The notes below the pieces were generated by a model, which was not told the origin of the DNA, did not search any database, and worked only from the letters and a program-made list of their open reading frames with translations. Shown one piece after another: positions 1 to 64,000 of a stretch of DNA of 64,000 nucleotides; within the stretch, counting starts at the first letter, position 1; each line of letters begins with the position of its first letter. The stretch is taken from NCBI GenBank assembly GCA_964402215.1, contig CAYOAT010000003.1, positions 29,167 to 93,166 on the forward strand. The letters run 5' to 3'. The position numbers and the translations under genes are program-made. The stretch is from an uncultured Candidatus Saccharibacteria bacterium. GTDB taxonomy: Bacteria > Patescibacteriota > Minisyncoccia > Phycocordibacterales > JAACPR01.

Positions 1-289
1 CGATGATGATTGTGTCGCGGTGGATACTGGTGATCATTGGGGTGATTTGGCTTCAGAACTTTCTAAATATATACCAAAATTACCTGTAGACCCGATGGGT
101 GGACAGGGGAAGGACGAGAACGGAGATGATGCAGGATATTATTCATATTATTATGCAACACCGGGGCACATAAAGGTCCATATAGGTGAATATGATCAGC
201 CATTTGATAATAGTTCTTATCTTATTGCTGCACAGTTATTGGAATCTACAGAAGGAGAGTCGTTTTCAAAGGGTTTCGGTTCGTTCTAA
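1..289 (+). CDS. Partial CDS (5' end outside window): C-terminal domain of a type IV pilin-like paralog
   Basis: Translation (ORF 20..289, open to window start) aligns with the C-terminus of the 1045..1956 pilin: shared W.DLA.EL..YI..LPVDP...YYYA.PG...QLE..GE.FS.GFGS pattern ending GFGSF/GFGSW. Confidence 0.5.
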   Translation, partial: DDDCVAVDTGDHWGDLASELSKYIPKLPVDPMGGQGKDENGDDAGYYSYYYATPGHIKVHIGEYDQPFDNSSYLIAAQLLESTEGESFSKGFGSF

Positions 290-302
290 CTCAATCTTCG
301 TA

Positions 303-345
303 ATTTAAAAACACCCCGTTCTCCTAAGCGGGGTGTTTTTTTGGA
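303..345 (+). terminator. Rho-independent terminator (GC hairpin aacaccccg...cggggtgttttttt)
   Basis: Inverted repeat CACCCCG/CGGGGTG followed by a T-run directly after the stop of the partial pilin gene. Confidence 0.6.
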
Positions 346-424
346 TGTGATATTCAATTAAAAATAAATACAAAAAAACCCGCGCAGTTTGCACTGTGCG
401 GGCCTAGATCGAAAATCGATCAGG

Positions 425-874
425 TTACTTCATGCTTGTTGTCACCAGATAACCACCGCCTAGGACCATCGAGATCCCAATTAGTAGCTTTGGCAACAAA
501 ACATGTTCGGCCTCATCAAACACTGTCAGGCCGATTATCGAAGAAATTACTGGGTAAGTTGCAAAAAGAACAATTACAATGCACATCTTTGATTCTGGAT
601 GTGCAAGTGAATGTGAACTTGCAATAAAACCAATGCCACAGATAATTGCTGCCACAGCTCCAATCAATGCAGATTGAACATTTGGAAAGCAATTATTTGC
701 GGCAATTGATTCCCTGGATATAATCGAGACCAATGCAATAGCTCCGAGGCAAAGTCCGTAGATAAGGTTGAAACCTTCTGCGGTCAGACCTTTACCAAGA
801 GCGAGTTTGGCGATTGGGCCAGATATACCAAAGCAAACTGAGGCGACAAGCGCCCAAAAAATATCAATTTTCAA
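425..874 (-). CDS. Small EamA/DMT-like membrane protein (4-5 TM)
   Basis: 149 aa, entirely hydrophobic helices with Gly/Ala-rich EamA-like pattern. A hairpin at ~370-405 followed by a T-run on the minus strand is its likely terminator. Confidence 0.45.
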   Translation of the reverse strand: MKIDIFWALVASVCFGISGPIAKLALGKGLTAEGFNLIYGLCLGAIALVSIISRESIAANNCFPNVQSALIGAVAAIICGIGFIASSHSLAHPESKMCIVIVLFATYPVISSIIGLTVFDEAEHVLLPKLLIGISMVLGGGYLVTTSMK

Positions 875-1044
875 CTTCTTTCTCCTTTGTTAAGTGAACG
901 GTTAAATCTTCTTCCCGCGCAAATTTATACTAAAAATGTTATGTTTTGTCAATTGCGGTTTTAAGTTCTGTTTAGCTTTTTGATTTCGTTTATATCCAAG
1001 CTATAATACATTATTGTTCGTTTAATAGTTTAAATAATTTCAAT

Positions 1045-1956
1045 ATGTCATTTAACATCTCTCGTCGTTCTAGCACACAGAAGGGTTTCACTCTCTTAGA
1101 AATGCTTTTGGTGATTGCAATCATTGCAATACTTGCGGCAATTGTCATCGTCGCAATTAATCCTGCTCGACAATTAGCTCAGGCACGTAATGCACAGAGA
1201 GCTAGTGATTTAAATGCTCTATACAAAGCCACACAGCAATATTTAATTGATAATAACGGTGTATGGCCCGAAGCAGCTAGTTTGGATGAGGATCTACAAG
1301 AAATTTGTGGTACTGGTGGTGGCACCAGCGGGTGTGTTGATTTGACGGCTGAACTTGTCCCAGACTATATAGCTGCTCTTCCACAAAATCCAGACGGTGG
1401 TAATTATCATATAGCGATTAGACAAAATAAACCCGCTCTTATGGCTCCTGGTAGTACAGAAAATGATCTTGTTGGTGTAGTCATTGGAAATGTTGAACAA
1501 AGTGAAGTTTCAGAAGGTGAGGAAGATCCAGAAGATTGTTCTGATTTAACTGGTGATGATAGACGAGTTTGTGATTTGGCAGCAATTCATGAAGCAATAG
1601 AAGATTATATTGCTGATAATGATCATGCGCCTTATTTGGGTGGTGGGTGTACCATGGAAAATGGTCAAGATGATCTTTGCATCGCTTACGATTTTTCTGG
1701 TTCTTGGGATATTCTTGCGGGTGAACTTGCTGATTATATTGATCCATTACCAGTCGACCCTTGCGGTGAGGATTGTTATTATGAGGCAGACGGCACAAAG
1801 TTCTTTTTTTCATATGGATATGCTGCACCAGGAGAATTAGTTGATTTTTGTGCGGACCGCGAATGTGTAGGTGATAATACTGCGTATGGTTTACATGCCG
1901 AACAGTTAGAGGATGAGGTTGGCGGTCGAATTAGTTACGGTTTTGGTTCTTGGTAA
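1045..1956 (+). CDS. Type IV pilin-like protein (prepilin N-terminal cleavage/methylation domain) with Cys-containing C-terminal domain
   Basis: N-terminus ...KGFTLLEMLLVIAIIAILAAIVIVAINPARQLAQARNAQRASDLNAL: class III signal peptide with G|FTLLE cleavage motif. TATAAT-like -10 upstream (~995). Confidence 0.8.
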   Translation: MSFNISRRSSTQKGFTLLEMLLVIAIIAILAAIVIVAINPARQLAQARNAQRASDLNALYKATQQYLIDNNGVWPEAASLDEDLQEICGTGGGTSGCVDLTAELVPDYIAALPQNPDGGNYHIAIRQNKPALMAPGSTENDLVGVVIGNVEQSEVSEGEEDPEDCSDLTGDDRRVCDLAAIHEAIEDYIADNDHAPYLGGGCTMENGQDDLCIAYDFSGSWDILAGELADYIDPLPVDPCGEDCYYEADGTKFFFSYGYAAPGELVDFCADRECVGDNTAYGLHAEQLEDEVGGRISYGFGSW

Positions 1957-1984
1957 ATTCAGTATAAAAAGCTAACATATAGAA

Positions 1985-3340
1985 ATGTCATATATTATTT
2001 CAATTTCTCACGCGCTGCTAGATATTTTTGCAGGCGGCCGAAGTAATGTAAAAGTTTACCTATTCTTTGTATATTTTGCGGTTTTATTTTTGATTACTTT
2101 TCTTGTAAAAAGAAATCTTTCTGAAAAAACAAAAAAAATAAGCCAATATTTATTTTTATCAACGATAATCGCGGGACATATTCTTGGTTCAATTGTTTTT
2201 TTGAATTTCGCCCATCAGTATGGTTTTGAAAAGAATGATTTTGTTTTGACATTTAATAACGGGGAAGTTTCCAGTTCCCAATTGTCGCATAATCATGTTT
2301 TGAAAGGTTCTGTTGGATTGGGTCTAAATCATTTTGACAGTGGAAAATTTGAAAACATTGATGCCGGGCTTCCTTTCGTTGGAATTATTCCAGGTTACAT
2401 TTTGTGGGTTGGAATAATCTTGGTTTTACTAGCGGCATTTTCTTCTCTAGTATTTTTTGCAACTTTAATTTCGCAAAGAACTAATTTATCCAAAAAAGTT
2501 ATATTTTTGGTGGCATTTGCATTTGCAGCGTTTCCCTTGATAAAAGCGATTTCTGATGGGGGACTTTTCTTATCAAATACTTTGCCAATATTGGCAGCAC
2601 TCTTTTATGGAATATATAACAGTAAAAATGGAAAAAAACTTTGTGTGATTACGTCCGCACTTTATGTCGCATGGACAATTATCGCCTGGAAATATTTCTT
2701 CTTTGAAGAGGATTATCAATTAAAAGCCCATATTTTGGCCAGCATTATTCCTTTTACAATTTTAATGACCCTTTTTGTCGTAGAAAAACACGCGACGAGA
2801 AGAGTCTCATATCTATTAGGAATAGTTCTTGTTCTTTCAATTATTTATTACCCGATGTACACCGAATTAAGTACGATTTCAAAATATCGAGAACACAAAG
2901 CCGTGGGCGGGATTGTTGCGCTTTATTCTACGCCAACAGATTTTCCTGGAACATTTAAATCAAGTCTAGGTGGCTTAAATTTTTATGAAATCAATGAAAA
3001 TATTTTGGTTGATGACGTTATTAATAAATATTATTTGTTAGACAATATTTATCCTGTTGCTGTACCGTGGAAAACATGTATTCCAACAACGTTTGGTGAT
3101 GAATATACTTTTTCTGTTAATGTGAAAAGTGATCAGGTTATTGATTTAGAAAATAAAATTAAATTATCACAATTTAATAAAACCGAAGTTAAGTTTGTTG
3201 AGGAAAAGGATGGAATATCAAAATATGATGCGGCAGTCACAATAAAACCTTGTTTGCCAAGGCACTTGAACGTTATGCAAGAATATTTAAAGAGTAAATT
3301 TGTCGAACCATTCTTTGTATATAATATTAATAAAATATAA
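1985..3340 (+). CDS. Polytopic membrane protein with C-terminal soluble domain, function unknown
   Basis: 451 aa, ~9-10 predicted hydrophobic helices in the first 300 aa, directly downstream of the pilin gene. No recognisable catalytic motif. Confidence 0.4.
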   Translation: MSYIISISHALLDIFAGGRSNVKVYLFFVYFAVLFLITFLVKRNLSEKTKKISQYLFLSTIIAGHILGSIVFLNFAHQYGFEKNDFVLTFNNGEVSSSQLSHNHVLKGSVGLGLNHFDSGKFENIDAGLPFVGIIPGYILWVGIILVLLAAFSSLVFFATLISQRTNLSKKVIFLVAFAFAAFPLIKAISDGGLFLSNTLPILAALFYGIYNSKNGKKLCVITSALYVAWTIIAWKYFFFEEDYQLKAHILASIIPFTILMTLFVVEKHATRRVSYLLGIVLVLSIIYYPMYTELSTISKYREHKAVGGIVALYSTPTDFPGTFKSSLGGLNFYEINENILVDDVINKYYLLDNIYPVAVPWKTCIPTTFGDEYTFSVNVKSDQVIDLENKIKLSQFNKTEVKFVEEKDGISKYDAAVTIKPCLPRHLNVMQEYLKSKFVEPFFVYNINKI

Positions 3341-3849
3341 TGAAAGAAATTTTTATTAATGTTTTTATCTTTTTAATTCCCCCGATGATTGTTAACGGAT
3401 CGTTTAATTTCTTATCACCATTACGTAGAAAAAATTCTTTTTTTGCAAAATTAGATAGACCAATTGATTTTGGTAAATTGTTTTTTGATGGCCGCAGAAT
3501 ACTGGGGGATTCCACGACTTTTCCTGGAATTATTGTCGCAATAATAGTCGGACCTATCGTTGGTTTTATTGTTTATAATTCACTTTACATTGGTCTACTT
3601 ATTGGAATTTGTACTTATCTTGGCCACGCGGTTGGAAGTTTTTTGAAAAGAAGAGTGGGAATTTCAGATGGTAAATTTTTGCCAGTAATTGATCATAGTG
3701 ATTATATAATGTTCAATGGAATTGTTTGGTTAGTGCTCGGACTATTAAGTTTTAAAATATTCTTAATTTCTTGGTTAACTATTTTAATTATTCACCCAAT
3801 GTTTTGCTATTTAGGATATAAATTAGGAATTCGCACAACAATACTTTAA
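3340..3849 (+). CDS. carS: CDP-archaeol synthase-like CTP-transferase (CarS/DUF46 family) membrane protein
   Basis: 169 aa. Motifs LIPPMIVNGSFN, RPIDFGKLFFDGRRILGDSTTFPG, GSFLKRRVGISDGKFLPVIDHSDY and IIHPMFCYLGYKLG match archaeal CarS blocks (ANGSPV / PVDFxKxxxDGKRIFGxGKTWxG / GSFLKRRLGIxRG...DQxDF). 5 TM. Confidence 0.65.
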   Translation: MKEIFINVFIFLIPPMIVNGSFNFLSPLRRKNSFFAKLDRPIDFGKLFFDGRRILGDSTTFPGIIVAIIVGPIVGFIVYNSLYIGLLIGICTYLGHAVGSFLKRRVGISDGKFLPVIDHSDYIMFNGIVWLVLGLLSFKIFLISWLTILIIHPMFCYLGYKLGIRTTIL

Positions 3850-4436
3850 CTAACTTTCTTTTTTTTATAAAAAACTAAAATTGTTAACAACAACATAATT
3901 ATTATTCCCAAAGAAAATCCAATCAATCCGTATTTGCCTGTGAAAATATAAATGTAATGGGAGGCTTGCCAGCCGATTAGACCTAAAATAGTGATTCTAA
4001 TAATTGATCCAAGAAATGTAACAATTAAAAATGTTTTGAGTGAAAAATTCCACAAACCACCAATGACTGTCGCCACAAGACCTGAAAAATTTGGCAATAA
4101 TCGCATTAAAAAAAACATAGAAATAGAACCATCTTTGTGAGAAAGGGAGTTTTCTTTAATTTTATGAATTATTTTTTGTAATTTGGTTTGTTTTTCATCA
4201 ATCTTTGTAAATCCATATTTTGATAAGAGAAAGATCGGAATAGAGCCAATAGCGACGCCAAGAGCGGCGGGTAAAACTAAAAATAAAAAGAAATATCCAA
4301 AATTTAAAAAATTTAGCGGATTGCCAATCATAAATCCACCGATTGATACTTGGGCGACTGTCGAAGGAATAAAGAAAAGAATTTCTTCAAGAACTGAAAG
4401 TGACAATGATATATAAATAAAAAATAGTGCAGTCAT
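3846..4436 (-). CDS. DedA/VTT-like membrane protein (tentative)
   Basis: 196 aa multi-TM protein with a Gly-rich re-entrant-like segment (VATVIGGLWNFSLKTFLIVTFLGSIIRI). Family assignment tentative. Confidence 0.35.
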   Translation of the reverse strand: MTALFFIYISLSLSVLEEILFFIPSTVAQVSIGGFMIGNPLNFLNFGYFFLFLVLPAALGVAIGSIPIFLLSKYGFTKIDEKQTKLQKIIHKIKENSLSHKDGSISMFFLMRLLPNFSGLVATVIGGLWNFSLKTFLIVTFLGSIIRITILGLIGWQASHYIYIFTGKYGLIGFSLGIIIMLLLTILVFYKKKKVS

Positions 4437-4545
4437 TTAATTTGTTTATCAATTATAATTTGGTTTTAACAAGAATGCGAATATTATTCAATTTCTGAAG
4501 AATTTTAAAACCCGCTGCAGTTGCAACGGGTTTTGTTGAGGGATG

Positions 4546-4950
4546 TTAATCTCTCGCTTTGCGAACATCCTTTATCGTGATGAGTTTTTCGCCCCTTGGC
4601 AGAAGTGCCATGTTTCCATTTCCACCCAGGATTTCGAGCCCTCCATTTGGGAGGCGACGCCACCCATGTTTCAAAAGAACGACCAGGAAACCGTCGCTTC
4701 GATCATCAAGTTTCCAGTCGATTTTGTCAAACGGCTGGTGAGCTATCCAATCACATTCGATTTCGATTGAACCACTGATGAGAATGATTGAACGAATTCT
4801 CCCACCAACTAGTTTGTCACGAGTAACGTGATGTGATAAAACTGCTTGGCAACCGATGTAGCCATTCAGCATGGATTGACTCAGTGTATCCGCCCCGCGT
4901 TCGACAAGGGCGTCGAGCATGGCTTCGTACAAATATGTATGTCTTGGCAC
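4546..4950 (-). CDS. Hypothetical protein resembling the C-terminal half of an MJ0936/YfcE-type metallophosphoesterase (possibly an N-terminally truncated remnant)
   Basis: CQAVLSHHVTRDKLVGGRIRSIILISGSIE resembles the C-terminal GHTH...NPGS block of calcineurin-like phosphoesterases. N-terminal metal-binding motifs are absent. Region is visibly GC-richer than surroundings. Confidence 0.25.
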   Translation of the reverse strand: MPRHTYLYEAMLDALVERGADTLSQSMLNGYIGCQAVLSHHVTRDKLVGGRIRSIILISGSIEIECDWIAHQPFDKIDWKLDDRSDGFLVVLLKHGWRRLPNGGLEILGGNGNMALLPRGEKLITIKDVRKARD

Positions 4951-5098
4951 GTAACGTTCTCCTTTGCTTTCTGTTTATAGTTCCAATTCCGTATATGACA
5001 TTACCACTGGTTATTATATGTGTCAACTTCGCAGAAAGTTATAGAAAATAATCAAAATAAAAAGCCCCGCCGGTGTTTTTAGGGCGGGGGATAAGGGT

Positions 5099-5434
5099 TT
5101 AGGAACAAATTGAAATAATTATCTGACTTTCCGATTCGCTGCCATCAAGTGATTCGTGATAGATTTCTTTTTTTCTTTCTGTCGTTGTTGCGGCCTCAAG
5201 GTCACTTATAGATTGTCTCTCTATTGCTTTTTCAATCGCAATTGCTTCTTTGCTTCCGGGCCGTGCTTCTGCCAGTAAGTCATGTCTGTCACGCTGGGTT
5301 ATTGCTTCTCTTAGTCTTTCCATCAAATCGTCGTGCGCAGGTAGTTTGATACCAAACGCAACGGCAATTTTCCAAGCATCGATACCGTGCTTTCTGTGGA
5401 GCGCGATACAATCTTTATATGTTTTTGGTGCCAT
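5099..5434 (-). CDS. Hypothetical protein, possible small DNA-binding protein
   Basis: Likely start MAPKTYK (internal Met of ORF 5099..5500). Segment YKDCIALHRKHGIDAWKIAVAFGIK is HTH-like. Terminator hairpin at ~5060-5095. Divergently shares the 21-bp palindrome with 5492 gene. Confidence 0.3.
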   Translation of the reverse strand: MAPKTYKDCIALHRKHGIDAWKIAVAFGIKLPAHDDLMERLREAITQRDRHDLLAEARPGSKEAIAIEKAIERQSISDLEAATTTERKKEIYHESLDGSESESQIIISICS

Positions 5435-5460
5435 CTGTAATGTCCTTTCTGAGGAAAATA

Positions 5461-5481
5461 TTATCACAAATTTTGTGATAA
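5461..5481. promoter_or_regulatory. Perfect 21-bp palindrome TTATCACAAA-T-TTTGTGATAA in divergent promoter region (putative operator)
   Basis: Read directly: positions 5461-5481 are an exact inverted repeat, 27 bp upstream of the minus-strand ATG (5434) and 11 bp upstream of the plus-strand ATG (5492). Confidence 0.55.
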
Positions 5482-5491
5482 TATAGTAAAT

Positions 5492-5746
5492 ATGAGTCAT
5501 GAAACATTTAAAAAAATAGATCCACCAATTGAATCAGAATTGGCGCTCGACACAAGGCAAGCGCTTTTGGATTTAATAAAATTAAAAAATTACGGCGGTT
5601 TGGATACTGAAAAAATTAATATACAGTTATTATTTATAAAAGAGAGAATTAAAAATCTTTTTGAAAATAATGATCCGTATGCAGAAGAGCTAAGCGATAT
5701 GTTAAAAGGGAATTTTAGTGGTTTTGAACAAGGCTCTATTGAATAG
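5492..5746 (+). CDS. Hypothetical small protein (84 aa)
   Basis: ORF followed by GC hairpin terminator at ~5766-5800 (cacctcgcgctcgcgggtg + T-run). Confidence 0.3.
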   Translation: MSHETFKKIDPPIESELALDTRQALLDLIKLKNYGGLDTEKINIQLLFIKERIKNLFENNDPYAEELSDMLKGNFSGFEQGSIE

Positions 5747-5806
5747 TAGATTTTTTTGAATAAAAAGAAAACACCTCGCGCTCGCGGGTGTTCTTGTTTT
5801 TTTGTT

Positions 5807-6112
5807 TCATGTGAAGATCCTCCGAACAGCCCGCCAAAATGCGCGGAATATTCGTCGGACCAGGTTCAGCATTCCTCTTGCGAGAAACAGTGCAAACCTT
5901 TTGAGATGACAACTTGCCCATCTCAGGATCGCCTTTGTGGGTTTTGCGATGAATGTTTTGAACATCCATCGCAAGGGCTTGATCACAAGGTTCTGGCCAA
6001 TAACTCGCCAGTAACCCTTGAACAATTTAGGCCCGCCCAGAATCAGGGCAATACCTGATCCCGCGACGACCATGACCAGGATGTTTTGCAACATCATCAA
6101 CGTTTCGTTCAC
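5807..6112 (-). CDS. Hypothetical small membrane/basic protein
   Basis: 101 aa, N-terminal hydrophobic helix then Arg/Lys-rich tail. Competing + strand ORF 5756..6058 starts inside the terminator hairpin and is less likely. Confidence 0.2.
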   Translation of the reverse strand: MNETLMMLQNILVMVVAGSGIALILGGPKLFKGYWRVIGQNLVIKPLRWMFKTFIAKPTKAILRWASCHLKRFALFLARGMLNLVRRIFRAFWRAVRRIFT

Positions 6113-6194
6113 CTGAAATCCTTTCTTTAAGATTTGTGAATGTACTATTTATAAAATTATACCAGATTGTGATGGTATTGTCAAATGTAAATAT

Positions 6195-7127
6195 TTATTT
6201 CAAAAAGAAAGCTAATTTTGGAAGTAATGGGTCTATTTGAACTCCAACTCCTTCGTTTACTAAAAAATCTAAACCCGTCATATGATGTGCTAGATCCTCG
6301 TAGTTTGTTCCAAGTATTGTATTATATTCTTCGACAAGAATACCTTGGTTTGGGATACAAGATGTTTCGCTAATACCTTTTAGTTTTGCATAAGTAGCAG
6401 TGTGTTCCGCCTCACTTTCTTTTGGCTTAAAAATATTTTGCAAACCCTCGTCGTTTACAACAACATTTCGGTATTCTCTCTTTTCCCAATAGGCCGTATC
6501 GATAATTTGATCTCGTGTTGGAAACTCGGCACAATGCACAACAATACTTTTTACCATTTTAAGCATTTTTTCTGTACCATCAATACTGCTTTTAAGTTTA
6601 TCTGTTAGTGCAGCCTCATTTGGTAAGTTATTTGCCGCGGCTTCTTTTTTGTATTCAGAAGAATCAACAAAAAAATGTAAATGAGCGGTATCTGATTCTT
6701 TAAACTCGAAGCCTCTTTTTTGAGCTTCTAAAAGTGCAATTTTAAGTTTTTCGCCCAGCTGTTGAACAATAAGTTCTTGTGTTTGTGGATTAAAACTTTC
6801 GGCAAAATTGGCGTGGTAAACATCAGTCATCCTGGCTGAAGTTTTCTCTATACTGGAGGCGATTTTTTCATATTCAGCCTGAGTCAAGGAAATTCTACCG
6901 CCGGTTATTGGAAGGGTATGATTGATTACTCTTTCTACTGCTTCAATTTTTGATTCGGCTGAATCATTTGTTTCATGTTTATCGGCCAAAGTTGCAAAAG
7001 GAAGCATTCCAATAGCACCAAATGCTATGGCTTTTTTTAAAAACTCACGTCTCGAAAGATTACTATCCTCAGGATTATTTTTCTCAGGTGTTTCTATTTT
7101 TGGTTGTGGGGGACCTTCGAATTTCAT
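6195..7127 (-). CDS. Secreted hypothetical protein with twin-arginine (Tat)-type signal peptide
   Basis: N-terminus ...SRREFLKKAIAFGAIGMLPFATLA matches the S/T-RRxFLK Tat consensus plus hydrophobic h-region and AxA-like site. 310 aa, no recognised catalytic domain. Confidence 0.4.
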   Translation of the reverse strand: MKFEGPPQPKIETPEKNNPEDSNLSRREFLKKAIAFGAIGMLPFATLADKHETNDSAESKIEAVERVINHTLPITGGRISLTQAEYEKIASSIEKTSARMTDVYHANFAESFNPQTQELIVQQLGEKLKIALLEAQKRGFEFKESDTAHLHFFVDSSEYKKEAAANNLPNEAALTDKLKSSIDGTEKMLKMVKSIVVHCAEFPTRDQIIDTAYWEKREYRNVVVNDEGLQNIFKPKESEAEHTATYAKLKGISETSCIPNQGILVEEYNTILGTNYEDLAHHMTGLDFLVNEGVGVQIDPLLPKLAFFLK

Positions 7128-7234
7128 ATTTTTATTGTATTTACTTAATATAAGTATATCAAGTAAATACTAAACGATATTAAACAAAACAAAAGGACCA
7201 GATTTTGCAATCTGGTCCGTAGGTACATTTTCCG

Positions 7235-8017
7235 TTATTCTGAGCTGGTCGTTTCGTCGTTCGATAACGCGTCCAGTTCTCTTGCCAATTTGACTAGCTT
7301 GGCTTTTGCCTTCTCGCTAATCGGCATGGCGTCTTTCAAAATAGGAAGCATTTTTTCAGATGTAATATCTAAATCCATGCAGACTAACGCCATCCAGAAA
7401 CTGGCTGCCGTAGCGATTCTATCCGATTCGGATTCTTCATCATTTAGACTTGGCAACGTTGTCACTTGACCCGCATCGATAATATAGTTCATTATATTAT
7501 CGTAACGTTCACCGTCTGATTCTCCAGAGCACACGTCAATGACGAAATTTCCGTCAAGGTTAATTACTCTCCAGGTTTGTTTTATTGGCATAAATTCCTC
7601 TATGCCTAAAAACCTTGGTGACATATAAAATCCCGAACTCTGTGAGTCTTCCGGAGGAGGAAATTCCAAGTTCACCAAGAGAGCAGCCAACGTGGATTTC
7701 ACGTCAGTAACCTCCAATGAAATTGTGACATCCCAATCGTCGCCCGATTGTTCCTCGGCAAGAATGGAAAAATTTCTCCATTGAATCGGGGTTGTTTTCA
7801 TCGCTTCAATGAAAACGTCCTTATCCCTTGAATTGACTGTTTGCTCTTGCATTTGACTGTAGCGCTCAAACTTCCAATTCTTGAAAAAAGACTGAACAAC
7901 TTTGCCGGCCGGGCTTAAGGATTTCTCAGGCACAGCCTGTTTAAAACCACACCCAGACCAAGCAAACACCATTGCCAATATCATGGCAAAACAAACCATT
8001 TTCGTCTTCATCAGCAT
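7235..8017 (-). CDS. Putative lipoprotein, function unknown
   Basis: N-terminus MKTKMVCFAMILAMVFAWSGCG: signal peptide with lipobox-like ...WSG|C. Minus-strand terminator hairpin ggaccagatt..aatctggtcc at ~7195-7220. Confidence 0.4.
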   Translation of the reverse strand: MLMKTKMVCFAMILAMVFAWSGCGFKQAVPEKSLSPAGKVVQSFFKNWKFERYSQMQEQTVNSRDKDVFIEAMKTTPIQWRNFSILAEEQSGDDWDVTISLEVTDVKSTLAALLVNLEFPPPEDSQSSGFYMSPRFLGIEEFMPIKQTWRVINLDGNFVIDVCSGESDGERYDNIMNYIIDAGQVTTLPSLNDEESESDRIATAASFWMALVCMDLDITSEKMLPILKDAMPISEKAKAKLVKLARELDALSNDETTSSE

Positions 8018-8155
8018 CTCCCTTTGTTTTAATGTACTTTATTTAGTTTAGTATCTTCTTACCTAAAATTCTCAAAAAAATATACAAAATAATATTGTGC
8101 TTGTCAAATTATCAAAAAATAAAAAACCCCGCGCGAATGCGACGGGGCAAGTATT

Positions 8156-8485
8156 CTATTGTTGCATCACTTGTTCATTGATCGAATAGGTGATGACACC
8201 CGAATCAAAATTTGAAGGATTGTCAGTGCCGATTGCCGCTTTGACAATTGCGATTGCTTCAAATTGAATTGATTCGCCATTGTAGCACATTGGACCAACA
8301 GGTGGGGTTAACACACCTTTCACTTTGAATCCCTCAGTTCCATCTTTCCAGAAGCACACGTGGCTAATTGTTCTGCATTTGAAGACAACGTGTCCCGCAA
8401 AATGCATTTCCATTCTGTGCTCAACGGCCAACATAGCTGCTTCGATTTTATCAGTAAGAACTATTTTTTTCATTTTCAACCTCAC
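8156..8485 (-). CDS. Hypothetical protein
   Basis: 109 aa ORF (probable start MKKIV...). GC-rich terminator ccccgcgcgaatgcgacgggg at ~8128-8150 downstream on minus strand. Confidence 0.3.
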   Translation of the reverse strand: MRLKMKKIVLTDKIEAAMLAVEHRMEMHFAGHVVFKCRTISHVCFWKDGTEGFKVKGVLTPPVGPMCYNGESIQFEAIAIVKAAIGTDNPSNFDSGVITYSINEQVMQQ

Positions 8486-8640
8486 TTGCTGCGGTTTACT
8501 TATAGAAATATTCTATAAATAGTTAACATTGCGCTAACATTTATTACATTGCCAGACAATTTAAAAATGTCAAAGTACACAATTTATTTAAAATGAAAAC
8601 ACCCCGTCAGAAAACGTGCGATGTTTTCACGACGAGGTGT

Positions 8641-8916
8641 CTAAAATATCCAAGAGAATGGCGCTAGTGCCGCTTCGACGCACCACTGAAGGATACTTCT
8701 TACGACTATTTCTAGCCATAGAATAACCCAGAAGATTCCGCCGATGATGGCGAGAATAGCATAGGCCACGATGACCCACAGAACAGTTTCTGCCAAGAAT
8801 TCCAGTGCCCTTGCAGCGGCACTTTTCTCGGCATAGCGGTGGCTATTTTCGCTGGCCACGATGGCGGCGACAACAACAATCACCGCGAGGATCAGGAAAC
8901 CAATCAAGTCTTGCAT
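8641..8916 (-). CDS. Small membrane protein (2-3 TM)
   Basis: 91 aa, mostly hydrophobic. Confidence 0.3.
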   Translation of the reverse strand: MQDLIGFLILAVIVVVAAIVASENSHRYAEKSAAARALEFLAETVLWVIVAYAILAIIGGIFWVILWLEIVVRSILQWCVEAALAPFSWIF

Positions 8917-8928
8917 GTTTCTCCTTTT

Positions 8929-9159
8929 TTAACGGCAGGTGTTGATGTATATTGCAATCCGCCCAACTATTTCGGTTTCTGCCCCAACAGTTGCGTTAGG
9001 GAACGATTCGTTTATGGTGCGAATCACGAAATTTTGTTGAGATTCAGACAGTACGGCATCGGTGTTCACTGCTTGCCATATTTGTTCCGTGAAATCTCGA
9101 GCGTGTGATCCTGAAGCTCGACTGGTTATCAGTTTCGCCAAAAACTCCTTTGCGTTCAT
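8929..9159 (-). CDS. Hypothetical small protein
   Basis: 76 aa ORF tightly following upstream gene on minus strand. Confidence 0.25.
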   Translation of the reverse strand: MNAKEFLAKLITSRASGSHARDFTEQIWQAVNTDAVLSESQQNFVIRTINESFPNATVGAETEIVGRIAIYINTCR

Positions 9160-9298
9160 TTTTCTCCTTTTTTTGTTTCTTAAATGTACAAGTTTAGTAA
9201 GATTATACTATGTTTATTGTAAATGTCAAATATAAATTAAACGATTAAAAAACCACTCATCGAAATGAGTGGTATGTTGAGTCAGAAAGTATATTTTT

Positions 9299-9868
9299 CT
9301 ATAACTCGCATTTTTCCAAGTAAGCCAACAGCTCGTCAAGCTTTTCGGTGGAAATATAGTTTGGGTTGTCCAACCAAACTTTTTTTGCAAGCTTACCAAA
9401 ATATTGGTTATTGCTTGCTTTGGCAATCTGTATCGCTTCATCATGCGACATCCAGAGGAGCCGTAGGGCAGTTGCCAACATCACAGCTTCGTCGGCCAAT
9501 TCGGGTAATCCAGAAAATGACATAATGAGATTTTTTGCTGGACCAACGCGAATTGCTCCTCCGTAGCAATTCTTCTCCGGATTTCGGCTTTGCCAACTGC
9601 TGATGTGCTCACTGTTCTGAGCCAATCTCACAGCTTTTTCTTGCGAATAGGCGAAGTATTGCTCTCTTTTTTCCGGGGGGCAAACATCGACAGCAAAAAT
9701 TATGATGGGGATGCCTTTTATCGAGGCGGCATCATAAAGGGTGAAGTACCCACTGTCACGACGTGGTTTTTCCTTGCCGTTTTCTGCTTGGATAATTTCG
9801 GCCATGTCACCGACTGTCCACTGTAGAAATCCCAAGATGTCTACATGACTGCGTCCTAATATCATCAT
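9299..9868 (-). CDS. Hypothetical protein
   Basis: 189 aa ORF. Weak resemblance of GGAIRVGPAKNLIMSFSGLPELADEAVMLATA to GlcG/DUF336-like GG..I..G...G..GVSG...DE...A motif. Not enough to name. Confidence 0.3.
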   Translation of the reverse strand: MMILGRSHVDILGFLQWTVGDMAEIIQAENGKEKPRRDSGYFTLYDAASIKGIPIIIFAVDVCPPEKREQYFAYSQEKAVRLAQNSEHISSWQSRNPEKNCYGGAIRVGPAKNLIMSFSGLPELADEAVMLATALRLLWMSHDEAIQIAKASNNQYFGKLAKKVWLDNPNYISTEKLDELLAYLEKCEL

Positions 9869-9949
9869 GATCTTTCTCCTTCCATTTTTATTTTTACATT
9901 GTTCAAAATCTGTCCGTGATACTACAATGAAATATGTTTAAGTCAAATT

Positions 9950-10002
9950 TTACGGACATCGTACGAATCACGGGGAATTAGATTAAGAGCTGGGCAAGGG
10001 AA
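9950..10002 (+). repeat. R1: truncated copy of island repeat family (ggacatcgtacgaa...ggggaatta...)
   Basis: Shares the 5' core GGACATCGTACGAA and the gagggaatta segment with R4-R7, middle part missing. Sits immediately upstream of gene 10024. Confidence 0.45.
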
Positions 10003-10023
10003 GTGTGTGATATAATATTTTTT

Positions 10024-10641
10024 ATGAAAAAATATATGTCATTATTAGTTGTTTTATTTATTTCTTTTTTTATAAATAATAATGCTGTTTTTGCATATGA
10101 ACCGTACGGGTTTAGTTCGTATGGAGCTACTGCATCTAATGCAATTTTGAGTATCACCTCTGTGAAAGAACTAAATGAAATTTCGAAGGTGGTTAAGGCA
10201 CAGATTAAAAATTTAAAAAGTGGTAGTCTCAGAGAAAATCTTTATATTCCAGAAATCACTCTTTCATTACCAGGTGGAACCGATTTTGGTTCAGCAGGGA
10301 TGGTCATGGATCAGCAATTAAAAGTTGTTGTCAAAAATGATAATCAGTTTGGTCAAGTTTTGGGTAGGAAAGATGTTGATTATGCTGTCTATTTGTATGA
10401 AACAACTAAAAATAAAAATAAAAAATTATTTGAAGCGGCTACCGGAACTGTTAATATTTTTGAAGGATATGGTGAGTTTTTCGTCAATATAGAAGGTGGT
10501 CAGCCCTTTGATGGGAAAAATATGGAGAAAACCTACCGAGCCATGGTTGTGATTGACTCATCAAAAGTTATTAAAGAATCAGATGAAAAAGATAACAGTG
10601 TCTGGTCTGATGAATGGCATATTACTTACTATAAAGGTTAA
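10024..10641 (+). CDS. Secreted hypothetical protein (signal peptide)
   Basis: Probable start MKKYMSLLVVLFISFFINNNAVFA (Sec signal, AxA-like site). 205 aa. Confidence 0.4.
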   Translation: MKKYMSLLVVLFISFFINNNAVFAYEPYGFSSYGATASNAILSITSVKELNEISKVVKAQIKNLKSGSLRENLYIPEITLSLPGGTDFGSAGMVMDQQLKVVVKNDNQFGQVLGRKDVDYAVYLYETTKNKNKKLFEAATGTVNIFEGYGEFFVNIEGGQPFDGKNMEKTYRAMVVIDSSKVIKESDEKDNSVWSDEWHITYYKG

Positions 10642-10667
10642 TAAAATGTTGTTTACTATCTAAGTTG

Positions 10668-10820
10668 TGTGCATTGTGCGAAACACTTAGAACCAAATAG
10701 AAATATGGGTTTTACAGACATATGATTTATTAGTTAAACTAGAAAATAGGGAATTGCACATTCTGAAGTACCAAGATTAGATATCACATAGTGGTAATTA
10801 AATTGTTATAATGTATTAAT
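10668..10820 (+). repeat. R2: ~150-bp conserved intergenic module (island repeat family) ending in extended -10 TGtTATAAT just 5' of ATG
   Basis: gcattgtgcgaaacacttagaaccaaatagaaatatgggtttt...gattagatatcacatagtggtaattaaattgttataatg aligns with R4-R8. Confidence 0.7.
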
Positions 10821-11132
10821 ATGAAATTATTAGTATACAGTCTTTTTTCATTGTTAATCTCGGTGGGTGTCGGATTTTCTTACCCAAATTATACCCAGAG
10901 CCAGAATCTAACAAGAATGTTTATTGTTTTGATGCTAATTATCATCTCAATATTATTTTCATATAGAAGCTTAAAAAATGCCAGATTAAATTTGGTGAAA
11001 AATAATCGAGCAACTTCCATAAATCATATTGTAGCTACGTCAGTTCTTTCCATATCAATAATGTATTTTTTACTTTCAATTCTAAGTATCGTTATAATAT
11101 TAATTTCTGGAGGAGATCTCCGCCAGTTTTAA
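10821..11132 (+). CDS. Small membrane protein (3 TM)
   Basis: 103 aa hydrophobic ORF starting directly after R2. Confidence 0.35.
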   Translation: MKLLVYSLFSLLISVGVGFSYPNYTQSQNLTRMFIVLMLIIISILFSYRSLKNARLNLVKNNRATSINHIVATSVLSISIMYFLLSILSIVIILISGGDLRQF

Positions 11133-11175
11133 TTATTTAAAAACTTACCAAATTTATCATTACAATTTTGATTTG

Positions 11176-11451
11176 TTATTTTACTCTTAATTTTATATAC
11201 CAGATAAAAACCCCTATTAAACCGATGACGTTAGTAATTTTCCAAGCAAACAACCACCATGGACCAGGAATAAAACCGTTAGTAATGATCTCTATAAAAT
11301 CTGATATGCCAAAAAATATCAAAACAATTGCTGAAAATATTGCCAATTTTTTATAGATTGTAGGAACAAGCCCATGAAGAATAATAGAGCTCAAACCTAA
11401 AAAAATCCAAAATATTCCTTCTAATAAATTAAATTGAATATAATCGTTCAT
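11176..11451 (-). CDS. Small membrane protein
   Basis: 91 aa, 3 hydrophobic helices. Confidence 0.3.
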   Translation of the reverse strand: MNDYIQFNLLEGIFWIFLGLSSIILHGLVPTIYKKLAIFSAIVLIFFGISDFIEIITNGFIPGPWWLFAWKITNVIGLIGVFIWYIKLRVK

Positions 11452-11469
11452 ATTTTATTTATTATATCA

Positions 11470-11515
11470 AAAGTAGATATCACATAGTGGTAATTAAATG
11501 ATATTATTTAAATAT
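11470..11515 (+). repeat. R3: 3'-portion-only copy of island repeat (agtagatatcacatagtggtaattaaatg)
   Basis: Near-identical to the 3' end of R2 and R8. Upstream of nuclease gene 11621. Confidence 0.45.
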
Positions 11516-11620
11516 ATAGAATAAAGCTAATTAAAACCGATTAAAAACTTATTCAAAAAATATAATAAACTTTCAAAAAAATATAAAGTTTTTGCTATTT
11601 TTCTAATTTCGGTACTCGCT

Positions 11621-12352
11621 TTGATTATTTTGTCTAAAATACTTGTTTTCAGTATTTTTATAGGGGAACGACTGCCCGAGGTAACAAGCACTAATACTTC
11701 AGAGTTCTTATTTTATTCAGTTACTCAGGTTATTGACGGGGATGTGATTGAAATAAGAATCAATGGAAAAGAGCATGTATTTCGTCTCATTGGACTAGAT
11801 ACTCCAGAAAGTGTAGACCCCATAAGAGAAGTTCAATGTTTTGGAAAAGAGGCTTCAAATAAAGCAAAGGAACTTCTGTTTAATAAAAAGGTTCGCATAG
11901 AAACAGATATGAGCCAAGGAGCTACAGATAAGTACGGTCGTATGCTTGCATATGTATATCGTGAAGATGGTCTTTTCTTTAATAAATATATGATTGAACA
12001 AGGATATGCCCGAGAATATACTTATGAAACAGTATATAAGTATCAATCTGAGTTCAAGGCAGCCCAAAAGAACGCGGAAATCTCCCAATTAGGACTTTGG
12101 TCTCCAGGTACCTGTAATGGAAATACTGCAGGTGCAAGCATCCAAACATTAGCTCAAACATATCCCTCTACGACCACCCAATCCTCAGGAAGTATTTATT
12201 ATACTTCAGCTCGTTACAACGCTAAATATTATTACCCAGAAGTCTGTGAGGAGTGGAAAGAATTAAGCCCGACCTTTTTGAAGTCATCTAATAATTTAGA
12301 AGAACTTTTATTTGTATATCCAGCAAGAACCAAGAGTCCTCTGTGTCCATAG
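11621..12352 (+). CDS. Membrane-anchored/secreted thermonuclease (staphylococcal nuclease, SNase-like) with C-terminal extension
   Basis: N-terminal hydrophobic anchor. VIDGDVIEI, RLIGLDTPE, DKYGRMLAYVY, EQGYAREY match SNase active-site/fold blocks (DTPE, Arg, GYA). Confidence 0.75.
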   Translation: MIILSKILVFSIFIGERLPEVTSTNTSEFLFYSVTQVIDGDVIEIRINGKEHVFRLIGLDTPESVDPIREVQCFGKEASNKAKELLFNKKVRIETDMSQGATDKYGRMLAYVYREDGLFFNKYMIEQGYAREYTYETVYKYQSEFKAAQKNAEISQLGLWSPGTCNGNTAGASIQTLAQTYPSTTTQSSGSIYYTSARYNAKYYYPEVCEEWKELSPTFLKSSNNLEELLFVYPARTKSPLCP

Positions 12353-12468
12353 AGTTTAAGGTTATAAAATTTCAACATTAATCTTAAGTAATAAGTGCCT
12401 TGTCAGAATGATATTTTCTGATTTATTAGTTTACTTAATTTCACCACTGGCGGTGTTTAAAATATTCA

Positions 12469-12619
12469 ATGGACATCGTAAAAAATACTTGGAACCAAAT
12501 AGAAATATGGGTATTTAAAATGCATGAAAAACTGTTTAAGCTAGAAAAGAGGGAATTACCCACTCTTGGATATAAATAATTAACATCACATCTAATTAGT
12601 TAAATGTTATTATTTAATT
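12469..12619 (+). repeat. R4: island repeat copy (ggacatcgtaaaaaatacttggaaccaaatagaaatatgggtatttaa...catcacatctaattagttaaatgttattat) abutting ATG 12620
   Basis: Contains TTGGAA-N17-TATTTA candidate promoter and a distal TGtTATTAT extended -10. Confidence 0.7.
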
Positions 12620-13384
12620 ATGAATATTAAAAAAAATATATTAACAATATCGTCACTTGTTATTTTAATAGTAGCAGCACTATTTATTTTTTTACAGAAA
12701 GATAAATTTGTTGAGAGTGATTTGGGACTTAAGGATGAAGATATAAAAGAAGTATCAGGTGATGGATTTAAAAATTGGATAGAAAATGAAGTTGTAAATA
12801 AAGAGCTTTGTTCACTCGAAGGTTCAGATAAAATTGTTTCTGTAACAACTTTGGAGGTCGGCAACTTTGGTGCTAAAAAAGTTTCTATCAATATAACAAA
12901 CTCAGAAGGAAGTTCTCTAAAGTCATTTGATTATGATGGTTCTGTTTGTCCTAGGGTTATAAAAAATAATAAAATATATTTTGAAAAACATGTGTATGAA
13001 TCCGAAGGTCAAATTTTACTGTTGGATATGAATAAACAAAATGGTTTTTTAAATCTAAATATTGGAAGTTTTGGTAGGGTAACGGATGATAAAAATTATT
13101 ATATTTATGTTGCAGATACGAAGGATGAAGATGGCGTAAAGGTGTGTGATAGTATTGAAAATTCATTTAAATATCCAAGGTCTGCTATTTGGGCAATGAA
13201 TTTAGATACTTTAGAAAAGAGAGTATTAATTGAGAGAAAAGATAAATATCTTGCATTAATAGATATATCTGGAAATGATATAAAATATTATGTATATGGA
13301 GTTGGCACAGATGAAGATGAATATGGTTGTCCATCAATAAATCAAGAAGAGAAATTATCTTTAAAATTCAGTAGCATATTTTAA
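12620..13384 (+). CDS. Membrane-anchored/secreted hypothetical protein
   Basis: N-terminal TM/signal MNIKKNILTISSLVILIVAALFIFL. 254 aa, Lys/Asp-rich ectodomain. Confidence 0.4.
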   Translation: MNIKKNILTISSLVILIVAALFIFLQKDKFVESDLGLKDEDIKEVSGDGFKNWIENEVVNKELCSLEGSDKIVSVTTLEVGNFGAKKVSINITNSEGSSLKSFDYDGSVCPRVIKNNKIYFEKHVYESEGQILLLDMNKQNGFLNLNIGSFGRVTDDKNYYIYVADTKDEDGVKVCDSIENSFKYPRSAIWAMNLDTLEKRVLIERKDKYLALIDISGNDIKYYVYGVGTDEDEYGCPSINQEEKLSLKFSSIF

Positions 13385-13387
13385 TTT

Positions 13388-13530
13388 GTGGACATCGTAC
13401 AAAATACTTGGAACCAAATAGAAATATGGGTTTTTTGAGCCGTATGATTTGCTAGTTAATCCAAAGAAGAGGGGATTATGATCCCTTGAGCATCAAAACT
13501 AGATGTCACATTACGGGAATTGAATATTGG
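13388..13530 (+). repeat. R5: island repeat copy with no plus-strand gene downstream (orphan)
   Basis: gtggacatcgtacaaaatacttggaaccaaatagaaatatgggtttttt...gctagttaatccaaagaagaggggatta. Followed by bidirectional hairpin aaccccaccaag...cttgatggggtt (~13578-13620). Confidence 0.65.
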
Positions 13531-13629
13531 TGAGGTACGAGGTGGCATTAGATAATTATTTATACAAAAGAAGAACCCCACCAAGTGCGGACCAGATAGG
13601 ATTCGACTTGATGGGGTTGGTTTACCTCA

Positions 13630-13998
13630 CTATTCACTTTTTTTTATTTTTACCGGTATGCATAACCCACTTTTTCTACCGGACTTGTATCTAACTTCAA
13701 TTTTATCGTTTGTGACGACGCTATCGAAAAGCTCCTTTTCGACACTGGATGAAATTTCTTCACCCTTTATATCGAAGCGAAGTTGATAGGACTCGGGCTT
13801 ATCCTTGCTGACCATTACTCTCCCGAATGGGACCATTGTGCTGGAAGCAGGGATTATCAGCTTTGTTTCGATTGTTGTAACCGTCGTCTTGATTGGTGCG
13901 ACACACACATCAATCAATATGATGGCCATAAACATTAAAAGTCCGACCATGGCGAGTACAATCAACAGCAAAATGAACGCACAGAATTCTTTGAACAC
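13630..13998 (-). CDS. Membrane-anchored hypothetical protein
   Basis: 122 aa. N-terminal TM MFKEFCAFILLLIVLAMVGLLMFMAIILI. Confidence 0.35.
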   Translation of the reverse strand: MFKEFCAFILLLIVLAMVGLLMFMAIILIDVCVAPIKTTVTTIETKLIIPASSTMVPFGRVMVSKDKPESYQLRFDIKGEEISSSVEKELFDSVVTNDKIEVRYKSGRKSGLCIPVKIKKSE

Positions 13999-14149
13999 AG
14001 TAAACTCCTTTTTAAATTAAATGTACTACTCAAATTCAAATAATATTATAACAAATATATATAAAATGTCAAATATATTTAAACAATTAAAAAGACCCCA
14101 CAGGCGTGAGGTCTCGAGATTCCATTTCAATCTCGAAAGTGTGGCGGTC

Positions 14150-14467
14150 CTATACCTTGACTAGAACCACCTGCAGGCCGTAATTGACCGCCGGTTCATG
14201 ACCAAAGTTTGTCGACCCATCATTCCGAACGTATGCAACGGTGAGGACTTTCCATCCATTCGTAACCATACGTTCAATGAGCTTGCTGGGGTTGATGTAT
14301 TTCGTGACAGAATCATCACCCTGGTGGTCAGGGTCGACAACGACCGAACCATCCATTTGAACCATGTGGCAGTTTCTGACGTCGGCGGCTTTTATGGCGG
14401 CCTTTTCAACTAGACCAACGACATGTCCCATTTCTTCGATTTCCAGGATTCCATTCTTTGCACTCAT
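14150..14467 (-). CDS. Hypothetical cytoplasmic protein
   Basis: Likely start MSAKNG (internal Met of ORF 14150..14515). Locally GC-richer than flanks. No secretion signal. Confidence 0.3.
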   Translation of the reverse strand: MSAKNGILEIEEMGHVVGLVEKAAIKAADVRNCHMVQMDGSVVVDPDHQGDDSVTKYINPSKLIERMVTNGWKVLTVAYVRNDGSTNFGHEPAVNYGLQVVLVKV

Positions 14468-14562
14468 CTTTTTTCCTTTCGGCCTATGACCGTGTGTATA
14501 TATGTAAACCCACAATGAGCCTACATAAGTATTATATCAGATATACAGAAAATGTCAAACTG

Positions 14563-14713
14563 GTGGACATCGTACGAAATACTTGGAACCAAACAGAAAT
14601 ATGGGTATTTAAGACTTATGAAAAACTGTTTAAGCTAGAAAAGAGGGAATTACACTCTCTTGTTCATCAGAAATAGACATCACATCTTGTTAGTTAAATG
14701 ATATAATTTTAAT
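14563..14713 (+). repeat. R6: island repeat copy abutting pilin-LVIVD gene ATG (14714); extended -10 aaTGaTATAAT 9 nt before ATG
   Basis: ggtggacatcgtacgaaatacttggaaccaaacagaaatatgggtatttaagac...agaaatagacatcacatcttgttagttaaatgatataat. Confidence 0.7.
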
Positions 14714-16342
14714 ATGAAAAACCGAAGACAAGGTTTCACTCTCCTTGAAATGCTTCTCGTTATAGCTATCATTGCGATTCTTGCTGCCATAGTAATCGTC
14801 GCAATTAATCCAGCTCGTCAATTAGCTCAAGCACGTAATGCCGAGAGAATTTCTGACCTAAATGCATTACATAAAGCTGTTCAACAATACTATATTGATA
14901 ATCGTGTCTGGCCACCACCAGATGACGATCTACCATCAGCACTAACCGATATCTGTAATACTGGTAATGGTGAAACAAACCCTTGTGTTCATCTAGAAGT
15001 CCTTGTCCCAGATTATTTACAATCTTTACCTCAAAACCCTGGTGGAGAGAACTATAAGATTGCATTCAATAGTAAAAAGTTTGCTTTTACTGCTCCTGGT
15101 TCAAAAGAACAAGGTTTGCCTGGTGTAGTCCTTGGAACATCTACTGATGCTGTCGATGATGAAGGTGGTGGAGGAGACACTGATCCAGAATGTAACGATG
15201 GAGAAGATAATGACGGCGATGGAGACATTGATTATCCGGATGATGCTGGATGCGATGATGCTGAGGATGATAGTGAAGCTGATGGCGTAGTACCGGTCGC
15301 CGGGGTTTGTGGGGCGGCTGATGGGCAGACACTTATTGAAGAACCAACTGAAGATTTATGTTCAGTTGGTGATACATCTGAGGTTCTTGGTGAAGGACCG
15401 TGGTTCTGGACTTGTGCTGGTCAAGACGGTGGAGAAGATGATGAGTGTCATGCAGACTATGATTTGCAACCAGTTTTAGTTGGGCAATATAATACTTCCG
15501 GTTGTTCACATGCTGTCCATATTTCCGGAAACTATGCATATGTTGCAGATGAAAGTTCTGGCTTACAAATAATAAACATTTCAGACCCAGCGAACCCAAT
15601 CTGGACTGGTTCATATGACACTCCTTATAATTCATACGGCGTCTATGTTTCGGGAAATTACGCATATGTTGCTGACGGAAGTTCAGGCTTACAAATAATA
15701 AACATTTCAAACCCAGCGAGCCCAGCCTTGACTGGTTCATATGATACACCTGGTGTGGCACGCGATGTCTATGTTTCTGGAAATTATGCATATGTTGCCG
15801 ATCAAAGTTCAGGCTTACAAATAATAAACATTTCAGACCCAGCGAACCCAACCTGGACTGGTTCATATGACACCCCCGGTAGTTCACACGATGTCTATGT
15901 CTTTGGAAATTACGCATATGTCGCCGATGCCATTTCAGGTTTACAAATAATAAACATTTCAGACCCAGCGAGCCCGGCCTGGACGGGTTCATATAATACT
16001 CCCAATAGTTCATATGGTGTCTATGTCTTTGGAAATTACGCATATGTAGCCGATGACAGTTCTGGCTTACAAATAATAAACATTTCAGACCCAGCGAACC
16101 CAACCTGGACTGGTTCATATGACACCCCCAGTAGTTCAAGCGATGTCTATGTTTCTGGAAACTATGCATATGTTGCTGATAACAGTTCTGGCTTACAAAT
16201 AATAAACATTTCTAACCCTTCGAGCCCAGCACAAGTTGGATCTTATTATGGTGGGGACGGTAATGCCTTCGGAGTTTATGTCTATGGAAATTATATATAT
16301 TCAGCTTTTTGTGCTTCCGGTTTGATTATTCACACCCCTTAA
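14714..16342 (+). CDS. Type IV pilin-like protein with acidic Asp-rich linker and C-terminal LVIVD-repeat beta-propeller domain
   Basis: N-terminus [47 protein letters not shown] (prepilin). Middle [26 protein letters not shown]. Seven tandem [23 protein letters not shown]...YDTP units (LVIVD-repeat signature). Confidence 0.8.
   Translation: [542 protein letters not shown]
15527..16280 (+). repeat. Tandem coding repeats (~126 bp period, ~6.5 copies) encoding LVIVD units
   Basis: Near-identical DNA blocks ...ggaaattacgcatatgttgc...ggcttacaaataataaacatttcagacccagcgaaccc... recur. They produce the spurious antisense ORF 15333..16169. Confidence 0.75.
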
Positions 16343-16399
16343 TCTGCTGGGTTTATTATTAAAAAAGTCAGATTAAAAATCTTGATGCAAAAATATTTT

Positions 16400-16545
16400 G
16401 TGGACATCGTACGAAATACTTGGAACCAAATAGAACATTGGGTATTTAAGACGTACGATAAGTTGTTTAATAAGGAAAAGAGGGGATTACACTCTCTTGT
16501 TCATCAGAAATAGACATCACATCTTGTTATTTAAACAACCATTGT
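16400..16545 (+). repeat. R7: island repeat copy downstream of pilin-LVIVD gene with no plus-strand gene following (orphan)
   Basis: gtggacatcgtacgaaatacttggaaccaaatagaacattgggtatttaagacg...agaaatagacatcacatcttgttatttaaac. Its 3' end overlaps stop of minus-strand gene 16527. Confidence 0.65.
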
Positions 16546-17333
16546 GCAATTAGATAAGTGAATAAACCTGCAAATATGGAGCACAAATTTAACACAGTTG
16601 ATAGAAAGAGACTTTTTCTTATACCTATCCTTAAAAATATTTTATAACCAATCGCTTCAACTATTATAATTATAATTTCACTGATTAGAATAATGTTTGT
16701 TAGATTTGCACCAGCAGTTGAAGTTAATAACCAAAAGGGAGTAAAAGTTATTAAGTTTAATATGACAAGTAAGATTGCTGCGTTTTTAAATTTGTTACCA
16801 GTTTTCTTGATTTGTTTTAAGAAAACTAGCAATGCAATTAATTCAATTACTATTGTTAATAATAATGGAAAAAGATATTGAATATAAGTTTCCGGAATTT
16901 TTGCAGTTCTTGTTTTCTCGATAATCAAGTTACCGTCCGATGATTTATTTAAAGAATATGTGACAGTTTGTTGCAGTAAGACATCATTATTTGATATCCA
17001 GACATCGTTTGGAGATATTTTGTCTGATAATAAGTGTAAATCTGAGGTATTATTTTGGCTACCCCACCAAATAGAATAACTACTGAATTTATAAACCGAC
17101 TTCAAACATTTATTAAACTCGATTGGTTCATAAGTATCTTTGTTGTTGAACCCCTTGAATCCAGGTGGTGAAACCCTATTGAATAAATAAATGTTCTCAT
17201 AATTATTAGAATTTTCTATGATGACGCATGTTTTCACTGGATGTGCGTTTGTTGGCGCTAAATCTGCATGTGCGATTCTTCCACTAAAAACAATAACAAT
17301 AAAAAATAATGTATAAACAATTTTTCTAATCAT
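16527..17333 (-). CDS. Signal-peptide protein with C-terminal multi-TM region, function unknown
   Basis: MIRKIVYTLFFIVIVFSGRIAHA signal. Ectodomain ~140 aa then 4 hydrophobic helices. Confidence 0.35.
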   Translation of the reverse strand: MIRKIVYTLFFIVIVFSGRIAHADLAPTNAHPVKTCVIIENSNNYENIYLFNRVSPPGFKGFNNKDTYEPIEFNKCLKSVYKFSSYSIWWGSQNNTSDLHLLSDKISPNDVWISNNDVLLQQTVTYSLNKSSDGNLIIEKTRTAKIPETYIQYLFPLLLTIVIELIALLVFLKQIKKTGNKFKNAAILLVILNLITFTPFWLLTSTAGANLTNIILISEIIIIIVEAIGYKIFLRIGIRKSLFLSTVLNLCSIFAGLFTYLIAQWLFK

Positions 17334-17382
17334 GAATCGATTATATCAAATAGTAAATGTTAGATATATCAGAGATTTTTAG

Positions 17383-17537
17383 TGGACATCGTACGAAATA
17401 CTTGGAACTAAATAGAATGTTGGGTTTTTAAGACGTATGATTTGCTAGTTAACCCCAAAAGGAGAGGATTAAGCACTCCGAAGTATAAAGATTAGATATC
17501 ACATAGTGATAATTAAGTGGTATTATTTGTTATACAA
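17383..17537 (+). repeat. R8: island repeat copy abutting gene 17538
   Basis: agtggacatcgtacgaaatacttggaactaaatagaatgttgggtttttaagacgtatgatttgctagttaacc...gattagatatcacatagtgataattaagtggtattat. Confidence 0.7.
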
Positions 17538-17960
17538 ATGCAAAAAGATACAAGACAGATTGTGATTTTTAATGGATATTTAATACTAACAATAATTAAT
17601 TACTCCGCATTGTTATTTATCAATTTATTTGGTTTAACACAAAAAAGTTTTTATATATTTGAAAAATATTACCCCTATGTAAGTAATTTTTGGCTGTTAC
17701 TTACTGTGGTGGCACTTATATATTTTTTGAAGCAAAAAACCAATAGGATTATTTTATGGATTCCAATTTTATATTTTTTAAATAGCGTAGTTAATTTAAT
17801 ATTTACAATGGTGTTGGATTTAAAGAATGGCAGTGTGTTAGTAGACACAAGCTCTGCGTTAGTGAGAGCATATTTAAATTATGGTCGCATTTTCTTAATC
17901 TATATATTACTATTTTCAGTAGTTTTATTTTTAAAACAATTTTTTGCAAAATCTAAATAA
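17538..17960 (+). CDS. Small membrane protein (4 TM)
   Basis: Probable start MQKDTRQ (ORF 17517..17960). Hydrophobic throughout. Confidence 0.3.
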   Translation: MQKDTRQIVIFNGYLILTIINYSALLFINLFGLTQKSFYIFEKYYPYVSNFWLLLTVVALIYFLKQKTNRIILWIPILYFLNSVVNLIFTMVLDLKNGSVLVDTSSALVRAYLNYGRIFLIYILLFSVVLFLKQFFAKSK

Positions 17961-17985
17961 AAGTTTATTTTTATTGTTTTCTTTG

Positions 17986-18363
17986 TGGAGATGGCGGGAA
18001 TCGAACCCACGTGCAAACAGAGCAAACATATGATTCTACAAAGCCTAGTTAATCTTTTTATTTCGATCTCAAGGCTTAAAGATAAACAGAACACCTTGAA
18101 ATTATAGTCCTTTGTTTTGAAATGAATTCGGACGTAAACATTTCTATCTCGATGATTGTCGCTTTATCTAACTTATCGAGCTTTGGTTAGTAAAACGTCG
18201 CTTAGGCTAAAGCGTAAGCGAATGCAAAATTGCCGACTTTACCGTAAGGTGAAGCTACAGCTTTTTGATTTTCTGCACTTAGTGTTTGTTGCCTTTTAAA
18301 GAGTTGCAACAGCTCTGCTTTGCACATATGTTATGCGTCTGCCTGTCTAAGCCGATCATCCCC
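17986..18363 (-). ncRNA. ssrA: tmRNA (SsrA)
   Basis: Minus strand: 5' GGGGATGATCGGCTTAGACAGG... and tRNA-like 3' end ...GGGTTCGATTCCCGCCATCTCCA. Internal tag-like reading frame ...AENQKAVASPYGKVGNFAFAYALA-TAA. Adjacent smpB. Confidence 0.75.
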
Positions 18364-18485
18364 GCACCATTGTTTAGCTTGATAACAAATATAAGTTTTT
18401 GAGTTCCTCCGCAGGGCGTAGCCTGAGGACTGGAACGAACAAAACTCATATTTGTGATCTCCTACACAACAATGCGCGAATGATC

Positions 18486-18935
18486 TTAACGCAATTTTTT
18501 CAAAGAACGACTCATCTCTCGATCTGCTTCACGACGTTTAATAGTTTCTCTTTTATCACGAGTCTTTTTTCCGCGTGCAACAGTAAACGAAAGTTTAATA
18601 TTTCGGCCTTTATTATACATCGAAATTGGGATAAGTGTCAACCCCTTCTCATTATCATAATCAACCAGTTTTTGCAGTTCGCGTTTTGTTAGCAAAAGTT
18701 TTCTAGTTCTCTTTGGATCGTATTCAATAGGAGAGTTATTTGGTTGGTAAAGCGGAATTTCTGCTCCGATTAAAAATGCTTCACCACCGCGAACAGCAAC
18801 ATAAGAACCCAAAATACTGCCTCTTTTATTTTTGACAGATTTTACTTCAATACCCAAAAGCTCAATTCCGGCTTCGAATTGATCCATCAAATCGTAATTC
18901 CATTTTGCTTTTCTGTTTTCCAGTAAATTTGTCAT
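18486..18935 (-). CDS. smpB: SsrA-binding protein SmpB
   Basis: ENRKAKWNYDL..EAGIELLGIEVKSVKN...DPKRTRKLLLTKREL...KGLTLIPISMY matches SmpB family blocks. Confidence 0.85.
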   Translation of the reverse strand: MTNLLENRKAKWNYDLMDQFEAGIELLGIEVKSVKNKRGSILGSYVAVRGGEAFLIGAEIPLYQPNNSPIEYDPKRTRKLLLTKRELQKLVDYDNEKGLTLIPISMYNKGRNIKLSFTVARGKKTRDKRETIKRREADREMSRSLKKLR

Positions 18936-19003
18936 ATTTTTACTTTCTCCATAGTAGCAATCAAACTTTCTATAATCAATTTTTTGTTGTAAGATAAAAA
19001 TCT

Positions 19004-20947
19004 ATGAACGATGAAAAACAGACTCCGAAATTAAAAATTAAGATTAAAAAAGCAGGGAAGGGACGCTTTGGCCAAACACCAAATGGTATCTGGGGGAATT
19101 TAATTACGACTATTCTTGTTATTTTTACGATTGTTTTTATTTATTCTTCAATTGCAGAAGGCACAAAGAATCAAGAAGAAATTGCCTTGTCAAAACTTAC
19201 CCAGGATATCAAATCTGGAATTGTTGAAACTATCACAATTCGTGGAGACGAAGTCGAAGCAAAATACAAAGACAGTGAAATAATTCGAACTACAAAGAAA
19301 GAAGCCGCAGCATCTTTTTCAGAAACTCTTGTGGACTACGGTTTAACTGCAGAAGAAATTTCAAAAGTTACTATTGATATAAAAAATGAGACAGGTTTTG
19401 GCTACTGGTTTTACAATTTAGCACCATTTTTACTTCCACTATTTTTCGTTCTCTTTTTAATTTGGTATTTAACACGACAAGTTAAAGGTGCTGGCATGCA
19501 GGCGTTTACCTTTGGTCAAACAAACGCACGTTTAGTAAATCCAAAAGATAAAAGCAAAGTTACGTTTAAAGATGTCGCTGGCGCAAAGGAAGCCAAAGAA
19601 GAATTGATGGAAATTGTTGATTTCTTAAAAAATCCTAAAAAGTTTTTGGACATCGGCGCGCAGATTCCAAAAGGAATTCTGCTTATGGGTGCTCCTGGTA
19701 CAGGAAAAACTTTACTTGCTCGTGCGACCGCCGGGGAAGCCGGTGTCTCATTCTTTTCTGTTTCTGGTTCTGAATTCGTCGAAATGTTTGTCGGTGTTGG
19801 TGCAAGCCGTGTTCGTGATTTATTTAAATTAGCAAAATCTGCTTCGCCAGCCATAATTTTTATTGATGAAATAGATGCTGTTGGCCGCGCTCGTGGAGTT
19901 GGTGTTGGTGGTGGAAATGATGAAAGAGAACAAACTTTGAATCAAATATTGGTTGAAATGGATGGTTTTGAACCGGCTGACAAAGTTATTGTTATGGCTG
20001 CGACAAATAGACCAGATGTTTTGGATCCAGCAATTTTACGACCAGGACGATTTGATCGTCGCGTTACTATTGATTTACCTGATCGAAAAGATCGTGAAGA
20101 TATTTTGAAAGTTCATGCGTTGAATAAACCTCTTGCTGAAGATGTAAATTTCATTGTTTTAGCAGAAAGAACACCAGGATTTTCTGGAGCAGATTTGTAT
20201 TCAATGGTTAACGAAGCAGCAATTCTTGCGGCACGTGAAAGTCGAAAGAAAGTCGCACAATTTGATTTAATCCGTTCGATTGAAAAAGTTATGCTTGGTC
20301 CAGAACGTCGCAGCCACTTACTTTCTGAGAAAGAAAAGAAAATTACGGCATATCACGAAGCGGGGCACGCATTAGTTGCTTCACTACTACCAAATTCTGA
20401 TCCGGTTCATAAAATTTCTATTATTGCTCGTGGTCGCGCAGGTGGTTACACAATTAAACTGCCATCAGAAGATCGAAAATTACAATCACGCAAAGAATTT
20501 TTGGATGATTTGGTTATGACACTTGGTGGTTATGTTACCGAACAAATGATTTTTGGTGATATCACAACTGGTCCATCAAATGATTTACAAGTGGCGACAT
20601 CTTTGGCACGCGATATGGTAACCAGATTTGGAATGTCAGAAAAATTTGGACCAATCGCCCTGGAAGGAAACGGTGGACGTACAATTTTTGGTCACGGAGT
20701 CGCTGATAAAGAATACGCAGATAAATTTGGTGATGAAATTGATAATGAAGTTTCAAAAATGTTATCAACCGCAAGAACTCATGCCGAAAAACTTCTTTCT
20801 GAAAATAAAATAGTTTTGGATGCAATTGCCAATAAATTATTAGAAGTTGAAACCCTTGAAAGAGAAGAATATGAAAAATTATTAGCGGTTCACGGAATTA
20901 CTGTTCACGACTCACGAAAAGATAAAGATAGTTTAAATTTAAATTAA
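19004..20947 (+). CDS. ftsH: ATP-dependent zinc metalloprotease FtsH
   Basis: N-terminal TM pair. AAA Walker [14 protein letters not shown], Walker [21 protein letters not shown] zinc motif. Confidence 0.95.
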
Positions 20948-21013
20948 AATTTTGTTGAAATATTAAAAAAGAGACGGGCCTTGTGGCTCGCCTCTTTGCG
21001 TTTGCTTTGGCGA

Positions 21014-21283
21014 TTATGACGCCGCAGCAGAAAGTGGTGTGATGTCAAAACAGTACCAGAATCGCTGAACCGTCGGCCAATATCCGCAGCCGATCAGCAT
21101 CTGAGCGGTTTTAGAGCTGAGTTTTTGGCACTTATTAGCGTGAAGTGCACAGATCAGATAGATAATCCGATTTGATGTGATCAAACTTTGGGCGAACTCG
21201 TCAACAATGTCAACGGTAAGACGATACTTCGCGCCGATCGGATCAGTGACGATAAACTTTCGTTTGGGTATTACTTCTAGCAT
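21014..21283 (-). CDS. Hypothetical protein
   Basis: 89 aa ORF, locally GC-richer. No recognised motif. Confidence 0.2.
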   Translation of the reverse strand: MLEVIPKRKFIVTDPIGAKYRLTVDIVDEFAQSLITSNRIIYLICALHANKCQKLSSKTAQMLIGCGYWPTVQRFWYCFDITPLSAAAS

Positions 21284-21382
21284 GACATCCGCCTTTCATT
21301 TGGTTTGTGGAATGAACGTTTCAGCCACAAATTCTACATATAAAAGTAAAGATGTCAATTTCTTCATTAGACAACAAAATTG

Positions 21383-21455
21383 TGCACCAGCTAGGACTCG
21401 AACCTAGGACCACCGAGGTATAAGCTCGGCGCTCTACCAACTGAGCTACTGGTGC
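21383..21455 (-). tRNA. tRNA with anticodon UAU (reads AUA; tRNA-Ile(UAU)-type)
   Basis: rc = GCACCAG TA GCTC AGTTGGTA GAGC G CCGAG CTTATAC CTCGG TGGTC CTAGG TTCGAGT CCTAG CTGGTGC A. Clean cloverleaf; loop C-U-UAU-A-C. Confidence 0.7.
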
Positions 21456-21502
21456 ATTCAGCGCTTTTGATTCTATTATTTTAGAGTGAGGATGTAAAGG
21501 TT

Positions 21503-21940
21503 TTAGTCAATATTCATTAAAAGTGCTCGATCTGTTTCTGCAATAACTTTTCTTATAATCTCTCTTAATTCATCTATTGCAGCAAATTCTCCAATTGGCC
21601 CTGTTGTTAATTCAACTTGCAATTGATTTATCATTTGGCCACGATTAATCTCTACACCTTTTTTACCTCCGCTTAAAGTCATTCTTGCTTTTTCGTAATA
21701 TTCTTTAAGTCTAGGATTTTTTTCAATCTGAAATCTAACCATTTTTTGTTCAACTGCGCCCAAGAGTGAAGCAATACCAGTCTGTGGTCGTTCCAATAAT
21801 TTTTCCTGAGTAGGGTCTCGTTCTGGTATTTCTGCAGTAACTCCTTCTACAACATTTGGTAGGTCATCTCCTTCAGGAAGTAATTCTTCTTCTCCAATTT
21901 TATCAATTCCTGGTTTTCTAATATCTTTTTCGAATGACAT
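21503..21940 (-). CDS. Hypothetical protein
   Basis: 145 aa acidic N-terminus. No recognised domain. Upstream of recG in same orientation. Confidence 0.3.
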   Translation of the reverse strand: MSFEKDIRKPGIDKIGEEELLPEGDDLPNVVEGVTAEIPERDPTQEKLLERPQTGIASLLGAVEQKMVRFQIEKNPRLKEYYEKARMTLSGGKKGVEINRGQMINQLQVELTTGPIGEFAAIDELREIIRKVIAETDRALLMNID

Positions 21941-21993
21941 AAATTTTTAATAGTTATTAATAAACTAATCCTATCAAAAAACAGTAATCTCTA

Positions 21994-24165
21994 CTATTCA
22001 AAATGTATAAAGCTTCTAGAATTTATCTTTTCCAATAATTTAGGAAAAGTTTTCAATTCGGCATCTTGTTCGATAATATTTTTTGCTTCAATCTGAGCAG
22101 CCTCAACCATTTTTATATTTTTAATAGCTTCCATTCCGATATCAGAAATACCCCATTGTTTTATTCCAGCAAGTTCACCGGCGCCCCTGATTCCCAGATC
22201 CAGCTCCGCTAATTCAAATCCATTTTTTGCGGTTTTAATAGCCCGTAATCTTTTAATTGAATTCTCTGTTTTTGAATCCGTGAAAATAAAACAAAATGAC
22301 TGATAATTACTGCGCAAAACCCGACCGCGTAATTGATGCAATTGTGCGAGACCAAATCTATCAGCACCTTCAATAATAATCATCGTCGCATTTGGAATAT
22401 TTACACCGACTTCAATAACAGAAGTAGAAACCAAAATATCAATCTCAGCATTCTCAAAGCTTTTCATGATATTTTCTTTTTCTGTTGGGCTCATTTTGCT
22501 GTGAATTTCAGCAATTTCTAAATTAGGAAAAACTTCTTCACGTAGTCTTTTAGCTTCAGCTTTTACTGATTTTGCATACAAAGCTCCAATTTTCTTTTCA
22601 TCCGGCTCATCAATTCTTGGACAAATTATAAAAGCTTGTCGGCCACTCGCAATTTCTTTTTTCATTTTTTCATAAACATTTTGTCTTTCTTCCGGTAAAA
22701 CAATTTCTGTAATCACGGGTTTTCTTCCTGCTGGCATTTGATCAAGTAAAGTTAAATCCAGATCTCCATAAACTGTTAGTGACAAAGTGCGGGGAATAGG
22801 AGTCGCAGTCATTGATAACAAATGTGGGATAGCCTCGTCTTTTTGGGCTAATTTTCTTCTTTGCTCAGTTCCAAAACGATGTTGCTCGTCAATAATTACC
22901 AGTCCTAAATGTTTAAATTTAATACTTTTTTGAATCAAAGCGTGTGTTCCAACAACAATTGGGATTTCACCGTTTTCAACCCATTTCGACAATTGTTGGC
23001 GTGAAATTTTTGTAGCTTCTCGGGGATTAACTTTTGAAGGGAATTTATAACAATTTGACCCCGTAATTAAGCCAACTTGAATTCCACTTCCTGTGAAATA
23101 TCGAACAAAATTTTCGAAATGTTGTTTGGCCAAAATTTCTGTTGGAACCATATAGGCAGTTTGTAAATTGCCGTGTTGGCGACCATGGGGCGTACAGTTT
23201 GTCACGGCGTAGACGGCGGCAGCTGCAACAGCAGTTTTTCCAGAACCGACATCTCCCTCAAGAAGTCGTGACATTGGGTAATCTTTTTTCATGTCATCCA
23301 AAATTGTTTTTATTGATAATTCCTGGGCAGCAGTTAAAGCGAAAGGGTATTTATCGGTGAACTTTTTTACATCTTTTAATGTAGTTATGACTCTATGTGA
23401 TTTTATTTTTTTTATTTCGGCTCTTTGTTTCTGTTTTTGTAGTTGTATATAGAAAATTTCCTCAAAGGCAAATCTTTTTCTGGCAGAAATCGCGTCGGTT
23501 TCTTTTTTGGGGCTGTGAATCCAAATCAAGGAAGTTTTTAAGGATGGTAAATTATATTTATTAAGAATTTCTTCTGGTAGAGAATCGGAAATCTCATCCA
23601 GAATTCCGGATTTCAAAATTTTTTGAACAGTATGAAAAAACCAATTTGAAGTAATTCCTCGTGATTCCGAATATACTGGATGGAGAGTTGTTGAATTATC
23701 TTCAAATTTTGATTCATTTGAAAAAAGCGAACCACTTGCTGAGTCAGGGATATTCGAAACTCGTTCAATTTGAGGATTTGGAATAGAGAAAAAGTTTCCA
23801 GTTTTTTTATTGCTAACTGTTCCTTCAACACGAACTAACTCCCCGTCATGAAACATTTTTGCAATGTAGGGCTGGCTAAACCAAATTAATTTTGCAGAAC
23901 CAGTTTCGTCGGAAATTGTAGCTCTGGCGATAGGGAGGCGCCCATGAAAAGTTTTACCTGTATCCAATGATTTAATTTCTCCATAAATCATGACTTTCTT
24001 TCCGGCCGCTAAACTATCTATTTTTATTTGCTCAAAATTTTCTCCATATTTGTTTGGGAAATGATAAAGAACGTCCGCAATAGTTTCTATTTGCAGTTTT
24101 GCCAGCGCTTTTTTTTGAGGTGTCAAAAGTCTAAAAGTATTTTCAACTTTATCGGTTAGATTCAT
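21994..24165 (-). CDS. recG: ATP-dependent DNA helicase RecG
   Basis: Wedge/OB N-domain. Helicase motifs GDVGSGKTAVAAAA, DEQHRFG, SMTATPIPRT, QLHQLRGRV. Confidence 0.9.
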   Translation of the reverse strand: MNLTDKVENTFRLLTPQKKALAKLQIETIADVLYHFPNKYGENFEQIKIDSLAAGKKVMIYGEIKSLDTGKTFHGRLPIARATISDETGSAKLIWFSQPYIAKMFHDGELVRVEGTVSNKKTGNFFSIPNPQIERVSNIPDSASGSLFSNESKFEDNSTTLHPVYSESRGITSNWFFHTVQKILKSGILDEISDSLPEEILNKYNLPSLKTSLIWIHSPKKETDAISARKRFAFEEIFYIQLQKQKQRAEIKKIKSHRVITTLKDVKKFTDKYPFALTAAQELSIKTILDDMKKDYPMSRLLEGDVGSGKTAVAAAAVYAVTNCTPHGRQHGNLQTAYMVPTEILAKQHFENFVRYFTGSGIQVGLITGSNCYKFPSKVNPREATKISRQQLSKWVENGEIPIVVGTHALIQKSIKFKHLGLVIIDEQHRFGTEQRRKLAQKDEAIPHLLSMTATPIPRTLSLTVYGDLDLTLLDQMPAGRKPVITEIVLPEERQNVYEKMKKEIASGRQAFIICPRIDEPDEKKIGALYAKSVKAEAKRLREEVFPNLEIAEIHSKMSPTEKENIMKSFENAEIDILVSTSVIEVGVNIPNATMIIIEGADRFGLAQLHQLRGRVLRSNYQSFCFIFTDSKTENSIKRLRAIKTAKNGFELAELDLGIRGAGELAGIKQWGISDIGMEAIKNIKMVEAAQIEAKNIIEQDAELKTFPKLLEKINSRSFIHFE

Positions 24166-24195
24166 TAGCTTGATATTACCATTCGAAAATGACTT

Positions 24196-24444
24196 TTAAA
24201 ACTCGTCTTTCTTTCTTCTTTTCTCAATATATTTTTGAATTTTCTCGCGCATTGCAATTTTTGGAAATATCATTTTTAGTCCAACAAGAAAAACCAAACC
24301 AAACGGAGTGAATGGGGTAATAATTGCGATTAGGCCGATTACAATAAAAATCCAGCCAATTATTTTTCGAGTGGTTTTATTCTGTGGTTTGTCCATCAAA
24401 TTCTGCGTCGTTTGCTTCGGCTTCTTCTTTAGTAGCTCTAACAA
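24196..24444 (-). CDS. Small membrane protein
   Basis: 82 aa, one central hydrophobic hairpin, basic tails. Overlaps the 3' end of the cupin gene. Confidence 0.25.
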   Translation of the reverse strand: MLELLKKKPKQTTQNLMDKPQNKTTRKIIGWIFIVIGLIAIITPFTPFGLVFLVGLKMIFPKIAMREKIQKYIEKRRKKDEF

Positions 24445-24775
24445 TTCCGTCTTTGTGGTGTGCGGGGGAATAAATAGTGTAAAGTTTCAAATCTTCGGTT
24501 TCAGAAATATTTATAATATTGTGTTGTGCGCCGGCAGGAACGACGATGGCGCTGCCATCTTCTAAGTTATAACTATTACCATCTATAATGCATTGTCCTT
24601 GACCTTTTTCAAAACGAAAGAATTGATCATTGTCGGTGTGAACTTCCATTCCAATTTCTTCTTTTGGTTTTAAACTCATTAAAACTAACTGGCTGTTTTT
24701 ACCGGTATATAAAACTTTTCTAAAATTATTATTTTCTAATGTATCTTTTTCTATATTTCCCGAAAATCCTTTCAT
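24377..24775 (-). CDS. Cupin-domain protein
   Basis: G..EVHTDNDQFFRFEKGQGQCIIDGNSYNLEDGSAIVVPAGAQHNIIN: two-His/Glu cupin motifs. Confidence 0.6.
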   Translation of the reverse strand: MKGFSGNIEKDTLENNNFRKVLYTGKNSQLVLMSLKPKEEIGMEVHTDNDQFFRFEKGQGQCIIDGNSYNLEDGSAIVVPAGAQHNIINISETEDLKLYTIYSPAHHKDGIVRATKEEAEANDAEFDGQTTE

Positions 24776-24839
24776 GTTTTTATTTAGTTATATTAATAAC
24801 AATATTCGAATTGTATGATAATTCTTCTTTTTTTCAAAA

Positions 24840-25175
24840 TTAGGCAATTGAAAGTAATACGACTGCAATTATTGCAAAAATTATTCCAGCTATACCAAAC
24901 GCATTTAATTTTTCACCAAAAACCATGATACCTATTAGCACGGTAAGAGCCAAACTTAACACTGACCAAGTTGTTCCTACTATTGAAAGTTGATTTTTTT
25001 GCATTAGCGCCGGCAGCCAAGCTAATAAACTTAAGGTATTAACGATAATTAATAGAAAAATGAACGAAAAACTGGGTGCCAACGCAAATTTCTTTGATAA
25101 AAATTCTCCGGCAGCAAAAAATAGTGCTGATATAAGAAGCCAAGCCATAACTGGCATTGCGAAAATAAAATTCAT
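24840..25175 (-). CDS. Small EamA/SMR-like membrane transporter (4 TM)
   Basis: Probable start MNFIFAMPV. 111 aa, four helices, paralog-like to 425..874. Confidence 0.4.
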   Translation of the reverse strand: MNFIFAMPVMAWLLISALFFAAGEFLSKKFALAPSFSFIFLLIIVNTLSLLAWLPALMQKNQLSIVGTTWSVLSLALTVLIGIMVFGEKLNAFGIAGIIFAIIAVVLLSIA

Positions 25176-25239
25176 TTCCAGATTATAGCACGGCCCCAAG
25201 TATTTTTAATTATGACGTTACGAACTTTTCGATCAGTTG

Positions 25240-25327
25240 CGGAGAGTGTGGGATTCGAACCCACGAGGGCTTTAAGACCCTACCTCGTTAGCAGTGAGGC
25301 GCTTTCGGCCAGCTCAGCCAACTCTCC
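25240..25327 (-). tRNA. tRNA-Ser (anticodon GCU)
   Basis: rc = GGAGAGTTGGCTGAGCTGGCCGAAAGCGCCTCACTGCTAACGAGG + long variable arm TAGGGTCTTAAAGCCCTCG + TGGGTTCGAATCCCACACTCTCC G. Confidence 0.85.
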
Positions 25328-25382
25328 AAAAATTCCTAGAATAGTCTATAATAAACATAATTATCATTAAAGTCCAAACAAT

Positions 25383-25658
25383 ATGAATATGAACGAACAA
25401 ATAATGGGGAATATCTTTAGTCTTACAGGAAATATTGGCACAGACTTAGCAATTTTTATTCTCATGTTGCTGTGGGTTTTTTTCTGGAAGGGGCGCGCAT
25501 TATGGGTTGCCGCGAAACAAAATTCTGTTAAATGGTTTATGGTTTTATTTGTTGTGCAAACCGCCGGAATTTTAGAAATACTTTATATATTTATTTTTAG
25601 TGATAAGGAAACAAAAATTGAAAACATAGATTCTGGTGATATTAATGCGCAACAGTAA
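25383..25658 (+). CDS. Small membrane protein
   Basis: 91 aa, two helices. Confidence 0.25.
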   Translation: MNMNEQIMGNIFSLTGNIGTDLAIFILMLLWVFFWKGRALWVAAKQNSVKWFMVLFVVQTAGILEILYIFIFSDKETKIENIDSGDINAQQ

Positions 25659-26268
25659 AAGATAAAACTTTTTTTGCGCCACTGCCAATAATAATATTTA
25701 CTAGTTCAGTTAAAGTTGCGCCTGTTGTTAAAACATCATCAACAATAATTACATTTTTATTTTTTAATAATTCCACTTTCACTATTGAAAAAACACCCTT
25801 CATATTTTCTATTCTTTCTTTTCTGTTGCTCCACGATTGTTTTTGCTTGTAAATAATTCTATTAACTGCCCCGGGTTCATATTGTAAGAACTTTCCTTGA
25901 TCAATTTTCATTATTTCTTCACAAATCCATTCACATTGGTTAAAACCACGTTCTTTTCGACGTTTTTTATGAATAGGAACGGGAATAATAATATAGCGTA
26001 ATTTCTTATCTATTATTTCAAAAATTTTGTCATATAAAAATTTTCCACAATATTCCGCGTACTTTCTTTGTCCATTAAATTTAATTTGCCACAGCATTTC
26101 TTTTATCAAAAGATCTTTGTAAGCAAATATTGACCAAATATTTTTATTAGTAGAATTTTTTTTCTGACACTTTGTAAATATTTCCTCCATAGATAGGGAA
26201 TCAAGCTCTTTTGCTATCTTTGATAGCGGAAACAACAGATCTAATAACAACCTGATGATTTTTTTCAT
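25642..26268 (-). CDS. comFC: ComF family phosphoribosyltransferase-domain protein (ComFC-like)
   Basis: IIPVPIHKKRRKERGFNQ ... VIIVDDVLTTGATL PRTase motif. Divergent from pilM. Confidence 0.7.
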   Translation of the reverse strand: MKKIIRLLLDLLFPLSKIAKELDSLSMEEIFTKCQKKNSTNKNIWSIFAYKDLLIKEMLWQIKFNGQRKYAEYCGKFLYDKIFEIIDKKLRYIIIPVPIHKKRRKERGFNQCEWICEEIMKIDQGKFLQYEPGAVNRIIYKQKQSWSNRKERIENMKGVFSIVKVELLKNKNVIIVDDVLTTGATLTELVNIIIGSGAKKVLSFTVAH

Positions 26269-26298
26269 AGACCTATGTTATAATTTAGTAGATTAATC

Positions 26299-27405
26299 AT
26301 GAGCAGTTTTCTTGATAATTTCTTTAATAGTTTTTCAAAAAAAGCCGAGGAAAGCGCCATCGGTATTGACATTGGGTCTTCTTCTATAAAAGTTGTTGAA
26401 ATTAAAAAACGAAACGATCGTGCGGTTCTTCATACATATGGTGAAATTGCTCTTGGGCCATATGCGGGGATAGAGGTTGGTCGTGCTACAAAACTTCAAC
26501 CCGATCAAATTGTTCAGGCCCTAAATGATGTATTAAAAGAATCAAATGTTTCAACTCGAATTGGTGCCATTTCAATACCGATGCGATCCAGCATGGTTTC
26601 AATTTTCAGTATGCCAATTATGGACAACAAACAATTGGCTGAAATGATTCCAATTGAAGCTAGAAAATATATTCCAGTTCCGATCGGCGAGGTTACTTTG
26701 GATTGGTTTATTATTCCTGAAGATCCAAATTCTGAAGTTGATAAGAAACACCGAAAATTTGTTGAGGCAATGGTTGTAGCAATTCATAATGATGTTTTGG
26801 CAGACTATAGCAACATCGCAAAAAATGCCCAAGTTCAAACTTCATTTTTCGAAGTTGAAATGTTCTCGACAATTCGCGCCGTTGTTGATTCAACAGACAA
26901 TGCGCCAGTCATGATTATTGATATCGGCGCCTCTGCAACAAAAGTTTATATTGCGGAACGTGGAGTGATTAGAGATTCTCATACTATTAATCGTGGATCA
27001 CAAGAAATTACTTTAAATATTGCCCAAGCTATGGGAATAAATATTGATTTTGCCGAAAAGATAAAAAGAAATTATGGATTTAATGAACAAAAACAAGATC
27101 AGTTGTTAAAAGAAACAATTGATTGGATTTTTGATCCAATCTTTTTGGAGATCAAAGATATTTTATTAGAGTTTCAAAGAAAAAATAACAAGATTGTCTC
27201 ACGTGCGATTCTTGCAGGTGGTGGTGGATTACTAAATGGTCTTGCGATGAAAGCACAAACTAAAATGGAAATTGAAACTGTAAATGCTGATCCTTTTTCA
27301 AAAGTAGAAGCTCCAGCCTTTTTGACTGACGTATTAAGACAAACAGGAGCAAGTTTTACAACCGCCATAGGATTGGCTCTCAGAAAATTACAAGAAATGG
27401 ATTAA
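26299..27405 (+). CDS. pilM: Type IV pilus assembly protein PilM (actin-like ATPase fold)
   Basis: IGIDIGSSSIKVVEIKK N-terminus. 368 aa. First gene of pilMNO cluster. Confidence 0.85.
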   Translation: MSSFLDNFFNSFSKKAEESAIGIDIGSSSIKVVEIKKRNDRAVLHTYGEIALGPYAGIEVGRATKLQPDQIVQALNDVLKESNVSTRIGAISIPMRSSMVSIFSMPIMDNKQLAEMIPIEARKYIPVPIGEVTLDWFIIPEDPNSEVDKKHRKFVEAMVVAIHNDVLADYSNIAKNAQVQTSFFEVEMFSTIRAVVDSTDNAPVMIIDIGASATKVYIAERGVIRDSHTINRGSQEITLNIAQAMGINIDFAEKIKRNYGFNEQKQDQLLKETIDWIFDPIFLEIKDILLEFQRKNNKIVSRAILAGGGGLLNGLAMKAQTKMEIETVNADPFSKVEAPAFLTDVLRQTGASFTTAIGLALRKLQEMD

Positions 27406-27475
27406 ATCCACAGTAATTGCTGAATAATTTCCTTGCTTTGTAAAATTTGTAGTATAATTAAAAATAGTAAAGCAC

Positions 27476-28162
27476 ATGACTGATCAAAATTTTAAAACTT
27501 CTTTTATACCAACAAAACCAATTCAGCCTGTTAGCCGCGGCGGCCGACTGGGAGGAGGACATGGTAATTTTCTTAACATTATTACTTTAGGTATTTTTAT
27601 TCTCTCAATTGTTCTGTCTGGTGGGGTTTTTGGATATAAATTTATTCTTGAAAAAAATTATGATGACGGAATAGAAGAACTAGAGAATGTGAAAAAATCT
27701 CTTGATACTCCACTTGTAAATGAGGCGGACAGACTTAATAATAGAATCAATAGTGTAAAATCTATATTTGATAGTCACTTGGCTCCTTCAAGATTGATTA
27801 CTCTATTAGAATCAAAGACCTTAAAGACTATTCAGTTTAATAGTTTATCATTTAGAAAAGAAGCGGACGGAAGTTTTAAAATTACTGCTGATGGAATTGC
27901 AAATGACTATGGATCAATTGTTGCCCAATCCGAACAATATGGAAAAACTACTTTCTTAAAAGACGTTCTATTTTCTGGATTACAGCCAAATTCACAAGGT
28001 GGTGTTAATTTTGTTCTTGATGCCATTGTTGATCAACCTTTAATTTCATTTAAAAAGAAAGTGGAAGATTTAAACAGTGGCACTCCAACTGAGCCAGTCA
28101 GTAACAGTCCTTCGAAAGGTGATAGTTTTGAATTTCCTAACGGAACGTCGACTAATAATTAA
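27476..28162 (+). CDS. pilN: PilN-like bitopic membrane protein
   Basis: Single N-terminal TM after short cytoplasmic tail. Position between pilM and pilO. Confidence 0.5.
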   Translation: MTDQNFKTSFIPTKPIQPVSRGGRLGGGHGNFLNIITLGIFILSIVLSGGVFGYKFILEKNYDDGIEELENVKKSLDTPLVNEADRLNNRINSVKSIFDSHLAPSRLITLLESKTLKTIQFNSLSFRKEADGSFKITADGIANDYGSIVAQSEQYGKTTFLKDVLFSGLQPNSQGGVNFVLDAIVDQPLISFKKKVEDLNSGTPTEPVSNSPSKGDSFEFPNGTSTNN

Positions 28163-28167
28163 ATGAT

Positions 28168-28722
28168 ATGAAATTCTTAACACCATTTGTATACATAGCA
28201 CTAGCGATTACATTGTTCTTTATGATTATTAGTCCTGTAAATACAGAAAATCAAGCTTTAAGCCAAAAGATAAATGAAAATAAAGAGCGTTTAATTAATG
28301 CGAACAAACTTTACGATGCACAGGGTAAACTTAAAACTAGAAATAATGCTATCAGCCAGGCTGAGAGGGATGCGTTGCTAAAAATTCTTCCTGATGCCGT
28401 TGATAACGTAAAGTTGATTTTGGATATTTCAGAAATAGACACAACAATAGTCCCAAAAAACATTGGTGTGGGCGGAGAGGCAGTTGGTAATAACAGTGCA
28501 TCAAAAGCAAAAACGATTTCTGGTAATAATAATTACGGTTCAATACAGTTAAGTTTTGCTTTCACAACTAATTATCAAAATGTTAAGTCATTTATTAATA
28601 AACTTGAAGATTCTCTAAGAATAGTCGATATAACAGATTTAAAGATTTCGACATCAAATGTAGTTGACGGCGCATCACAATATAATGTCGCAATTAAATT
28701 AAATACGTACTGGTTACGTTAA
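28168..28722 (+). CDS. pilO: PilO-like bitopic membrane protein
   Basis: N-terminal TM followed by coiled-coil then ferredoxin-like region. Synteny. Confidence 0.5.
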   Translation: MKFLTPFVYIALAITLFFMIISPVNTENQALSQKINENKERLINANKLYDAQGKLKTRNNAISQAERDALLKILPDAVDNVKLILDISEIDTTIVPKNIGVGGEAVGNNSASKAKTISGNNNYGSIQLSFAFTTNYQNVKSFINKLEDSLRIVDITDLKISTSNVVDGASQYNVAIKLNTYWLR

Positions 28723-28732
28723 AAAATAAAAC

Positions 28733-29104
28733 ATGTTAGGACAATATAAAAAAATAATATTAGCCATAATCGTTGCAGTTATTGTTTTTGGTGCTTACTA
28801 TTTTCTTAACAAAGATGGCACAGATGCAAAAACAAGCACTGGCGTTGTAAAATCAGCTCCAATGGGTAAACAGACTAGTGAATCGGTTTTGGGAAATGAA
28901 ATTTTAAGTGTTCTTGGACGCGTTGAGAGAATTACACTTGATCGCGGAGTTTTTGATGATCAGGTTTATAAATATTTATCATCCGAGTACGCAAAAAAGA
29001 AACCAAAGGAAATCATTGAACAAGTTCCCGGTCGTGAAAATATATTTTCTCCTTACGTAAAAGATTCTTCCCTTAGTTCCGGAACAGTTTTAGATAATAA
29101 TTAA
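28733..29104 (+). CDS. Membrane-anchored hypothetical (PilP-like position)
   Basis: 123 aa, N-terminal TM. Between pilO and pilB. Confidence 0.3.
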   Translation: MLGQYKKIILAIIVAVIVFGAYYFLNKDGTDAKTSTGVVKSAPMGKQTSESVLGNEILSVLGRVERITLDRGVFDDQVYKYLSSEYAKKKPKEIIEQVPGRENIFSPYVKDSSLSSGTVLDNN

Positions 29105-29112
29105 AAATTAAT

Positions 29113-30828
29113 ATGGCTTTATTAGACTTTTTAGTCGAAAAAGGAGTTGTTGACCAAAAAAGCGTCAAAAAAATTAGCGATGAGATGAAAAGCTCAGGTG
29201 CTTCTTTAGATTCTATTTTGACAAAAAATAGTATTTCACCAAAAGATTTAATAAAAGCGAAAAGCGAATATTATAATGTCCCAATCGGTAATATTGAGGG
29301 TCATGATATTCCATTTGAAATTTTGAAATATATTCCCGAGGAGTCAGCTCGTCACTATCAATTTGCGCCTATTGGCAGAAAAGACGGGTTATTAGAAGTC
29401 GGTATGATTGATCCAAATAATATTCAAGCACGGGATGCTTTGAATTTTATTTCCTCAAAAGAAGACACTCCTTTTAAAGTTTTTCTTATAACCGAAGAAG
29501 ATCTTGAAAAAGTTCTTGAAGTGTACAAAAGTCTTTCGGGGGAGGTAACAAAGGCTTTGGGGGAATTGGAAGTCGATTTATCTAATGATGATGTTTTGGC
29601 AGCACCAAAACCTCGCCCAGGTGACAAAAATAGTGAAACACAAATTATTGAAGATGCACCGGTGACAAAAATCGTTGCAACGATTTTGCGTTATGCCGTT
29701 GAAGGGAATGCCTCTGATGTTCATATCGAGTCAATGAAGGATAAGGTCCGCGTTAGATTTCGAGTTGATGGTGAATTACACACAAGTCTGATTTTGCCAC
29801 CAAAAGTTTTGTCAGCCCTTGTAGCACGTGTCAAAATTTTGTCTCAAATGAAGCTTGATGAGAAACGAAAACCTCAAGACGGTCGTTTTTCAGCTCGAAT
29901 TGAAAATAGAAAAATTGATTTTCGTGTTTCAACTTTCCCTTCATATTATGGAGAAAAGGTTGTTATGAGAATTTTGGATCAAGAAAAAGGTGTTCTTTCA
30001 ATTGATCAACTTGGTTTGTCAGATAGAAATCTTGAATTGCTAAAAAATGCTATTACACGACCATACGGCATGATTTTGATTTCTGGCCCAACAGGATCAG
30101 GAAAATCAACGACACTTTATTCTGTACTAAAAGAAATAGATTGTGATACTCAAAATGTTTTGAGTCTTGAGGATCCGGTTGAATACAGTATTGATGGAGT
30201 CAGTCAGTCTCAGGTTTTTCCAGAAATTGGTTACACCTTTGCTAATGGTCTGCGTACAACTTTACGACAAGACCCTGACATAATCATGGTTGGTGAGATT
30301 CGTGATGCAGAAACAGCAAAATTGGCCATCCAAGCCGCATTAACTGGTCACCTTGTATTGTCTACAATTCACACTAACACCGCAGCAGGTATTGTTCCAC
30401 GACTAATAGACATGGGAGTTGATCCTTATTTGATTGCGCCAACTTTAATTTTGGGTATTGCTCAACGTTTGGTTAGAAAGATTTGTCCTGGTTCTGGTGA
30501 AGCGCTACCCGTAGAAGGTAGTATAAAAGAAATGATTACAAAGCAGTTTTCAGATTTGCCAGAACAGTATCGAACAAAAATTCCAACGGCTTCTGAATTT
30601 TTGAAAATAAAACCAAACACAACCTGTCCGACAGGAACACGTGGTCGTGAAGCGGTTTTTGAAATGTACGAAATGAATAGGGAATTGGAAAAAATCATTT
30701 TAACTGGACCTACAGAAAATGCTGTTTATGACGAAGCTCGTAAACAGGGAATGTTAACGATGAAGGAAGATGCCATTATCAAAGCTCTGAAAAAAGAAAT
30801 ACCGTTCGAGGAGGTAAACAAGCTATAA
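29113..30828 (+). CDS. pilB: Type IV pilus assembly ATPase PilB (GspE family)
   Basis: N-terminal GSPII_E_N-like domain. Walker A GPTGSGKSTTLY. Asp/His boxes. C-terminal CPxG/tetracysteine-like region (CPGSG...CPTG). Confidence 0.9.
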   Translation: MALLDFLVEKGVVDQKSVKKISDEMKSSGASLDSILTKNSISPKDLIKAKSEYYNVPIGNIEGHDIPFEILKYIPEESARHYQFAPIGRKDGLLEVGMIDPNNIQARDALNFISSKEDTPFKVFLITEEDLEKVLEVYKSLSGEVTKALGELEVDLSNDDVLAAPKPRPGDKNSETQIIEDAPVTKIVATILRYAVEGNASDVHIESMKDKVRVRFRVDGELHTSLILPPKVLSALVARVKILSQMKLDEKRKPQDGRFSARIENRKIDFRVSTFPSYYGEKVVMRILDQEKGVLSIDQLGLSDRNLELLKNAITRPYGMILISGPTGSGKSTTLYSVLKEIDCDTQNVLSLEDPVEYSIDGVSQSQVFPEIGYTFANGLRTTLRQDPDIIMVGEIRDAETAKLAIQAALTGHLVLSTIHTNTAAGIVPRLIDMGVDPYLIAPTLILGIAQRLVRKICPGSGEALPVEGSIKEMITKQFSDLPEQYRTKIPTASEFLKIKPNTTCPTGTRGREAVFEMYEMNRELEKIILTGPTENAVYDEARKQGMLTMKEDAIIKALKKEIPFEEVNKL

Positions 30829-30846
30829 TCTGATATAATTTTAAAT

Positions 30847-31233
30847 ATGGAAGAATCAAAAAAGATAAAAATAATGATAGTAGACGATGACAAATTTTTA
30901 CTTGATATGTATTCAAGAAAATTTTCTCAGAGTAATTATGAAGTAAATGTCTGTATTGGTTCAGACGATTGCTTGGAAAAACTTAAATCTGGTTTCGTTC
31001 CAGACATTTTAGTGCTTGATTTAATTATGCCAAAAATGGATGGAATATCTCTTTTCAAAGAAATTCAAAAGTTAAAACTTTCTCCAAAATCAAAAAATAT
31101 AATTTTGACTAACCAGGGACAGCAAAGTGATTTAGATAAAGTCAAAGATTTAGGAATCGATGGATATATTATAAAAGCACTGTATACACCGACAGAAGTT
31201 GTAGAAAAGATTAAAGAAATTTTTAATAAATAA
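30847..31233 (+). CDS. Stand-alone response-regulator receiver domain (CheY-like)
   Basis: KIMIVDDDKFLLDMY...DILVLDLIMPKMDGISLFKEI...KNIILTNQ: phospho-acceptor Asp and conserved Lys positions. Confidence 0.75.
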   Translation: MEESKKIKIMIVDDDKFLLDMYSRKFSQSNYEVNVCIGSDDCLEKLKSGFVPDILVLDLIMPKMDGISLFKEIQKLKLSPKSKNIILTNQGQQSDLDKVKDLGIDGYIIKALYTPTEVVEKIKEIFNK

Positions 31234-31239
31234 AATATT

Positions 31240-32304
31240 ATGGAAGGATACAAAAATAAACTTGATGAATTGATAAAGCTGGTTGTACAACAAAATGCTT
31301 CAGATTTGCATATTTCTGAGGGAAGAAAGCCTACTGTTCGAATTAATGGCGACCTTAACCCTGTGATGAAATATGAAGTGTCAGATCAAAAAGAAGTCAG
31401 AGAAATTTTGTATTCATTGATAAATTCTACTTTTAAAGAAAGATTTGAAAAAGAACAACAAATCGACTTTTCTTATGCGCACATTGATGGAACTAGATTT
31501 CGTGGAAATGGTTTTATTCAACAGGGTAAGATTGGAATTGTTTTGCGATTAATTCCGCGTGATATTAAATCAATAAAAGAATTAAATTTGCCACCAATTC
31601 TAGAAACTTTTGCAAGAAAAAAACAAGGATTTTTCTTGGTTGTAGGACCAGTAGGTGAAGGTAAATCAACTACGCTTGCTTCTATGATTGATTTGATTAA
31701 TTCAGAAAGACCAGAACACATAATTACAATCGAAGATCCAGTTGAATATGTTTATCATCCAAAAAAATCTATTATCGATCAGCGCGAAGTTGGTATTGAT
31801 ACAGATAGTTTTCATTCAGCATTGGTTGCGACATTCAGACAAGACGTTGATGTGATTTTGGTTGGTGAAATGCGTGATCGAGATACGATGGCTGCTGCTG
31901 TTACAGCTGCTGAAACCGGACACTTGGTTTTTTCAACACTTCATACAAATAATGCTTCACAAACAATTGATCGTATTATCGACAGTTTCCCAGCAGATCA
32001 ACAAGCACAAATTAGAATTCAACTTGCAAGCTCACTAATTGGAATTTTCTCACAAAGATTGATTCCAAGAATTTCTGGAGGAATGATTCCTGCTTACGAG
32101 CTTCTAATAAATAATAATGCTGTTTCAAACTTGATTCGAGAAAAGAGAACTCACGAAATTGATACAGTTATTGAAACAGGTTCAGAACTTGGAATGATTG
32201 ATATGAATAGAAATATGGCAGATTTGGTTCGTCGTGGCGAAATTACTGTCGAAAACGCCTTTTCAAATTCCTTCAGACCAAAAGTCTTAGAAAAAATGAT
32301 TTAA
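31240..32304 (+). CDS. pilT: Twitching-motility retraction ATPase PilT
   Basis: GPVGEGKSTTLASMID Walker A. Asp box. AIRNLIRE-like motif (AVSNLIREKRTHEI). Confidence 0.9.
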   Translation: MEGYKNKLDELIKLVVQQNASDLHISEGRKPTVRINGDLNPVMKYEVSDQKEVREILYSLINSTFKERFEKEQQIDFSYAHIDGTRFRGNGFIQQGKIGIVLRLIPRDIKSIKELNLPPILETFARKKQGFFLVVGPVGEGKSTTLASMIDLINSERPEHIITIEDPVEYVYHPKKSIIDQREVGIDTDSFHSALVATFRQDVDVILVGEMRDRDTMAAAVTAAETGHLVFSTLHTNNASQTIDRIIDSFPADQQAQIRIQLASSLIGIFSQRLIPRISGGMIPAYELLINNNAVSNLIREKRTHEIDTVIETGSELGMIDMNRNMADLVRRGEITVENAFSNSFRPKVLEKMI

Positions 32305-32308
32305 AATT

Positions 32309-33520
32309 ATGGCAACATATTATTACAAAGCATTAGATAAAGATGGAAATCAAAAAGACGGAACAGTTACAGCTGTAAACGTTGATGTGGCAATAAATTC
32401 ATTGCAACAGAGAGGATTTATTATTTCTGATATTAAATCAGACGAAGACCGGGCAGGTTTTCTTGGAAAAAATATTTCATTTTTTGAAAGAGTAAAACTA
32501 AGAGATTTGGTTATTATTTCAAGACAGATGGCGACTTTGTTTGAGGCCCAAATTTCTGCGCTTAGAATTTTTAGACTTTTGTCTGCTGAATGTGAAAATG
32601 CAAAATTAGGAAGAGCACTTGCAGGAGTGGGGGAAGACTTACAAGGAGGAAGTTCAATTTCTGCGGCCTTATCGAAATATCCAGATATTTTTTCTGGATT
32701 TTATATCAGCATGGTAAAGGCGGGTGAAGAGTCTGGTCGACTTGATCAAACTTTTTTGTTCCTTGCTGATTATTTGGATAGAACATATGAAATCACTTCA
32801 AAAGCTAAAAATGCTTTTATTTACCCAGCTTTCATTGTTTTCACTTTCTTTGCGGTTATGGGATTGATGTTAACAATGGTTATTCCAAAGATTAGTGCTA
32901 TTTTGATTGAATCAGGACAAGCAATTCCGGTGTATACAAAAATTATTATTGGTATTTCAAATTTTTTGGTTGATTACGGTATATTTTTCTTGATTGCACT
33001 TGTTATTGGTGGATACTTCTTGTATCGATTTGTTCAAACAGGACCAGGAAAAGAATCGTTGGATCAGTTCAAACTTTCTATACCAGTACTTGGAAACCTA
33101 TATTCAAAGTTATATTTGGCTAGAATTTCAGACAATTTGAATACAATGCTATCCAGCGGTATTCCAATGGTTAAATCACTAGAATTAACACAGGATGTCG
33201 TCGATAATGATTTGTATAAAAATGCTGTTGCACAGAGTGTGGAGGATGTGAAGGCGGGTTTGCCATTGTCTGGGGCTTTTGCAAAACATGAAATTTTTCC
33301 TGGCATCATTATTCAATTGATTAAAGTTGGTGAAGAAACTGGTAACCTCGGAGAAATTTTGGGTACGTTAGCAAAGTTTTATCAAAGAGAAGTTACAAAT
33401 GCCGTTGATACATTAGTTGGTTTGATTGAACCGATAATGATCGTGATGCTTGCCGTTGGAGTAGGATTCTTGTTGGCTTCGGTTTTGATCCCAATTTACA
33501 ATATCAGTTCTGCTTTCTAA
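32309..33520 (+). CDS. pilC: Type IV pilus platform protein PilC (GspF family)
   Basis: Two GspF repeats, 3 TM. 403 aa. Terminator hairpin gacaacgagaaatcgttgtc+T-run at ~33535-33570. Confidence 0.85.
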   Translation: MATYYYKALDKDGNQKDGTVTAVNVDVAINSLQQRGFIISDIKSDEDRAGFLGKNISFFERVKLRDLVIISRQMATLFEAQISALRIFRLLSAECENAKLGRALAGVGEDLQGGSSISAALSKYPDIFSGFYISMVKAGEESGRLDQTFLFLADYLDRTYEITSKAKNAFIYPAFIVFTFFAVMGLMLTMVIPKISAILIESGQAIPVYTKIIIGISNFLVDYGIFFLIALVIGGYFLYRFVQTGPGKESLDQFKLSIPVLGNLYSKLYLARISDNLNTMLSSGIPMVKSLELTQDVVDNDLYKNAVAQSVEDVKAGLPLSGAFAKHEIFPGIIIQLIKVGEETGNLGEILGTLAKFYQREVTNAVDTLVGLIEPIMIVMLAVGVGFLLASVLIPIYNISSAF

Positions 33521-33572
33521 TTTTATTGCGAAAATTTGCAAAAAGAAAAGACAACGAGAAATCGTTGTCTTT

Positions 33573-33773
33573 TTAAAATGGTCGGAATTCTATGAGGGAA
33601 ATTCCGCAAGCCCATCTGGTTTTTGAGAGAGGATACCCCATCAACCTGCTCACGTCTTTATGGCCATCAATAATCATGATGACCAGTATAAATAATACGA
33701 ACAGGATCATTAGGGCACAAAAGCCCATATTGGTCCCAAGAACGCACATTATCTTGTCCATCTTTCTTCTCAT
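33573..33773 (-). CDS. Small membrane protein
   Basis: 66 aa hydrophobic ORF. Confidence 0.2.
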   Translation of the reverse strand: MRRKMDKIMCVLGTNMGFCALMILFVLFILVIMIIDGHKDVSRLMGYPLSKTRWACGISLIEFRPF

Positions 33774-33961
33774 ATGATTTTAAGTAGCTTTATGGCTACT
33801 TAATCCTTTGTGTTTGTTGTTTGTACAGTACTCCCAGTATTAAACGCTATCACCTTATAGAAAGGTGTCAAAGGCTCTTGTTAGACGCATCAATTATCAC
33901 AAATTATGTGTATTTATCTTGAATAAAGGTATAAAAAACGATACTATTCAAGTTAACGTTT

Positions 33962-35392
33962 ATGGCAAAATATATTACAACTATTGGTCTTGAAATACAT
34001 GCAGAATTAAAAACCAAAACAAAGATGTTTTGCGATTCTATTAATGATCCAGATGAAACAGAACCGAATGTTAATGTTTGCTCAATTTGTCTTGGTCATC
34101 CTGGAACTTTACCTACACTAAATAAAGAAGCGATTAAATTGGTTTTGAAAATTGGTCATTCTATTAATGCAGAAATTGCTGATTATACAGAATGGGATAG
34201 AAAAAATTATTTTTATCCTGATATTCCAAAAGGTTATCAAATCAGTCAGTATAAATATCCACTAGTTCGGGGCGGAAATATTCGTGGCATAGATATAACC
34301 AGAATTCATTTGGAGGAAGATACAGGAACCTCTGTTCATGATCGTGGTGAATATTCTTTGATAAATTATAATCGTGCCGGTGTTCCATTAATGGAACTTG
34401 TTACAGAACCTGTCATTCATTCTGCAAAAGACGCTGTTGATTTTGCAAAGGAATTGCAACTGTTGCTTCGTTATCTGGGTGCGTCAGAAGCAAACATGGA
34501 AAAGGGTGAAATGCGCGTAGAGGCTAATATTTCTATTGCCCCAGAAGAATCAAAAAAACTTGGTACAAAAGTTGAAGTTAAAAATTTGAATTCATTCAAG
34601 ACTGTTGAAAGAGCAATTGAATATGAAGTAAAAAGAATGACTGATTTATTAGAACAAGGAAAAGGATCAGAAATTATCCAAGAAACTAGAGGATGGGATG
34701 ATAGTAAACAAAAAACTTATAGCCAAAGAATAAAAGAGAGCAGCGATGATTATCGATATTTTCCAGAACCAGATTTACCGAAACTAAAAATTTCGGAAAT
34801 TCCAGAATTTTCTCGTGAAATTTTAACTAAAGAATTACCTGAATTACCTTGGCAGAAAAGGGATAGACTGCTTGGCCTAAAATTAGGCAAAGACCAAGTT
34901 GAAACATTTGTAGTTGATCAAAAACTTTCAAAATTATTTGATGAAATTTTACTTGTTCTAAAAGATGAGAAAGAAATAAAATTGGCGGCAAATTATATAA
35001 CAACAGATTTAATTTCATTATTAAAATCTGAAGATTCTGAAAATATAATTGATAAATTAAATATTTCTGCAAATCAAATCATTGAATTAGTTAAAATGAT
35101 TTCTGGTGGAGAGATTTCCTCTCGTGGGGCAAAAGATACTCTCGCAATTCTAGTAAAGGAAGGTGGTTCTCCAAAAGAAATTGCCAAGAATAATAATTTT
35201 ATTCAACAAAGCGATTTGGGAGCCCTTGAAATTGCCGTTAAAAAGATTATCGCCGACAATAAAAAAGTTGTTGATGAATATAAATCTGGGAAAGAAGCCT
35301 CTTTACAATTTTTGATTGGGCAGGGAATGAAGGAAACAAAAGGTTCAGCTAATCCAAAGATTCTCTCTGACCTATTTAAAAAATTAATTTAG
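33962..35392 (+). CDS. gatB: Aspartyl/glutamyl-tRNA(Asn/Gln) amidotransferase subunit B
   Basis: MAKYITTIGLEIHAELKTKTKMFC... through C-terminal YqeY-like tail. 476 aa. Confidence 0.9.
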   Translation: MAKYITTIGLEIHAELKTKTKMFCDSINDPDETEPNVNVCSICLGHPGTLPTLNKEAIKLVLKIGHSINAEIADYTEWDRKNYFYPDIPKGYQISQYKYPLVRGGNIRGIDITRIHLEEDTGTSVHDRGEYSLINYNRAGVPLMELVTEPVIHSAKDAVDFAKELQLLLRYLGASEANMEKGEMRVEANISIAPEESKKLGTKVEVKNLNSFKTVERAIEYEVKRMTDLLEQGKGSEIIQETRGWDDSKQKTYSQRIKESSDDYRYFPEPDLPKLKISEIPEFSREILTKELPELPWQKRDRLLGLKLGKDQVETFVVDQKLSKLFDEILLVLKDEKEIKLAANYITTDLISLLKSEDSENIIDKLNISANQIIELVKMISGGEISSRGAKDTLAILVKEGGSPKEIAKNNNFIQQSDLGALEIAVKKIIADNKKVVDEYKSGKEASLQFLIGQGMKETKGSANPKILSDLFKKLI

Positions 35393-36631
35393 TAGTTGAG
35401 TTAAATAAAATACTCCAAGTCCGATAAATACAATTGCTTGAACAAGAGCAAGGTGTTTTGTTATTTTTTGACCACCGACCCAGATTTTCATTGCAAAGAC
35501 ACCAATTAAAAATACAACAATTTCATCTATTAAATACAAAGCCATGTATACAATTAAGTAAGATATTTTTGCCCATAAACCGATACCTGCCTCAGTCAAA
35601 ATTGCCGCAAAGGCCACCGGTATCACGGCTGAACATGGAAATTCAATAATTGTTACAGCAAACGAAAACAGAATTACAGCTAGTCCAATTATCCAGATAT
35701 TCTTGTTTTCATTAAAGGCGTTTTGTAATTTTTTTGTAACTTTTTTAATCCATTCAGATTCAGTCATCTCGCACATCGGACCGTATTTTAAAAATCTTAT
35801 GTATTGTCTGATGAAATAAATACCGCCGATAATACCCATTGCTCCAATTATTACCTGAAGTACTGTGACAAAAGATGAGAAAAAACTAAACAAACCAAAC
35901 CATAAAAATATAAGTGCAGCATAAGTTACTCCGGTAATAACAAGGAAAATCGCCCCAAATAAAAATGTTTTTTTTCTTGATTTAAAAACAAAAACCAGAC
36001 TTAGAATTAATAGTAATGCGCCGAGTGAACAAACATTAAATCCGTCAAAGAATCCAAGGGTGACCGCCAAAACAGGCAACGAAAGATCTTTGGCATTAAT
36101 TCCGAAGAGACTCAAATTACTTAGTTGGTTGATCGTTGTGTAGTTTTTATCAACATTTTCTGTTGTTTCAGATGAAACAACGCACGCCTCTTTTGTATCC
36201 TCGCATATTTCGTTTTGTTTTATTGGTTCTGCTATTTTTTTATCGACTAATTCCGTGATTGTTATTCCAGTGGTTTCAGCAGTATTAAAGCCAATCACAA
36301 ATGAATCACCAACAAATGTTAGTGGCACAACCCCAAGATATTCTTTAACATCATATTTTTCACCAAATTTCTTTAATAAATTAGTTGTCGCTTTTTCGGC
36401 GATATCATGCTTGTTTATTTTTAATTCAGGATATTTTATTTGCAGCTCACTTAGGAATTTTTGTTCTTCATGACAATGTGGGCATGTTTGGCTGTAAAAG
36501 AAGTTAATATCTGCATTATCGTCGGCAATATTATTAGATGTATCTGAAATTAATATAAAGAAAAAACCAATGATAAATACCAAAATAATCCCAAGAACGG
36601 TTAATAATGCTCTTTTTAATGAATAGGTCAT
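35384..36631 (-). CDS. Thioredoxin-like (CxxC) domain fused to DsbD/CcdA-type transmembrane thiol-disulfide transporter
   Basis: N-terminal TM, periplasmic thioredoxin-like region with SQTCPHCH motif, then ~7 TM segments with conserved Cys (FNVCSLGALL; EFPCSAVIP) typical of DsbD core/CcdA. Confidence 0.5.
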   Translation of the reverse strand: MTYSLKRALLTVLGIILVFIIGFFFILISDTSNNIADDNADINFFYSQTCPHCHEEQKFLSELQIKYPELKINKHDIAEKATTNLLKKFGEKYDVKEYLGVVPLTFVGDSFVIGFNTAETTGITITELVDKKIAEPIKQNEICEDTKEACVVSSETTENVDKNYTTINQLSNLSLFGINAKDLSLPVLAVTLGFFDGFNVCSLGALLLILSLVFVFKSRKKTFLFGAIFLVITGVTYAALIFLWFGLFSFFSSFVTVLQVIIGAMGIIGGIYFIRQYIRFLKYGPMCEMTESEWIKKVTKKLQNAFNENKNIWIIGLAVILFSFAVTIIEFPCSAVIPVAFAAILTEAGIGLWAKISYLIVYMALYLIDEIVVFLIGVFAMKIWVGGQKITKHLALVQAIVFIGLGVFYLTQLLN

Positions 36632-36673
36632 AATTAGAAAGATTATATCAGTTTTTTAAAAATTTGTTATAAT

Positions 36674-37966
36674 TTGCTTACTATGAAAAATGGAAAATTT
36701 CCAGTTAATCCTGGACCGGAAGATTTTAAAAATTACAAATTTGAGGTTGAAATGGACAAAGAAACAGGCGCAGATAATGGCGAAACCATTGAAAATACTG
36801 AGGAAACAATGAATGTTAACCTTGATGTAATACTTGATGATAAAAATTTTGTTGATTACTTGTCAAAATTTCCAGACGCTGGGGTACTTGATCTTTCTGA
36901 TGAAAATTCAATAGAAATTGCAAAACGATACGAAACATTTAAAAAAGTTGGACAAATGGCTGAATCTTTAAAGGGAATTTATTCTTCCGAGCTAGAGTCA
37001 GAGATTGGTATCGCCGGGGCCAAATTTGAGGAAATTGATGGGTTGATTTATCTAATCTCCATAGAGGATCCGGATAAATTCAAAGCACTTTCAGAAGGTG
37101 TGTCTAGAAATAAAGCGCTAAAGGAAGCTGTTGCCAAAGAAAAAGGAACAATGGCAGAATCATTCGGGCTAAGTTCAACAGAAGATTTGAAAAATAAAAT
37201 CACTGAAACGAAAGAAAAAGTGGATAATCTTATTAATGAACGTAATGCCGATACAGTGAGGATGCGTGAAATAAGGGGTCGTTTTATCGCCAGATTATTC
37301 TCTGGAAAACTATTAGACGAGGAGGATGCCTTGTTTGAAAGTAGAAATAAAAAGATGGGAGAGATTATTGAGCTTCAAGAGTTGGTTAAAAAAATGGAGG
37401 AATCTGAAAACAACATTGAACATCTCGATAAATCGTCTGAGTCACAACGAGAGAGTCTAATTTACTCAGGACTTATTCCTTTGGAAGTTTACACAGATAC
37501 AATGAGAAAAGTTGTAACTGATGCATTAATTGATATTGAGAATTCTGGATCAGGTGAAAAGGTAAAGGGTGCAAAAAAAGAAAAAACTATAGATGACTTG
37601 GGTGGATTTGCTGATTTATTGAATAAAGTGATGGAATCAAAGGGATATAAAATTGATAATGACGCTTTGAATAAGAGTAAGTATGAAGAGCTAACAGCAA
37701 AATATAAACTTGAGTTAACTAAAAAAATTGATGCGTTAATTTCAAGATCAATTGATTTAATTAAAGATACACCTCTTACAATTATTGAGGTAGGTATTAA
37801 TGCTATTTTAGCAAAACACAAATTTGACGTCGGTGCCGAGATATCATCTGAAAAATTTGTTGTTAATATTTTGGCAGAGAGGGAGGCTAAAGAAAAAGAT
37901 CTTTCAAAGAAATTAATGATTCGTCGATTATTGGCAAAATACAAAGCACGGGTTTCTAAAAAATAA
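36674..37966 (+). CDS. Hypothetical acidic coiled-coil protein
   Basis: 430 aa, Glu/Lys-rich, predicted coiled coils. No motif recognised. Confidence 0.3.
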   Translation: MLTMKNGKFPVNPGPEDFKNYKFEVEMDKETGADNGETIENTEETMNVNLDVILDDKNFVDYLSKFPDAGVLDLSDENSIEIAKRYETFKKVGQMAESLKGIYSSELESEIGIAGAKFEEIDGLIYLISIEDPDKFKALSEGVSRNKALKEAVAKEKGTMAESFGLSSTEDLKNKITETKEKVDNLINERNADTVRMREIRGRFIARLFSGKLLDEEDALFESRNKKMGEIIELQELVKKMEESENNIEHLDKSSESQRESLIYSGLIPLEVYTDTMRKVVTDALIDIENSGSGEKVKGAKKEKTIDDLGGFADLLNKVMESKGYKIDNDALNKSKYEELTAKYKLELTKKIDALISRSIDLIKDTPLTIIEVGINAILAKHKFDVGAEISSEKFVVNILAEREAKEKDLSKKLMIRRLLAKYKARVSKK

Positions 37967-37968
37967 AT

Positions 37969-38202
37969 ATGTCTACATCTGATATTAAAAAAGAAATAAA
38001 TAATTTAATCGATGATCAGAAAACTGATAATAACAGCATCATAAATTCTATAATTGCGCATATCAATGCGGAGAATATCCTTTTGGAGGAATATAAAAAC
38101 AGGCTCGCGGAATTAAATGATGTTTTGAAAAAGATGGAAGAAGTACATCGTACGGTTTCTGAAAAAATAAATCTTGAGGAGGTGAGAAAAAAATTGAAAT
38201 AA
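37969..38202 (+). CDS. Hypothetical small coiled-coil protein
   Basis: 77 aa, immediately downstream (1-nt gap) of preceding ORF. Confidence 0.25.
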   Translation: MSTSDIKKEINNLIDDQKTDNNSIINSIIAHINAENILLEEYKNRLAELNDVLKKMEEVHRTVSEKINLEEVRKKLK

Positions 38203-38215
38203 CAATATTAATCTA

Positions 38216-38695
38216 ATGACCACAAAAATTCACATAGGGGCTGATCACGCGGGTTTTGAATTAAAAGAGGAACTTATCAAATTTCTAGAAAAATCTGATT
38301 ACGAGGTAACTGATTATGGGGCTTATGAATATGATGAAGATGATGATTATACAGATTTTGTTTTTCCTGTAGCCAAGGCAGTTTCAATTGACCCAGAGTC
38401 AAAAGGAATCGTAATAGGTGGTTCAGGTCAAGGAGAAGCAATGGCCGCAAATAGACTTCCTGGAATTCGTGCCGCCGTTTTTAATGGACAATACGAACCT
38501 GCGGATGGTCGGGAAGTACCGAATGAAATTGTTCTATCTCGTGAACATAACGATGCAAATATTTTATCTTTAGGGGCTAGATTTTTATCTATTGATGAAG
38601 CGAAGGAAGCGGTAGAATTGTGGCTTGAAACGGAATTTTCTGGTGATGAAAGGCATGTTCGCCGAATTTCTAAAATTGAACAATTTGGTCTATGA
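38216..38695 (+). CDS. rpiB: Ribose-5-phosphate isomerase B (RpiB/LacAB family)
   Basis: KIHIGADHAGFELKEEL...GIVIGGSGQGEAMAANRLPGIRAA. Confidence 0.8.
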   Translation: MTTKIHIGADHAGFELKEELIKFLEKSDYEVTDYGAYEYDEDDDYTDFVFPVAKAVSIDPESKGIVIGGSGQGEAMAANRLPGIRAAVFNGQYEPADGREVPNEIVLSREHNDANILSLGARFLSIDEAKEAVELWLETEFSGDERHVRRISKIEQFGL

Positions 38696-39387
38696 AAAAA
38701 ATTGAAATAATTCCAACAGTGATGCCAACAAATCACAATGACTTTGTGGAAAAAATTAGTCGTGTAAAACAATTTGTTAAAACTATTCAAATTGATGTTA
38801 TGGACGGGAAATTTGTTCAATCCATCAGTTGGCCGTACAATTCGAATGATAATTCTGATTGGTTAAAATATGTTAATCAAGAAGCCGGCCTACCATATCG
38901 GGACAAAGTTGATTTCGAAATTGATTTGATGGTTGCTGACCAAATTGAGGAAGCAAAAAAATGGATCGCGGCCGGTGTCATGCGAGTTATTTGTCACGTT
39001 GAAGCACTAAAAGAATCAGACAAAGAAGAGTTTTTTAAATTACGCGAAGATTTTAATGTTGAAATATATTTAGCACTTGTACCAGAAACTTCTCTTGATA
39101 TATTAAATCCTTATTTAGATAAGATCGATGGCGTACAATTTATGGGAATTAATAAAATTGGTTTTCAGGGTCAACCTTTTGAATCCTCTATCTTAGATAA
39201 GATTAAAAAAATTCGTTCAATAAAACCAGATATGGAAATTGCCGTTGATGGGGGAGTAAATTTTGAAACAGCAGAAGCTTTAGTTACAGCCGGAGCTACC
39301 AAGCTTGCTTCTGGATCTCTTATTTTTGAATCAGATAATGTAAAAGAGACTATTGATCAATTAAAAGACTTAGTAAGAGTAAAATAA
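38692..39387 (+). CDS. rpe: Ribulose-phosphate 3-epimerase-like (TIM barrel)
   Basis: IQIDVMDGKFVQSIS (HxDxMDGxFV motif variant), MGINKIGFQGQPF, AVDGGVN. Start overlaps rpiB stop. Confidence 0.6.
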   Translation: MKKIEIIPTVMPTNHNDFVEKISRVKQFVKTIQIDVMDGKFVQSISWPYNSNDNSDWLKYVNQEAGLPYRDKVDFEIDLMVADQIEEAKKWIAAGVMRVICHVEALKESDKEEFFKLREDFNVEIYLALVPETSLDILNPYLDKIDGVQFMGINKIGFQGQPFESSILDKIKKIRSIKPDMEIAVDGGVNFETAEALVTAGATKLASGSLIFESDNVKETIDQLKDLVRVK

Positions 39388-39436
39388 AAGTTGTTTTTAT
39401 TTTACTCTAATCTTTGTGTTATAATTTTCACTAGAT

Positions 39437-40309
39437 ATGGGAAACATAAGTGATGAAAAAGTAAAAGAGTTACAATTAAAAGCTAACGAAATTCGCAAAT
39501 CTGTTATTGAGGCTTTAACAGAAGCAAAATCTGGCCATACAGCTGGTTCTCTTGGAATGGCAGACATTTTTACTTATCTCTATTTTTACGGAATGAAGCA
39601 CGATCCACAGAGACCTTTTTGGGAAGAACGTGATATTTTAGTTTTATCGAACGGACATATATGTCCAGGACTTTACGCAACATTGGCTCATGCTGGATAT
39701 TTTGGTGTAGAGGAATTACAAACATTAAGAAAACTTGGCAGTCGACTACAAGGACATCCCCATCGTGGAACTTTACCTGGAATTGAAACCACTTCTGGTC
39801 CACTTGGTTCTGGAATCTCTCAAGCAGTTGGAATGGCACTGGCTTTGAAAATTGATCAAGGTAGAGCCTCTTCTCGTTCAATTTTTTGTTTAGTTGGTGA
39901 CGGTGAATTAAATGAAGGTCAAAATTGGGAAGCTATTATGTCTGCTGCAAAATATCGTTTAAACAATATTATTTTAATTGTTGATCGAAATAATATTCAA
40001 ATTGATGGTTATACAGAGGATGTTATGCCGCTTAATAAACTGGCAGATAAATTTGAAAGTTTTAATTGGCAAGTTCAAGAAATTGATGGGCATAATTTTG
40101 AAATGGTCGATGACGCTGTTGGTCAGGCAAAATCTTTTTTTGATAAACCATCAGTAATTATTGCAAACACTATTCCAGGCAAAGGAGTTCCTGAATTTGA
40201 ACGAAAACCAGAGTGGCACGGAAAATCGCCGAATCCAAAAGAGGCGGAAAATGCGCTGAAAGAACTGCGAACGCTCGGAGGAAAAATTATTTGTGATCAA
40301 TTGAATTAA
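39437..40309 (+). CDS. Transketolase, N-terminal (TPP-binding) subunit
   Basis: GHTAGSLGMADIFTYLY, GDGELNEGQNWEA motifs. 290 aa split-type. Confidence 0.85.
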   Translation: MGNISDEKVKELQLKANEIRKSVIEALTEAKSGHTAGSLGMADIFTYLYFYGMKHDPQRPFWEERDILVLSNGHICPGLYATLAHAGYFGVEELQTLRKLGSRLQGHPHRGTLPGIETTSGPLGSGISQAVGMALALKIDQGRASSRSIFCLVGDGELNEGQNWEAIMSAAKYRLNNIILIVDRNNIQIDGYTEDVMPLNKLADKFESFNWQVQEIDGHNFEMVDDAVGQAKSFFDKPSVIIANTIPGKGVPEFERKPEWHGKSPNPKEAENALKELRTLGGKIICDQLN

Positions 40310-40313
40310 ATTT

Positions 40314-41282
40314 ATGATAAGTAAAACAGCAAAAATAAATCCCGATGTCTTTGAATCAAACGTTTCGTTAAAACCTAATCGTGATGGTTTTGGTGATGGA
40401 GTTGTCGAGGCCGGAAAAACTGATAAAAGAATTGTTGTTTTAACTGCCGATCTTTCTGAATCAACGCGCGCAAATAAATTTGCTGAAAGTTTTCCTAATA
40501 GATTTTTTGATGTAGGTATCGCAGAACAAAACATGGTTTCTGTCGCATCAGGTCTTGCGGCGATGGGGAAGATCCCGTTTGCAACGAGCTACGCCGCATT
40601 TTCTCCGGGTAGGAATTGGGAACAAATTAGAACAACAGTTTGCTATAACAATCAGCCAGTTAAAATAATTGGTTCACACGCAGGTTTGTTTACCGGCCCA
40701 GATGGTGGAACACATCAATCTCTTGAGGATTTGGCTTTGATGCGAGTTTTGCCAAATATAGTGGTAATTTGTCCTTGTGATTACGAAGAGGCCAGGAAAG
40801 CGACAATTGCTTGTTCTACAAACAATAAACCGACTTATATCAGATTATGTCGAGAAAAAACCCCAGAAATTACAACAAAAGTGAAGGTTTTTGAATCTGA
40901 AGGCGGTAAACCATCCGTGGGAATTATCTCAACCGGAATTTTATTACATAAAGTTTTAAAAGTTGCTGATGAACTAGAACAATCAGGAACAAAAGTAGAA
41001 GTTTTAAATATTCATACAATAAAACCAATTGATGAAGAAGCAATTATTGATTTAGCAAAAAAATCCGGTGCAATTGTGACAGTAGAGGAACATCAAATTG
41101 CTGGTGGTCTTGGTAGTGCTGTTTCAGAAGTTTTAGCAAAAAATTTTCCAACACCAATAGAGTTTGTTGGAGTTAAAGATCAATATGGTCAGTCAGGTGA
41201 GGGGGAAGAGCTACTAACTGAATACGAACTTGATGAAAATGCAATTTCAAAAGCAGTTAAAAAAGTTTTAGGAAGAAAATAA
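40314..41282 (+). CDS. Transketolase, C-terminal subunit
   Basis: Pyrimidine-binding + C-terminal domain (GIAEQNMVSVASGLA...GSHAGLFTGPDGGTHQ). Terminator ccggcgatatgccgg+T at ~41283-41305. Confidence 0.85.
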   Translation: MISKTAKINPDVFESNVSLKPNRDGFGDGVVEAGKTDKRIVVLTADLSESTRANKFAESFPNRFFDVGIAEQNMVSVASGLAAMGKIPFATSYAAFSPGRNWEQIRTTVCYNNQPVKIIGSHAGLFTGPDGGTHQSLEDLALMRVLPNIVVICPCDYEEARKATIACSTNNKPTYIRLCREKTPEITTKVKVFESEGGKPSVGIISTGILLHKVLKVADELEQSGTKVEVLNIHTIKPIDEEAIIDLAKKSGAIVTVEEHQIAGGLGSAVSEVLAKNFPTPIEFVGVKDQYGQSGEGEELLTEYELDENAISKAVKKVLGRK

Positions 41283-41501
41283 AAAATCCGGCGATATGCC
41301 GGTTTTTATTAAATCTAACTTTCAATTACAATTTTATTTGCCTAAAATTCCTTAATTTCCTCGTGAAAATTTTTAATAGTTTCAACTCCTAATTCAAGTA
41401 CAAACAAAAAACCAACAAATATCCAGTAAACTAGTAGCATCGCTCCAACTATTGGCCAGAGAATGTAATAAATAATCGTTCCGAAATTCATACTCCCTAA
41501 A

Positions 41502-42503
41502 TTAAATTAATGATGGTTTGTAATAACTCGGTGCTTTTTCTAATAGTGCAAGCAATTCATTCTTTGAGAGATGTCCCGCTTGAGCACCGATGTATTGTAC
41601 TACATTCATTGAATTTATTGGACCCCACATAAGTGCTTCTTCCGTTGTTTTTCCAAGAGCGAGTGCAACTGTAAAAGTACTTGAGAACGCGTCGCCTGCG
41701 CCTGTTCGACTAATTGGAGGTTTTGGATCTGGATACATTTTGCCTTGTAAATATTTTTTTCCATCAAAAACATATGCGCCGTTTGGTCCATCTGTAATAA
41801 CTACAGTTTTAGGTCCGGCTTCATGAATTCCTGAAAGTAGATTTTTAATGTCAGAATCTTTTGTTTTTAAAATACTCTGGGCTTCTTCTTTGTTGCAGAA
41901 GAAAATTTCTGTGACTTCGTACAAATCTTTTAATTCTTCTTTACCTAATTTAATTTGGAATGTTCCAGGCTGAAAAGCTAATTTTGTTTCAGGATGTTTT
42001 TTTAAATATTTTGCAATTTCGTGGTGATGTTCCAGAGAATTGTTAGCAAGGGAACTCAAGTACATCCATCTTGGTCCCGGAGCAATATCAGGAAATTTAT
42101 AATCATACTCATTATGATGAACTAGAATTGTTCTCTCTTCTCTATAGCGCAAAATGTAGTTGTGATTTGACTTGTGACCACGATGAATTGTGACATATTT
42201 AGTATCAATATTATTTTCTCTCAAAGCCAAAAGAATTTGTGATCCATTAAAATCGTCACCAATGTTTGTAACGATTCCGGTTCGTAAGCCAAGTTTCATC
42301 GCTGCGTGAACTGCGTTCGGCGCGTTTCCAGCCGCAGGAATGGTTACTTCATCCTGGTAGGGAGTTTTACCACCAAATTTCATACACAATTCTTTTGATT
42401 TTTCTGGGTTATCGGTTTCGATCCATGCGTCTATTAATTCTATAAAAGTGTCGACGACAACATCGCCGACACCTAAAAAGTCAATTTGTTCATCGCTGTT
42501 CAT
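41502..42503 (-). CDS. PfkB-family carbohydrate kinase
   Basis: C-terminal GAGDAFSSTFTVAL anion-hole motif, N-terminal GG dipeptide region. 333 aa. Confidence 0.7.
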   Translation of the reverse strand: MNSDEQIDFLGVGDVVVDTFIELIDAWIETDNPEKSKELCMKFGGKTPYQDEVTIPAAGNAPNAVHAAMKLGLRTGIVTNIGDDFNGSQILLALRENNIDTKYVTIHRGHKSNHNYILRYREERTILVHHNEYDYKFPDIAPGPRWMYLSSLANNSLEHHHEIAKYLKKHPETKLAFQPGTFQIKLGKEELKDLYEVTEIFFCNKEEAQSILKTKDSDIKNLLSGIHEAGPKTVVITDGPNGAYVFDGKKYLQGKMYPDPKPPISRTGAGDAFSSTFTVALALGKTTEEALMWGPINSMNVVQYIGAQAGHLSKNELLALLEKAPSYYKPSLI

Positions 42504-42553
42504 ATATACATTATTTTAACATGAAAATATTTGTTTCTGTTATAATTAACAAT

Positions 42554-43588
42554 ATGGAAAAAGATAATCTAAATAAAAAATTATTAGAACAAATTGTTGC
42601 GCAATTAATGACTAAAAGTAAGGGTATTCTGGCAGCTGATGAATCAAATGAGACAGCAGGGAAAAGATTAGCTGAAATAGGAGTTCAAAATACCGAAGAA
42701 AATCGAAGGCTTTTCCGGGAACTATTTTTTGGAATGGCTGATATAGAAAAATATATTAGCGGTGTAATTCTTTATGATGAAACTTTTTGGCAAGAATCAG
42801 ATAATGGAGTTAAATATCCAAAATTTCTAGCAGATAAAGATATTTTGCCTGGAATAAAAATCGATCTCGGTGCAAAAGATTTTCCCGGTTTTCCAGGTGA
42901 AAAATTGACTGTTGGTTTGGATGACTTACCAGTTCGAGTAAAAAAATATGCAGAAAATGGAGCAATGTTCGTAAAGTGGCGAGCGGTTATTACGATTGAT
43001 GAGCCTAATAATTTACCAACTGATGAGGCAATTGATGCAAATGCCGATACGTTGGGTAGATACGCTAGGATTTGTCAGGAAGCCGGCCTAGTTCCAATTA
43101 TTGAACCGGAAGTTTTACTTGATGGCCCACATTCAATTTTAAAATCTGAGGAAGTTACTCGAGTTGTTCTTAAAAAAGTTTTTGGAAGTTTAAAAAAATA
43201 CAAAGCACATGTTCCAGGTTTAATTTTAAAGACCAGTATGGTTATTCAGGGTAATAAAAATCCCGACGAAAACTCTCCAAAGGAAATTGCTGATGCAACG
43301 GTTCGTGTATTACTTGAAATCGTGCCAAAAAATATTGGAGGAGTCGTGTTTTTGTCAGGAGGTCAAACACCGGTAGAAGCCTCGGCTCATTTCGATGCAA
43401 TTGCAGAAAAAGAACCGCTGCCATTTGAAATTGCTTTCTCATACGCTAGAGCTTTACAGGGTCCCGTAATACAAATTTGGAAAGGAAAACCAGAAAATGT
43501 GGCAGCTGCTCGTGCGGAATTCAAAAAACGTCTTGAACTTAATACTCTTGCAGATTCAGGGGATTACGATATTGGTTTAGAATATTAA
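42554..43588 (+). CDS. Class I fructose-bisphosphate aldolase
   Basis: Probable start MEKDNL. LPGIKIDLG, AMFVKWRAV, VPIIEPEVLLDG, Schiff-base Lys region LILKTSMV. Confidence 0.7.
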   Translation: MEKDNLNKKLLEQIVAQLMTKSKGILAADESNETAGKRLAEIGVQNTEENRRLFRELFFGMADIEKYISGVILYDETFWQESDNGVKYPKFLADKDILPGIKIDLGAKDFPGFPGEKLTVGLDDLPVRVKKYAENGAMFVKWRAVITIDEPNNLPTDEAIDANADTLGRYARICQEAGLVPIIEPEVLLDGPHSILKSEEVTRVVLKKVFGSLKKYKAHVPGLILKTSMVIQGNKNPDENSPKEIADATVRVLLEIVPKNIGGVVFLSGGQTPVEASAHFDAIAEKEPLPFEIAFSYARALQGPVIQIWKGKPENVAAARAEFKKRLELNTLADSGDYDIGLEY

Positions 43589-43641
43589 GATTAAATCACC
43601 ACAAACTGATATTGCTATTTCAAAATATCTATGTATAATCA

Positions 43642-44322
43642 TTGTTCATGATTGAATTACAAGTAGAAAAAAGAGACAGCAAAGAAAACAGCGTTGTTCT
43701 TAGAAAAAAAGGCTTTATTCCGGCTATATTTTATGGTCCAAAAGAAAAAGCAACTCCTATTAAAATAAAAGAAGGAAGTTTCCTAAGTTTGTATGAAACT
43801 GCTGGTGAATCTGCTGTTGTCGGTTTGAAACTTGAATCAGATGAACACGAAGCTCTAATCCACGATGTACAATTTGACGCTGTTTCAGGTCGTCCAATTC
43901 ACGCTGACTTTTATATAATTGAAAAAGGAAAGAAAATCGAAGTTTCAATTCCTCTACACTTTATTGGTGAATCTGCTGCCGAAAAAAATCTTGGTGGTAT
44001 TTTGATAAAAGTTATTCACGAGCTTGATATCAAGGCAATGCCAAAAGATTTACCAGCACATATTGATGTTGATATTAGCTCTCTTGTTGATTTCACTTCA
44101 AAAATTAAAACTGCTGATATCAAACTTCCAGCCGGTGTAGAACTTGATATAGATGAAAACGAAGTTGTTGTTCTTGTTCAAGAACCAAAGGAGGAAGTTG
44201 AAGAAGCTCCTGCTCCTATCGATCTTGAATCTATTGAAGTTGAAGCAAGGGGTAAGAAAGAAGAGGAAGGTGCTGAAGGCGCAGAGGCTGCTTCTGCCGG
44301 AGCTGCAAAAGAAGCTAAATAA
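43642..44322 (+). CDS. rplY: 50S ribosomal protein L25/general stress protein Ctc
   Basis: MIELQVEKRDSKENSVVLRKKGFIPAIFYG... beta-barrel domain plus acidic C-terminal tail. Confidence 0.8.
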   Translation: MFMIELQVEKRDSKENSVVLRKKGFIPAIFYGPKEKATPIKIKEGSFLSLYETAGESAVVGLKLESDEHEALIHDVQFDAVSGRPIHADFYIIEKGKKIEVSIPLHFIGESAAEKNLGGILIKVIHELDIKAMPKDLPAHIDVDISSLVDFTSKIKTADIKLPAGVELDIDENEVVVLVQEPKEEVEEAPAPIDLESIEVEARGKKEEEGAEGAEAASAGAAKEAK

Positions 44323-44370
44323 TCTGGGTCGGAATAATTTCCAAGATGATGATATAATTAATGACGCTGT

Positions 44371-45756
44371 ATGGCGTCATTTTTTTTAACGGATAAAAAA
44401 TTGTGTTTAAGGGCAATTTTATTAATTGTTCTTGCAATTTTTATACTTAATTTTGGTCATTCTTTTGTTTCTGCAGCGACACTTAGTAAGAGCGATGAAC
44501 GCGAAAGAGCTAATTTACAGGAAGAATTGGATAAACTTGAAGAAGAAAGAAAGGAACTAGAAGCGACACTAAATAAACAAAAAGGAGAATCGGCATCTAT
44601 TCAAGGTGATATTGGTATTTTGGCGAATCAAATATACCAGGCTGAATTAAATATCAAGAAAAAAAATCTAGAAATAGAAAGGTTAAGTGGAGTAATTTCT
44701 TTAAAAAAAGAAACAATTGATGAGTTAAATGAACAAATGTCTGATAGCAAGATGATTTTGGCTGAATTGATTCGTAGAAAAAATGGCACAGATAATACTT
44801 CACTACCAGAGATTTTGTTGGTAAGTGACAATTTGTCAGATTTCTTTTCAGAAGTTGACTCTTATTCAAGTTTAAATAAACAATTACAAAATCTTTTTTA
44901 TAAAATTCAAGAAATTGCCGCCAAAACTCAAACTGAAAAAGAGCAATTGGCTTCTCAACAGGCAAAAGAGCTTGATGCAAAATATGTTATTCAATCTGAA
45001 AAACAAGTAATAAATTCAAAAAAATCTGAAAAAAATAATTTATTAGCAGTTAGTAAACAATCTGAGGCAACTTATCAGCAAGTTTTAACCGAGAAAGAAA
45101 TTGAAATTGCAAAAATTCGTTCGGCGCTAATAAAATTTGAAGGTTCCGGTGTTACAGGAAAATCTATTTCTTTCGGAGAGGCATATGATTTTGCAAAATC
45201 TGCATCTCAGAAAACGGCTGTACGAGCTGCATTTATTATGGCGATCATGCAACAAGAATCCGGTTTCGGTAGAAATGTTGGAGGTTGTTATGTTTTGAAT
45301 GGAGATACTGGTGATGGTATTTACATAAGTTCTGGTTCTCCATCAATTAGAAATATGGTACCGGGAAATTTTGATAACTTTGTTAATATTACAAAATCAC
45401 TGGGAATGGATTGGAAATCAACACCTATTTCTTGTACTGCTTATTACAATGGAAAACCATATGGATACGGTGGAGCAATGGGTTACACACAATTTATTCC
45501 AAATACCTGGATGTTAGTGGAGGCTCGTGTTAGAAGTTATTTGGGTATTAGTGTTGCAAATCCATGGGAAGCCAGAGATGCCGTTATGGCTACGGCTGTA
45601 TTTTTGCAGGATCTTGGTGCGGCTCAACAAACGTATTCTGCAGAGTATAACGCCGCATGTCGATATTATGGTTCATGTGCTATTCACGGATACGGTACTA
45701 GTGTTATGCAAAAAGCTATTAATATTCAAGTGATGATTAATAAGTTGGAAGATTAA
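44371..45756 (+). CDS. Secreted coiled-coil protein with C-terminal lysozyme-like (SLT/transglycosylase-like) domain
   Basis: N-terminal TM/signal. ~250 aa coiled coil. C-terminal AFIMAIMQQESGFGRNVGG...GAMGYTQFIP resembles SLT catalytic E-S and GLMQ motifs. Confidence 0.5.
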   Translation: MASFFLTDKKLCLRAILLIVLAIFILNFGHSFVSAATLSKSDERERANLQEELDKLEEERKELEATLNKQKGESASIQGDIGILANQIYQAELNIKKKNLEIERLSGVISLKKETIDELNEQMSDSKMILAELIRRKNGTDNTSLPEILLVSDNLSDFFSEVDSYSSLNKQLQNLFYKIQEIAAKTQTEKEQLASQQAKELDAKYVIQSEKQVINSKKSEKNNLLAVSKQSEATYQQVLTEKEIEIAKIRSALIKFEGSGVTGKSISFGEAYDFAKSASQKTAVRAAFIMAIMQQESGFGRNVGGCYVLNGDTGDGIYISSGSPSIRNMVPGNFDNFVNITKSLGMDWKSTPISCTAYYNGKPYGYGGAMGYTQFIPNTWMLVEARVRSYLGISVANPWEARDAVMATAVFLQDLGAAQQTYSAEYNAACRYYGSCAIHGYGTSVMQKAINIQVMINKLED

Positions 45757-45807
45757 TTTAATTTTATTGTTATAATATCTCTATTATTAAATTAAGTACT
45801 TTTATAT

Positions 45808-47268
45808 ATGTTATTTAAAAATTTAAATCATTCGAATAAGCAGAAGGGTTTCACTCTCCTTGAATTGCTTTTGGTGATTGCAATCATTGCAATACTTGCT
45901 GCAATTGTCATCGTCGCAATTAATCCTGCTCGACAATTAGCCCAAGCTAGAAATGCACAACGAGCCAGTGATTTAAATGCGCTTCATAAAGCTGTTCAAC
46001 AATACTATATTGATGAAGGAGAATGGCCAGCAGATGGTAATAATGAATTAGATGCTGTTCTAGAAGATATCTGTGGTACGGGCGTTAATACAAGCTGTAT
46101 AGATCTTGAGGCTGTTCTTGTCCCCACATATATTCCTGCTATGCCAGTGAATCCATCAGGCGGTGCTTATCAAATTGCTCTTAATGATAATGGAAAACTA
46201 GAATTAGCCGCTGAAGGTTCTGGTGAACAAGATTTAACTCCTGTTGTCATTGGAACTACTACTGCTGTTGTGACGGTTGGTGGTGGAGGTGATGATCCTG
46301 AGTGTTCTGACGGTGAAGATAACGATGGTGATGAAGCGATTGATTATGACGATGGAAATGGCGACCCAGATTGTACTTCTGATTCTGATGATAACGAGAC
46401 TGGCGCAGTTGTTGTTGCATGTGAAGCGACTGGTGGAACAATAGATACATCAAGCGTTCCGGGCTATAAAATACATATTTTCGATACAGTGGGTAGTGAT
46501 ACTTTCAATGTTAATTCGGAAAGTTGTGAAATTGATATTGTAGTCGTCGCAGGCGGTGGAGGTGGTGGTGGTTTTTATCACGCCGGCGGTGGAGGTGCCG
46601 GTGGAGTAGTTTATTCTCCAGGTGGTATTGTTGAAATCGGTAGTTATGCCATTACTGTTGGGTCTGGAGGTTCAGGTGGAGAAGGTGAAATTGATTCAGC
46701 AGGGGTCTCGGGAGGTGATTCTAGTTTTGATGATTATATTGCATATGGCGGTGGCGGAGGAGGAACATTTCATTCGTATTCACCTGCAAGTGATGGCGGT
46801 TCAGGTGGTGGTGCAGGATGGTTTTCGACTACCCTTGGAGGAAACGCAGATCCCTTGGATCAAGGTAATGATGGTGGTTCACATTTACCTGGACATCAAG
46901 ATGATTCGAGAGCTGCTTCTGGTGGTGGAGGAGCTGGAAGTGTCGGTGAAAGCGCACCAATATTTTCACCATATCTAAAATCAGGCGACGGTGGAGTTGG
47001 TGTTGATTTTTCAAGTATATTTGGCTACAGCATAGGTGATGATGGATGGTTTGCAGGTGGTGGCGGTGGAGGTGGACACATGGGTTATTCTCAGCCTACT
47101 CATGCTGGACATGGAGGTTTGGGTGGTGGTGGCGATGGTTCAGATAATAGTAGTCCTGCTAGTTCTGGAATTTCTGGAACCGGTGGTGGTGGAGGCGGAA
47201 CAGGTGTAGAGGGTAGTGACGGTGGTTCTGGTGGCTCTGGAATTGTTATTGTTAGATACGCAATATAA
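45808..47268 (+). CDS. Type IV pilin-like protein with acidic Asp-rich linker and glycine-rich C-terminal domain
   Basis: N-terminus KGFTLLELLLVIAIIAILAAIVIVAINPARQLAQARNAQRASDLNAL. DDPECSDGEDNDGDEAIDYDDGNGDPDC. Long GGGGGGG/GSGG tracts. Confidence 0.8.
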   Translation: MLFKNLNHSNKQKGFTLLELLLVIAIIAILAAIVIVAINPARQLAQARNAQRASDLNALHKAVQQYYIDEGEWPADGNNELDAVLEDICGTGVNTSCIDLEAVLVPTYIPAMPVNPSGGAYQIALNDNGKLELAAEGSGEQDLTPVVIGTTTAVVTVGGGGDDPECSDGEDNDGDEAIDYDDGNGDPDCTSDSDDNETGAVVVACEATGGTIDTSSVPGYKIHIFDTVGSDTFNVNSESCEIDIVVVAGGGGGGGFYHAGGGGAGGVVYSPGGIVEIGSYAITVGSGGSGGEGEIDSAGVSGGDSSFDDYIAYGGGGGGTFHSYSPASDGGSGGGAGWFSTTLGGNADPLDQGNDGGSHLPGHQDDSRAASGGGGAGSVGESAPIFSPYLKSGDGGVGVDFSSIFGYSIGDDGWFAGGGGGGGHMGYSQPTHAGHGGLGGGGDGSDNSSPASSGISGTGGGGGGTGVEGSDGGSGGSGIVIVRYAI

Positions 47269-47329
47269 TTTATTTTGTTACGTATAAAATATTGCAAATC
47301 TAATCTTATTTTGATATAGTCAATCGGCA

Positions 47330-47596
47330 ATGAAAAAAGATATACATCCAGAAGGACATAGAGATATCATCTTTGTCGACGACTCAAGCGGCGAGCGTTT
47401 TCTTATTTCATCTACTTTAAAAACAGAAAAAACAGAAAAATGGACTGACGGTAAAGAGTACCCATCTGTTCATGTCGAAATTTCAAGCGCCTCACATCCT
47501 TTTTATACTGGTCGCGAAAATATTGTTGACACTGCCGGTCGAGTTGAGAAATTCAAAAACCGCGCTCTTAAATCAAGTAAACCAAAAAAGGCTTAA
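47330..47596 (+). CDS. rpmE: 50S ribosomal protein L31
   Basis: [29 protein letters not shown]...HPFYTG. Confidence 0.85.
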
Positions 47597-47654
47597 CCAC
47601 TCCACTTAGTTAGAAATCAGAAACAAACTTCTGATTTTTTGTTATATTAAACAC

Positions 47655-48611
47655 ATGGAATTATCTGAATATAAAAAAAATCCAAAAACAAAATTTATCG
47701 CCGAAGAATACGAACGTCTTTTAAATAAAAAAAACGAGGCTTTATCTTTGTCAGAAAATGATGCAGAAATGCGTGAAATGGCCGAGGAAGAAATAAAAGA
47801 ACTAGATACTCAACTTGCAGATGTCAAAAAACAAATTGATGATATTTTGGAATCAGAAAAAGAAGAAATTGAATATCCAAACGAAATTTTACTTGAAATT
47901 CGTGCGGGCGCTGGTGGTGATGAGGCCTCTTTATTTGCTGCTGAATTATCAAATATGTACATTCGTTTTGCCGAGAGAAATGGCTGGCAAGTTGAAAGAA
48001 TTTCTGATTCCGAGAATGACGCGGGAGGATACAAAGAAGTTACCTTTGAAATTCATGGCCAGGGAGTTTATAAAAAAATGATGCAGGAAACTGGCGTCCA
48101 CCGTGTACAAAGAGTTCCTATTACAGAAAAGCTTGGCCGAGTACATACTTCGACTGCTTCAGTCGCGATTTTGCCAATTCGTAAGAATATTAAATTTGTA
48201 TTAAATTTGTCTGAATTAGAGTTTGAAACTTCACGTGCAGGAGGAAAGGGGGGCCAAAATGTTAACAAAGTTGAAACCGCCGTTCGAGTAATTCATAAAC
48301 CAACAGGCTTGGCTGTTCGTTCTACTTCCCAACGCAGTCAGCTTAAAAACAAAGAAACAGCCATGGGAATTTTGTCAGCAAAGCTGGATCAGCTACAAAG
48401 GGAAGAAGAAAACAAAAAATTTGGCGCAGAGCGCAATAGTCAAATTGGAACCAGCGATCGTTCAGAAAAAATAAGAACTTATAATTTTCCTCAAAACCGT
48501 GTTACAGATCACAGAATTAATGAATCGTTTCATAATTTGGAAGGAATTATGGACGGTGAATTAGACGATATTATTGAATTATTTAATAAGGAAACTCCAA
48601 AGGCAGAGTAA
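47655..48611 (+). CDS. prfA: Peptide chain release factor 1 (short form)
   Basis: GGQ motif ([21 protein letters not shown]) and RF1-type PxT tripeptide (RVPITE). Confidence 0.85.
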
Positions 48612-48650
48612 CTTGCCATTCGGAGCCTTATTTGTTAGACTCATCCCTAC

Positions 48651-49376
48651 ATGATTTTCGCAAAAGAGCAAAAAAAAGATCAAATAAAAGAGATGTTTGA
48701 AGTCGGAGCACATTTCGGCTATGCAAAGTCTCGCCGACATCCTTCAACAATGTCTTATATATTAGGTAGAAAAAATGGTGTTGAAATTTTTGATTTGGAA
48801 AAAGTTGAAAAGAAATTAAATGCAGCTAAAGATTTTGTTACAAAACTTGCGAGTGAAGGAAGACAAATTCTATTTGTCGGTGGAAAAATTGAAGCTCAAA
48901 GAATTATAAGAGAAATTGCAGAAAAGATAGAAATGCCTTATGTTGCTGGTCGTTGGATTGGAGGAACTTTAACTAACTTTGAACAAATCCGAAAAAGAAT
49001 TAATCGTTTTATTGAACTTTCTGATCAGAGAGATAAAGGTCTACTTGGTAAATATACTAAGAAAGAAAGACTATTAATCGATCGCGAGATTGTAAAGCTT
49101 GAAACTGCTTTTGGTGGAATTGTTAATATGGAAAGAAAACCAGCTGCAATGTTTATAATTGATGCTGATAGAGAGAAAAATGCACGAGACGAAGCTATAA
49201 AAATGAAAGTTCCAATCATTAGTTTATGTAGTACTGATTGTAATATTGCTCTTGTTAAATACCCAATTCCTGCGAATGACTCTTCAATAAAGAGTATTTC
49301 ATACTTTGCAAATGAAATCGCGACTACTTATAAAGACAATAAGAACAAGAAAACTTTCAAGCCTGAATTAAAGTAA
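48651..49376 (+). CDS. rpsB: 30S ribosomal protein S2
   Basis: EVGAHFGYAKSRRHPSTMSYILGRKNGVEIFDLEK. Confidence 0.9.
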   Translation: MIFAKEQKKDQIKEMFEVGAHFGYAKSRRHPSTMSYILGRKNGVEIFDLEKVEKKLNAAKDFVTKLASEGRQILFVGGKIEAQRIIREIAEKIEMPYVAGRWIGGTLTNFEQIRKRINRFIELSDQRDKGLLGKYTKKERLLIDREIVKLETAFGGIVNMERKPAAMFIIDADREKNARDEAIKMKVPIISLCSTDCNIALVKYPIPANDSSIKSISYFANEIATTYKDNKNKKTFKPELK

Positions 49377-49436
49377 CTTTTTCTCTAAAAAGTGATAGAA
49401 TAATTCTTGCTGTTTATTATTTAATTAATTTTTATT

Positions 49437-50024
49437 ATGGCAATTACAACCGAGCAAATAAAGGAATTAAGAGACGCAACGAAAGTTTCAGTTATGCAGT
49501 GTAAAAAAGCTTTAGAAGAAGCAGAAGGTGATATCGAAAAAGCAAAAATTATTTTAAGAAAACAAAGTGCTATCACTGCTTCAAAAAAAGCTGAGAGAAC
49601 ATTGAATGCTGGAGTCGTTGCTTCTTATATTCATTCAGGAGGTAATGTTGGTGCCATGATTGAATTATTTTCTGAAACTGATTTCGTTTCAAAGAATGAA
49701 GAATTCAAAGTTCTTGCAAGAGAAATTGCCATGCAAGTTGCTGCGACTGCTCCTGAATTTGTTAAACCAGAAGATATCGATGAAAATTCAATGGTCAAAG
49801 CTAAAGAATTATTTGAAAAAGAGGCCGAAGGTAAACCTGCAGATATCAAAGAAAAGATTGTTGCTGGAAAACTAGATGCATATTTTGCTGAAAAAACTCT
49901 TATTAATCAGCCATACATAAAGAATCCGGAAACAACAATAAAAAATTTAATTAATGAAGCAACCCTAAAATTTGGAGAAAAAATTGAAGTGGGTCGCATC
50001 TCTAGGTTCTCGGTGTTAGGATAA
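49437..50024 (+). CDS. tsf: Elongation factor Ts
   Basis: ITTEQIKELRDATKVSVMQCKKALEEAEGDIEKA UBA-like N-terminus. 195 aa short type. Confidence 0.85.
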   Translation: MAITTEQIKELRDATKVSVMQCKKALEEAEGDIEKAKIILRKQSAITASKKAERTLNAGVVASYIHSGGNVGAMIELFSETDFVSKNEEFKVLAREIAMQVAATAPEFVKPEDIDENSMVKAKELFEKEAEGKPADIKEKIVAGKLDAYFAEKTLINQPYIKNPETTIKNLINEATLKFGEKIEVGRISRFSVLG

Positions 50025-50028
50025 TACC

Positions 50029-50400
50029 ATGTCAATTCTAATCTGGTTTTTTGTTATATCACTTGCTTTTCTATCGGTGATGATTTCATATCGAGCATAT
50101 GAAATTAAAAAAAACAGATCAATCATTTCTTTGGAATTTAGAAATAAAGTTGATGGTATTGTTATAAAACTTTTGTCTCGATCGATTATATTTTTTAATC
50201 GACTCTATATTAGAATAAAATTATTTTTTGCAAATTTGACTCATTCATTTTATGAAAAGTTACATTTTGCATGGCGCAAACTTTCTGGTAAGGTAGACAG
50301 GTATTTATTGAAATTAAAGGGTCGTAGAAATATTGGAAAAAAAGGCTCAGTTTCGATATACTGGCAGCAAGTGACAAAAAAGACGGAGGACGATAATTAA
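50029..50400 (+). CDS. Hypothetical membrane-anchored protein
   Basis: 123 aa, N-terminal TM, basic. Confidence 0.3.
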   Translation: MSILIWFFVISLAFLSVMISYRAYEIKKNRSIISLEFRNKVDGIVIKLLSRSIIFFNRLYIRIKLFFANLTHSFYEKLHFAWRKLSGKVDRYLLKLKGRRNIGKKGSVSIYWQQVTKKTEDDN

Positions 50401-50402
50401 TC

Positions 50403-50475
50403 GCCACCTTAGCTCAGTTGGTAGAGCAACGGTTTTGTAAACCGTAGGTCGTCGGTTCAAGCCCGACAGGTGGCT
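50403..50475 (+). tRNA. tRNA-Thr (anticodon UGU)
   Basis: GCCACCT TA GCTC AGTTGGTA GAGC A ACGGT TTTGTAA ACCGT AGGTC GTCGG TTCAAGC CCGAC AGGTGGC T. CCA not encoded. Confidence 0.85.
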
Positions 50476-50481
50476 CAAAAT

Positions 50482-52026
50482 ATGGAATACAAAGATACAC
50501 CTTATTTCCATGTAGCACACGCTCGCGATTTGAGTGGAAAAGACAGAGTTATTTATAGACTTTTGGAAATGTTTCCAGGTGTTTTGTCGTGGGGCACACT
50601 AGTCGGAATTGTGGTTGCTTCAATTTACAAGCCTGTTTGGGCTGCTATTTTCATTATCATTTTTGATTTATATTGGTTACTTAAAACCATTGATCTTGGG
50701 TACCATCAATATCACAATTGGAAGAGAATGAAACATAATATGGCCGAGGATTGGTATTCTCAACTTTCAAAATTTCGATATGAACATTTACAACACTTAA
50801 TTCTTTTGCCTTTTTATAATGAGGATGAATCAGTTATAGAAACCACATTACGCGCAATTGTAAATTCAGAATATCGTAAAGAAAATTTACATGTTGTTTT
50901 GGCAACCGAAGAGCGTGCGGGGGAAGAAGCTGCAGAAATCGCAAAAAAATTGAAATCAAAATATCAAAATCAAATTGGTGAAATTTTGATTACGGTTCAT
51001 CCAAAAGATTTGCCAGGAGAAATTTCTGGTAAAGGTCCAAATATTAGTTTTGCGGCAGAGGAAGCAAGATTAAAAATTATAAATGTTTTAAATTGGAAAT
51101 ATGAAGACGTAATTGTTTCTGCTTTTGATGTTGATACTGTAGTTGGTCCACAATATTTTGCTTGTTTAACTTGGCATTTTTTGACGACTCCGGAACCAAT
51201 GAAAGTCTCATTTCAACCAGTTCCTTTATATAACAATAATATTTGGCAAGCACCTTTTTTGTCGAGAATTGCAGCAATGTCCAGTACATTTTGGCAAATG
51301 ATTCAACAGGAGAGACCAGAAAAATTAGTGACATTTTCTTCCCATGCTGTTCCATTCAAAGCATTGCACGAAGTGAATTACTGGCAAAGAAATATGATTT
51401 CTGATGATTCCAGAATTTTTTGGAATTTATTTTTGGCGCACGATGGTGATTATTCTGTTGTACCAATTGCATATCCAGTTTCTATGGACGCTAATTTGGC
51501 GCCAACAACTTGGCAGACATTAAAAAATATTTATAAACAGCATAGACGCTGGATGTGGGGAGTAGAAAACATCCCATATATTTTATTTGGTTTTGTTAAG
51601 AATAAAAAAATTCCTTTAATAAAAAAATTACAGCATTTACAAATTCAAGTTACAGGTTTTTGGTCACTCGCAACAAATCCGCTGTTAATTCTTTTCCTTG
51701 GTTGGTTACCAATAATTTTAGGAGGTGATGAATTTAGAACAACTGTTTTATCTTATAATCTCCCTAGAGTTACTAGAAATTTGATGTTTGTAGCAATGCT
51801 TGGATTAGTTTTGTCTGCAATTGTGGCTGTCAGTTTGATGCCCCCAATGCCGGGTGAATATACAAAGAGAAAAAGACGTTGGATTGCAGTTGTACTCCAA
51901 TGGGTTTTTATTCCATTTTCAATTATAATTTTCGGATCAATTCCCGGTCTTGATTCACAAACAAGATTAATGATCGGACATTATTTTGGAAAGTTCTGGG
52001 TTACACCAAAACATCGAAAACAATAA
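50482..52026 (+). CDS. Membrane-embedded family-2 glycosyltransferase (processive synthase-like, QxxRW motif)
   Basis: Start MEYKDT (ORF track start at 50470 overlaps the tRNA). N-terminal TMs. FYNEDE, FDVDT (DxD), QHRRW motif. C-terminal TMs. Confidence 0.6.
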   Translation: MEYKDTPYFHVAHARDLSGKDRVIYRLLEMFPGVLSWGTLVGIVVASIYKPVWAAIFIIIFDLYWLLKTIDLGYHQYHNWKRMKHNMAEDWYSQLSKFRYEHLQHLILLPFYNEDESVIETTLRAIVNSEYRKENLHVVLATEERAGEEAAEIAKKLKSKYQNQIGEILITVHPKDLPGEISGKGPNISFAAEEARLKIINVLNWKYEDVIVSAFDVDTVVGPQYFACLTWHFLTTPEPMKVSFQPVPLYNNNIWQAPFLSRIAAMSSTFWQMIQQERPEKLVTFSSHAVPFKALHEVNYWQRNMISDDSRIFWNLFLAHDGDYSVVPIAYPVSMDANLAPTTWQTLKNIYKQHRRWMWGVENIPYILFGFVKNKKIPLIKKLQHLQIQVTGFWSLATNPLLILFLGWLPIILGGDEFRTTVLSYNLPRVTRNLMFVAMLGLVLSAIVAVSLMPPMPGEYTKRKRRWIAVVLQWVFIPFSIIIFGSIPGLDSQTRLMIGHYFGKFWVTPKHRKQ

Positions 52027-52028
52027 AT

Positions 52029-53021
52029 ATGATTCCATTAACAAAGAAAACCAGAAGAAATATTTTTATTACCTTGATGGTGGTGTTTGTTTTGGCCGCA
52101 CCAGTTATTTTGGCAAAATCGCTTGGTTACAAAATTGAACAGCTTGATGATATTTTTACTTTAGTTAAAACTGGTGGAATTTATTTACATTCCGATATTA
52201 CAAATGCACAAATTTATCTAGATGATAAATATGTAGAAAAAAATGGACTGTTGTTGCGAAATACATTGATTCAAAGTTTGAAACCTGAAAAGACATATCA
52301 CGTTGTGGTTAAAAAAGAGGGAATGAATTCCTGGGAGAAAACATTAATGGTTTATCCTTCAGTTGTCTCTGAGGCCAGGGTTTTGATGTTACCAGTTGAA
52401 GTTAAAACAACGGCTGTTTACCCATTTTTAGATAAGGATGGAATTGGGACAACAACACCGCAAACTTTTGTTTCAACTCAAAATGGAATTCCAACTAATC
52501 TTGAATATTTAGAATTGCAAAAATTATTTATTGAAGCGACATCCACACCAATTGCTGTCACAAAACCGTCAAAAAAAATATCGAGTGCAACGACAACTTC
52601 AACAACCACTAAAACAATTCCTGATTATTTTATAAAACTTGGTATTGCAGATCCAGATTCTTTAAAAAATCTTATTGTTAGTGGTGATCAAGTTTCATGG
52701 CTTTCAAATGATAATGTTGCAGTTAATTGGGTTTCAGACAATAATATCCAGCCATATTATTATTGTCTCGATTTAACAAACTGTAGAACGTTAATTAACG
52801 TTGATTTAGAAAAACCCGTTATTTCATTTGATTTTCTTCAAGGAAGAGACGATGCTTTGATAGTTTTACATGATAATGGTTTGTATGCTGTTGAAATTGA
52901 TGATCGTTCCGAAAGAAATATTCAACCAATATATTTAGGTAAAGACTTGAAATTTGAAATAAACTCTCGTGATCAGATTGTGGTTTTGGATTCTGAAATA
53001 TTTTACAAAATTGAGCTCTAG
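52029..53021 (+). CDS. Membrane-anchored protein with PEGA-like domain
   Basis: N-terminal TM. GGIYLHSDITNAQIYLDD...KPEKTYHVVVKKEGMNSWEKTLMV resembles PEGA beta-sandwich. Thr/Ser-rich linker. Confidence 0.4.
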   Translation: MIPLTKKTRRNIFITLMVVFVLAAPVILAKSLGYKIEQLDDIFTLVKTGGIYLHSDITNAQIYLDDKYVEKNGLLLRNTLIQSLKPEKTYHVVVKKEGMNSWEKTLMVYPSVVSEARVLMLPVEVKTTAVYPFLDKDGIGTTTPQTFVSTQNGIPTNLEYLELQKLFIEATSTPIAVTKPSKKISSATTTSTTTKTIPDYFIKLGIADPDSLKNLIVSGDQVSWLSNDNVAVNWVSDNNIQPYYYCLDLTNCRTLINVDLEKPVISFDFLQGRDDALIVLHDNGLYAVEIDDRSERNIQPIYLGKDLKFEINSRDQIVVLDSEIFYKIEL

Positions 53022-53077
53022 TTTTCGCGGGGAATGAAACCTGGCTTTAAAACTATTTTTGATATAAAATTGCCCTC

Positions 53078-53773
53078 ATGAACGAAGAAAAAGGGCATAT
53101 TCACGTTATAAATCGTATTACTGATGACATTGTTAAAGTTTTTAAAGAAATGGATTTCGAAGTTGTTTTAAGTAACGAAATAGAGGATGAATACCACAAT
53201 TTTGACGCTTTGAATGTTCCAAAGGATCATCCTGCAAGAGATATGCAAGATACATTTTGGTTGGCAACAAATCCAGCAAGCCTTTTGCGTACACAGACTT
53301 CAGGAACACAAATTCGATATATGGAGAAAAATAAACCGCCATTAAAAATTGTTGTTCCTGGAAAAGTTTATAGATATGAGGCCACTGACAGAACTCACGA
53401 AGTTCAATTCCATCAAATTGAAGGTTTGGTTGTTGGTGAGGGAATTAATATGCGCCACCTAAAATTTGCGTTGAATAGTTTTATAAAAAAACTTTATGGT
53501 AAGAAAACCGAAATAAGATTTCGTCCTGGATATTTTCCATTCGTTGAACCGGGAATTGAAATTGATATGAGACGTAAAGACGGTAGTTGGGTGGAAGTTC
53601 TAGGCGCCGGCATGGTTCATCCAAACGTTTTAAATAATGTTGGAATTGATTCAAAAAAATATACAGGATTTGCTTTCGGTGCAGGCTTGGATCGATTAGC
53701 AATGATCAAATATGGAATTGATGATATTAGAGGACTTTATAATGGTGATTTACGTTTGGTTAATCAGTTTTAA
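53078..53773 (+). CDS. pheS: Phenylalanine--tRNA ligase alpha subunit (catalytic core only, 231 aa)
   Basis: Class II motifs FWLATNPASLLRTQTSGTQIRYM, RYEATDRTHEVQFHQIEG, GFAFGAGLDRLAMI. Confidence 0.85.
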   Translation: MNEEKGHIHVINRITDDIVKVFKEMDFEVVLSNEIEDEYHNFDALNVPKDHPARDMQDTFWLATNPASLLRTQTSGTQIRYMEKNKPPLKIVVPGKVYRYEATDRTHEVQFHQIEGLVVGEGINMRHLKFALNSFIKKLYGKKTEIRFRPGYFPFVEPGIEIDMRRKDGSWVEVLGAGMVHPNVLNNVGIDSKKYTGFAFGAGLDRLAMIKYGIDDIRGLYNGDLRLVNQF

Positions 53774-53789
53774 TTAAATAATTAATAAC

Positions 53790-56129
53790 ATGCTTATTTC
53801 CTATAATTGGCTAAAAGAATATTTTAAAAAGTTACCAAAACCAGAAAAATTGGAGGAACTTTTGACTAAAAGATCTTATGAAGTTGAAGACCTGGATAAA
53901 ATCGATGATGATTATGTTTTTAATATTGATGTCCTTCCAAACCGCTCACATGATTCGCTTTGTCATTATGGAATAGCAAAAGAGGTTTCTACTATTACGG
54001 GTTTAAAGTTTCTAGATAAACTTTCTAAAATAGAAAAAATTATTACTGGTAAAAAATCACCAGTCAAAGTATCTATTTCTGGAAATTTTTGCAAGAGATA
54101 TATTGCCAGACAAATTGATGGTATAGAAATAAAAGATTCTCCAAAAGAAATAAAAGATAAGTTAAAGTCCTTGGGTCAAAAATCTATTAATAACATTGTT
54201 GATATTACAAATATTGTAATGTTTGAAATGGGTCAGCCGATGCATGCGTTTGATACACAAAAATTGTCTGGCAATACAATTTTCGTTCGAAGTGCTATAG
54301 ATGGAGAACAGATTACTACTTTGGATAAGCAAGAAATTAAACTTTCTGTAAAAGATTATGTAATTGCGGATAAAGATAGTGTGTTAGCTGTTGCCGGAAT
54401 TAAAGGCGGCAAGAAAGCCGAAGTAAATAAAAATACAACAAGCATTGTTTTGGAAGCCGCAAATTTTAATCAAACTGATACCAGAAAAACATCAAAGAGA
54501 ATAAATGTTGGAACCGAATCGTCCAAACGTTTTGAAAACGAAATTACACCAGCGATTGCTGAACAAGCGATTGATTTGGCAACTGATTTAATTTTGAAAT
54601 ACGCTGCAACAGATGGTGTGGTTGTTTATGATTCAGTCGATGTTTATCCACGACAAGCAAATATTTATAAAACTGGAGTTTCAGTTGCGGATGTTGAGGC
54701 CTTACTTGGTTTAAAACTATCCGAAAGACAAATTAGAAAAACTTTACAAGCTTTAGATTTTCCATTTGAAATTGTTGATGTAAGAAAAAAAATAGTTGAA
54801 GAAGCAAAAAAATATTTAGGACAACCATATGAACTACACGCTAGTGTCCGATTTGATGCACCACGCAAGTTTGATTGTTCTTCTTTTACGGCTTTCGTCT
54901 TTGCACAGGCTGGGCTAACTATCCCAAGAATTTCTATTGATCAGTTTGTATTTGGTCGTGAAATAAAACGTGCAGAGTTGCAGGCAGGAGATTTAGTATT
55001 CGGTAATAATGAGGTTGGACATGTCTGGGATAAAACAGTCGAATATTTGCCTGGAACTTCTGTTCTAGGCGGAATTGATCATGTTGGAATTTACCTAGGC
55101 GAAAATAAAGTTATTCATTGTAGTCGATACAATAAAAATGGGGTCGAGATTTCTGATCTTGATAATTGTTCATCTTTTAAAAAACTTACAAAATGTGCGA
55201 GTCTTATTGAATCTGAAAAACGATTTGTAGTTAGTGTTCCAGTTAGACGTCTAGATATTACAAATAAAACTGAACTTGTAGAAGAAATCGGACGAATCTT
55301 TGGTTATGAATATGTTAAAGATCAAGAAATACCAAAAAATTCTTTTGAATCAAAAATTCAAAAAGCCTATGCTTACAATAATTTAATTAGAAAAACATTG
55401 TCAGATTTAGGTTTTTCAGAAGTTATTACTTACACTTTCGTGAAAGAAGGGGATATTACGCCAGAAAAGCCAATCGCAGATGATAAGGCGTTTCTGCGTA
55501 CAACTTTACGAACAGGCATGATTGATGCTCTAGAGAAGAATCTAAGAAATATTGATTTATTTGGTCTTGATCAAATAAAATTATTTGAAATTGGTAAGGT
55601 TTTTCCAAAGGATGGCGAAAAACTATTTTTATCAATTGGTGTCATAAATAAAAATGGTTTTAAAAAACAAAAACCAACTGAAAGTGTAAAACTTGCTGTT
55701 GAGGCGTTATCGGTTGCTTTCAACCAGAAAATCACTGTTAGTATTTCTGATAATGATAATTTTGTCGAAATAAATTTGGATAAATTCTACGAGTCATTAT
55801 CAGTACCGACTGAACTATATAATTTACCAGAAATTGAATCTGTAACTTACAAACCAATTTCGGCTTTTCCATTCATCTTGCGCGACATAGCTGTTTGGAT
55901 ACCAAACAATATTGATCCATTAAAACTATTAAATATTATTAATAAATACTCAGAAAATTTGCTTGTTAAAACAAAACTTTTTGATGTCTATAAGAAGGAA
56001 GACAAAACTTCTTTTGCCTACCGATTGGTATTCCAGTCTAATGAAAAGACATTAACTGATGCAGAAATAAATGTCATTATGGAATCAATAAATAAAGATT
56101 TGTCCGATAAGGGTTGGGAAGTTAGATAA
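53790..56129 (+). CDS. pheT: Phenylalanine--tRNA ligase beta subunit with an inserted NlpC/P60 papain-like domain
   Basis: B1 (MLISYNWLKEYF...NRSHDSLCHYGIAKEV), B3/4 (VDITNIVMFEMGQPMHAFD), B5 (...LQALDFPFEIVD). Then ~130-aa block KKYLGQPYELHAS..FDCSSFTAFVFAQAGLTIPRISIDQ...GDLVF....HVGIYLGENKVIHCS...GVEISDL = NlpC/P60 signature. Then B5 resumes (KRFVVSVPVRRLDI...EEIGRIFGYE) and the C-terminal FDX-ACB domain follows. Confidence 0.85.
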   Translation: MLISYNWLKEYFKKLPKPEKLEELLTKRSYEVEDLDKIDDDYVFNIDVLPNRSHDSLCHYGIAKEVSTITGLKFLDKLSKIEKIITGKKSPVKVSISGNFCKRYIARQIDGIEIKDSPKEIKDKLKSLGQKSINNIVDITNIVMFEMGQPMHAFDTQKLSGNTIFVRSAIDGEQITTLDKQEIKLSVKDYVIADKDSVLAVAGIKGGKKAEVNKNTTSIVLEAANFNQTDTRKTSKRINVGTESSKRFENEITPAIAEQAIDLATDLILKYAATDGVVVYDSVDVYPRQANIYKTGVSVADVEALLGLKLSERQIRKTLQALDFPFEIVDVRKKIVEEAKKYLGQPYELHASVRFDAPRKFDCSSFTAFVFAQAGLTIPRISIDQFVFGREIKRAELQAGDLVFGNNEVGHVWDKTVEYLPGTSVLGGIDHVGIYLGENKVIHCSRYNKNGVEISDLDNCSSFKKLTKCASLIESEKRFVVSVPVRRLDITNKTELVEEIGRIFGYEYVKDQEIPKNSFESKIQKAYAYNNLIRKTLSDLGFSEVITYTFVKEGDITPEKPIADDKAFLRTTLRTGMIDALEKNLRNIDLFGLDQIKLFEIGKVFPKDGEKLFLSIGVINKNGFKKQKPTESVKLAVEALSVAFNQKITVSISDNDNFVEINLDKFYESLSVPTELYNLPEIESVTYKPISAFPFILRDIAVWIPNNIDPLKLLNIINKYSENLLVKTKLFDVYKKEDKTSFAYRLVFQSNEKTLTDAEINVIMESINKDLSDKGWEVR

Positions 56130-56214
56130 GTAGTCATAAAAACTTTAGAACTTTTTTAAAAAGATTTTAACTAAATCAGCTATAACAGTTATGGAAAAAA
56201 AGAAAGGAAATAAA

Positions 56215-56787
56215 ATGAAAGTTGTTTTGAATGTACCTTATTTTTCACAAAATTCTGATTTGGTTCCCGAGAAATGGAGAAACGTTTCTTGTGGTATTGC
56301 AGCTGTAAAAATGATTCTGGATTTTTTAGTAAAAAAATCACCACTAATTAATTTATTAATTGATGAGGGAATTGCAATTAATGGTTATACAAAAGATGGG
56401 TGGTCACATGAATCTTTAGTCAGACTTTTGCGGAATCACGGTGTAATGGCATATTCTCAGGAGTTTCGTTCCGTCAGTATCCAGATTGATGAAATTCATG
56501 GCGTTACAATGCTTTCTGGAAAATATGATTTGTCACTTTCAGAATTTGGTATCAATAAAATAACATCAAAATTATTAAATGGTTTACCCGTAATAGTTTC
56601 TGTTAAACCAAATTTTAATAACAACAAACATTCGCATTTAATATTGATTGTTGGTTTTGACAATAAAAAGAAAATTCTTTATTACCATGACCCAGATTCT
56701 CGTGATGGAATATGTTTAAAAAGCACGGAAATTAAGGTCAAAGAATTTATCAAATATTGGCGAAAACTTGCAATATTTATTGATTAA
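56215..56787 (+). CDS. Peptidase_C39-like (C39_2/YvpB-BtrH-like) papain-fold protein
   Basis: Probable start MKVVLNVPYFSQNSD...WRNVSCGIAAVKMIL (VP.Q....CG..a.mvl) and C-terminal HSHLILIVGFDNKKKILYYHDP...EFIKYWRKLAIFI. Terminator hairpin ~56790-56825. Confidence 0.55.
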   Translation: MKVVLNVPYFSQNSDLVPEKWRNVSCGIAAVKMILDFLVKKSPLINLLIDEGIAINGYTKDGWSHESLVRLLRNHGVMAYSQEFRSVSIQIDEIHGVTMLSGKYDLSLSEFGINKITSKLLNGLPVIVSVKPNFNNNKHSHLILIVGFDNKKKILYYHDPDSRDGICLKSTEIKVKEFIKYWRKLAIFID

Positions 56788-56865
56788 AAAACCACCCGTA
56801 ATTTCATATATACGAGTGGTTATTACACTTGTTAATATTGGGGATTTTGATAAAATATAGAAATA

Positions 56866-58989
56866 ATGACACTCAAAAAAGACGATGCAAAAGAAGTAGG
56901 AAAGGCCCCACAAAAAGGGGCTAAAAATAACGCAAAAGGGGGAGGAAAAGGACATCTATATAATGCCGACGAAATCACCGTTTTAGAGGGGCTAGAACCC
57001 GTCAGAATGCGTCCCGGTATGTATATTGGTACAACAGGCCCTGATGGTTTGCATCACCTTGTAACAGAGATTTTTGACAATTCCCGCGACGAAGCCATGG
57101 GTGGGTTTGCTGATCACATAGAGGTGGCCTTGCTACCAGAGGGTTACGTCAGAGTCGCTGATAACGGTCGTGGTATTCCTATTGATAAACACAAACAAAC
57201 AAAAGTTTCAGCTCTTGAGACTGTTATGACGACGTTACACGCCGGAGGTAAATTCGGTGGTGAGGACAGCGGCTACAAAGTTTCTGGAGGTTTGCACGGC
57301 GTCGGTGCTTCTGTGGTAAACGCTTTATCTGAACATCTTTTTGTTGAAGTCCATCGTGATGGGGGAAAATATTTTCAGGAATACAATATTGGAAAGAAAA
57401 AATCTGCTGTAAAGCAAATTTCGAAAAGTAAATATACTGGAACAGTTGTGACATTTAAACCAGATGCTTCTATTTTTGAAACAGTTGAGTTTGATTTTAA
57501 AAAGGTTGTTGAACATTTACGACTTCAGGCCTACCTTGTAAAAGGTCTACGAATCACAGTTATTGATGCTAGAAATTATAAGGAAAAAATTAATTTGGAT
57601 GATGTTTTATATATTGCCGAGACTGGTGAATCAGTTGATTCTAAAACATTTTATTTTGAGGGCGGCCTTGCATCACTCGTAAGTTTTAAAAATAAATTTA
57701 ATAAACCAGTTCATCGAAATATTTTTTATGTCGACAAATCTTCTGAGGATAACAAAGTCGAAGTAGAAGTGGCTCTTCAATATATTGATGATATTTCTCC
57801 ACGTCTTACCGCTTTTGCGAACAATATTTATAACAGCGAAGGCGGAACACATATTACTGGTTTTAAAACTGCTCTAACACGATGTTTAAACAATTACGGT
57901 AAGAAAAATAATTTAATAAAAGAAGCTGACGGTGGTTTCACTGGTGATGATGCGCTCGAGGGAATCACAGCTGTTGTTTCTATTAAAATGGGTGCGGAAA
58001 TTCAATTTGAAGGTCAGACAAAGTCAAAGTTGGGTTCAACCGAAGCTCGTGGTGCAGTCGAGGGGATTTTCGGTGAAGCTTTTAATGCTTTCCTTGAAGA
58101 AAATCCTGATGATGCAAAATCTATTATAAGTAAAGTTGTTTTGGCTTTACGAGCACGAAAAGCGGCAAAAGCTGCAAAAGATTCTGTTCTTCGAAAGGGA
58201 GCTTTGGAAGGAATGACTTTGCCAGGAAAATTGGCAGATTGTCAGACAAAATTGGCTGAAGAATCAGAAATATTTATTGTGGAGGGAGACTCTGCGGGTG
58301 GTACAGCAAAAACTGGTCGTGATCGACGTACTCAGGCCGTTCTACCTTTGCGAGGTAAAATTTTGAATGTTGAAAGAGCCCGTCTAGATAGAATGTTGGG
58401 TTCAGAACAAATTAAAAACTTAGTCGTCGCGATGGGTACAGCAATTGGCGATACATTTGATATATCAAAATTGCGATATCACAAGATTATTATTGCAACA
58501 GATGCCGATGTCGATGGTGCTCACATTAGAACTTTGCTTTTGACTTTATTTTATAGATATTTTAAACCCGTAATTGATGGAGGATTTTTGTATATTGCGC
58601 AACCACCGTTATATAAACTGGCTCGAGGAAAAGAAGTTCATTATGTTTTTAGTGATGAGGAAAAAAATAAATTAGTCGGAAAGGGTGGTGATGTTATTGA
58701 GGAAGATGTAGAAGAATCAGATGAAGAGCCTACTGCAGAGGATGTTGAAAAAACTGCAAAAAGAGCAGAAACCAAATGGCGAATTCAAAGATATAAAGGT
58801 CTTGGAGAAATGAATGCTGATGAATTGGCTGAGACAACAATGAATGTGAAGAATCGTATTTTGAAGCAAGTTAGAATCGATGATGCGATAGAGGCCGATT
58901 CAATTTTTGACATGCTAATGGGTACAGATGTTCCAGCTAGAAAATCTTATATTACAAACAACGCAAAATACGCTGATTTGGATATTTAG
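56866..58989 (+). CDS. gyrB: DNA gyrase subunit B
   Basis: GHKL ATPase motifs (LHHLVTEIFDNSRDEA, GLHGVGASVVNALS), Toprim (IVEGDSAGG), C-terminal tail ending ...NAKYADLDI. Confidence 0.9.
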   Translation: MTLKKDDAKEVGKAPQKGAKNNAKGGGKGHLYNADEITVLEGLEPVRMRPGMYIGTTGPDGLHHLVTEIFDNSRDEAMGGFADHIEVALLPEGYVRVADNGRGIPIDKHKQTKVSALETVMTTLHAGGKFGGEDSGYKVSGGLHGVGASVVNALSEHLFVEVHRDGGKYFQEYNIGKKKSAVKQISKSKYTGTVVTFKPDASIFETVEFDFKKVVEHLRLQAYLVKGLRITVIDARNYKEKINLDDVLYIAETGESVDSKTFYFEGGLASLVSFKNKFNKPVHRNIFYVDKSSEDNKVEVEVALQYIDDISPRLTAFANNIYNSEGGTHITGFKTALTRCLNNYGKKNNLIKEADGGFTGDDALEGITAVVSIKMGAEIQFEGQTKSKLGSTEARGAVEGIFGEAFNAFLEENPDDAKSIISKVVLALRARKAAKAAKDSVLRKGALEGMTLPGKLADCQTKLAEESEIFIVEGDSAGGTAKTGRDRRTQAVLPLRGKILNVERARLDRMLGSEQIKNLVVAMGTAIGDTFDISKLRYHKIIIATDADVDGAHIRTLLLTLFYRYFKPVIDGGFLYIAQPPLYKLARGKEVHYVFSDEEKNKLVGKGGDVIEEDVEESDEEPTAEDVEKTAKRAETKWRIQRYKGLGEMNADELAETTMNVKNRILKQVRIDDAIEADSIFDMLMGTDVPARKSYITNNAKYADLDI

Positions 58990-59085
58990 AAGTTAAGAAA
59001 TACAAAAAACACCTTTTATTCGATCCAGTCCTCGATTTGTTTTATAAACAAATCTGCGGAGGATCTCAAAAAGGTGTTTTTTGTA

Positions 59086-60420
59086 TTAGTTAGAAACTTC
59101 TAAAGATTCAGAATCAGTATTATTGTTTTCTTTTTCTTCATCAACATCATCATCAGAATCTACTTCAATTCTAATGTTGTAATCACCCTCATCAGGGTTT
59201 TCAAATTCAACAGTTATTATTGTTGATTCTCCTGGTTCGAGTGAATCTTGATCTTTTGATTCATAATCATCTTCATCATCGTATGGTAAATTGGTGACTT
59301 TGAATTTCCAATCATCAGTATCTTCACCACCACGATTAACAACAACGAATTGTATTGCGGCATCATCATCTTCATCGATTTCATCATCTTCAATAAATTT
59401 TGAACCAGACATTCTGCCAACTTTGTAGTTTTCAATTTGTAAATCAGCATCATCATTTTCATCATAATCATTATCAACGCCGCTACCGTTTTCATCACCT
59501 TTAATGTTTATTGAAACGTTATTATTTGATTCAGAATTTTCTTTTATTTTATTGTTGGAATCAATAATAATAGTTGTTTTTCCTGCTGGAGTTCCTCCAT
59601 CAAATTTCAATGTGTATTTAATCGTATCTCCGGGTCGCAAGTTTGGTTGAGAAGGGGAATTTTCTGTTCCTTCTCCTGGTGTTGAGTAACTAAATATCCA
59701 ACTTCCTGAATCTTGTCCACCAATATTTCTAACAACAAATTGTACAGCTAGGTCGCCAGTAGGGTCAGCATTTATAATGGCCAAATCAGCAGGAATTTTT
59801 GGTAAAACAGGATTAGAAACTGGTTTATCGTCTGTAGAGTCATTTGTTTCGGCAGGAGTAACGTTTCCAGCAGAAATTGTTGCGCCAGCATTAGTACCAA
59901 TTGGAGTTGGATCTTTTGAATCCTGAACGGTAATGGTCGCCTGTCCACTTGCAACGATAGTATTATTTGAAGTTTCAATATAAGAAACCTCTAAAGGTAA
60001 ATCAATGAACGAATTTTCTTGATTGTAGCTAATACCAAGCTCAATGTTTTTGGCATTTTGTGGTAATGGATAACGTGTATTACATAAAACTGTTCTTTTG
60101 CCTGATTGTTCCGTTGCGGTAATTTTTAAATTATCAATACATTTATATGTTAAATAAAAAGCACCAATTTTTTCTGATTTGTAATCCCAATTAATAGAAA
60201 ATTTGTCTCCGTCTATTAGGCTAGGGTCATTCACGCTGACAGAAACCTCATTTTTCTTGAATGGGGAAGAGATTGCATCACCAACTGATGCAAATCCAGA
60301 AAACAACATCGGTAGAAACTTTATAATGGCAAAAGCCAAAATAAAGATCACGGCAATTATCGCGATTATGAATAAAACTCTCAAAACAATGTTTTTTGCT
60401 ATTGTCATAGGTATTTCCAA
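59086..60420 (-). CDS. Membrane-anchored secreted protein with two CARDB-like domains and acidic C-terminal tail
   Basis: N-terminal TM. Two repeats ...QFVV(R/V)N(I/R)GG(Q/E)D...W.F......PGD/ES..IT..F...G.Y.I.I..D typical of CARDB. Asp/Glu-rich tail. Confidence 0.5.
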   Translation of the reverse strand: MEIPMTIAKNIVLRVLFIIAIIAVIFILAFAIIKFLPMLFSGFASVGDAISSPFKKNEVSVSVNDPSLIDGDKFSINWDYKSEKIGAFYLTYKCIDNLKITATEQSGKRTVLCNTRYPLPQNAKNIELGISYNQENSFIDLPLEVSYIETSNNTIVASGQATITVQDSKDPTPIGTNAGATISAGNVTPAETNDSTDDKPVSNPVLPKIPADLAIINADPTGDLAVQFVVRNIGGQDSGSWIFSYSTPGEGTENSPSQPNLRPGDTIKYTLKFDGGTPAGKTTIIIDSNNKIKENSESNNNVSINIKGDENGSGVDNDYDENDDADLQIENYKVGRMSGSKFIEDDEIDEDDDAAIQFVVVNRGGEDTDDWKFKVTNLPYDDEDDYESKDQDSLEPGESTIITVEFENPDEGDYNIRIEVDSDDDVDEEKENNNTDSESLEVSN

Positions 60421-60548
60421 TATAATATCATATTTATACCCACCTTGTCAATAGTTAAATACTGGCCCAGTTAAAGGCTGATTTTGTGGCTTATGTGTAG
60501 CTTAAAACAATTGCGTTTCTACAATAAATGTAGTAATCTGTTTCTACT

Positions 60549-60703
60549 ATGTCACAAGACAACTTAATTCAATTAAAAAACAAGCAAACAGGCGAGGTTT
60601 ATTGGTCACGCAAGAATCGTAGAAAGGTTGAAAGAAAAATTGAACTTAAAAAATACAGCAAAAAGCTAAAGAAGATGGTTGTATTTAAGGAAGCAAAGAA
60701 ATA
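60549..60703 (+). pseudogene. rpmG: 50S ribosomal protein L33 gene, reading frame interrupted by a 1-nt deficit in an A-run (as sequenced)
   Basis: MSQDNLIQLKNKQTGEVYWSRKNRRKVERKIELKKYSK then frame hits TAA at ~60666. The downstream -1 frame encodes KLKKMVVFKEAKK*. Together these match L33 (IKL.S..TG.FY.T.KN.R...K.ELRKFDPVVRQHVIYKEAK). agcaaaagctaaag has A4 where A5 would restore the frame. Terminator at ~60711-60735. Confidence 0.5.
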
Positions 60704-60774
60704 AAGAAAAGCCGGCGAAATGCCGGTTTTTTGTTAGCGCAACAGCGTATAAATGTGATATATTAGTTTTTGAA

Positions 60775-60846
60775 GGGCCTATAGTTTCAATGGTAAAACG
60801 TCGGTCTCCAAAACCGTTGTTCCAGGTTCAAATCCTGGTGGGCCCG
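60775..60846 (+). tRNA. tRNA-Trp (anticodon CCA)
   Basis: GGGCCTA TA GTTT CAATGGTA AAAC G TCGGT CTCCAAA ACCGT TGTTC CAGGT TCAAATC CTGG(T) GGGCCC G. Confidence 0.8.
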
Positions 60847-60893
60847 CAGAATATTAATTGAGGTTGTTTTAAATTATATTTAATTTAATAAAT

Positions 60894-61943
60894 ATGAAAT
60901 CACCAGAATATATTGTGCACGGAACTAGTTCTGAGGTAGATGCCGGAAAAATAGAGCAAGAAAAGTTTAAAGCACAAGAAGGTCGGGCCACCATATCGAG
61001 TGATCTCATATATGCATTTGAATGGGCCACCCAAAAAGAACGTCGCGATGGAAGTAAAAGTGAAACAGAAGTTTCTAATAATGAAAGCGGTCGAATTATT
61101 ATTATGGAAAAACCGGATAATAAATCAATTAATTATGCTACTCACACTGATATTGAAATTAATGAGCAAGAAAAAGAAATTGTTGGTTATACATCAAAAT
61201 ATGAATCTGGCAGAAAACAACTGGCCATTTATAACGGTGACGACCCAATAGAAAGAAAAAAACAAATTGAACAAGCAAAGGATGAGCTAAAAAATATTGG
61301 TGAGCAGATGAAAAGTTTTTTAGAGGGAAATGATCTTGATCCAAGTAAAATTGATTCAATGGAACATTTATTAATTGCCATTAAAGCTTTTGATCTAGAT
61401 AAACAAATTAAAATTTTACGTGGAGTGGAGGAGCTGGCGTTGCAAATTGAGAACAAAAGGAAGACCGCTGAAATTGATATTTCAATTGAAAAAGAAAACA
61501 TTTTGATGAGTATTGTTGCTTCGGTAGAACTTGGTGAAAAATTAAGAGATTTATCGTCCAAAATCAAGAATCTAGAAAAAGTAGATTTGGATTTTTTTGC
61601 GGAACAAGTATCAAAAATTGTTAGGGAAAATAAAGATAATTATTTATCGAAGAATATTGATATTAAAAGTATTATTTCAGAATTATTAAAATCAACGATT
61701 GAAACTGAAATTATAAGCATGATGAGATCTCTGTCTTTAGATGTCCAGAGAGCAAGAGGTTTTTCCGTTTATAACAGAGAACGTAATGAAATTAAAGAGA
61801 AAGAAGTTAATAGAAATGAATTAAAACAAAGACTAGAAAAAATCAGAACAACTGTTTTTGATAATAATTTTGATACAGGCTTGGAAAGTATAAATAGATA
61901 TATACGAATTAATATTGAAAAACTAATAAAAGAATTAGAATAA
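60894..61943 (+). CDS. Hypothetical Lys/Glu-rich coiled-coil protein
   Basis: 349 aa. No motif recognised. Confidence 0.3.
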   Translation: MKSPEYIVHGTSSEVDAGKIEQEKFKAQEGRATISSDLIYAFEWATQKERRDGSKSETEVSNNESGRIIIMEKPDNKSINYATHTDIEINEQEKEIVGYTSKYESGRKQLAIYNGDDPIERKKQIEQAKDELKNIGEQMKSFLEGNDLDPSKIDSMEHLLIAIKAFDLDKQIKILRGVEELALQIENKRKTAEIDISIEKENILMSIVASVELGEKLRDLSSKIKNLEKVDLDFFAEQVSKIVRENKDNYLSKNIDIKSIISELLKSTIETEIISMMRSLSLDVQRARGFSVYNRERNEIKEKEVNRNELKQRLEKIRTTVFDNNFDTGLESINRYIRINIEKLIKELE

Positions 61944-61967
61944 AAGTTATTCTACGGATAGTGTATT

Positions 61968-62207
61968 CTAAAAATCTTCTAAATTTTCGTATTTGCTTTC
62001 GACAAGTTTTTTTACATCCTCAGCTTTTTGAATATCGTTGCGTGCTTCGGTTATAGTTGGTGTTCCTGTTTGTATGTCAAAATTATTATTTTCTGTATTA
62101 TGTATTTTTTGAGTTTTGTTTGAATATAAATAAAACCACATTGCAATTATTACCATAGTAATTAGGAGTCCGATCAATGTTAAGAATCCACTGGATTTAT
62201 TTTTCAT
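61968..62207 (-). CDS. Small membrane-anchored protein
   Basis: 79 aa. N-terminal KSSGFLTLIGLLITMVIIAMWF is pilin-like in shape but lacks Glu at +5. Confidence 0.3.
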   Translation of the reverse strand: MKNKSSGFLTLIGLLITMVIIAMWFYLYSNKTQKIHNTENNNFDIQTGTPTITEARNDIQKAEDVKKLVESKYENLEDF

Positions 62208-62647
62208 AATCTAATTATTTCGAAGTATCAATGAAATGGCAAATTAATTATATAAATGAATGTGGAAATAAAGAATTAAAGCCAAAAATTTGTCTGTTGA
62301 TCAATCACAAATAATGTGATAATCTCCTGTTTGGAAATAGTAAGCAAAACGGCTTATTATGTGTTATTTGGCACAAAATAAAAGGAAATGTACATGAAAA
62401 AACCGTGGGTATCAGTTCTAATCGGATCGGTTTTGTTGTTTGTTATCGCATTGCTTTATTTGTCGCCTAAAAATGGATGATTTGTGACTAAGTCTGTGAA
62501 GCCAGAATTGGTTCATCAGATGACACATATTCCGACCACTGGTTCAGATGACGATTCGGTGGTAAAGGCTAAACTTTTCTAGACGAACAGGGCCATGATG
62601 AAGAAATTCACCATGGTTTTTTTATTATTTATTTAGTAATCAAAATA

Positions 62648-63529
62648 TTAGAAATTAGCAACTAATTTTTCAGCTGGTTTAATTTTATTTTGCTCGATCC
62701 AAATAATTTTTTTGTCTTTTTTAAACCAAGTCATTTGACGTTTCGCATACTGATAAATTTTGTTTTTCAGTTCCTCAACCATTTCTTTGCGAGAAAGTTT
62801 ATTTTGCAAAAATAGAGAGATATATCTGTATTCAAGCCCTAACATTTCTAATCTTTTCCAAGAAAGACCATTTTCATGTAAATCGGAAACCTCTTTTATT
62901 AAACCTTTTTTAATTCGCGTAATGAGACGTTTTTCAATTCTTTCTTCTAATTTTTCCTTTGGCCAAGAAAGTCCAATTAGTAAACAGTCATATTTTGGGG
63001 CAGAAATAATTTCTGGTACTTTACCAATAGCAGTAGCGATTTCGATTGCTCGGATCAATCGAACTTTATTATTTACATCAATTTCAGCAAATCTTTTCTC
63101 ATCTAATTTCTTCAAAATGTTTTGTAACCAAACTAAATCAAGTTTTTCTAGTTTTTTTCTCAAGACTTTATTTTCTGGAACTTCCGGTAAAATAATTCCG
63201 TGAACAACAGATTGAATGTAAAATCCTGTTCCACCACAAATGATGGGTAATTTTTTGCGAGACAAAATCTCCGCAATTTTTTTCTCAGTTAATTTTTTAT
63301 AATCAGAAACAGAAAAAACTTTTTTTGGAGAAACTACGTCCAATAAATAATGGGGAATATCACACATTTCTTTTTTGGTAATTTTTCCACTTCCGATATC
63401 AAGTCCTTTATAGACTTGTCTTGAGTCAGCAGAAATGATCTCGCCATTAAATTTTTTTGCGAGCAAAACCGCTAAATCACTTTTACCGCTAGAAGTTGGG
63501 CCCAAAATAACAACAATTTTAGGTTTCAT
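62648..63529 (-). CDS. miaA: tRNA dimethylallyltransferase MiaA
   Basis: True start MKPKIVVILGPTSSGKSDLAV (P-loop). The ORF-track N-terminal extension to 63739 runs through the tRNA-Leu gene and is spurious. Confidence 0.85.
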   Translation of the reverse strand: MKPKIVVILGPTSSGKSDLAVLLAKKFNGEIISADSRQVYKGLDIGSGKITKKEMCDIPHYLLDVVSPKKVFSVSDYKKLTEKKIAEILSRKKLPIICGGTGFYIQSVVHGIILPEVPENKVLRKKLEKLDLVWLQNILKKLDEKRFAEIDVNNKVRLIRAIEIATAIGKVPEIISAPKYDCLLIGLSWPKEKLEERIEKRLITRIKKGLIKEVSDLHENGLSWKRLEMLGLEYRYISLFLQNKLSRKEMVEELKNKIYQYAKRQMTWFKKDKKIIWIEQNKIKPAEKLVANF

Positions 63530-63535
63530 AATTTG

Positions 63536-63618
63536 TGCCGAGAGAGGGACTCGAACCCTCACACCCAGAGGATACACGATTTTGAGTCGTGTGCGTCTAC
63601 CAATTCCGCCATCCCGGC
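63536..63618 (-). tRNA. tRNA-Leu (anticodon CAA)
   Basis: rc = GCCGGGA TG GCGG AATTGGTAGA CGC A CACGA CTCAAAA TCGTG + long variable arm + GGGTTCGAGTCCC TCTCGGC A. Confidence 0.85.
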
Positions 63619-63718
63619 ATGTTATCGCCAAAGTATTTACTATGCGAATAACACACAGCTTAATACTTTTTTTCGCTTTAATCAATTGACGAAGAGTGTT
63701 AAAATAAAAAACAAATTT

Positions 63719-64000
63719 ATGGAACCAGAGAACCCGCACGAAAAATCAGCTTTTCAAAATAACGCAGTTTTCTTTATTGAAGTTGATAAAGTTCATCCAA
63801 ACCCATATCAGCCAAGAAAAGAGTTTGATGTTGCACGTTTAAATGATTTGGCGAGCTCTATTAGAATGTATGGTGTTTTGCAACCGCTTGTTGTTACCAG
63901 AAAGGAAGTTATAAAAGAAGATGGCGGTATTACTACTGAATATGAATTGATTGCGGGCGAAAGACGTTTGCGGGCTTCAAAAATTGCCGGACTTCGTGAA
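63719..64000 (+). CDS. parB: Chromosome partitioning protein ParB (partial, 3' end beyond window)
   Basis: IEVDKVHPNPYQPRKEFD...LASSIRMYGVLQPLVVTRK...YELIAGERRLRASKIAGL: ParB N-terminal Box I/II. Confidence 0.8.
   Translation, partial: MEPENPHEKSAFQNNAVFFIEVDKVHPNPYQPRKEFDVARLNDLASSIRMYGVLQPLVVTRKEVIKEDGGITTEYELIAGERRLRASKIAGLRE

Follow-up and report, generated by a model that had tools for sequence, protein, structure and literature searches.

The genes g1045, g14714 and g45808, found in the 64-kb window (the whole stretch of DNA that was analysed), encode new examples of the already described modular pilins, which are common in this group. It is likely that all three function as modular type IV pilins, in which a pilin module of ~150 aa would be inserted into the pilus and a different C-terminal cargo displayed on it. 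The genes lie in a small, low-GC, Patescibacteria-like genome piece, and their coordinates and translations were confirmed (Table 1).

Table 1. Position of the modular pilins, their parts and the type IV pilus machinery in the window.
Feature	Residues (aa)	Nucleotides	Strand	Remark
3' end of stand-alone 168-aa B-type prepilin P0241		1..289	+	N-terminus 257 nt upstream of window
g1045, 303-aa tandem (dual-head) pilin		1045..1956	+	
g1045 leader	1-14	1045-1086	+	
g1045 alpha1	15-69	1087-1251	+	
g1045 A-type pilin head	to ~149	to 1491	+	
g1045 acidic linker	150-171	1492-1557	+	
g1045 B-type pilin head	172-303	1558-1953	+	without hydrophobic alpha1N
Probable short gene-conversion tract (g1045)		1087..1180	+	shared with 45850-45943 (g45808 alpha1N)
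g14714, 542-aa modular pilin		14714..16342	+	
g14714 leader	1-7		+	
g14714 alpha1	8-62	14735-14899	+	
g14714 pilin head	to ~145	to 15148	+	
g14714 acidic Cys-bracketed motif	157-180	15182-15253	+	
g14714 4-Cys mini-domain	198-247	15305-15454	+	
g14714 seven LVIVD repeats	~251-542	15464-16339	+	
Type IV pilus machinery cluster		26299..33520	+	
PilM		26299-27405	+	Pfam PilM_2 1e-38
PilN-like		27476-28162	+	by position only
PilO		28168-28722	+	Pfam PilO 2e-5
Small membrane protein		28733-29104	+	
Extension ATPase PilB		29113-30828	+	T2SSE 1e-116 plus MshEN
Receiver-domain protein		30847-31233	+	Response_reg
Retraction ATPase PilT		31240-32304	+	T2SSE 1e-42
Platform protein PilC		32309-33520	+	T2SSF 3e-58
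g45808, 486-aa modular pilin		45808..47268	+	
g45808 leader	1-14		+	
g45808 alpha1	15-69	45850-46014	+	
g45808 pilin head	to ~152	to 46263	+	
g45808 acidic Cys-bracketed motif	163-189	46294-46374	+	
g45808 glycine-rich domain	~204-486	46417-47265	+	

A six-frame motif scan of the window detected exactly three prepilin N-termini. The near-identity of these N-termini, on which the original prediction was built, is real: mature residues 1-56 are 91-95% identical among the three paralogs (here called A-type), with differences at only 3-5 positions. It is also higher than among generic pilins, as P0241, the B-type pilin encoded by the same genome and used as a background control, matches the A-type paralogs at 29/56 positions (alpha1 52% identical), and the median is 41/56 for those 114 of the best 120 homologs from other organisms that have the motif. 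All three proteins have the polar leader ending in Gly, Phe+1, Glu+5 and the ~20-residue hydrophobic stretch of a class III signal peptide, and they score above the cut-offs of PF07963 N_methyl (33-36.6 bits, cut-off 21.2) and TIGR02532 (31.9-34.3 bits, cut-off 16.3). F15 of g45808 aligns with residue 1 of the solved mature PilE, PilA and PulG. The common unit had been proposed to be an N-terminal module of ~60 aa, but pairwise homology of the paralogs spans ~150 aa, which is the complete pilin domain with its Cys pair. The reading frames of all three genes are intact and continuous through the linkers, and their Cys counts are even.

Behind the pilin domain the three proteins differ. In g14714, a seven-bladed domain of LVIVD type had been predicted, and the LVIVD identity was borne out by PF08309 (E 1.9e-82, 270.8 bits against a cut-off of 20.2, in six Pfam stretches). 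Seven repeats were counted in the sequence; six GLQII motifs are spaced by exactly 42 aa, and the seventh repeat, C-terminal and degenerate, was read by eye. The protein also matches PF09826 Beta_propel, and the DNA of the repeat region has a 126-nt period (5.6 copies, 84% matches). Cys264 and Cys533 lie in the first and the last repeat, which, with the seven repeats, is compatible with a closed propeller ring. Among homologs of the full-length protein, the best 120 were dominated by long LVIVD-repeat proteins with no pilin fusions among them, and because such proteins swamp the search it is uninformative on the frequency of pilin and LVIVD fusions.

The glycine-rich C-terminal domain expected in g45808 was recovered as PF21722 (Gly_rich_2) with 88.9 bits against a cut-off of 24.3, so that aa 228-484 cover profile positions 3-225 of 226, and the protein also matched phrog_2295 (E 2.9e-46). 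Giant surface proteins and large proteins of phages contain this domain as well, and no solved structure was found for Gly_rich_2. The gene product is a 100% match to P0246, and dozens of proteins have the same architecture. The family combining a pilin with Gly_rich_2 is large, with about 35 cluster representatives of 400-500 aa, and our literature search found no published description of a pilin with Gly_rich_2, PF21722 or IPR049304. We know of no ligand for either LVIVD or Gly_rich_2.

The acidic DPEC.DGEDNDGD motif, indicated earlier as common to two of the genes, is indeed present in g14714 and g45808 only. The acidic Cys-bracketed motif and the 4-Cys mini-domain recur as spacers. Neither the isolated acidic linkers (E <= 10) nor the 4-Cys mini-domain alone matched Pfam, and the 107-aa stretch of g14714 containing both the acidic motif and the mini-domain had no PDB sequence match at E <= 10. 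The acidic motif may, as proposed, bind Ca2+ or form a hinge, and we take its resemblance to the Ca2+/metal-binding motifs of thrombospondin type 3-like or MopE-like type as a lead only.

In g1045 the additional domain is itself a pilin head, and the protein has two pilin-like domains with a hydrophobic alpha1N in the first only. The partial gene at the start of the window was correctly linked to g1045 through a common C-terminal module (39% identity, E 2e-16, between ORF 2-289 and the g1045 C-terminus). Contrary to what had been suggested, it does not add another pilin to the three with the invariant N-terminus but belongs to P0241, a plain 168-aa pilin with a different alpha1 (29/56 identical) and a PF07963 match; the C-terminal 95 aa of P0241 are identical to ORF 2-289, and the complete gene is present on ENA contig L001, which has 99.98% identity to positions 1-6449 of the window. 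BLASTP of the A-type head directly against the C-terminal module of g1045 gave no match, and their relationship appeared only via P0241 as an intermediate and a MAFFT alignment of the B heads onto the A module. A single-sequence AF2 model of full g1045 was poor (pLDDT 41), and a usable AlphaFold model of its C-terminal module was obtained only with a 7-sequence alignment. The tandem pilin has orthologs in three further assemblies, and synteny is conserved there too; its conserved neighbours are a CarS-like protein, a DedA protein and a polytopic membrane protein. For the membrane protein of 451 aa that is encoded downstream of g1045, no match was obtained in Pfam, NCBIfam or PDB.

Homologs of the pilin module number 1553 proteins, the best 120 of which are mostly stand-alone pilins of 140-175 aa; the few source-given names among these 120 say Patescibacteria. 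In a set of species-representative genomes that lacks the source genome (best match 86%, on a 5-kb contig), 74 of the 82 relatives are stand-alone, and every one of the closest relatives, which match at 50/56 or more alpha1 positions, is modular. The same alpha1 is kept at 50-55/56 in other genomes, and the cargo on the same pilin module in relatives includes Gly-rich, LamG-like, pilin-head and other domains. In a close relative, P0248 and P0249 are identical at 154/158 positions of the pilin module, behind which the similarity ends abruptly. The idea of modular shuffling of adhesin domains onto a common pilin stalk is favoured by these varied modules and by the P0248/P0249 pair; its 60-aa unit and its inclusion of the gene at 1-289 did not stand. 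Comparison of the sequences supports that different putative surface modules have been grafted onto one pilin stalk, and the cargo of the stalk probably serves attachment. To our knowledge, all cultivated Patescibacteria live attached to host cells, and the group appears host-attached. Type IV pili are the best-supported attachment device of Patescibacteria.

The window also encodes the cognate assembly machinery, as indicated by matches to PilM_2, PilO, T2SSE (twice) and T2SSF, and no prepilin peptidase (PilD, peptidase A24) was found among the scanned ORFs of the window. For the three proteins we infer prepilin cleavage, incorporation into pili, a position in the filament and a binding function. 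A prepilin peptidase would cut after the Gly of (K/Q)G|FTLLE, leaving an N-terminal Phe and Glu5, and the mature pilin would begin with a ~55-residue alpha1 helix, followed by a small head that resembles GspG and contains one Cys pair. This ~150-aa module would be taken up by the PilM/PilO/PilB/PilC machine and enter the helical core of the pilus, and a flexible Gly-/Asp-rich spacer with disulfide-bracketed mini-modules would tether the cargo outside the filament, the cargo being the 7-repeat LVIVD propeller in g14714, the glycine-rich domain in g45808 and the second pilin head in g1045. Because the cargo is bulky, the modular pilins are most likely low-abundance subunits, and they could sit at the pilus tip or be thinly scattered along its shaft, giving one filament several host or surface binding specificities, with retraction by PilT. 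The near-invariance of alpha1 results from purifying selection, as every paralog has to be compatible with one common filament core and processing apparatus, and short gene-conversion tracts would add to the conservation.

Alternatively, the class III signal and alpha1 could serve as a membrane anchor or a short pseudopilus-like stub on a monoderm cell, so that the cargo would be displayed without a long pilus, which we consider unlikely. T2SS pseudopilins would be a model for such an arrangement, and so would the archaeal 'bindosome', whose binding proteins carry class III signal peptides. The A-type head is most similar to GspG of the T2SS (TIGR01710, E 1e-11 to 1e-12), but this similarity, from which a pilin fold of the head would follow, is sub-threshold, as the three proteins score 42.5, 48.1 and 42.9 bits, far under the equivalog cut-off of 88.85. 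The machinery in the window, in turn, fits a type IV pilus better than a T2SS because PilT and the type IV pilus-typical PilM/PilO set are encoded. For a filament subunit such cargo is large, and neither the window nor the closest relatives showed a stand-alone A-type major pilin; however, the whole alpha1 is conserved, including the polar alpha1C, which fits filament packing better than anchoring, and comparable pilins have been placed in pili by published precedents (PMC8179133, PMC11623550).

It is very improbable that the N-terminal near-identity is only a functionless trace of recent duplication or ongoing gene conversion in genes that are perhaps decaying, even though two local tracts have almost no synonymous change. 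Between g1045 and g45808, codons 1-31 include 28 identical and 2 synonymous codons for identical amino acids, compared to 37 and 29, respectively, in the remainder of the module (Fisher p 0.0003), the dS of the tract is 0.095 compared to >0.7 elsewhere, and blastn gives a 140-nt match of 91%; the tract is a probable short gene conversion. The other tract, codons 47-58 of g14714 and g45808, has 10 identical and no synonymous codons (p 0.004, for a tract chosen post hoc). Outside the tracts, however, the paralog comparison gives a dS in alpha1 (0.56-1.17) about equal to that in the head (0.74-1.36), whereas dN is 5-7 times lower in alpha1 (0.07-0.10 vs 0.46-0.47). Purifying selection thus maintains the conserved helix, since its synonymous sites are near saturation with the exception of the two short tracts. 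Intact ORFs with even Cys numbers, an alpha1 retained in other genomes and orthologs of the same architecture also speak against decay. Hardly credible is the explanation that errors of assembly or gene calling joined pilin N-termini to unrelated ORFs. The window apparently derives from a metagenome-assembled contig, the protein collection contains no exact counterpart of g14714 and the 126-nt tandem repeat of this gene is prone to mis-assembly, but g1045 is reproduced on the independent ENA contig at 99.98% DNA identity, g45808 exactly matches P0246, the frames continue through the linkers and the same fusions occur in other genomes. Recent duplication was rejected on the synonymous divergence outside the tracts, and chimeras on the independent copies and the fusions found elsewhere.

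The modular-pilin concept was presented by Raynaud et al. in 2021 with a catalogue of >1,200 proteins and 264 architectures (PMC8179133). It includes architectures of IPR012902 with IPR013211, the latter being LVIVD (PMC10210494), in several copy numbers and many from candidate phyla, among them an 860-aa Ca. Falkowbacteria protein with 12 LVIVD repeats (PMC8179133). The proteins described here are similar in that a class III signal motif precedes a small pilin module, which a short linker joins to a bulky non-pilus module, and g14714 and g45808 combine the pilin module with a non-pilus family (PF08309 and PF21722, respectively). In contrast to the catalogued pilins, the present predicted ones are three paralogs in one genome with a near-invariant alpha1 and reused small spacers. 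Their cargo is unrelated in sequence to that of Streptococcus sanguinis PilB (vWA) and PilC (lectin module) (PMC8179133). Gly_rich_2 cargo (searched as PF21722, IPR049304 and 'glycine') was not found in the supplementary tables of that study. The tandem pilin g1045 falls outside its strict wording because the extra domain is itself a pilin head; the dual-pilin fold of Clostridioides difficile PilJ (PDB 4IXJ), in which the second domain stands out from the fibre (PMC9556784), matches the tandem heads of g1045, and sequence homology to PilJ itself was not found.

Within the Patescibacteria, Nanosynbacter lyticus TM7x has minor pilins PilX1 and PilX2 with a beta-jelly-roll or an RCC1 propeller at the C-terminus, and PilX2, with its 7-bladed RCC1 propeller, is needed for efficient binding to the host and has been proposed to be the pilus adhesin (PMC11623550). 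These pilins are alike in carrying a C-terminal propeller or accessory domain, but the likeness of PilX2 to g14714 is one of architecture (RCC1 versus LVIVD), and a canonical PilD signal peptide, which all three genes here encode, is reportedly absent from PilX1 and PilX2 (PMC11623550). From such published Saccharibacteria work we infer, by analogy, a link of the present pilins with an episymbiotic way of life. In diderm type IVa pili, the tip adhesins PilY1/PilC likewise present a beta-propeller for adhesion on the pilus, and Raynaud et al. point out that their modular logic is the same (PMC8179133); however, PilY1 does not belong to the pilins but docks onto minor ones, and no PilY1/Neisseria_PilC domain was detected in the three pilins (Pfam, E <= 0.1).

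These genes extend the published modular-pilin concept to new examples and provide testable targets, leaving the current picture unchanged. Different outward modules on the same stalk in one genome make them concrete candidates for host-recognition proteins, with the linker after the pilin head as the putative site of cargo exchange. Tentatively, and with considerable doubt, the A-type pilin of this sub-lineage could be a dedicated carrier scaffold of combinatorial display, with a conserved alpha1 and head, reusable spacers and interchangeable cargo, in which recombination in the linker would swap the cargo and set the host range, and the tandem pilin would perhaps be a two-pilin-type adaptor. 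Such specialisation fits the lack of stand-alone A-type pilins among the closest relatives. The spacers in question are the acidic C.DG.DND.DG motif and the 4-Cys GPWxWxC mini-domain, and the cargo comprises the LVIVD propeller, the Gly-rich and LamG-like domains and the B-type pilin head. The tandem pilin, with a B-type head on an A-type stalk, is a clean case of a pilin head reused as cargo.

All three A-type pilin genes of the window (g1045, g14714 and g45808) were translated in agreement with the original prediction, which had described them as an invariant prepilin N-terminus of ~60 aa fused to unrelated, adhesin-like C-termini. Exactly these three prepilin N-termini were found by a six-frame scan of the window with strict and relaxed motifs, and the prepilin N-terminal methylation motif (PF07963 and TIGR02532) scored above threshold in each protein. 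In a search against solved structures, F15 of the g45808 protein aligned to residue 1 of mature Neisseria PilE, Geobacter PilA, Myxococcus PilA and PulG, and cleavage is thus expected after G14. The paralogs differ at only 3-5 of the first 56 mature residues, a likeness clearly above that of generic pilins: P0241, the other pilin of the same genome, is identical to them at 29/56 positions, and the median among the 114 motif-bearing proteins of the 120 best homologs from other organisms is 41/56 (24/28 in the hydrophobic and 16/28 in the polar half of the N-terminal helix, alpha1). The size of the shared module was underestimated, as the homology of the paralogs extends to residue ~150 and covers a complete small pilin domain with the motif LVP.Y...P.NP.GG.Y.IA and a Cys pair that is conserved. 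Among named families it comes closest to the T2SS pseudopilin GspG, with E 1e-11 to 1e-12 across at most 127 positions and a score under the family cut-off. A search with the 152-aa module retrieved 1553 proteins. Most of the 120 best listed are stand-alone pilins 140-175 aa long; a source name is given for few of these 120 and says Patescibacteria, which indicates that an ordinary pilin of Patescibacteria serves as the "stalk". Pilin homologs with a source name or record title likewise stem almost all from assemblies of Patescibacteria (candidate phyla radiation), and the window is therefore assigned to this group. The Cys counts of the three proteins are even (10, 10 and 6) and the positions paired, which is compatible with extracytoplasmic disulfides.

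Locations of the pilin genes, their neighbours and other features in the window and in related contigs
Feature	Sequence	Position	Strand	Product or content
B-type pilin gene, 3' end	window	1-289		
g1045	window	1045-1956		303 aa
Membrane protein/CarS-like/DedA block	window	1985-4436		
Same block, order kept	L002	10998-13476		
Same block, order kept	L003	1787-4265		
Same block, order kept	L007	4912-7403		
Two B-type pilins in tandem	L002	8072-9145		168 and 173 aa
First minus-strand run	window	4500-10000	mostly -	
Second minus-strand run	window	13600-14520	mostly -	
g14714	window	14714-16342		542 aa
ORF opposite the LVIVD array	window	15333-16169	opposite to g14714	278 aa
LVIVD tandem array	window	15504-16212		126-nt repeat, 5.6 copies, 84% matches
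ComF-like protein	window	25642-26268	-	phosphoribosyltransferase domain
Pilus machinery cluster	window	26299-33520		PilM, PilN-like, PilO, small membrane protein, PilB ATPase, receiver-domain protein, PilT retraction ATPase, PilC platform protein
Receiver-domain protein	window	30847-31233	+	stand-alone response-regulator receiver domain
SLT-domain protein	window	44371-45756	+	461 aa
g45808	window	45808-47268		486 aa
CARDB protein	window	59086-60420	-	444 aa

Codon alignments of the three paralogs gave dS of 0.56-1.17 and dN of 0.07-0.10 in alpha1, compared to 0.74-1.36 and 0.46-0.47 in the globular head. Synonymous divergence is thus equally high in both parts while the non-synonymous is several-fold lower in alpha1, which indicates that the paralogs are old and alpha1 is under purifying selection. 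In the closest relatives from other assemblies, 50-55 of the 56 alpha1 residues are identical. Between g1045 and g45808, mature codons 1-31 contain 28 identical and 2 synonymous codons versus 37 and 29 in the remaining module (Fisher p 0.0003), dS in codons 1-28 is 0.095, and a blastn match of 140 nt (91%) spans the tract. Between g14714 and g45808, codons 47-58 contain 10 identical and no synonymous codons versus 42 and 38 elsewhere (p 0.004, the tract being picked after seeing the data). Both low-dS tracts look like short gene-conversion patches; constraint at the nucleotide level does not explain the first, as the g14714 copy carries many synonymous differences there.

The C-terminal part of the g1045 protein had been regarded as a Cys-rich module, and it is actually a second pilin head of B type. 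Residues 171-303 align to residues 42-168 of P0241 (42% identity, E 1e-25), meaning that the module consists of the B-type polar alpha1C helix and globular head with only the hydrophobic alpha1N missing; residues 3-120 also align to residues 2-108 of P0241 (E 3e-9). The partial gene at the window start does share this module with g1045, as predicted, and a profile of the common part retrieved five proteins, four of them with a prepilin N-terminus. It does not, however, belong to the family with the invariant N-terminus: its 95 residues are exactly the last 95 of P0241 (168 aa), and the complete gene is present on an independent ENA contig (L001) that is 99.98% identical to window 1-6449, so that it encodes an ordinary short B-type pilin with a different alpha1, starting GFTLIELLVVVAIIAMLASIVVSS... 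Orthologs of the tandem pilin occur in three other assemblies (P0280 on L002 and L003, one on L007 in MAG RA.bin143, and the truncated P0001). In the related genome of L002, two short B-type pilins lie upstream of the tandem pilin, and their N-terminal ~60 residues are identical except for one Ser/Ala change while the heads have diverged; the pattern of conserved alpha1 and variable head thus extends to the B-type family. The gene directly downstream of the tandem pilin encodes a polytopic membrane protein of 451 aa, for which Pfam, NCBIfam and PDB gave no match; next come a CarS-like protein (PF01864) and, in convergent orientation, a VTT/DedA-family protein. This order recurs in three other assemblies, and the block may, speculatively, be a lipid-carrier or pilin-modification module.

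The two other C-terminal modules were identified correctly. The LVIVD propeller of g14714 matched PF08309 (E 1.9e-82) in six stretches, and six GLQII motifs recur at a spacing of exactly 42 aa; a seventh, degenerate repeat was read by eye at the C-terminus, and the first propeller repeat contains Cys264 and the last Cys533, one of the pairings compatible with a disulfide. At the DNA level the repeats form a tandem array, and the ORF on its opposite strand is apparently a by-product of the repeat rather than a gene. The glycine-rich domain of g45808 matched PF21722 with 88.9 bits (cut-off 24.3), and the acidic DPEC linker predicted for two genes was found only in the g14714 and g45808 proteins. 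The pilin + Gly_rich_2 family is large: when 1.84 billion cluster representatives were scanned in full with the g45808 protein, an exact copy of it (P0246) was found and, by our count, ~35 representatives 400-500 aa long that share its architecture, that is, pilin module, short linker, a conserved start C.ATGG...Y.IH.F...VEVLVVAGGGGG and the Gly-rich domain. Elsewhere the domain is part of giant proteins (up to 7,058 aa) and of a large family of phage proteins (phrog_2295, E 2.9e-46), and it weakly matches a family related to tail fibres. The protein encoded immediately upstream of g45808 combines a membrane anchor at its N-terminus with a coiled-coil region and a lytic-transglycosylase domain of the SLT type (PF13406, E 1.7e-7); such a neighbour was not seen beside the two pilin + Gly-rich genes of RA.bin143.

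Among relatives, the same pilin module carries LamG-like domains (LVGYWP motifs), a DUF5122 propeller, DUF1566, a fibrinogen-like domain and others. Ten copies of the acidic motif (D/E)PEC.DG.DND.DG..D...D..C are spread over nine distinct proteins, each copy separating the pilin head from the cargo, and the 4-Cys mini-domain of g14714 (CG..DG....P..LC..G..S.V.G.GPW.W.C.G..GG....C) precedes a Gly-rich domain in P0247 and a LamG-like domain in P0307. In a close relative, the first 158 residues of the proteins P0248 and P0249 match at 154 positions, and no relationship is left from residue ~164 on, which places a junction within the Gly/Asp linker. Three A-type paralogs, two pilin + Gly-rich and one tandem pilin, are dispersed over a 555-kb contig of RA.bin143. 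Complete A-type-like pilins in species-representative genomes (n=82) comprised 74 stand-alone and 8 modular proteins, and all five with at least 50/56 alpha1 identity were modular. Given the varied cargo and the P0248/P0249 break, the interpretation that different modules are exchanged on a common pilin stalk was right in outline; the module size, the identity of the g1045 cargo and the place of the partial gene were not. The G+C of the three pilin genes is 42-45% (window 35%), which may result from their Gly-, Asp- and Ala-rich composition.

The observation is thus confirmed, and the three genes extend published concepts of modular pilins without departing from them. Modular pilins were defined by Raynaud et al. 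2021 (PMC8179133), whose catalogue comprises >1,200 proteins in 264 architectures, with many examples from candidate phyla. Their Dataset S1 includes IPR012902-IPR013211 in several copy numbers and their text a Ca. Falkowbacteria protein of 860 aa with 12 copies of IPR013211; as this entry is the LVIVD repeat (PMC10210494), pilin + LVIVD is already on record. PF21722, IPR049304 and the word 'glycine' do not appear in their supplementary tables, and our literature search found no published work on pilin + Gly_rich_2. In the Saccharibacterium TM7x, efficient host binding requires PilX2, a pilin that bears a 7-bladed RCC1 propeller at its C-terminus (Grossman et al. 2024, PMC11623550). The nearest analogue of the g1045 protein, without sequence homology, is C. 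difficile PilJ, a dual-pilin fold whose first domain enters the fibre and second projects outward (PMC9556784). PilY1 is analogous only, being itself no pilin, and Pfam detected no PilY1 domain in the proteins scanned. What the window adds is good candidates for host-recognition proteins, a clear example of module exchange located in the linker, and a tidy tandem pilin.

The window contains small genes, open under the standard bacterial code, for housekeeping functions and for type IV pilus machinery (Pfam hits include PilM_2 1e-38, PilO 2e-5, T2SSE 1e-116 and 1e-42, T2SSF 3e-58); no prepilin peptidase gene was found among the scanned window ORFs. In the reading with most support, a prepilin peptidase would cut the three proteins, after which the PilM/PilO/PilB/PilC machine would pull them out of the membrane, alpha1 and the small head would carry them into a type IV pilus, and the spacer would allow the cargo to stay outside the fibre. 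Because of the cargo size (about 130-290 aa), the pilus most likely contains few of these subunits, located at its tip or sparse along the shaft. The presence of PilT suggests that the filament is retractile, and the pilins would give it extra binding specificities. Display at the surface without a long pilus, in a bindosome-like or pseudopilus-like structure, fits the GspG-like head and the lack of a stand-alone A-type pilin nearby, but it seems rather unlikely to us, as PilT is present and the polar half of alpha1 is conserved. As to the origin of the genes, recent duplication alone is rejected by the dS values, and assembly chimeras by the independent contig (g1045), the exact database copy (g45808) and the recurrence of the architectures in other genomes.

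Within the machinery cluster, the gene of the receiver-domain protein sits between those of the PilB and PilT ATPases. The ComF-like protein is a divergent neighbour of pilM and hints at DNA uptake as a further role of the pilus machine. The two minus-strand runs have a G+C of 0.38-0.41 (window mean 0.35), three ORFs scanned in them gave no Pfam match, and the ENA contig L001 stops at window 6449, within the first run; they may be strain-variable or foreign insertions. The CARDB protein is very acidic and has CARDB domains (E 3e-16) in addition to an N-terminal membrane anchor; it is likely another cell-surface protein.

Follow-up and report, generated by a model that had tools for sequence, protein, structure and literature searches.

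An array of orphan serine-recombinase tails next to ssrA points to serial integration in a Patescibacteria genome

Introduction

How new genes reach the tiny genomes of Patescibacteria (CPR) is poorly understood. We wanted to know what an island of repeats and small cassettes at the 3' end of the tmRNA gene ssrA of one such genome consists of, and how it may have arisen. The original prediction, noting that the window contains no integrase, regarded it as an old or decayed insertion or as the product of a non-canonical mechanism. All positions refer to the window, which is the whole 64-kb stretch of DNA that was analyzed.

Results

An array of repeat-bordered units abuts ssrA

The tmRNA gene was found to be complete and matches Rfam model RF00023 with 127.8 bits over model positions 1-374. 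A repeat of ~150 nt is present in seven copies plus a partial one, all of them on the plus strand and confined to positions 9952-17540 of the window; six copies are full, one is promoter-only (11464) and one is degenerate (9952). Matches to the repeat expected by chance were zero (100 shuffles). Repeats and intervening genes form an array that spans 9952-17960 (8 kb), with 24 nt separating it from the 3' end of the tmRNA gene, in agreement with the predicted island abutting ssrA and reaching ~8 kb back to ~9.9 kb. In the list below, which runs from smpB outward, "tail" denotes the part of the repeat that reads as the C-terminus of a large serine recombinase (LSR).

18486-18935, minus strand: smpB, the conserved flank that served to find relatives
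17985-18363, minus strand: ssrA, complete tmRNA gene (ARAGORN)
17538-17960, plus strand: cassette gene K, 140-aa orphan, hydrophobic by eye and likely membrane; its end lies 24 nt from the tmRNA
17382-17526, plus strand: repeat R7, tail remnant VDIVRNTWN with a stop after 9 codons; predicted promoter with -35 ATCACA and -10 TATTAT
16527-17333, minus strand: cassette gene J, 268-aa orphan, hydrophobic by eye and likely membrane; own TATAAT 7 nt ahead of the ATG
16400-16545, plus strand: repeat R6, intact 37-codon tail ORF (16400-16513); promoter portion degenerate
14714-16342, plus strand: cassette gene I, product with six LVIVD repeats and an N-terminus like that of type IV pilins; paralogues in the window at 1045-1956 and 45808-47268
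14563-14707, plus strand: repeat R5, intact 37-codon tail ORF (14563-14676, stop TAG), followed by a predicted promoter (-35 ATCACA, TG-TATAAT) and, 6 nt on, an ATG
13630-14559, minus strand: cargo genes G (13630-13998) and H (14150-14467), reverse-oriented and GC-richer, with AGGAG-type Shine-Dalgarno sites and, ahead of both, a perfect TTGACA-16-TATAAT (predicted promoter; 14531-14558 and 14045-14072); protein H is an orphan among 5.8 billion proteins
13388-13525, plus strand: repeat R4, tail remnant of 16 codons followed by a stop; promoter degenerate
12620-13384, plus strand: cassette gene F, encoding a 254-aa orphan whose N-terminal part includes what looks like a transmembrane segment
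12469-12613, plus strand: repeat R3, 36-codon tail ORF and predicted promoter
11621-12352, plus strand: SNase nuclease gene E, forming with R2p the cassette 11464-12352
11464-11507, plus strand: promoter-only repeat R2p
11176-11451, minus strand: gene D, protein hydrophobic by eye
10821-11132, plus strand: gene C, protein hydrophobic by eye
10667-10812, plus strand: repeat R1, tail of 7 codons followed by a stop
10024-10641, plus strand: gene B, product looks secreted
9952-10016, plus strand: repeat R0, distal and most degenerate, TDIVRITGN followed by a stop; TG-TATAAT
4546-9868, minus strand: GC-richer block (38-41%) beyond the last repeat and outside the array; several genes have a Shine-Dalgarno site; missing or different in relatives

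The units are 0.7-2.1 kb long, and each contains one or two genes and no integrase. Seven tidy single-gene units look like more order than random decay would predict, which counts against the stack of remnants proposed below. As predicted, the cargo is of mixed orientation and comprises surface, secreted and nuclease genes, represented by the SNase gene, the pilin-like LVIVD protein and orphans whose sequences, judged by eye, mostly suggest a membrane or secreted location; the predicted GC-richer ORF at 14150-14467 is also present. PHROG searches gave no match for the ten proteins examined, namely G, H and eight encoded in the 4546-9868 block. The k-mer check that had been suggested was run against the rest of the window, and the tetranucleotide composition of the 7-18 kb region gave z = 2.2-6.2, with a core maximum of 4.0. 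The island was recovered at 100% identity in three independent assemblies and is therefore not an assembly artefact.

The absence of an integrase from the window, also part of the original prediction, was borne out: no recombinase was found by tblastn with the LSR, by a Pfam scan of 27 further ORFs (31 families matched, the result applying to the 25 listed), or by screening all six frames for catalytic motifs. Tyrosine recombinases were likewise represented neither by a motif in six frames nor by a Pfam match among those same listed families. In the tblastn search for LSR remnants, only the antisense-tmRNA stretch matched. The window thus contains no LSR body or fragment of it, and it is therefore through the tail peptide and through relatives that the array is linked to an LSR.

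The repeat reads as the C-terminal tail of a large serine recombinase

Read from its GTG-GAC boundary, the repeat encodes a conserved peptide of ~36 aa, VDIVRNTWNQIE.WVF... The translations follow the pattern VDIV(R/L)N(T/Y)WN(Q/H)(I/L)E.WV(F/Y)... and are open for 28-44 codons in most copies from eight genomes. Differences between copies are concentrated at third codon positions (304, versus 185 and 200 at the other two), and 138 codon differences are synonymous in the tail frame versus 43 and 81 in the other two frames.

The peptide corresponds to the contiguous C-terminus of the intact LSR homologues P0231, P0241, P0152, P0193, P0194 and P0148, as illustrated by the alignments of R6 with P0241 (E = 2e-5) and of copy 13556 of relative L063 with P0231 (E = 2e-12). 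All of these alignments begin at peptide residue 1 (residue 2 for R3) and at about LSR residue 500-520. Sequence comparison thus identifies the ~150-nt repeat as an orphan C-terminal tail of an LSR plus a short predicted promoter; the latter lies in its 3' part, 6-11 nt before an ATG, as in host genes. The repeats of the predicted repeat-cassette island are real, and we read them as split-off integrase 3' ends. Full open tail frames persist in three copies of the window, which could reflect recent arrival or some retained function.

Other readings of the repeat were rejected. An RNA is contradicted by the lack of Rfam matches in the repeats and of a consensus RNA structure (alifold, -0.68 kcal/mol), and an attC site by single-strand DNA folds with z = -2.3 to +1.3 relative to shuffles and no common long stem. 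An apparent "covarying hairpin" turned out to be the end of the tail ORF, where conservation is low, and resemblances to ECF-sigma, sigma-54 and dif/Xer-like motifs, noted by eye, were dropped since the coding frame accounts for the invariant TGG codons.

Relatives carry the recombinase on ssrA and a repeat at the far end

Relatives with SmpB proteins 52-93% identical were compared. All those examined have kept smpB-ssrA and ftsH (ftsH similarity was measured in L004, L005, L006, L008, L063 and L068), and their content is wholly different from the final tmRNA base on (...CTCCAC). The length polymorphism looked for in the synteny check was found: the region occupies 13.5 kb in this genome versus 5.3 kb, with different content, in L005. 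The number of repeat modules varies from 1 to 10 or more, and in nine genomes every copy is oriented alike with respect to ssrA.

In L004, L075, L078 and L080, an LSR gene adjoins the ssrA 3' end and is cut exactly at the tail codon. Together with the divergence at the last tmRNA bases, this supports the predicted use of the ssrA 3' end as an insertion site. The LSR contains Resolvase and Recombinase domains (PF00239, PF07508), and its catalytic domain matches the TP901-1 integrase. At the far end of the LSR element in L075, L078 and L080 there is one repeat copy with GTGGAC facing outward. The family is widespread, with 619 homologues at E <= 1e-60; a regex classification of the ends of 120 database homologues assigned the antisense T-arm peptide VEMAGIEP... 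to 91 and the intact tail to 7. In intact homologues GTGGAC and tail are contiguous, whereas integrated copies are cut there and have the tail at the element's far end. Intact relatives possess a second recombinase and a ParB_N gene as well.

The SNase cassette (11464-12352) is the only one common to the window and L063. It is distal in both arrays and 89% identical at the nucleotide level as a whole (91% for the gene), compared with 81-87% for core protein genes. The most degenerate repeats also sit distal (R0 and R1 in the window, r10 in L063). Within species, arrays are identical across samples, and thus no turnover was directly observed. A metagenome scan with the repeat core gave a sole match, L062, that lacked support from the repeat HMM and was taken as chance; a scan of viral contigs with the same core gave no match.

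The ssrA end and the repeats have a 5-nt core in common

The prediction of a 15-25-nt direct repeat derived from ssrA failed: none was found when the last 23 nt were searched with up to three mismatches, blastn gave no match of at least 15 nt, and gapped local alignment of the repeat with the ssrA 3' end was not significant (P = 0.17-0.5). Only the 5-nt core GTGGA is common to both, with 8 of 10 positions matching in register, a frequency of 2.5e-4 per position. Intact LSR genes read ...|GTGGACA at the junction and antisense ssrA reads GTGGAGA. GTGGA, which forms the terminal bases of ssrA on the plus strand (17985-17989), is the recombination core common to both and delimits the array proximally. 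That nothing more is shared follows from the crossover being at the extreme 3' end of ssrA.

The two junction partners are interchangeable in L063, where one cassette end, CAGTT(T)GACA, joins either ssrA (...CTCCAC) or repeats (...GTCCAC). Co-variation of the repeat boundary with the ssrA end has a single informative site across lineages, and no conserved P'-like arm was found at ssrA-proximal cassette ends. A palindrome suggesting attP inverted symmetry in L075 (11/15, hand count) was taken as chance, given at most 7/16 in intact genes.

A model of serial integration and its alternatives

We consider it probable (roughly 80%) that serial LSR integration at ssrA has left about eight attR-type scars in the window, that is, a tandem stack of element remnants. 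The identity of the repeat, its far-end position in LSR elements of relatives, the common core and the hypervariability anchored at ssrA argue for this reading, as do the uniform orientation of the copies and the distal position of the most degenerate ones and of the cassette common with L063. Against it count the lack of an LSR body in the window, the missing P'-like arm, the lack of inverted symmetry in intact attP regions, the tidiness of the units, the three tails with full open frames and the constancy of arrays within species. The part of the original prediction that placed an island at ssrA thus stands, and the single decayed insertion gives way to about eight stacked units.

In the model, a circular element would have its attachment site inside the LSR gene, at GTGGA, ~36 codons ahead of the stop, and the antisense ssrA 3' end would supply the matching core (GTGGAGATGG). 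Given an attachment site within the gene, integration would split the LSR gene. Its body would come to lie against ssrA and read into antisense tmRNA, and the 36-codon tail, promoter and next gene(s) would end up at the element's far end as attR. As for the order of events, we infer that newer elements enter at ssrA, shifting older units outward. Later deletions would have removed most of every element, the separated integrase body included, and the cargo next to attR, equipped with presumably active promoters, would have been retained.

The array may instead be a working gene-capture platform and not a graveyard, which we regard as possible but doubtful. Orphan tails would act as landing pads, and insertion of an incoming element beside one of them would yield an active recombinase of full length again. 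Another possibility is mobilization in trans of the single-gene cassettes that lack an integrase, which might then still be mobile. If true, the locus would be a counterpart of the integron that works with a serine recombinase and diversifies the cell surface of a symbiotic, ultra-small bacterium.

It is unlikely that the repeats are a shared promoter or regulatory module of surface-protein genes in an array shaped, with no site-specific integration, by homologous recombination between the 150-nt copies through duplication, deletion or exchange following DNA uptake, with an incidental position at ssrA. The identical or near-identical stretches of ~36 nt in five copies would suffice for RecA, the plausible promoter 6-11 nt before the ATG would fit such a module, and so would the within-species stability of the arrays. 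However, this leaves unaccounted for a conserved ORF identical to LSR C-termini, the single repeat copy at the ends of the relatives' LSR elements, and the nucleotide-precise exchange of junction partners with ssrA, with which only GTGGA is common. Secondary reshuffling of the array by homologous recombination may nevertheless have occurred.

We give very little credence to an integron-like platform with the ssrA end as attI, the repeats as attC and a recombinase encoded elsewhere in the genome. The repeats have the same orientation, the cargo is mostly orphan, the proximal site is interchangeable with internal ones and the common cassette is distal, all of which an integron would explain. Its defining features are, however, already contradicted: there is no IntI or other tyrosine recombinase in the window (for Pfam, among the listed families given above), the fold z-scores and consensus energy reveal no attC-like imperfect hairpins, the cassettes come with predicted promoters of their own, and what is repeated is part of an integrase coding sequence. 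Least credible is one old decayed prophage or genomic island with internal repeats of unrelated origin, which would fit the atypical composition and the missing integrase but is contradicted by eight ordered units sharing one terminal module, by the lack of PHROG matches for the ten proteins searched and of an ssrA-derived direct repeat, and by comparative data on the differing module numbers of relatives.

Discussion

If serial integration is correct, the locus reveals a concrete gene-acquisition route in Patescibacteria, in which an LSR splits its own gene at the ends of ssrA or tRNA-like genes. The residue would be a readable stack of captured genes, each with a predicted promoter and mostly orphan and membrane- or secreted-looking, and orphan integrase tails would be a simple sequence marker with which to find and order past integrations in metagenome-assembled genomes. 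Because their core measures 5 nt and their natural target is defined, the recombinases may also interest builders of genome-engineering tools.

SCCmec and pseudo-SCC arrays at orfX/rlmH, also discussed in PMC3146451, are generated by the CcrAB serine recombinases. As here, large serine recombinases target the 3' end of one essential gene and composite tandem arrays include units without recombinase genes, but target gene and host are different, and SCC direct repeats are short integration-site sequences instead of integrase fragments. Sedentary chromosomal integrons and CALINs resemble the array in being long series of small, mostly orphan cassettes that turn over between relatives and are separated by a conserved repeat (~120-150 nt) in one orientation. 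In contrast, the present locus has no IntI and no attC structure, its repeat is serine-recombinase coding sequence, and its cassettes have predicted promoters of their own and point toward the anchor site.

Tycheposon-associated islands by tRNA and tmRNA genes of Prochlorococcus (bioRxiv 10.1101/2020.12.28.424599) are likewise variable islands of a streamlined genome, in which newcomers shove older elements inward and remnants stay. Those elements, however, mostly use tyrosine recombinases and are marked by partial tRNA copies. Nor does the locus match the classical tRNA/tmRNA island as defined by Islander (PMC4383910), which has a tyrosine integrase and, at its distal end, a displaced fragment from the 3' part of the target gene; the window contains neither an integrase nor a displaced ssrA fragment.

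The SSV-type "suicidal" integrases involved in gene capture at archaeal tRNA genes (PMC7253208, PMC8371274) also have the attachment site within the integrase ORF, so that the gene is partitioned on integration. Orphan integrase fragments by tRNA-like genes mark past integrations, and trapped elements decay while captured genes stay. The SSV-type enzymes are archaeal tyrosine recombinases, whereas here only the last ~36 codons of a bacterial large serine recombinase would be split off, extending the "suicidal integrase" principle to such enzymes.

The closest known system is that of the Dehalococcoides ssrA islands with the large serine recombinase DsiB (McMurdie et al. 2011, PMC3146451), the LSR of our relatives being characterized by its Pfam domains and the TP901-1 match. 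There, the crossover falls in the T-loop and the boundary repeat consists of ~20 bp copied from the 3' end of ssrA; here, the crossover falls within the final 5 nt of ssrA, therefore no 20-bp direct repeat is present, and the split-off 36-codon integrase tail plus predicted promoter takes its place. The window units are also smaller (0.7-2.1 kb, one or two genes), all lack an integrase, and the host belongs to a Patescibacteria/Paceibacteria lineage. In both systems islands lie in tandem immediately downstream of a single-copy ssrA, directly repeated att sequences flank the units, and some units have no integration module; the Dehalococcoides module comprises a second recombinase and a ParB_N gene, as in intact relatives here. 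A serine recombinase of ~540 aa lies by attL on the reverse strand, its 3' end overlapping attL/ssrA; this layout is found in L004, L075, L078 and L080, and the window retains only the split-off 3' ends. The locus would thus extend the Dehalococcoides ssrA-island mechanism to another phylum.

An array of direct repeats adjoins the tmRNA gene

ARAGORN and Rfam agree on a full-length tmRNA gene (ssrA; Rfam score 127.8 bits, model positions 1-374 covered), whose tag peptide is AENQKAVASPYGKVGNFAFAYALA. Beyond its 3' end lies a family of direct repeats of about 150 nt, all copies of which are on the forward strand between 9952 and 17540, with no copy elsewhere in the 64-kb window. The final cassette gene of the array stops 24 nt short of the tmRNA gene, which bears out the original prediction that an island directly abuts the ssrA 3' end.

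Features of the ssrA region in the window
9952 (+): degenerate repeat copy (R0)
10667, 12469, 13388, 14563, 16400, 17382 (starts; +): full repeat copies (R1, R3-R7)
11464 (+): promoter-only repeat copy
17985-18363 (-): tmRNA gene, ssrA
18486-18935 (-): smpB
19004-20947 (+): ftsH

Two cargo products of the array could be named: a nuclease of the SNase type and a pilin-like protein containing six LVIVD repeats. The remaining genes are orphans which, when their sequences were read by eye, had the look of membrane or secreted proteins. The window contains three pilin-like paralogues, all on the forward strand (1045-1956, 14714-16342 and 45808-47268), whose N-terminal 160-200 aa are about 60% identical. 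In the island copy (14714-16342), five 126-nt tandem units at 15487-16290 encode LVIVD repeats.

The locus is 100% identical in three independent assemblies. In the k-mer comparison proposed with the prediction, the 7-18 kb region stood out by its tetranucleotide composition (z = 2.2-6.2, where the core does not exceed 4.0). The noted lack of an integrase also held, as no recombinase was detected in the window by tblastn with a large serine recombinase (LSR), by Pfam (25 of the 31 matched families listed) or by a six-frame motif scan.

The region beyond ssrA varies among relatives

The genome is a MAG of Patescibacteria/Paceibacteria type. Relatives were found via SmpB, and the regions beyond ssrA were compared. 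In this synteny check, which had been suggested with the prediction, ftsH and smpB-ssrA are retained in every relative examined (ftsH similarity was measured for L004, L005, L006, L008, L063 and L068), and in each of them the sequences part at the last tmRNA bases, ...CCATCTCCAC.

Relatives (contig or locus; SmpB; region beyond ssrA)
L063; 93%; at least 10 repeat copies, different genes
L004; 92%; LSR gene abutting ssrA, repeat-free over the 5.9 kb up to the contig end
L005; 79%; 1 repeat copy
L068; 71%; no repeats
L075; 66%; LSR gene abutting ssrA, 1 full copy and an apparent degenerate partial copy (by eye)
L070; 64%; 2 repeat copies
L006; 63%; 4 repeat copies and an IS30-like element

With respect to ssrA, the repeats point the same way in every genome, without exception. 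In L005, synteny returns at homologues of window 4436 to 1045, so that the variable interval measures 13.5 kb in the window and 5.3 kb in L005. The SNase cassette is the only one common to L063 and the window; its nucleotide identity is 89% for the cassette as a whole and 91% for the gene alone, and the core protein genes fall below this (smpB 86.7%, ftsH 84%, recG 80.6%).

Insertion sequences of the IS30 family were observed within the ssrA arrays of L006 (14150-15145) and L075 (13308-14324). The latter has 27-nt inverted repeats and immediately adjoins a copy of the array repeat; the L006 array contains a stretch of 88 nt twice (12041-12128 and 15069-15156). A tRNA-Ile gene with the rare anticodon UAU (window 21382-21455, -) is present in every relative scanned (L004, L005, L006, L008, L009, L010, L012, L063, L068, L070, L075 and L080), mostly near ftsH/recG. 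A Plastid-ycf2 match antisense to it scored 44.6 bits, below the Rfam gathering score of 65.7, and was taken as spurious. Directly after this tRNA gene, L004 carries about 4.2 kb extra (3777-7953) compared with its close relative L063 (7562-7949), and the site may be a second integration hot spot.

The repeats encode the C-terminus of a large serine recombinase

An attC-like hairpin and a conserved RNA structure were ruled out for the repeat by folding and consensus folding, respectively, and it matched no Rfam family. Instead, the repeats are the split-off 3' ends of LSR genes followed by a predicted promoter. Read from GTG-GAC, nearly all copies from eight genomes encode VDIV(R/L)N(T/Y)WN(Q/H)(I/L)E.WV(F/Y)(K/E).Y(D/E)K..., in a frame that most copies keep open for 28-44 codons. 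Full-length tails (36-37 codons) are found in R3, R5 and R6 of the window, and early stops in its R0 (read by hand), R1, R4 and R7. Differences between copies are concentrated at third codon positions (304, versus 185 and 200), and 138 codon differences are synonymous in the tail frame, compared with 43 and 81 in the alternative frames. Two Trp codons account for the invariant motifs TTGGAAC and TGGGT.

Intact LSR homologues (database proteins P0231, P0241, P0152, P0193, P0194 and P0148) carry the repeat peptide as an uninterrupted C-terminus. The match of R6 to P0241 has an E-value of 2e-5, and that of an L063 copy to P0231 an E-value of 2e-12 (62% identity over 37 aa). Every alignment begins with the first residue of the peptide (the second in the case of R3), which pairs with LSR residue ~500-520. 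The tail stop codon (in R5, TAG at 14674-14676) is directly followed by a predicted promoter, consisting of a -35 box ATCACA, 17-18 nt and TG-TATAAT or TATTAT, and an ATG lies 6-11 nt past the -10 box. The promoters predicted in this way, of leaderless type, lie at 10783-10812, 12585-12613, 14679-14707 and 17498-17526. Host genes have the same leaderless-type promoter layout.

In relatives, recombinase genes run into ssrA

In relatives, ssrA is occupied by LSR elements of this family, which bear the tail at their far end. In L004, L075, L078 and L080, an LSR gene runs antisense to ssrA and adjoins its 3' end directly; the encoded proteins have 515-550 aa, Resolvase and Recombinase domains and a catalytic domain that matches the TP901-1 integrase (L004 and L075 share 59% protein identity). 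Joined to its own far-end tail, the L078 body would come to about 541 aa. These ORFs are cut exactly at the first codon of the tail and then run into antisense tmRNA (VEMAGIEP...). At the opposite end of the element, L075, L078 (4418-4572) and L080 (5829-5979) have one repeat copy with its GTGGAC boundary outward, as expected of attR. When the best 120 database homologues were classified by regular expression, 91 had an antisense T-arm tail and seven an intact tail; the LSR family as a whole thus appears to insert at tRNA-like 3' ends, splitting its own gene. On L085 (6410-12376) and L086, the contigs with intact LSR genes, this gene is accompanied by others for Prim-Pol/AAA_25, ParB_N and a further Resolvase/Recombinase protein, a gene set that fits a free mobile element and may represent the free form of this one.

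The original prediction also looked for an ssrA-derived direct repeat, and this expectation failed: no second occurrence of the final 23 nt of ssrA was found when up to three mismatches were allowed, a short-word blast with the ssrA end gave no match of 15 nt or longer, and gapped similarity between repeat and ssrA end was not significant. In register, however, the sharp 5' boundary of the repeat (GTGGACATCG) and the tmRNA terminus on the forward strand (GTGGAGATGG) match at 8 of 10 positions, which has an empirical frequency of 2.5e-4 per position. Intact LSR genes read GTGGACA at the tail boundary and antisense ssrA reads GTGGAGA, so the common core is GTGGA. In L063, one and the same cassette end, CAGTT(T)GACA..., meets ssrA (...CTCCAC) in one case and repeats (...GTCCAC) in three, and this junction recurs at R5 of the window; ssrA and repeats are therefore interchangeable junction partners with nucleotide precision. 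Sequence past the junction completes an encoded CCA end in L063 (10965-10972; CTCCACCAG), whereas in the window (17981-17989) the tmRNA end is encoded only as ...CTCCAC. Element-derived bases thus decide whether the 3' CCA of the tmRNA is templated.

A second class of cargo

Shine-Dalgarno motifs are missing from the core genes of the host, many of which carry a TGnTATAAT box some 7-11 nt ahead of the ATG (for example upstream of 26299, 35384-36631 (-) and 39437), so that leaderless or near-leaderless mRNAs seem to be the norm. AGGAG-type Shine-Dalgarno sites are present in the GC-richer reverse genes G (13630-13998) and H (14150-14467), in gene A (9299-9868) and in a number of genes from the 4.5-9.9 kb block; genes bearing such sites cluster in the variable region. 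Three of them are headed by a second repeat with a perfect promoter.

Second repeat (~30 nt, TTGACA-16-TATAAT)
9202-9230, 14045-14073, 14531-14559 (-): window, heading reverse GC-richer cargo
11838-11929, 16469-16525: L063, running on into a conserved 5' UTR with AAGGAG

In L063, this repeat also directly adjoins the tmRNA end. The Shine-Dalgarno sites and this promoter suggest a different donor.

Past the last repeat, 4546-9868 (-) is a 5-kb block of GC-richer (38-41%) orphan genes, absent from L005 and matched in L063 only at 5242-5725, which may be an older or different insertion. None of 10 proteins (G, H and eight of this block) matched PHROGs. Protein H is an orphan among 5.8 billion proteins searched. 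Protein A (-, 189 aa) matched nothing in Pfam, PHROGs or PDB sequences, yet it is a member of a large, uncharacterised family with 1200 cluster representatives at E <= 1e-3, most of them ~155-170 aa long.

Discussion

These results support the reading of the island as lying at an ssrA integration site from which the integrase is gone, and a mechanism can now be stated. We infer that the eight units in the window represent attR scars left by no fewer than eight integrations at ssrA, with the newer ones nearer ssrA. The truncated integrase would probably be disabled once integrated, trapping the element; its body would then be deleted, and promoter-equipped cargo beside attR retained. The most degenerate copies are distal (R0 and R1 in the window, r10 in L063), as is the shared SNase cassette in both arrays, and LSR elements are always ssrA-proximal, with older repeats beyond them in L075 and L078, all of which fits an order of proximal insertion. 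No P' arm was recognisable in the cassettes, and no attP symmetry was seen in intact attP regions. The proposed mechanism leaves over the tidy single-gene form of the units; cassettes may be mobilised in trans, or tails may act as landing pads.

The literature that was searched contained no description of such a system in CPR bacteria. The defining features of integrons were tested for and not found, and the likeness to integrons is in array logic only. Archaeal SSV-type "suicidal" integrases with gene capture follow the same principle (PMC7253208), but the enzyme here is a serine recombinase. The closest known system is the ssrA-GI of Dehalococcoides, tandem islands downstream of ssrA with a 540-aa serine recombinase, DsiB, encoded on the reverse strand at attL; the authors of that study observed that the dsiB 3' end always overlaps attL, and proposed that the gene is perhaps complete only on the circular form (PMC3146451). 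The gene set of L085 and L086 (Prim-Pol/AAA_25, ParB_N, second recombinase) echoes the Dehalococcoides integration module. The present system differs in its host, which belongs to another phylum, and in its crossover within the last 5 nt of ssrA, so that there is no 20-bp ssrA repeat. Its diagnostic repeat is instead an integrase tail with a predicted promoter, and its units are cassettes of one or two genes without an integrase.
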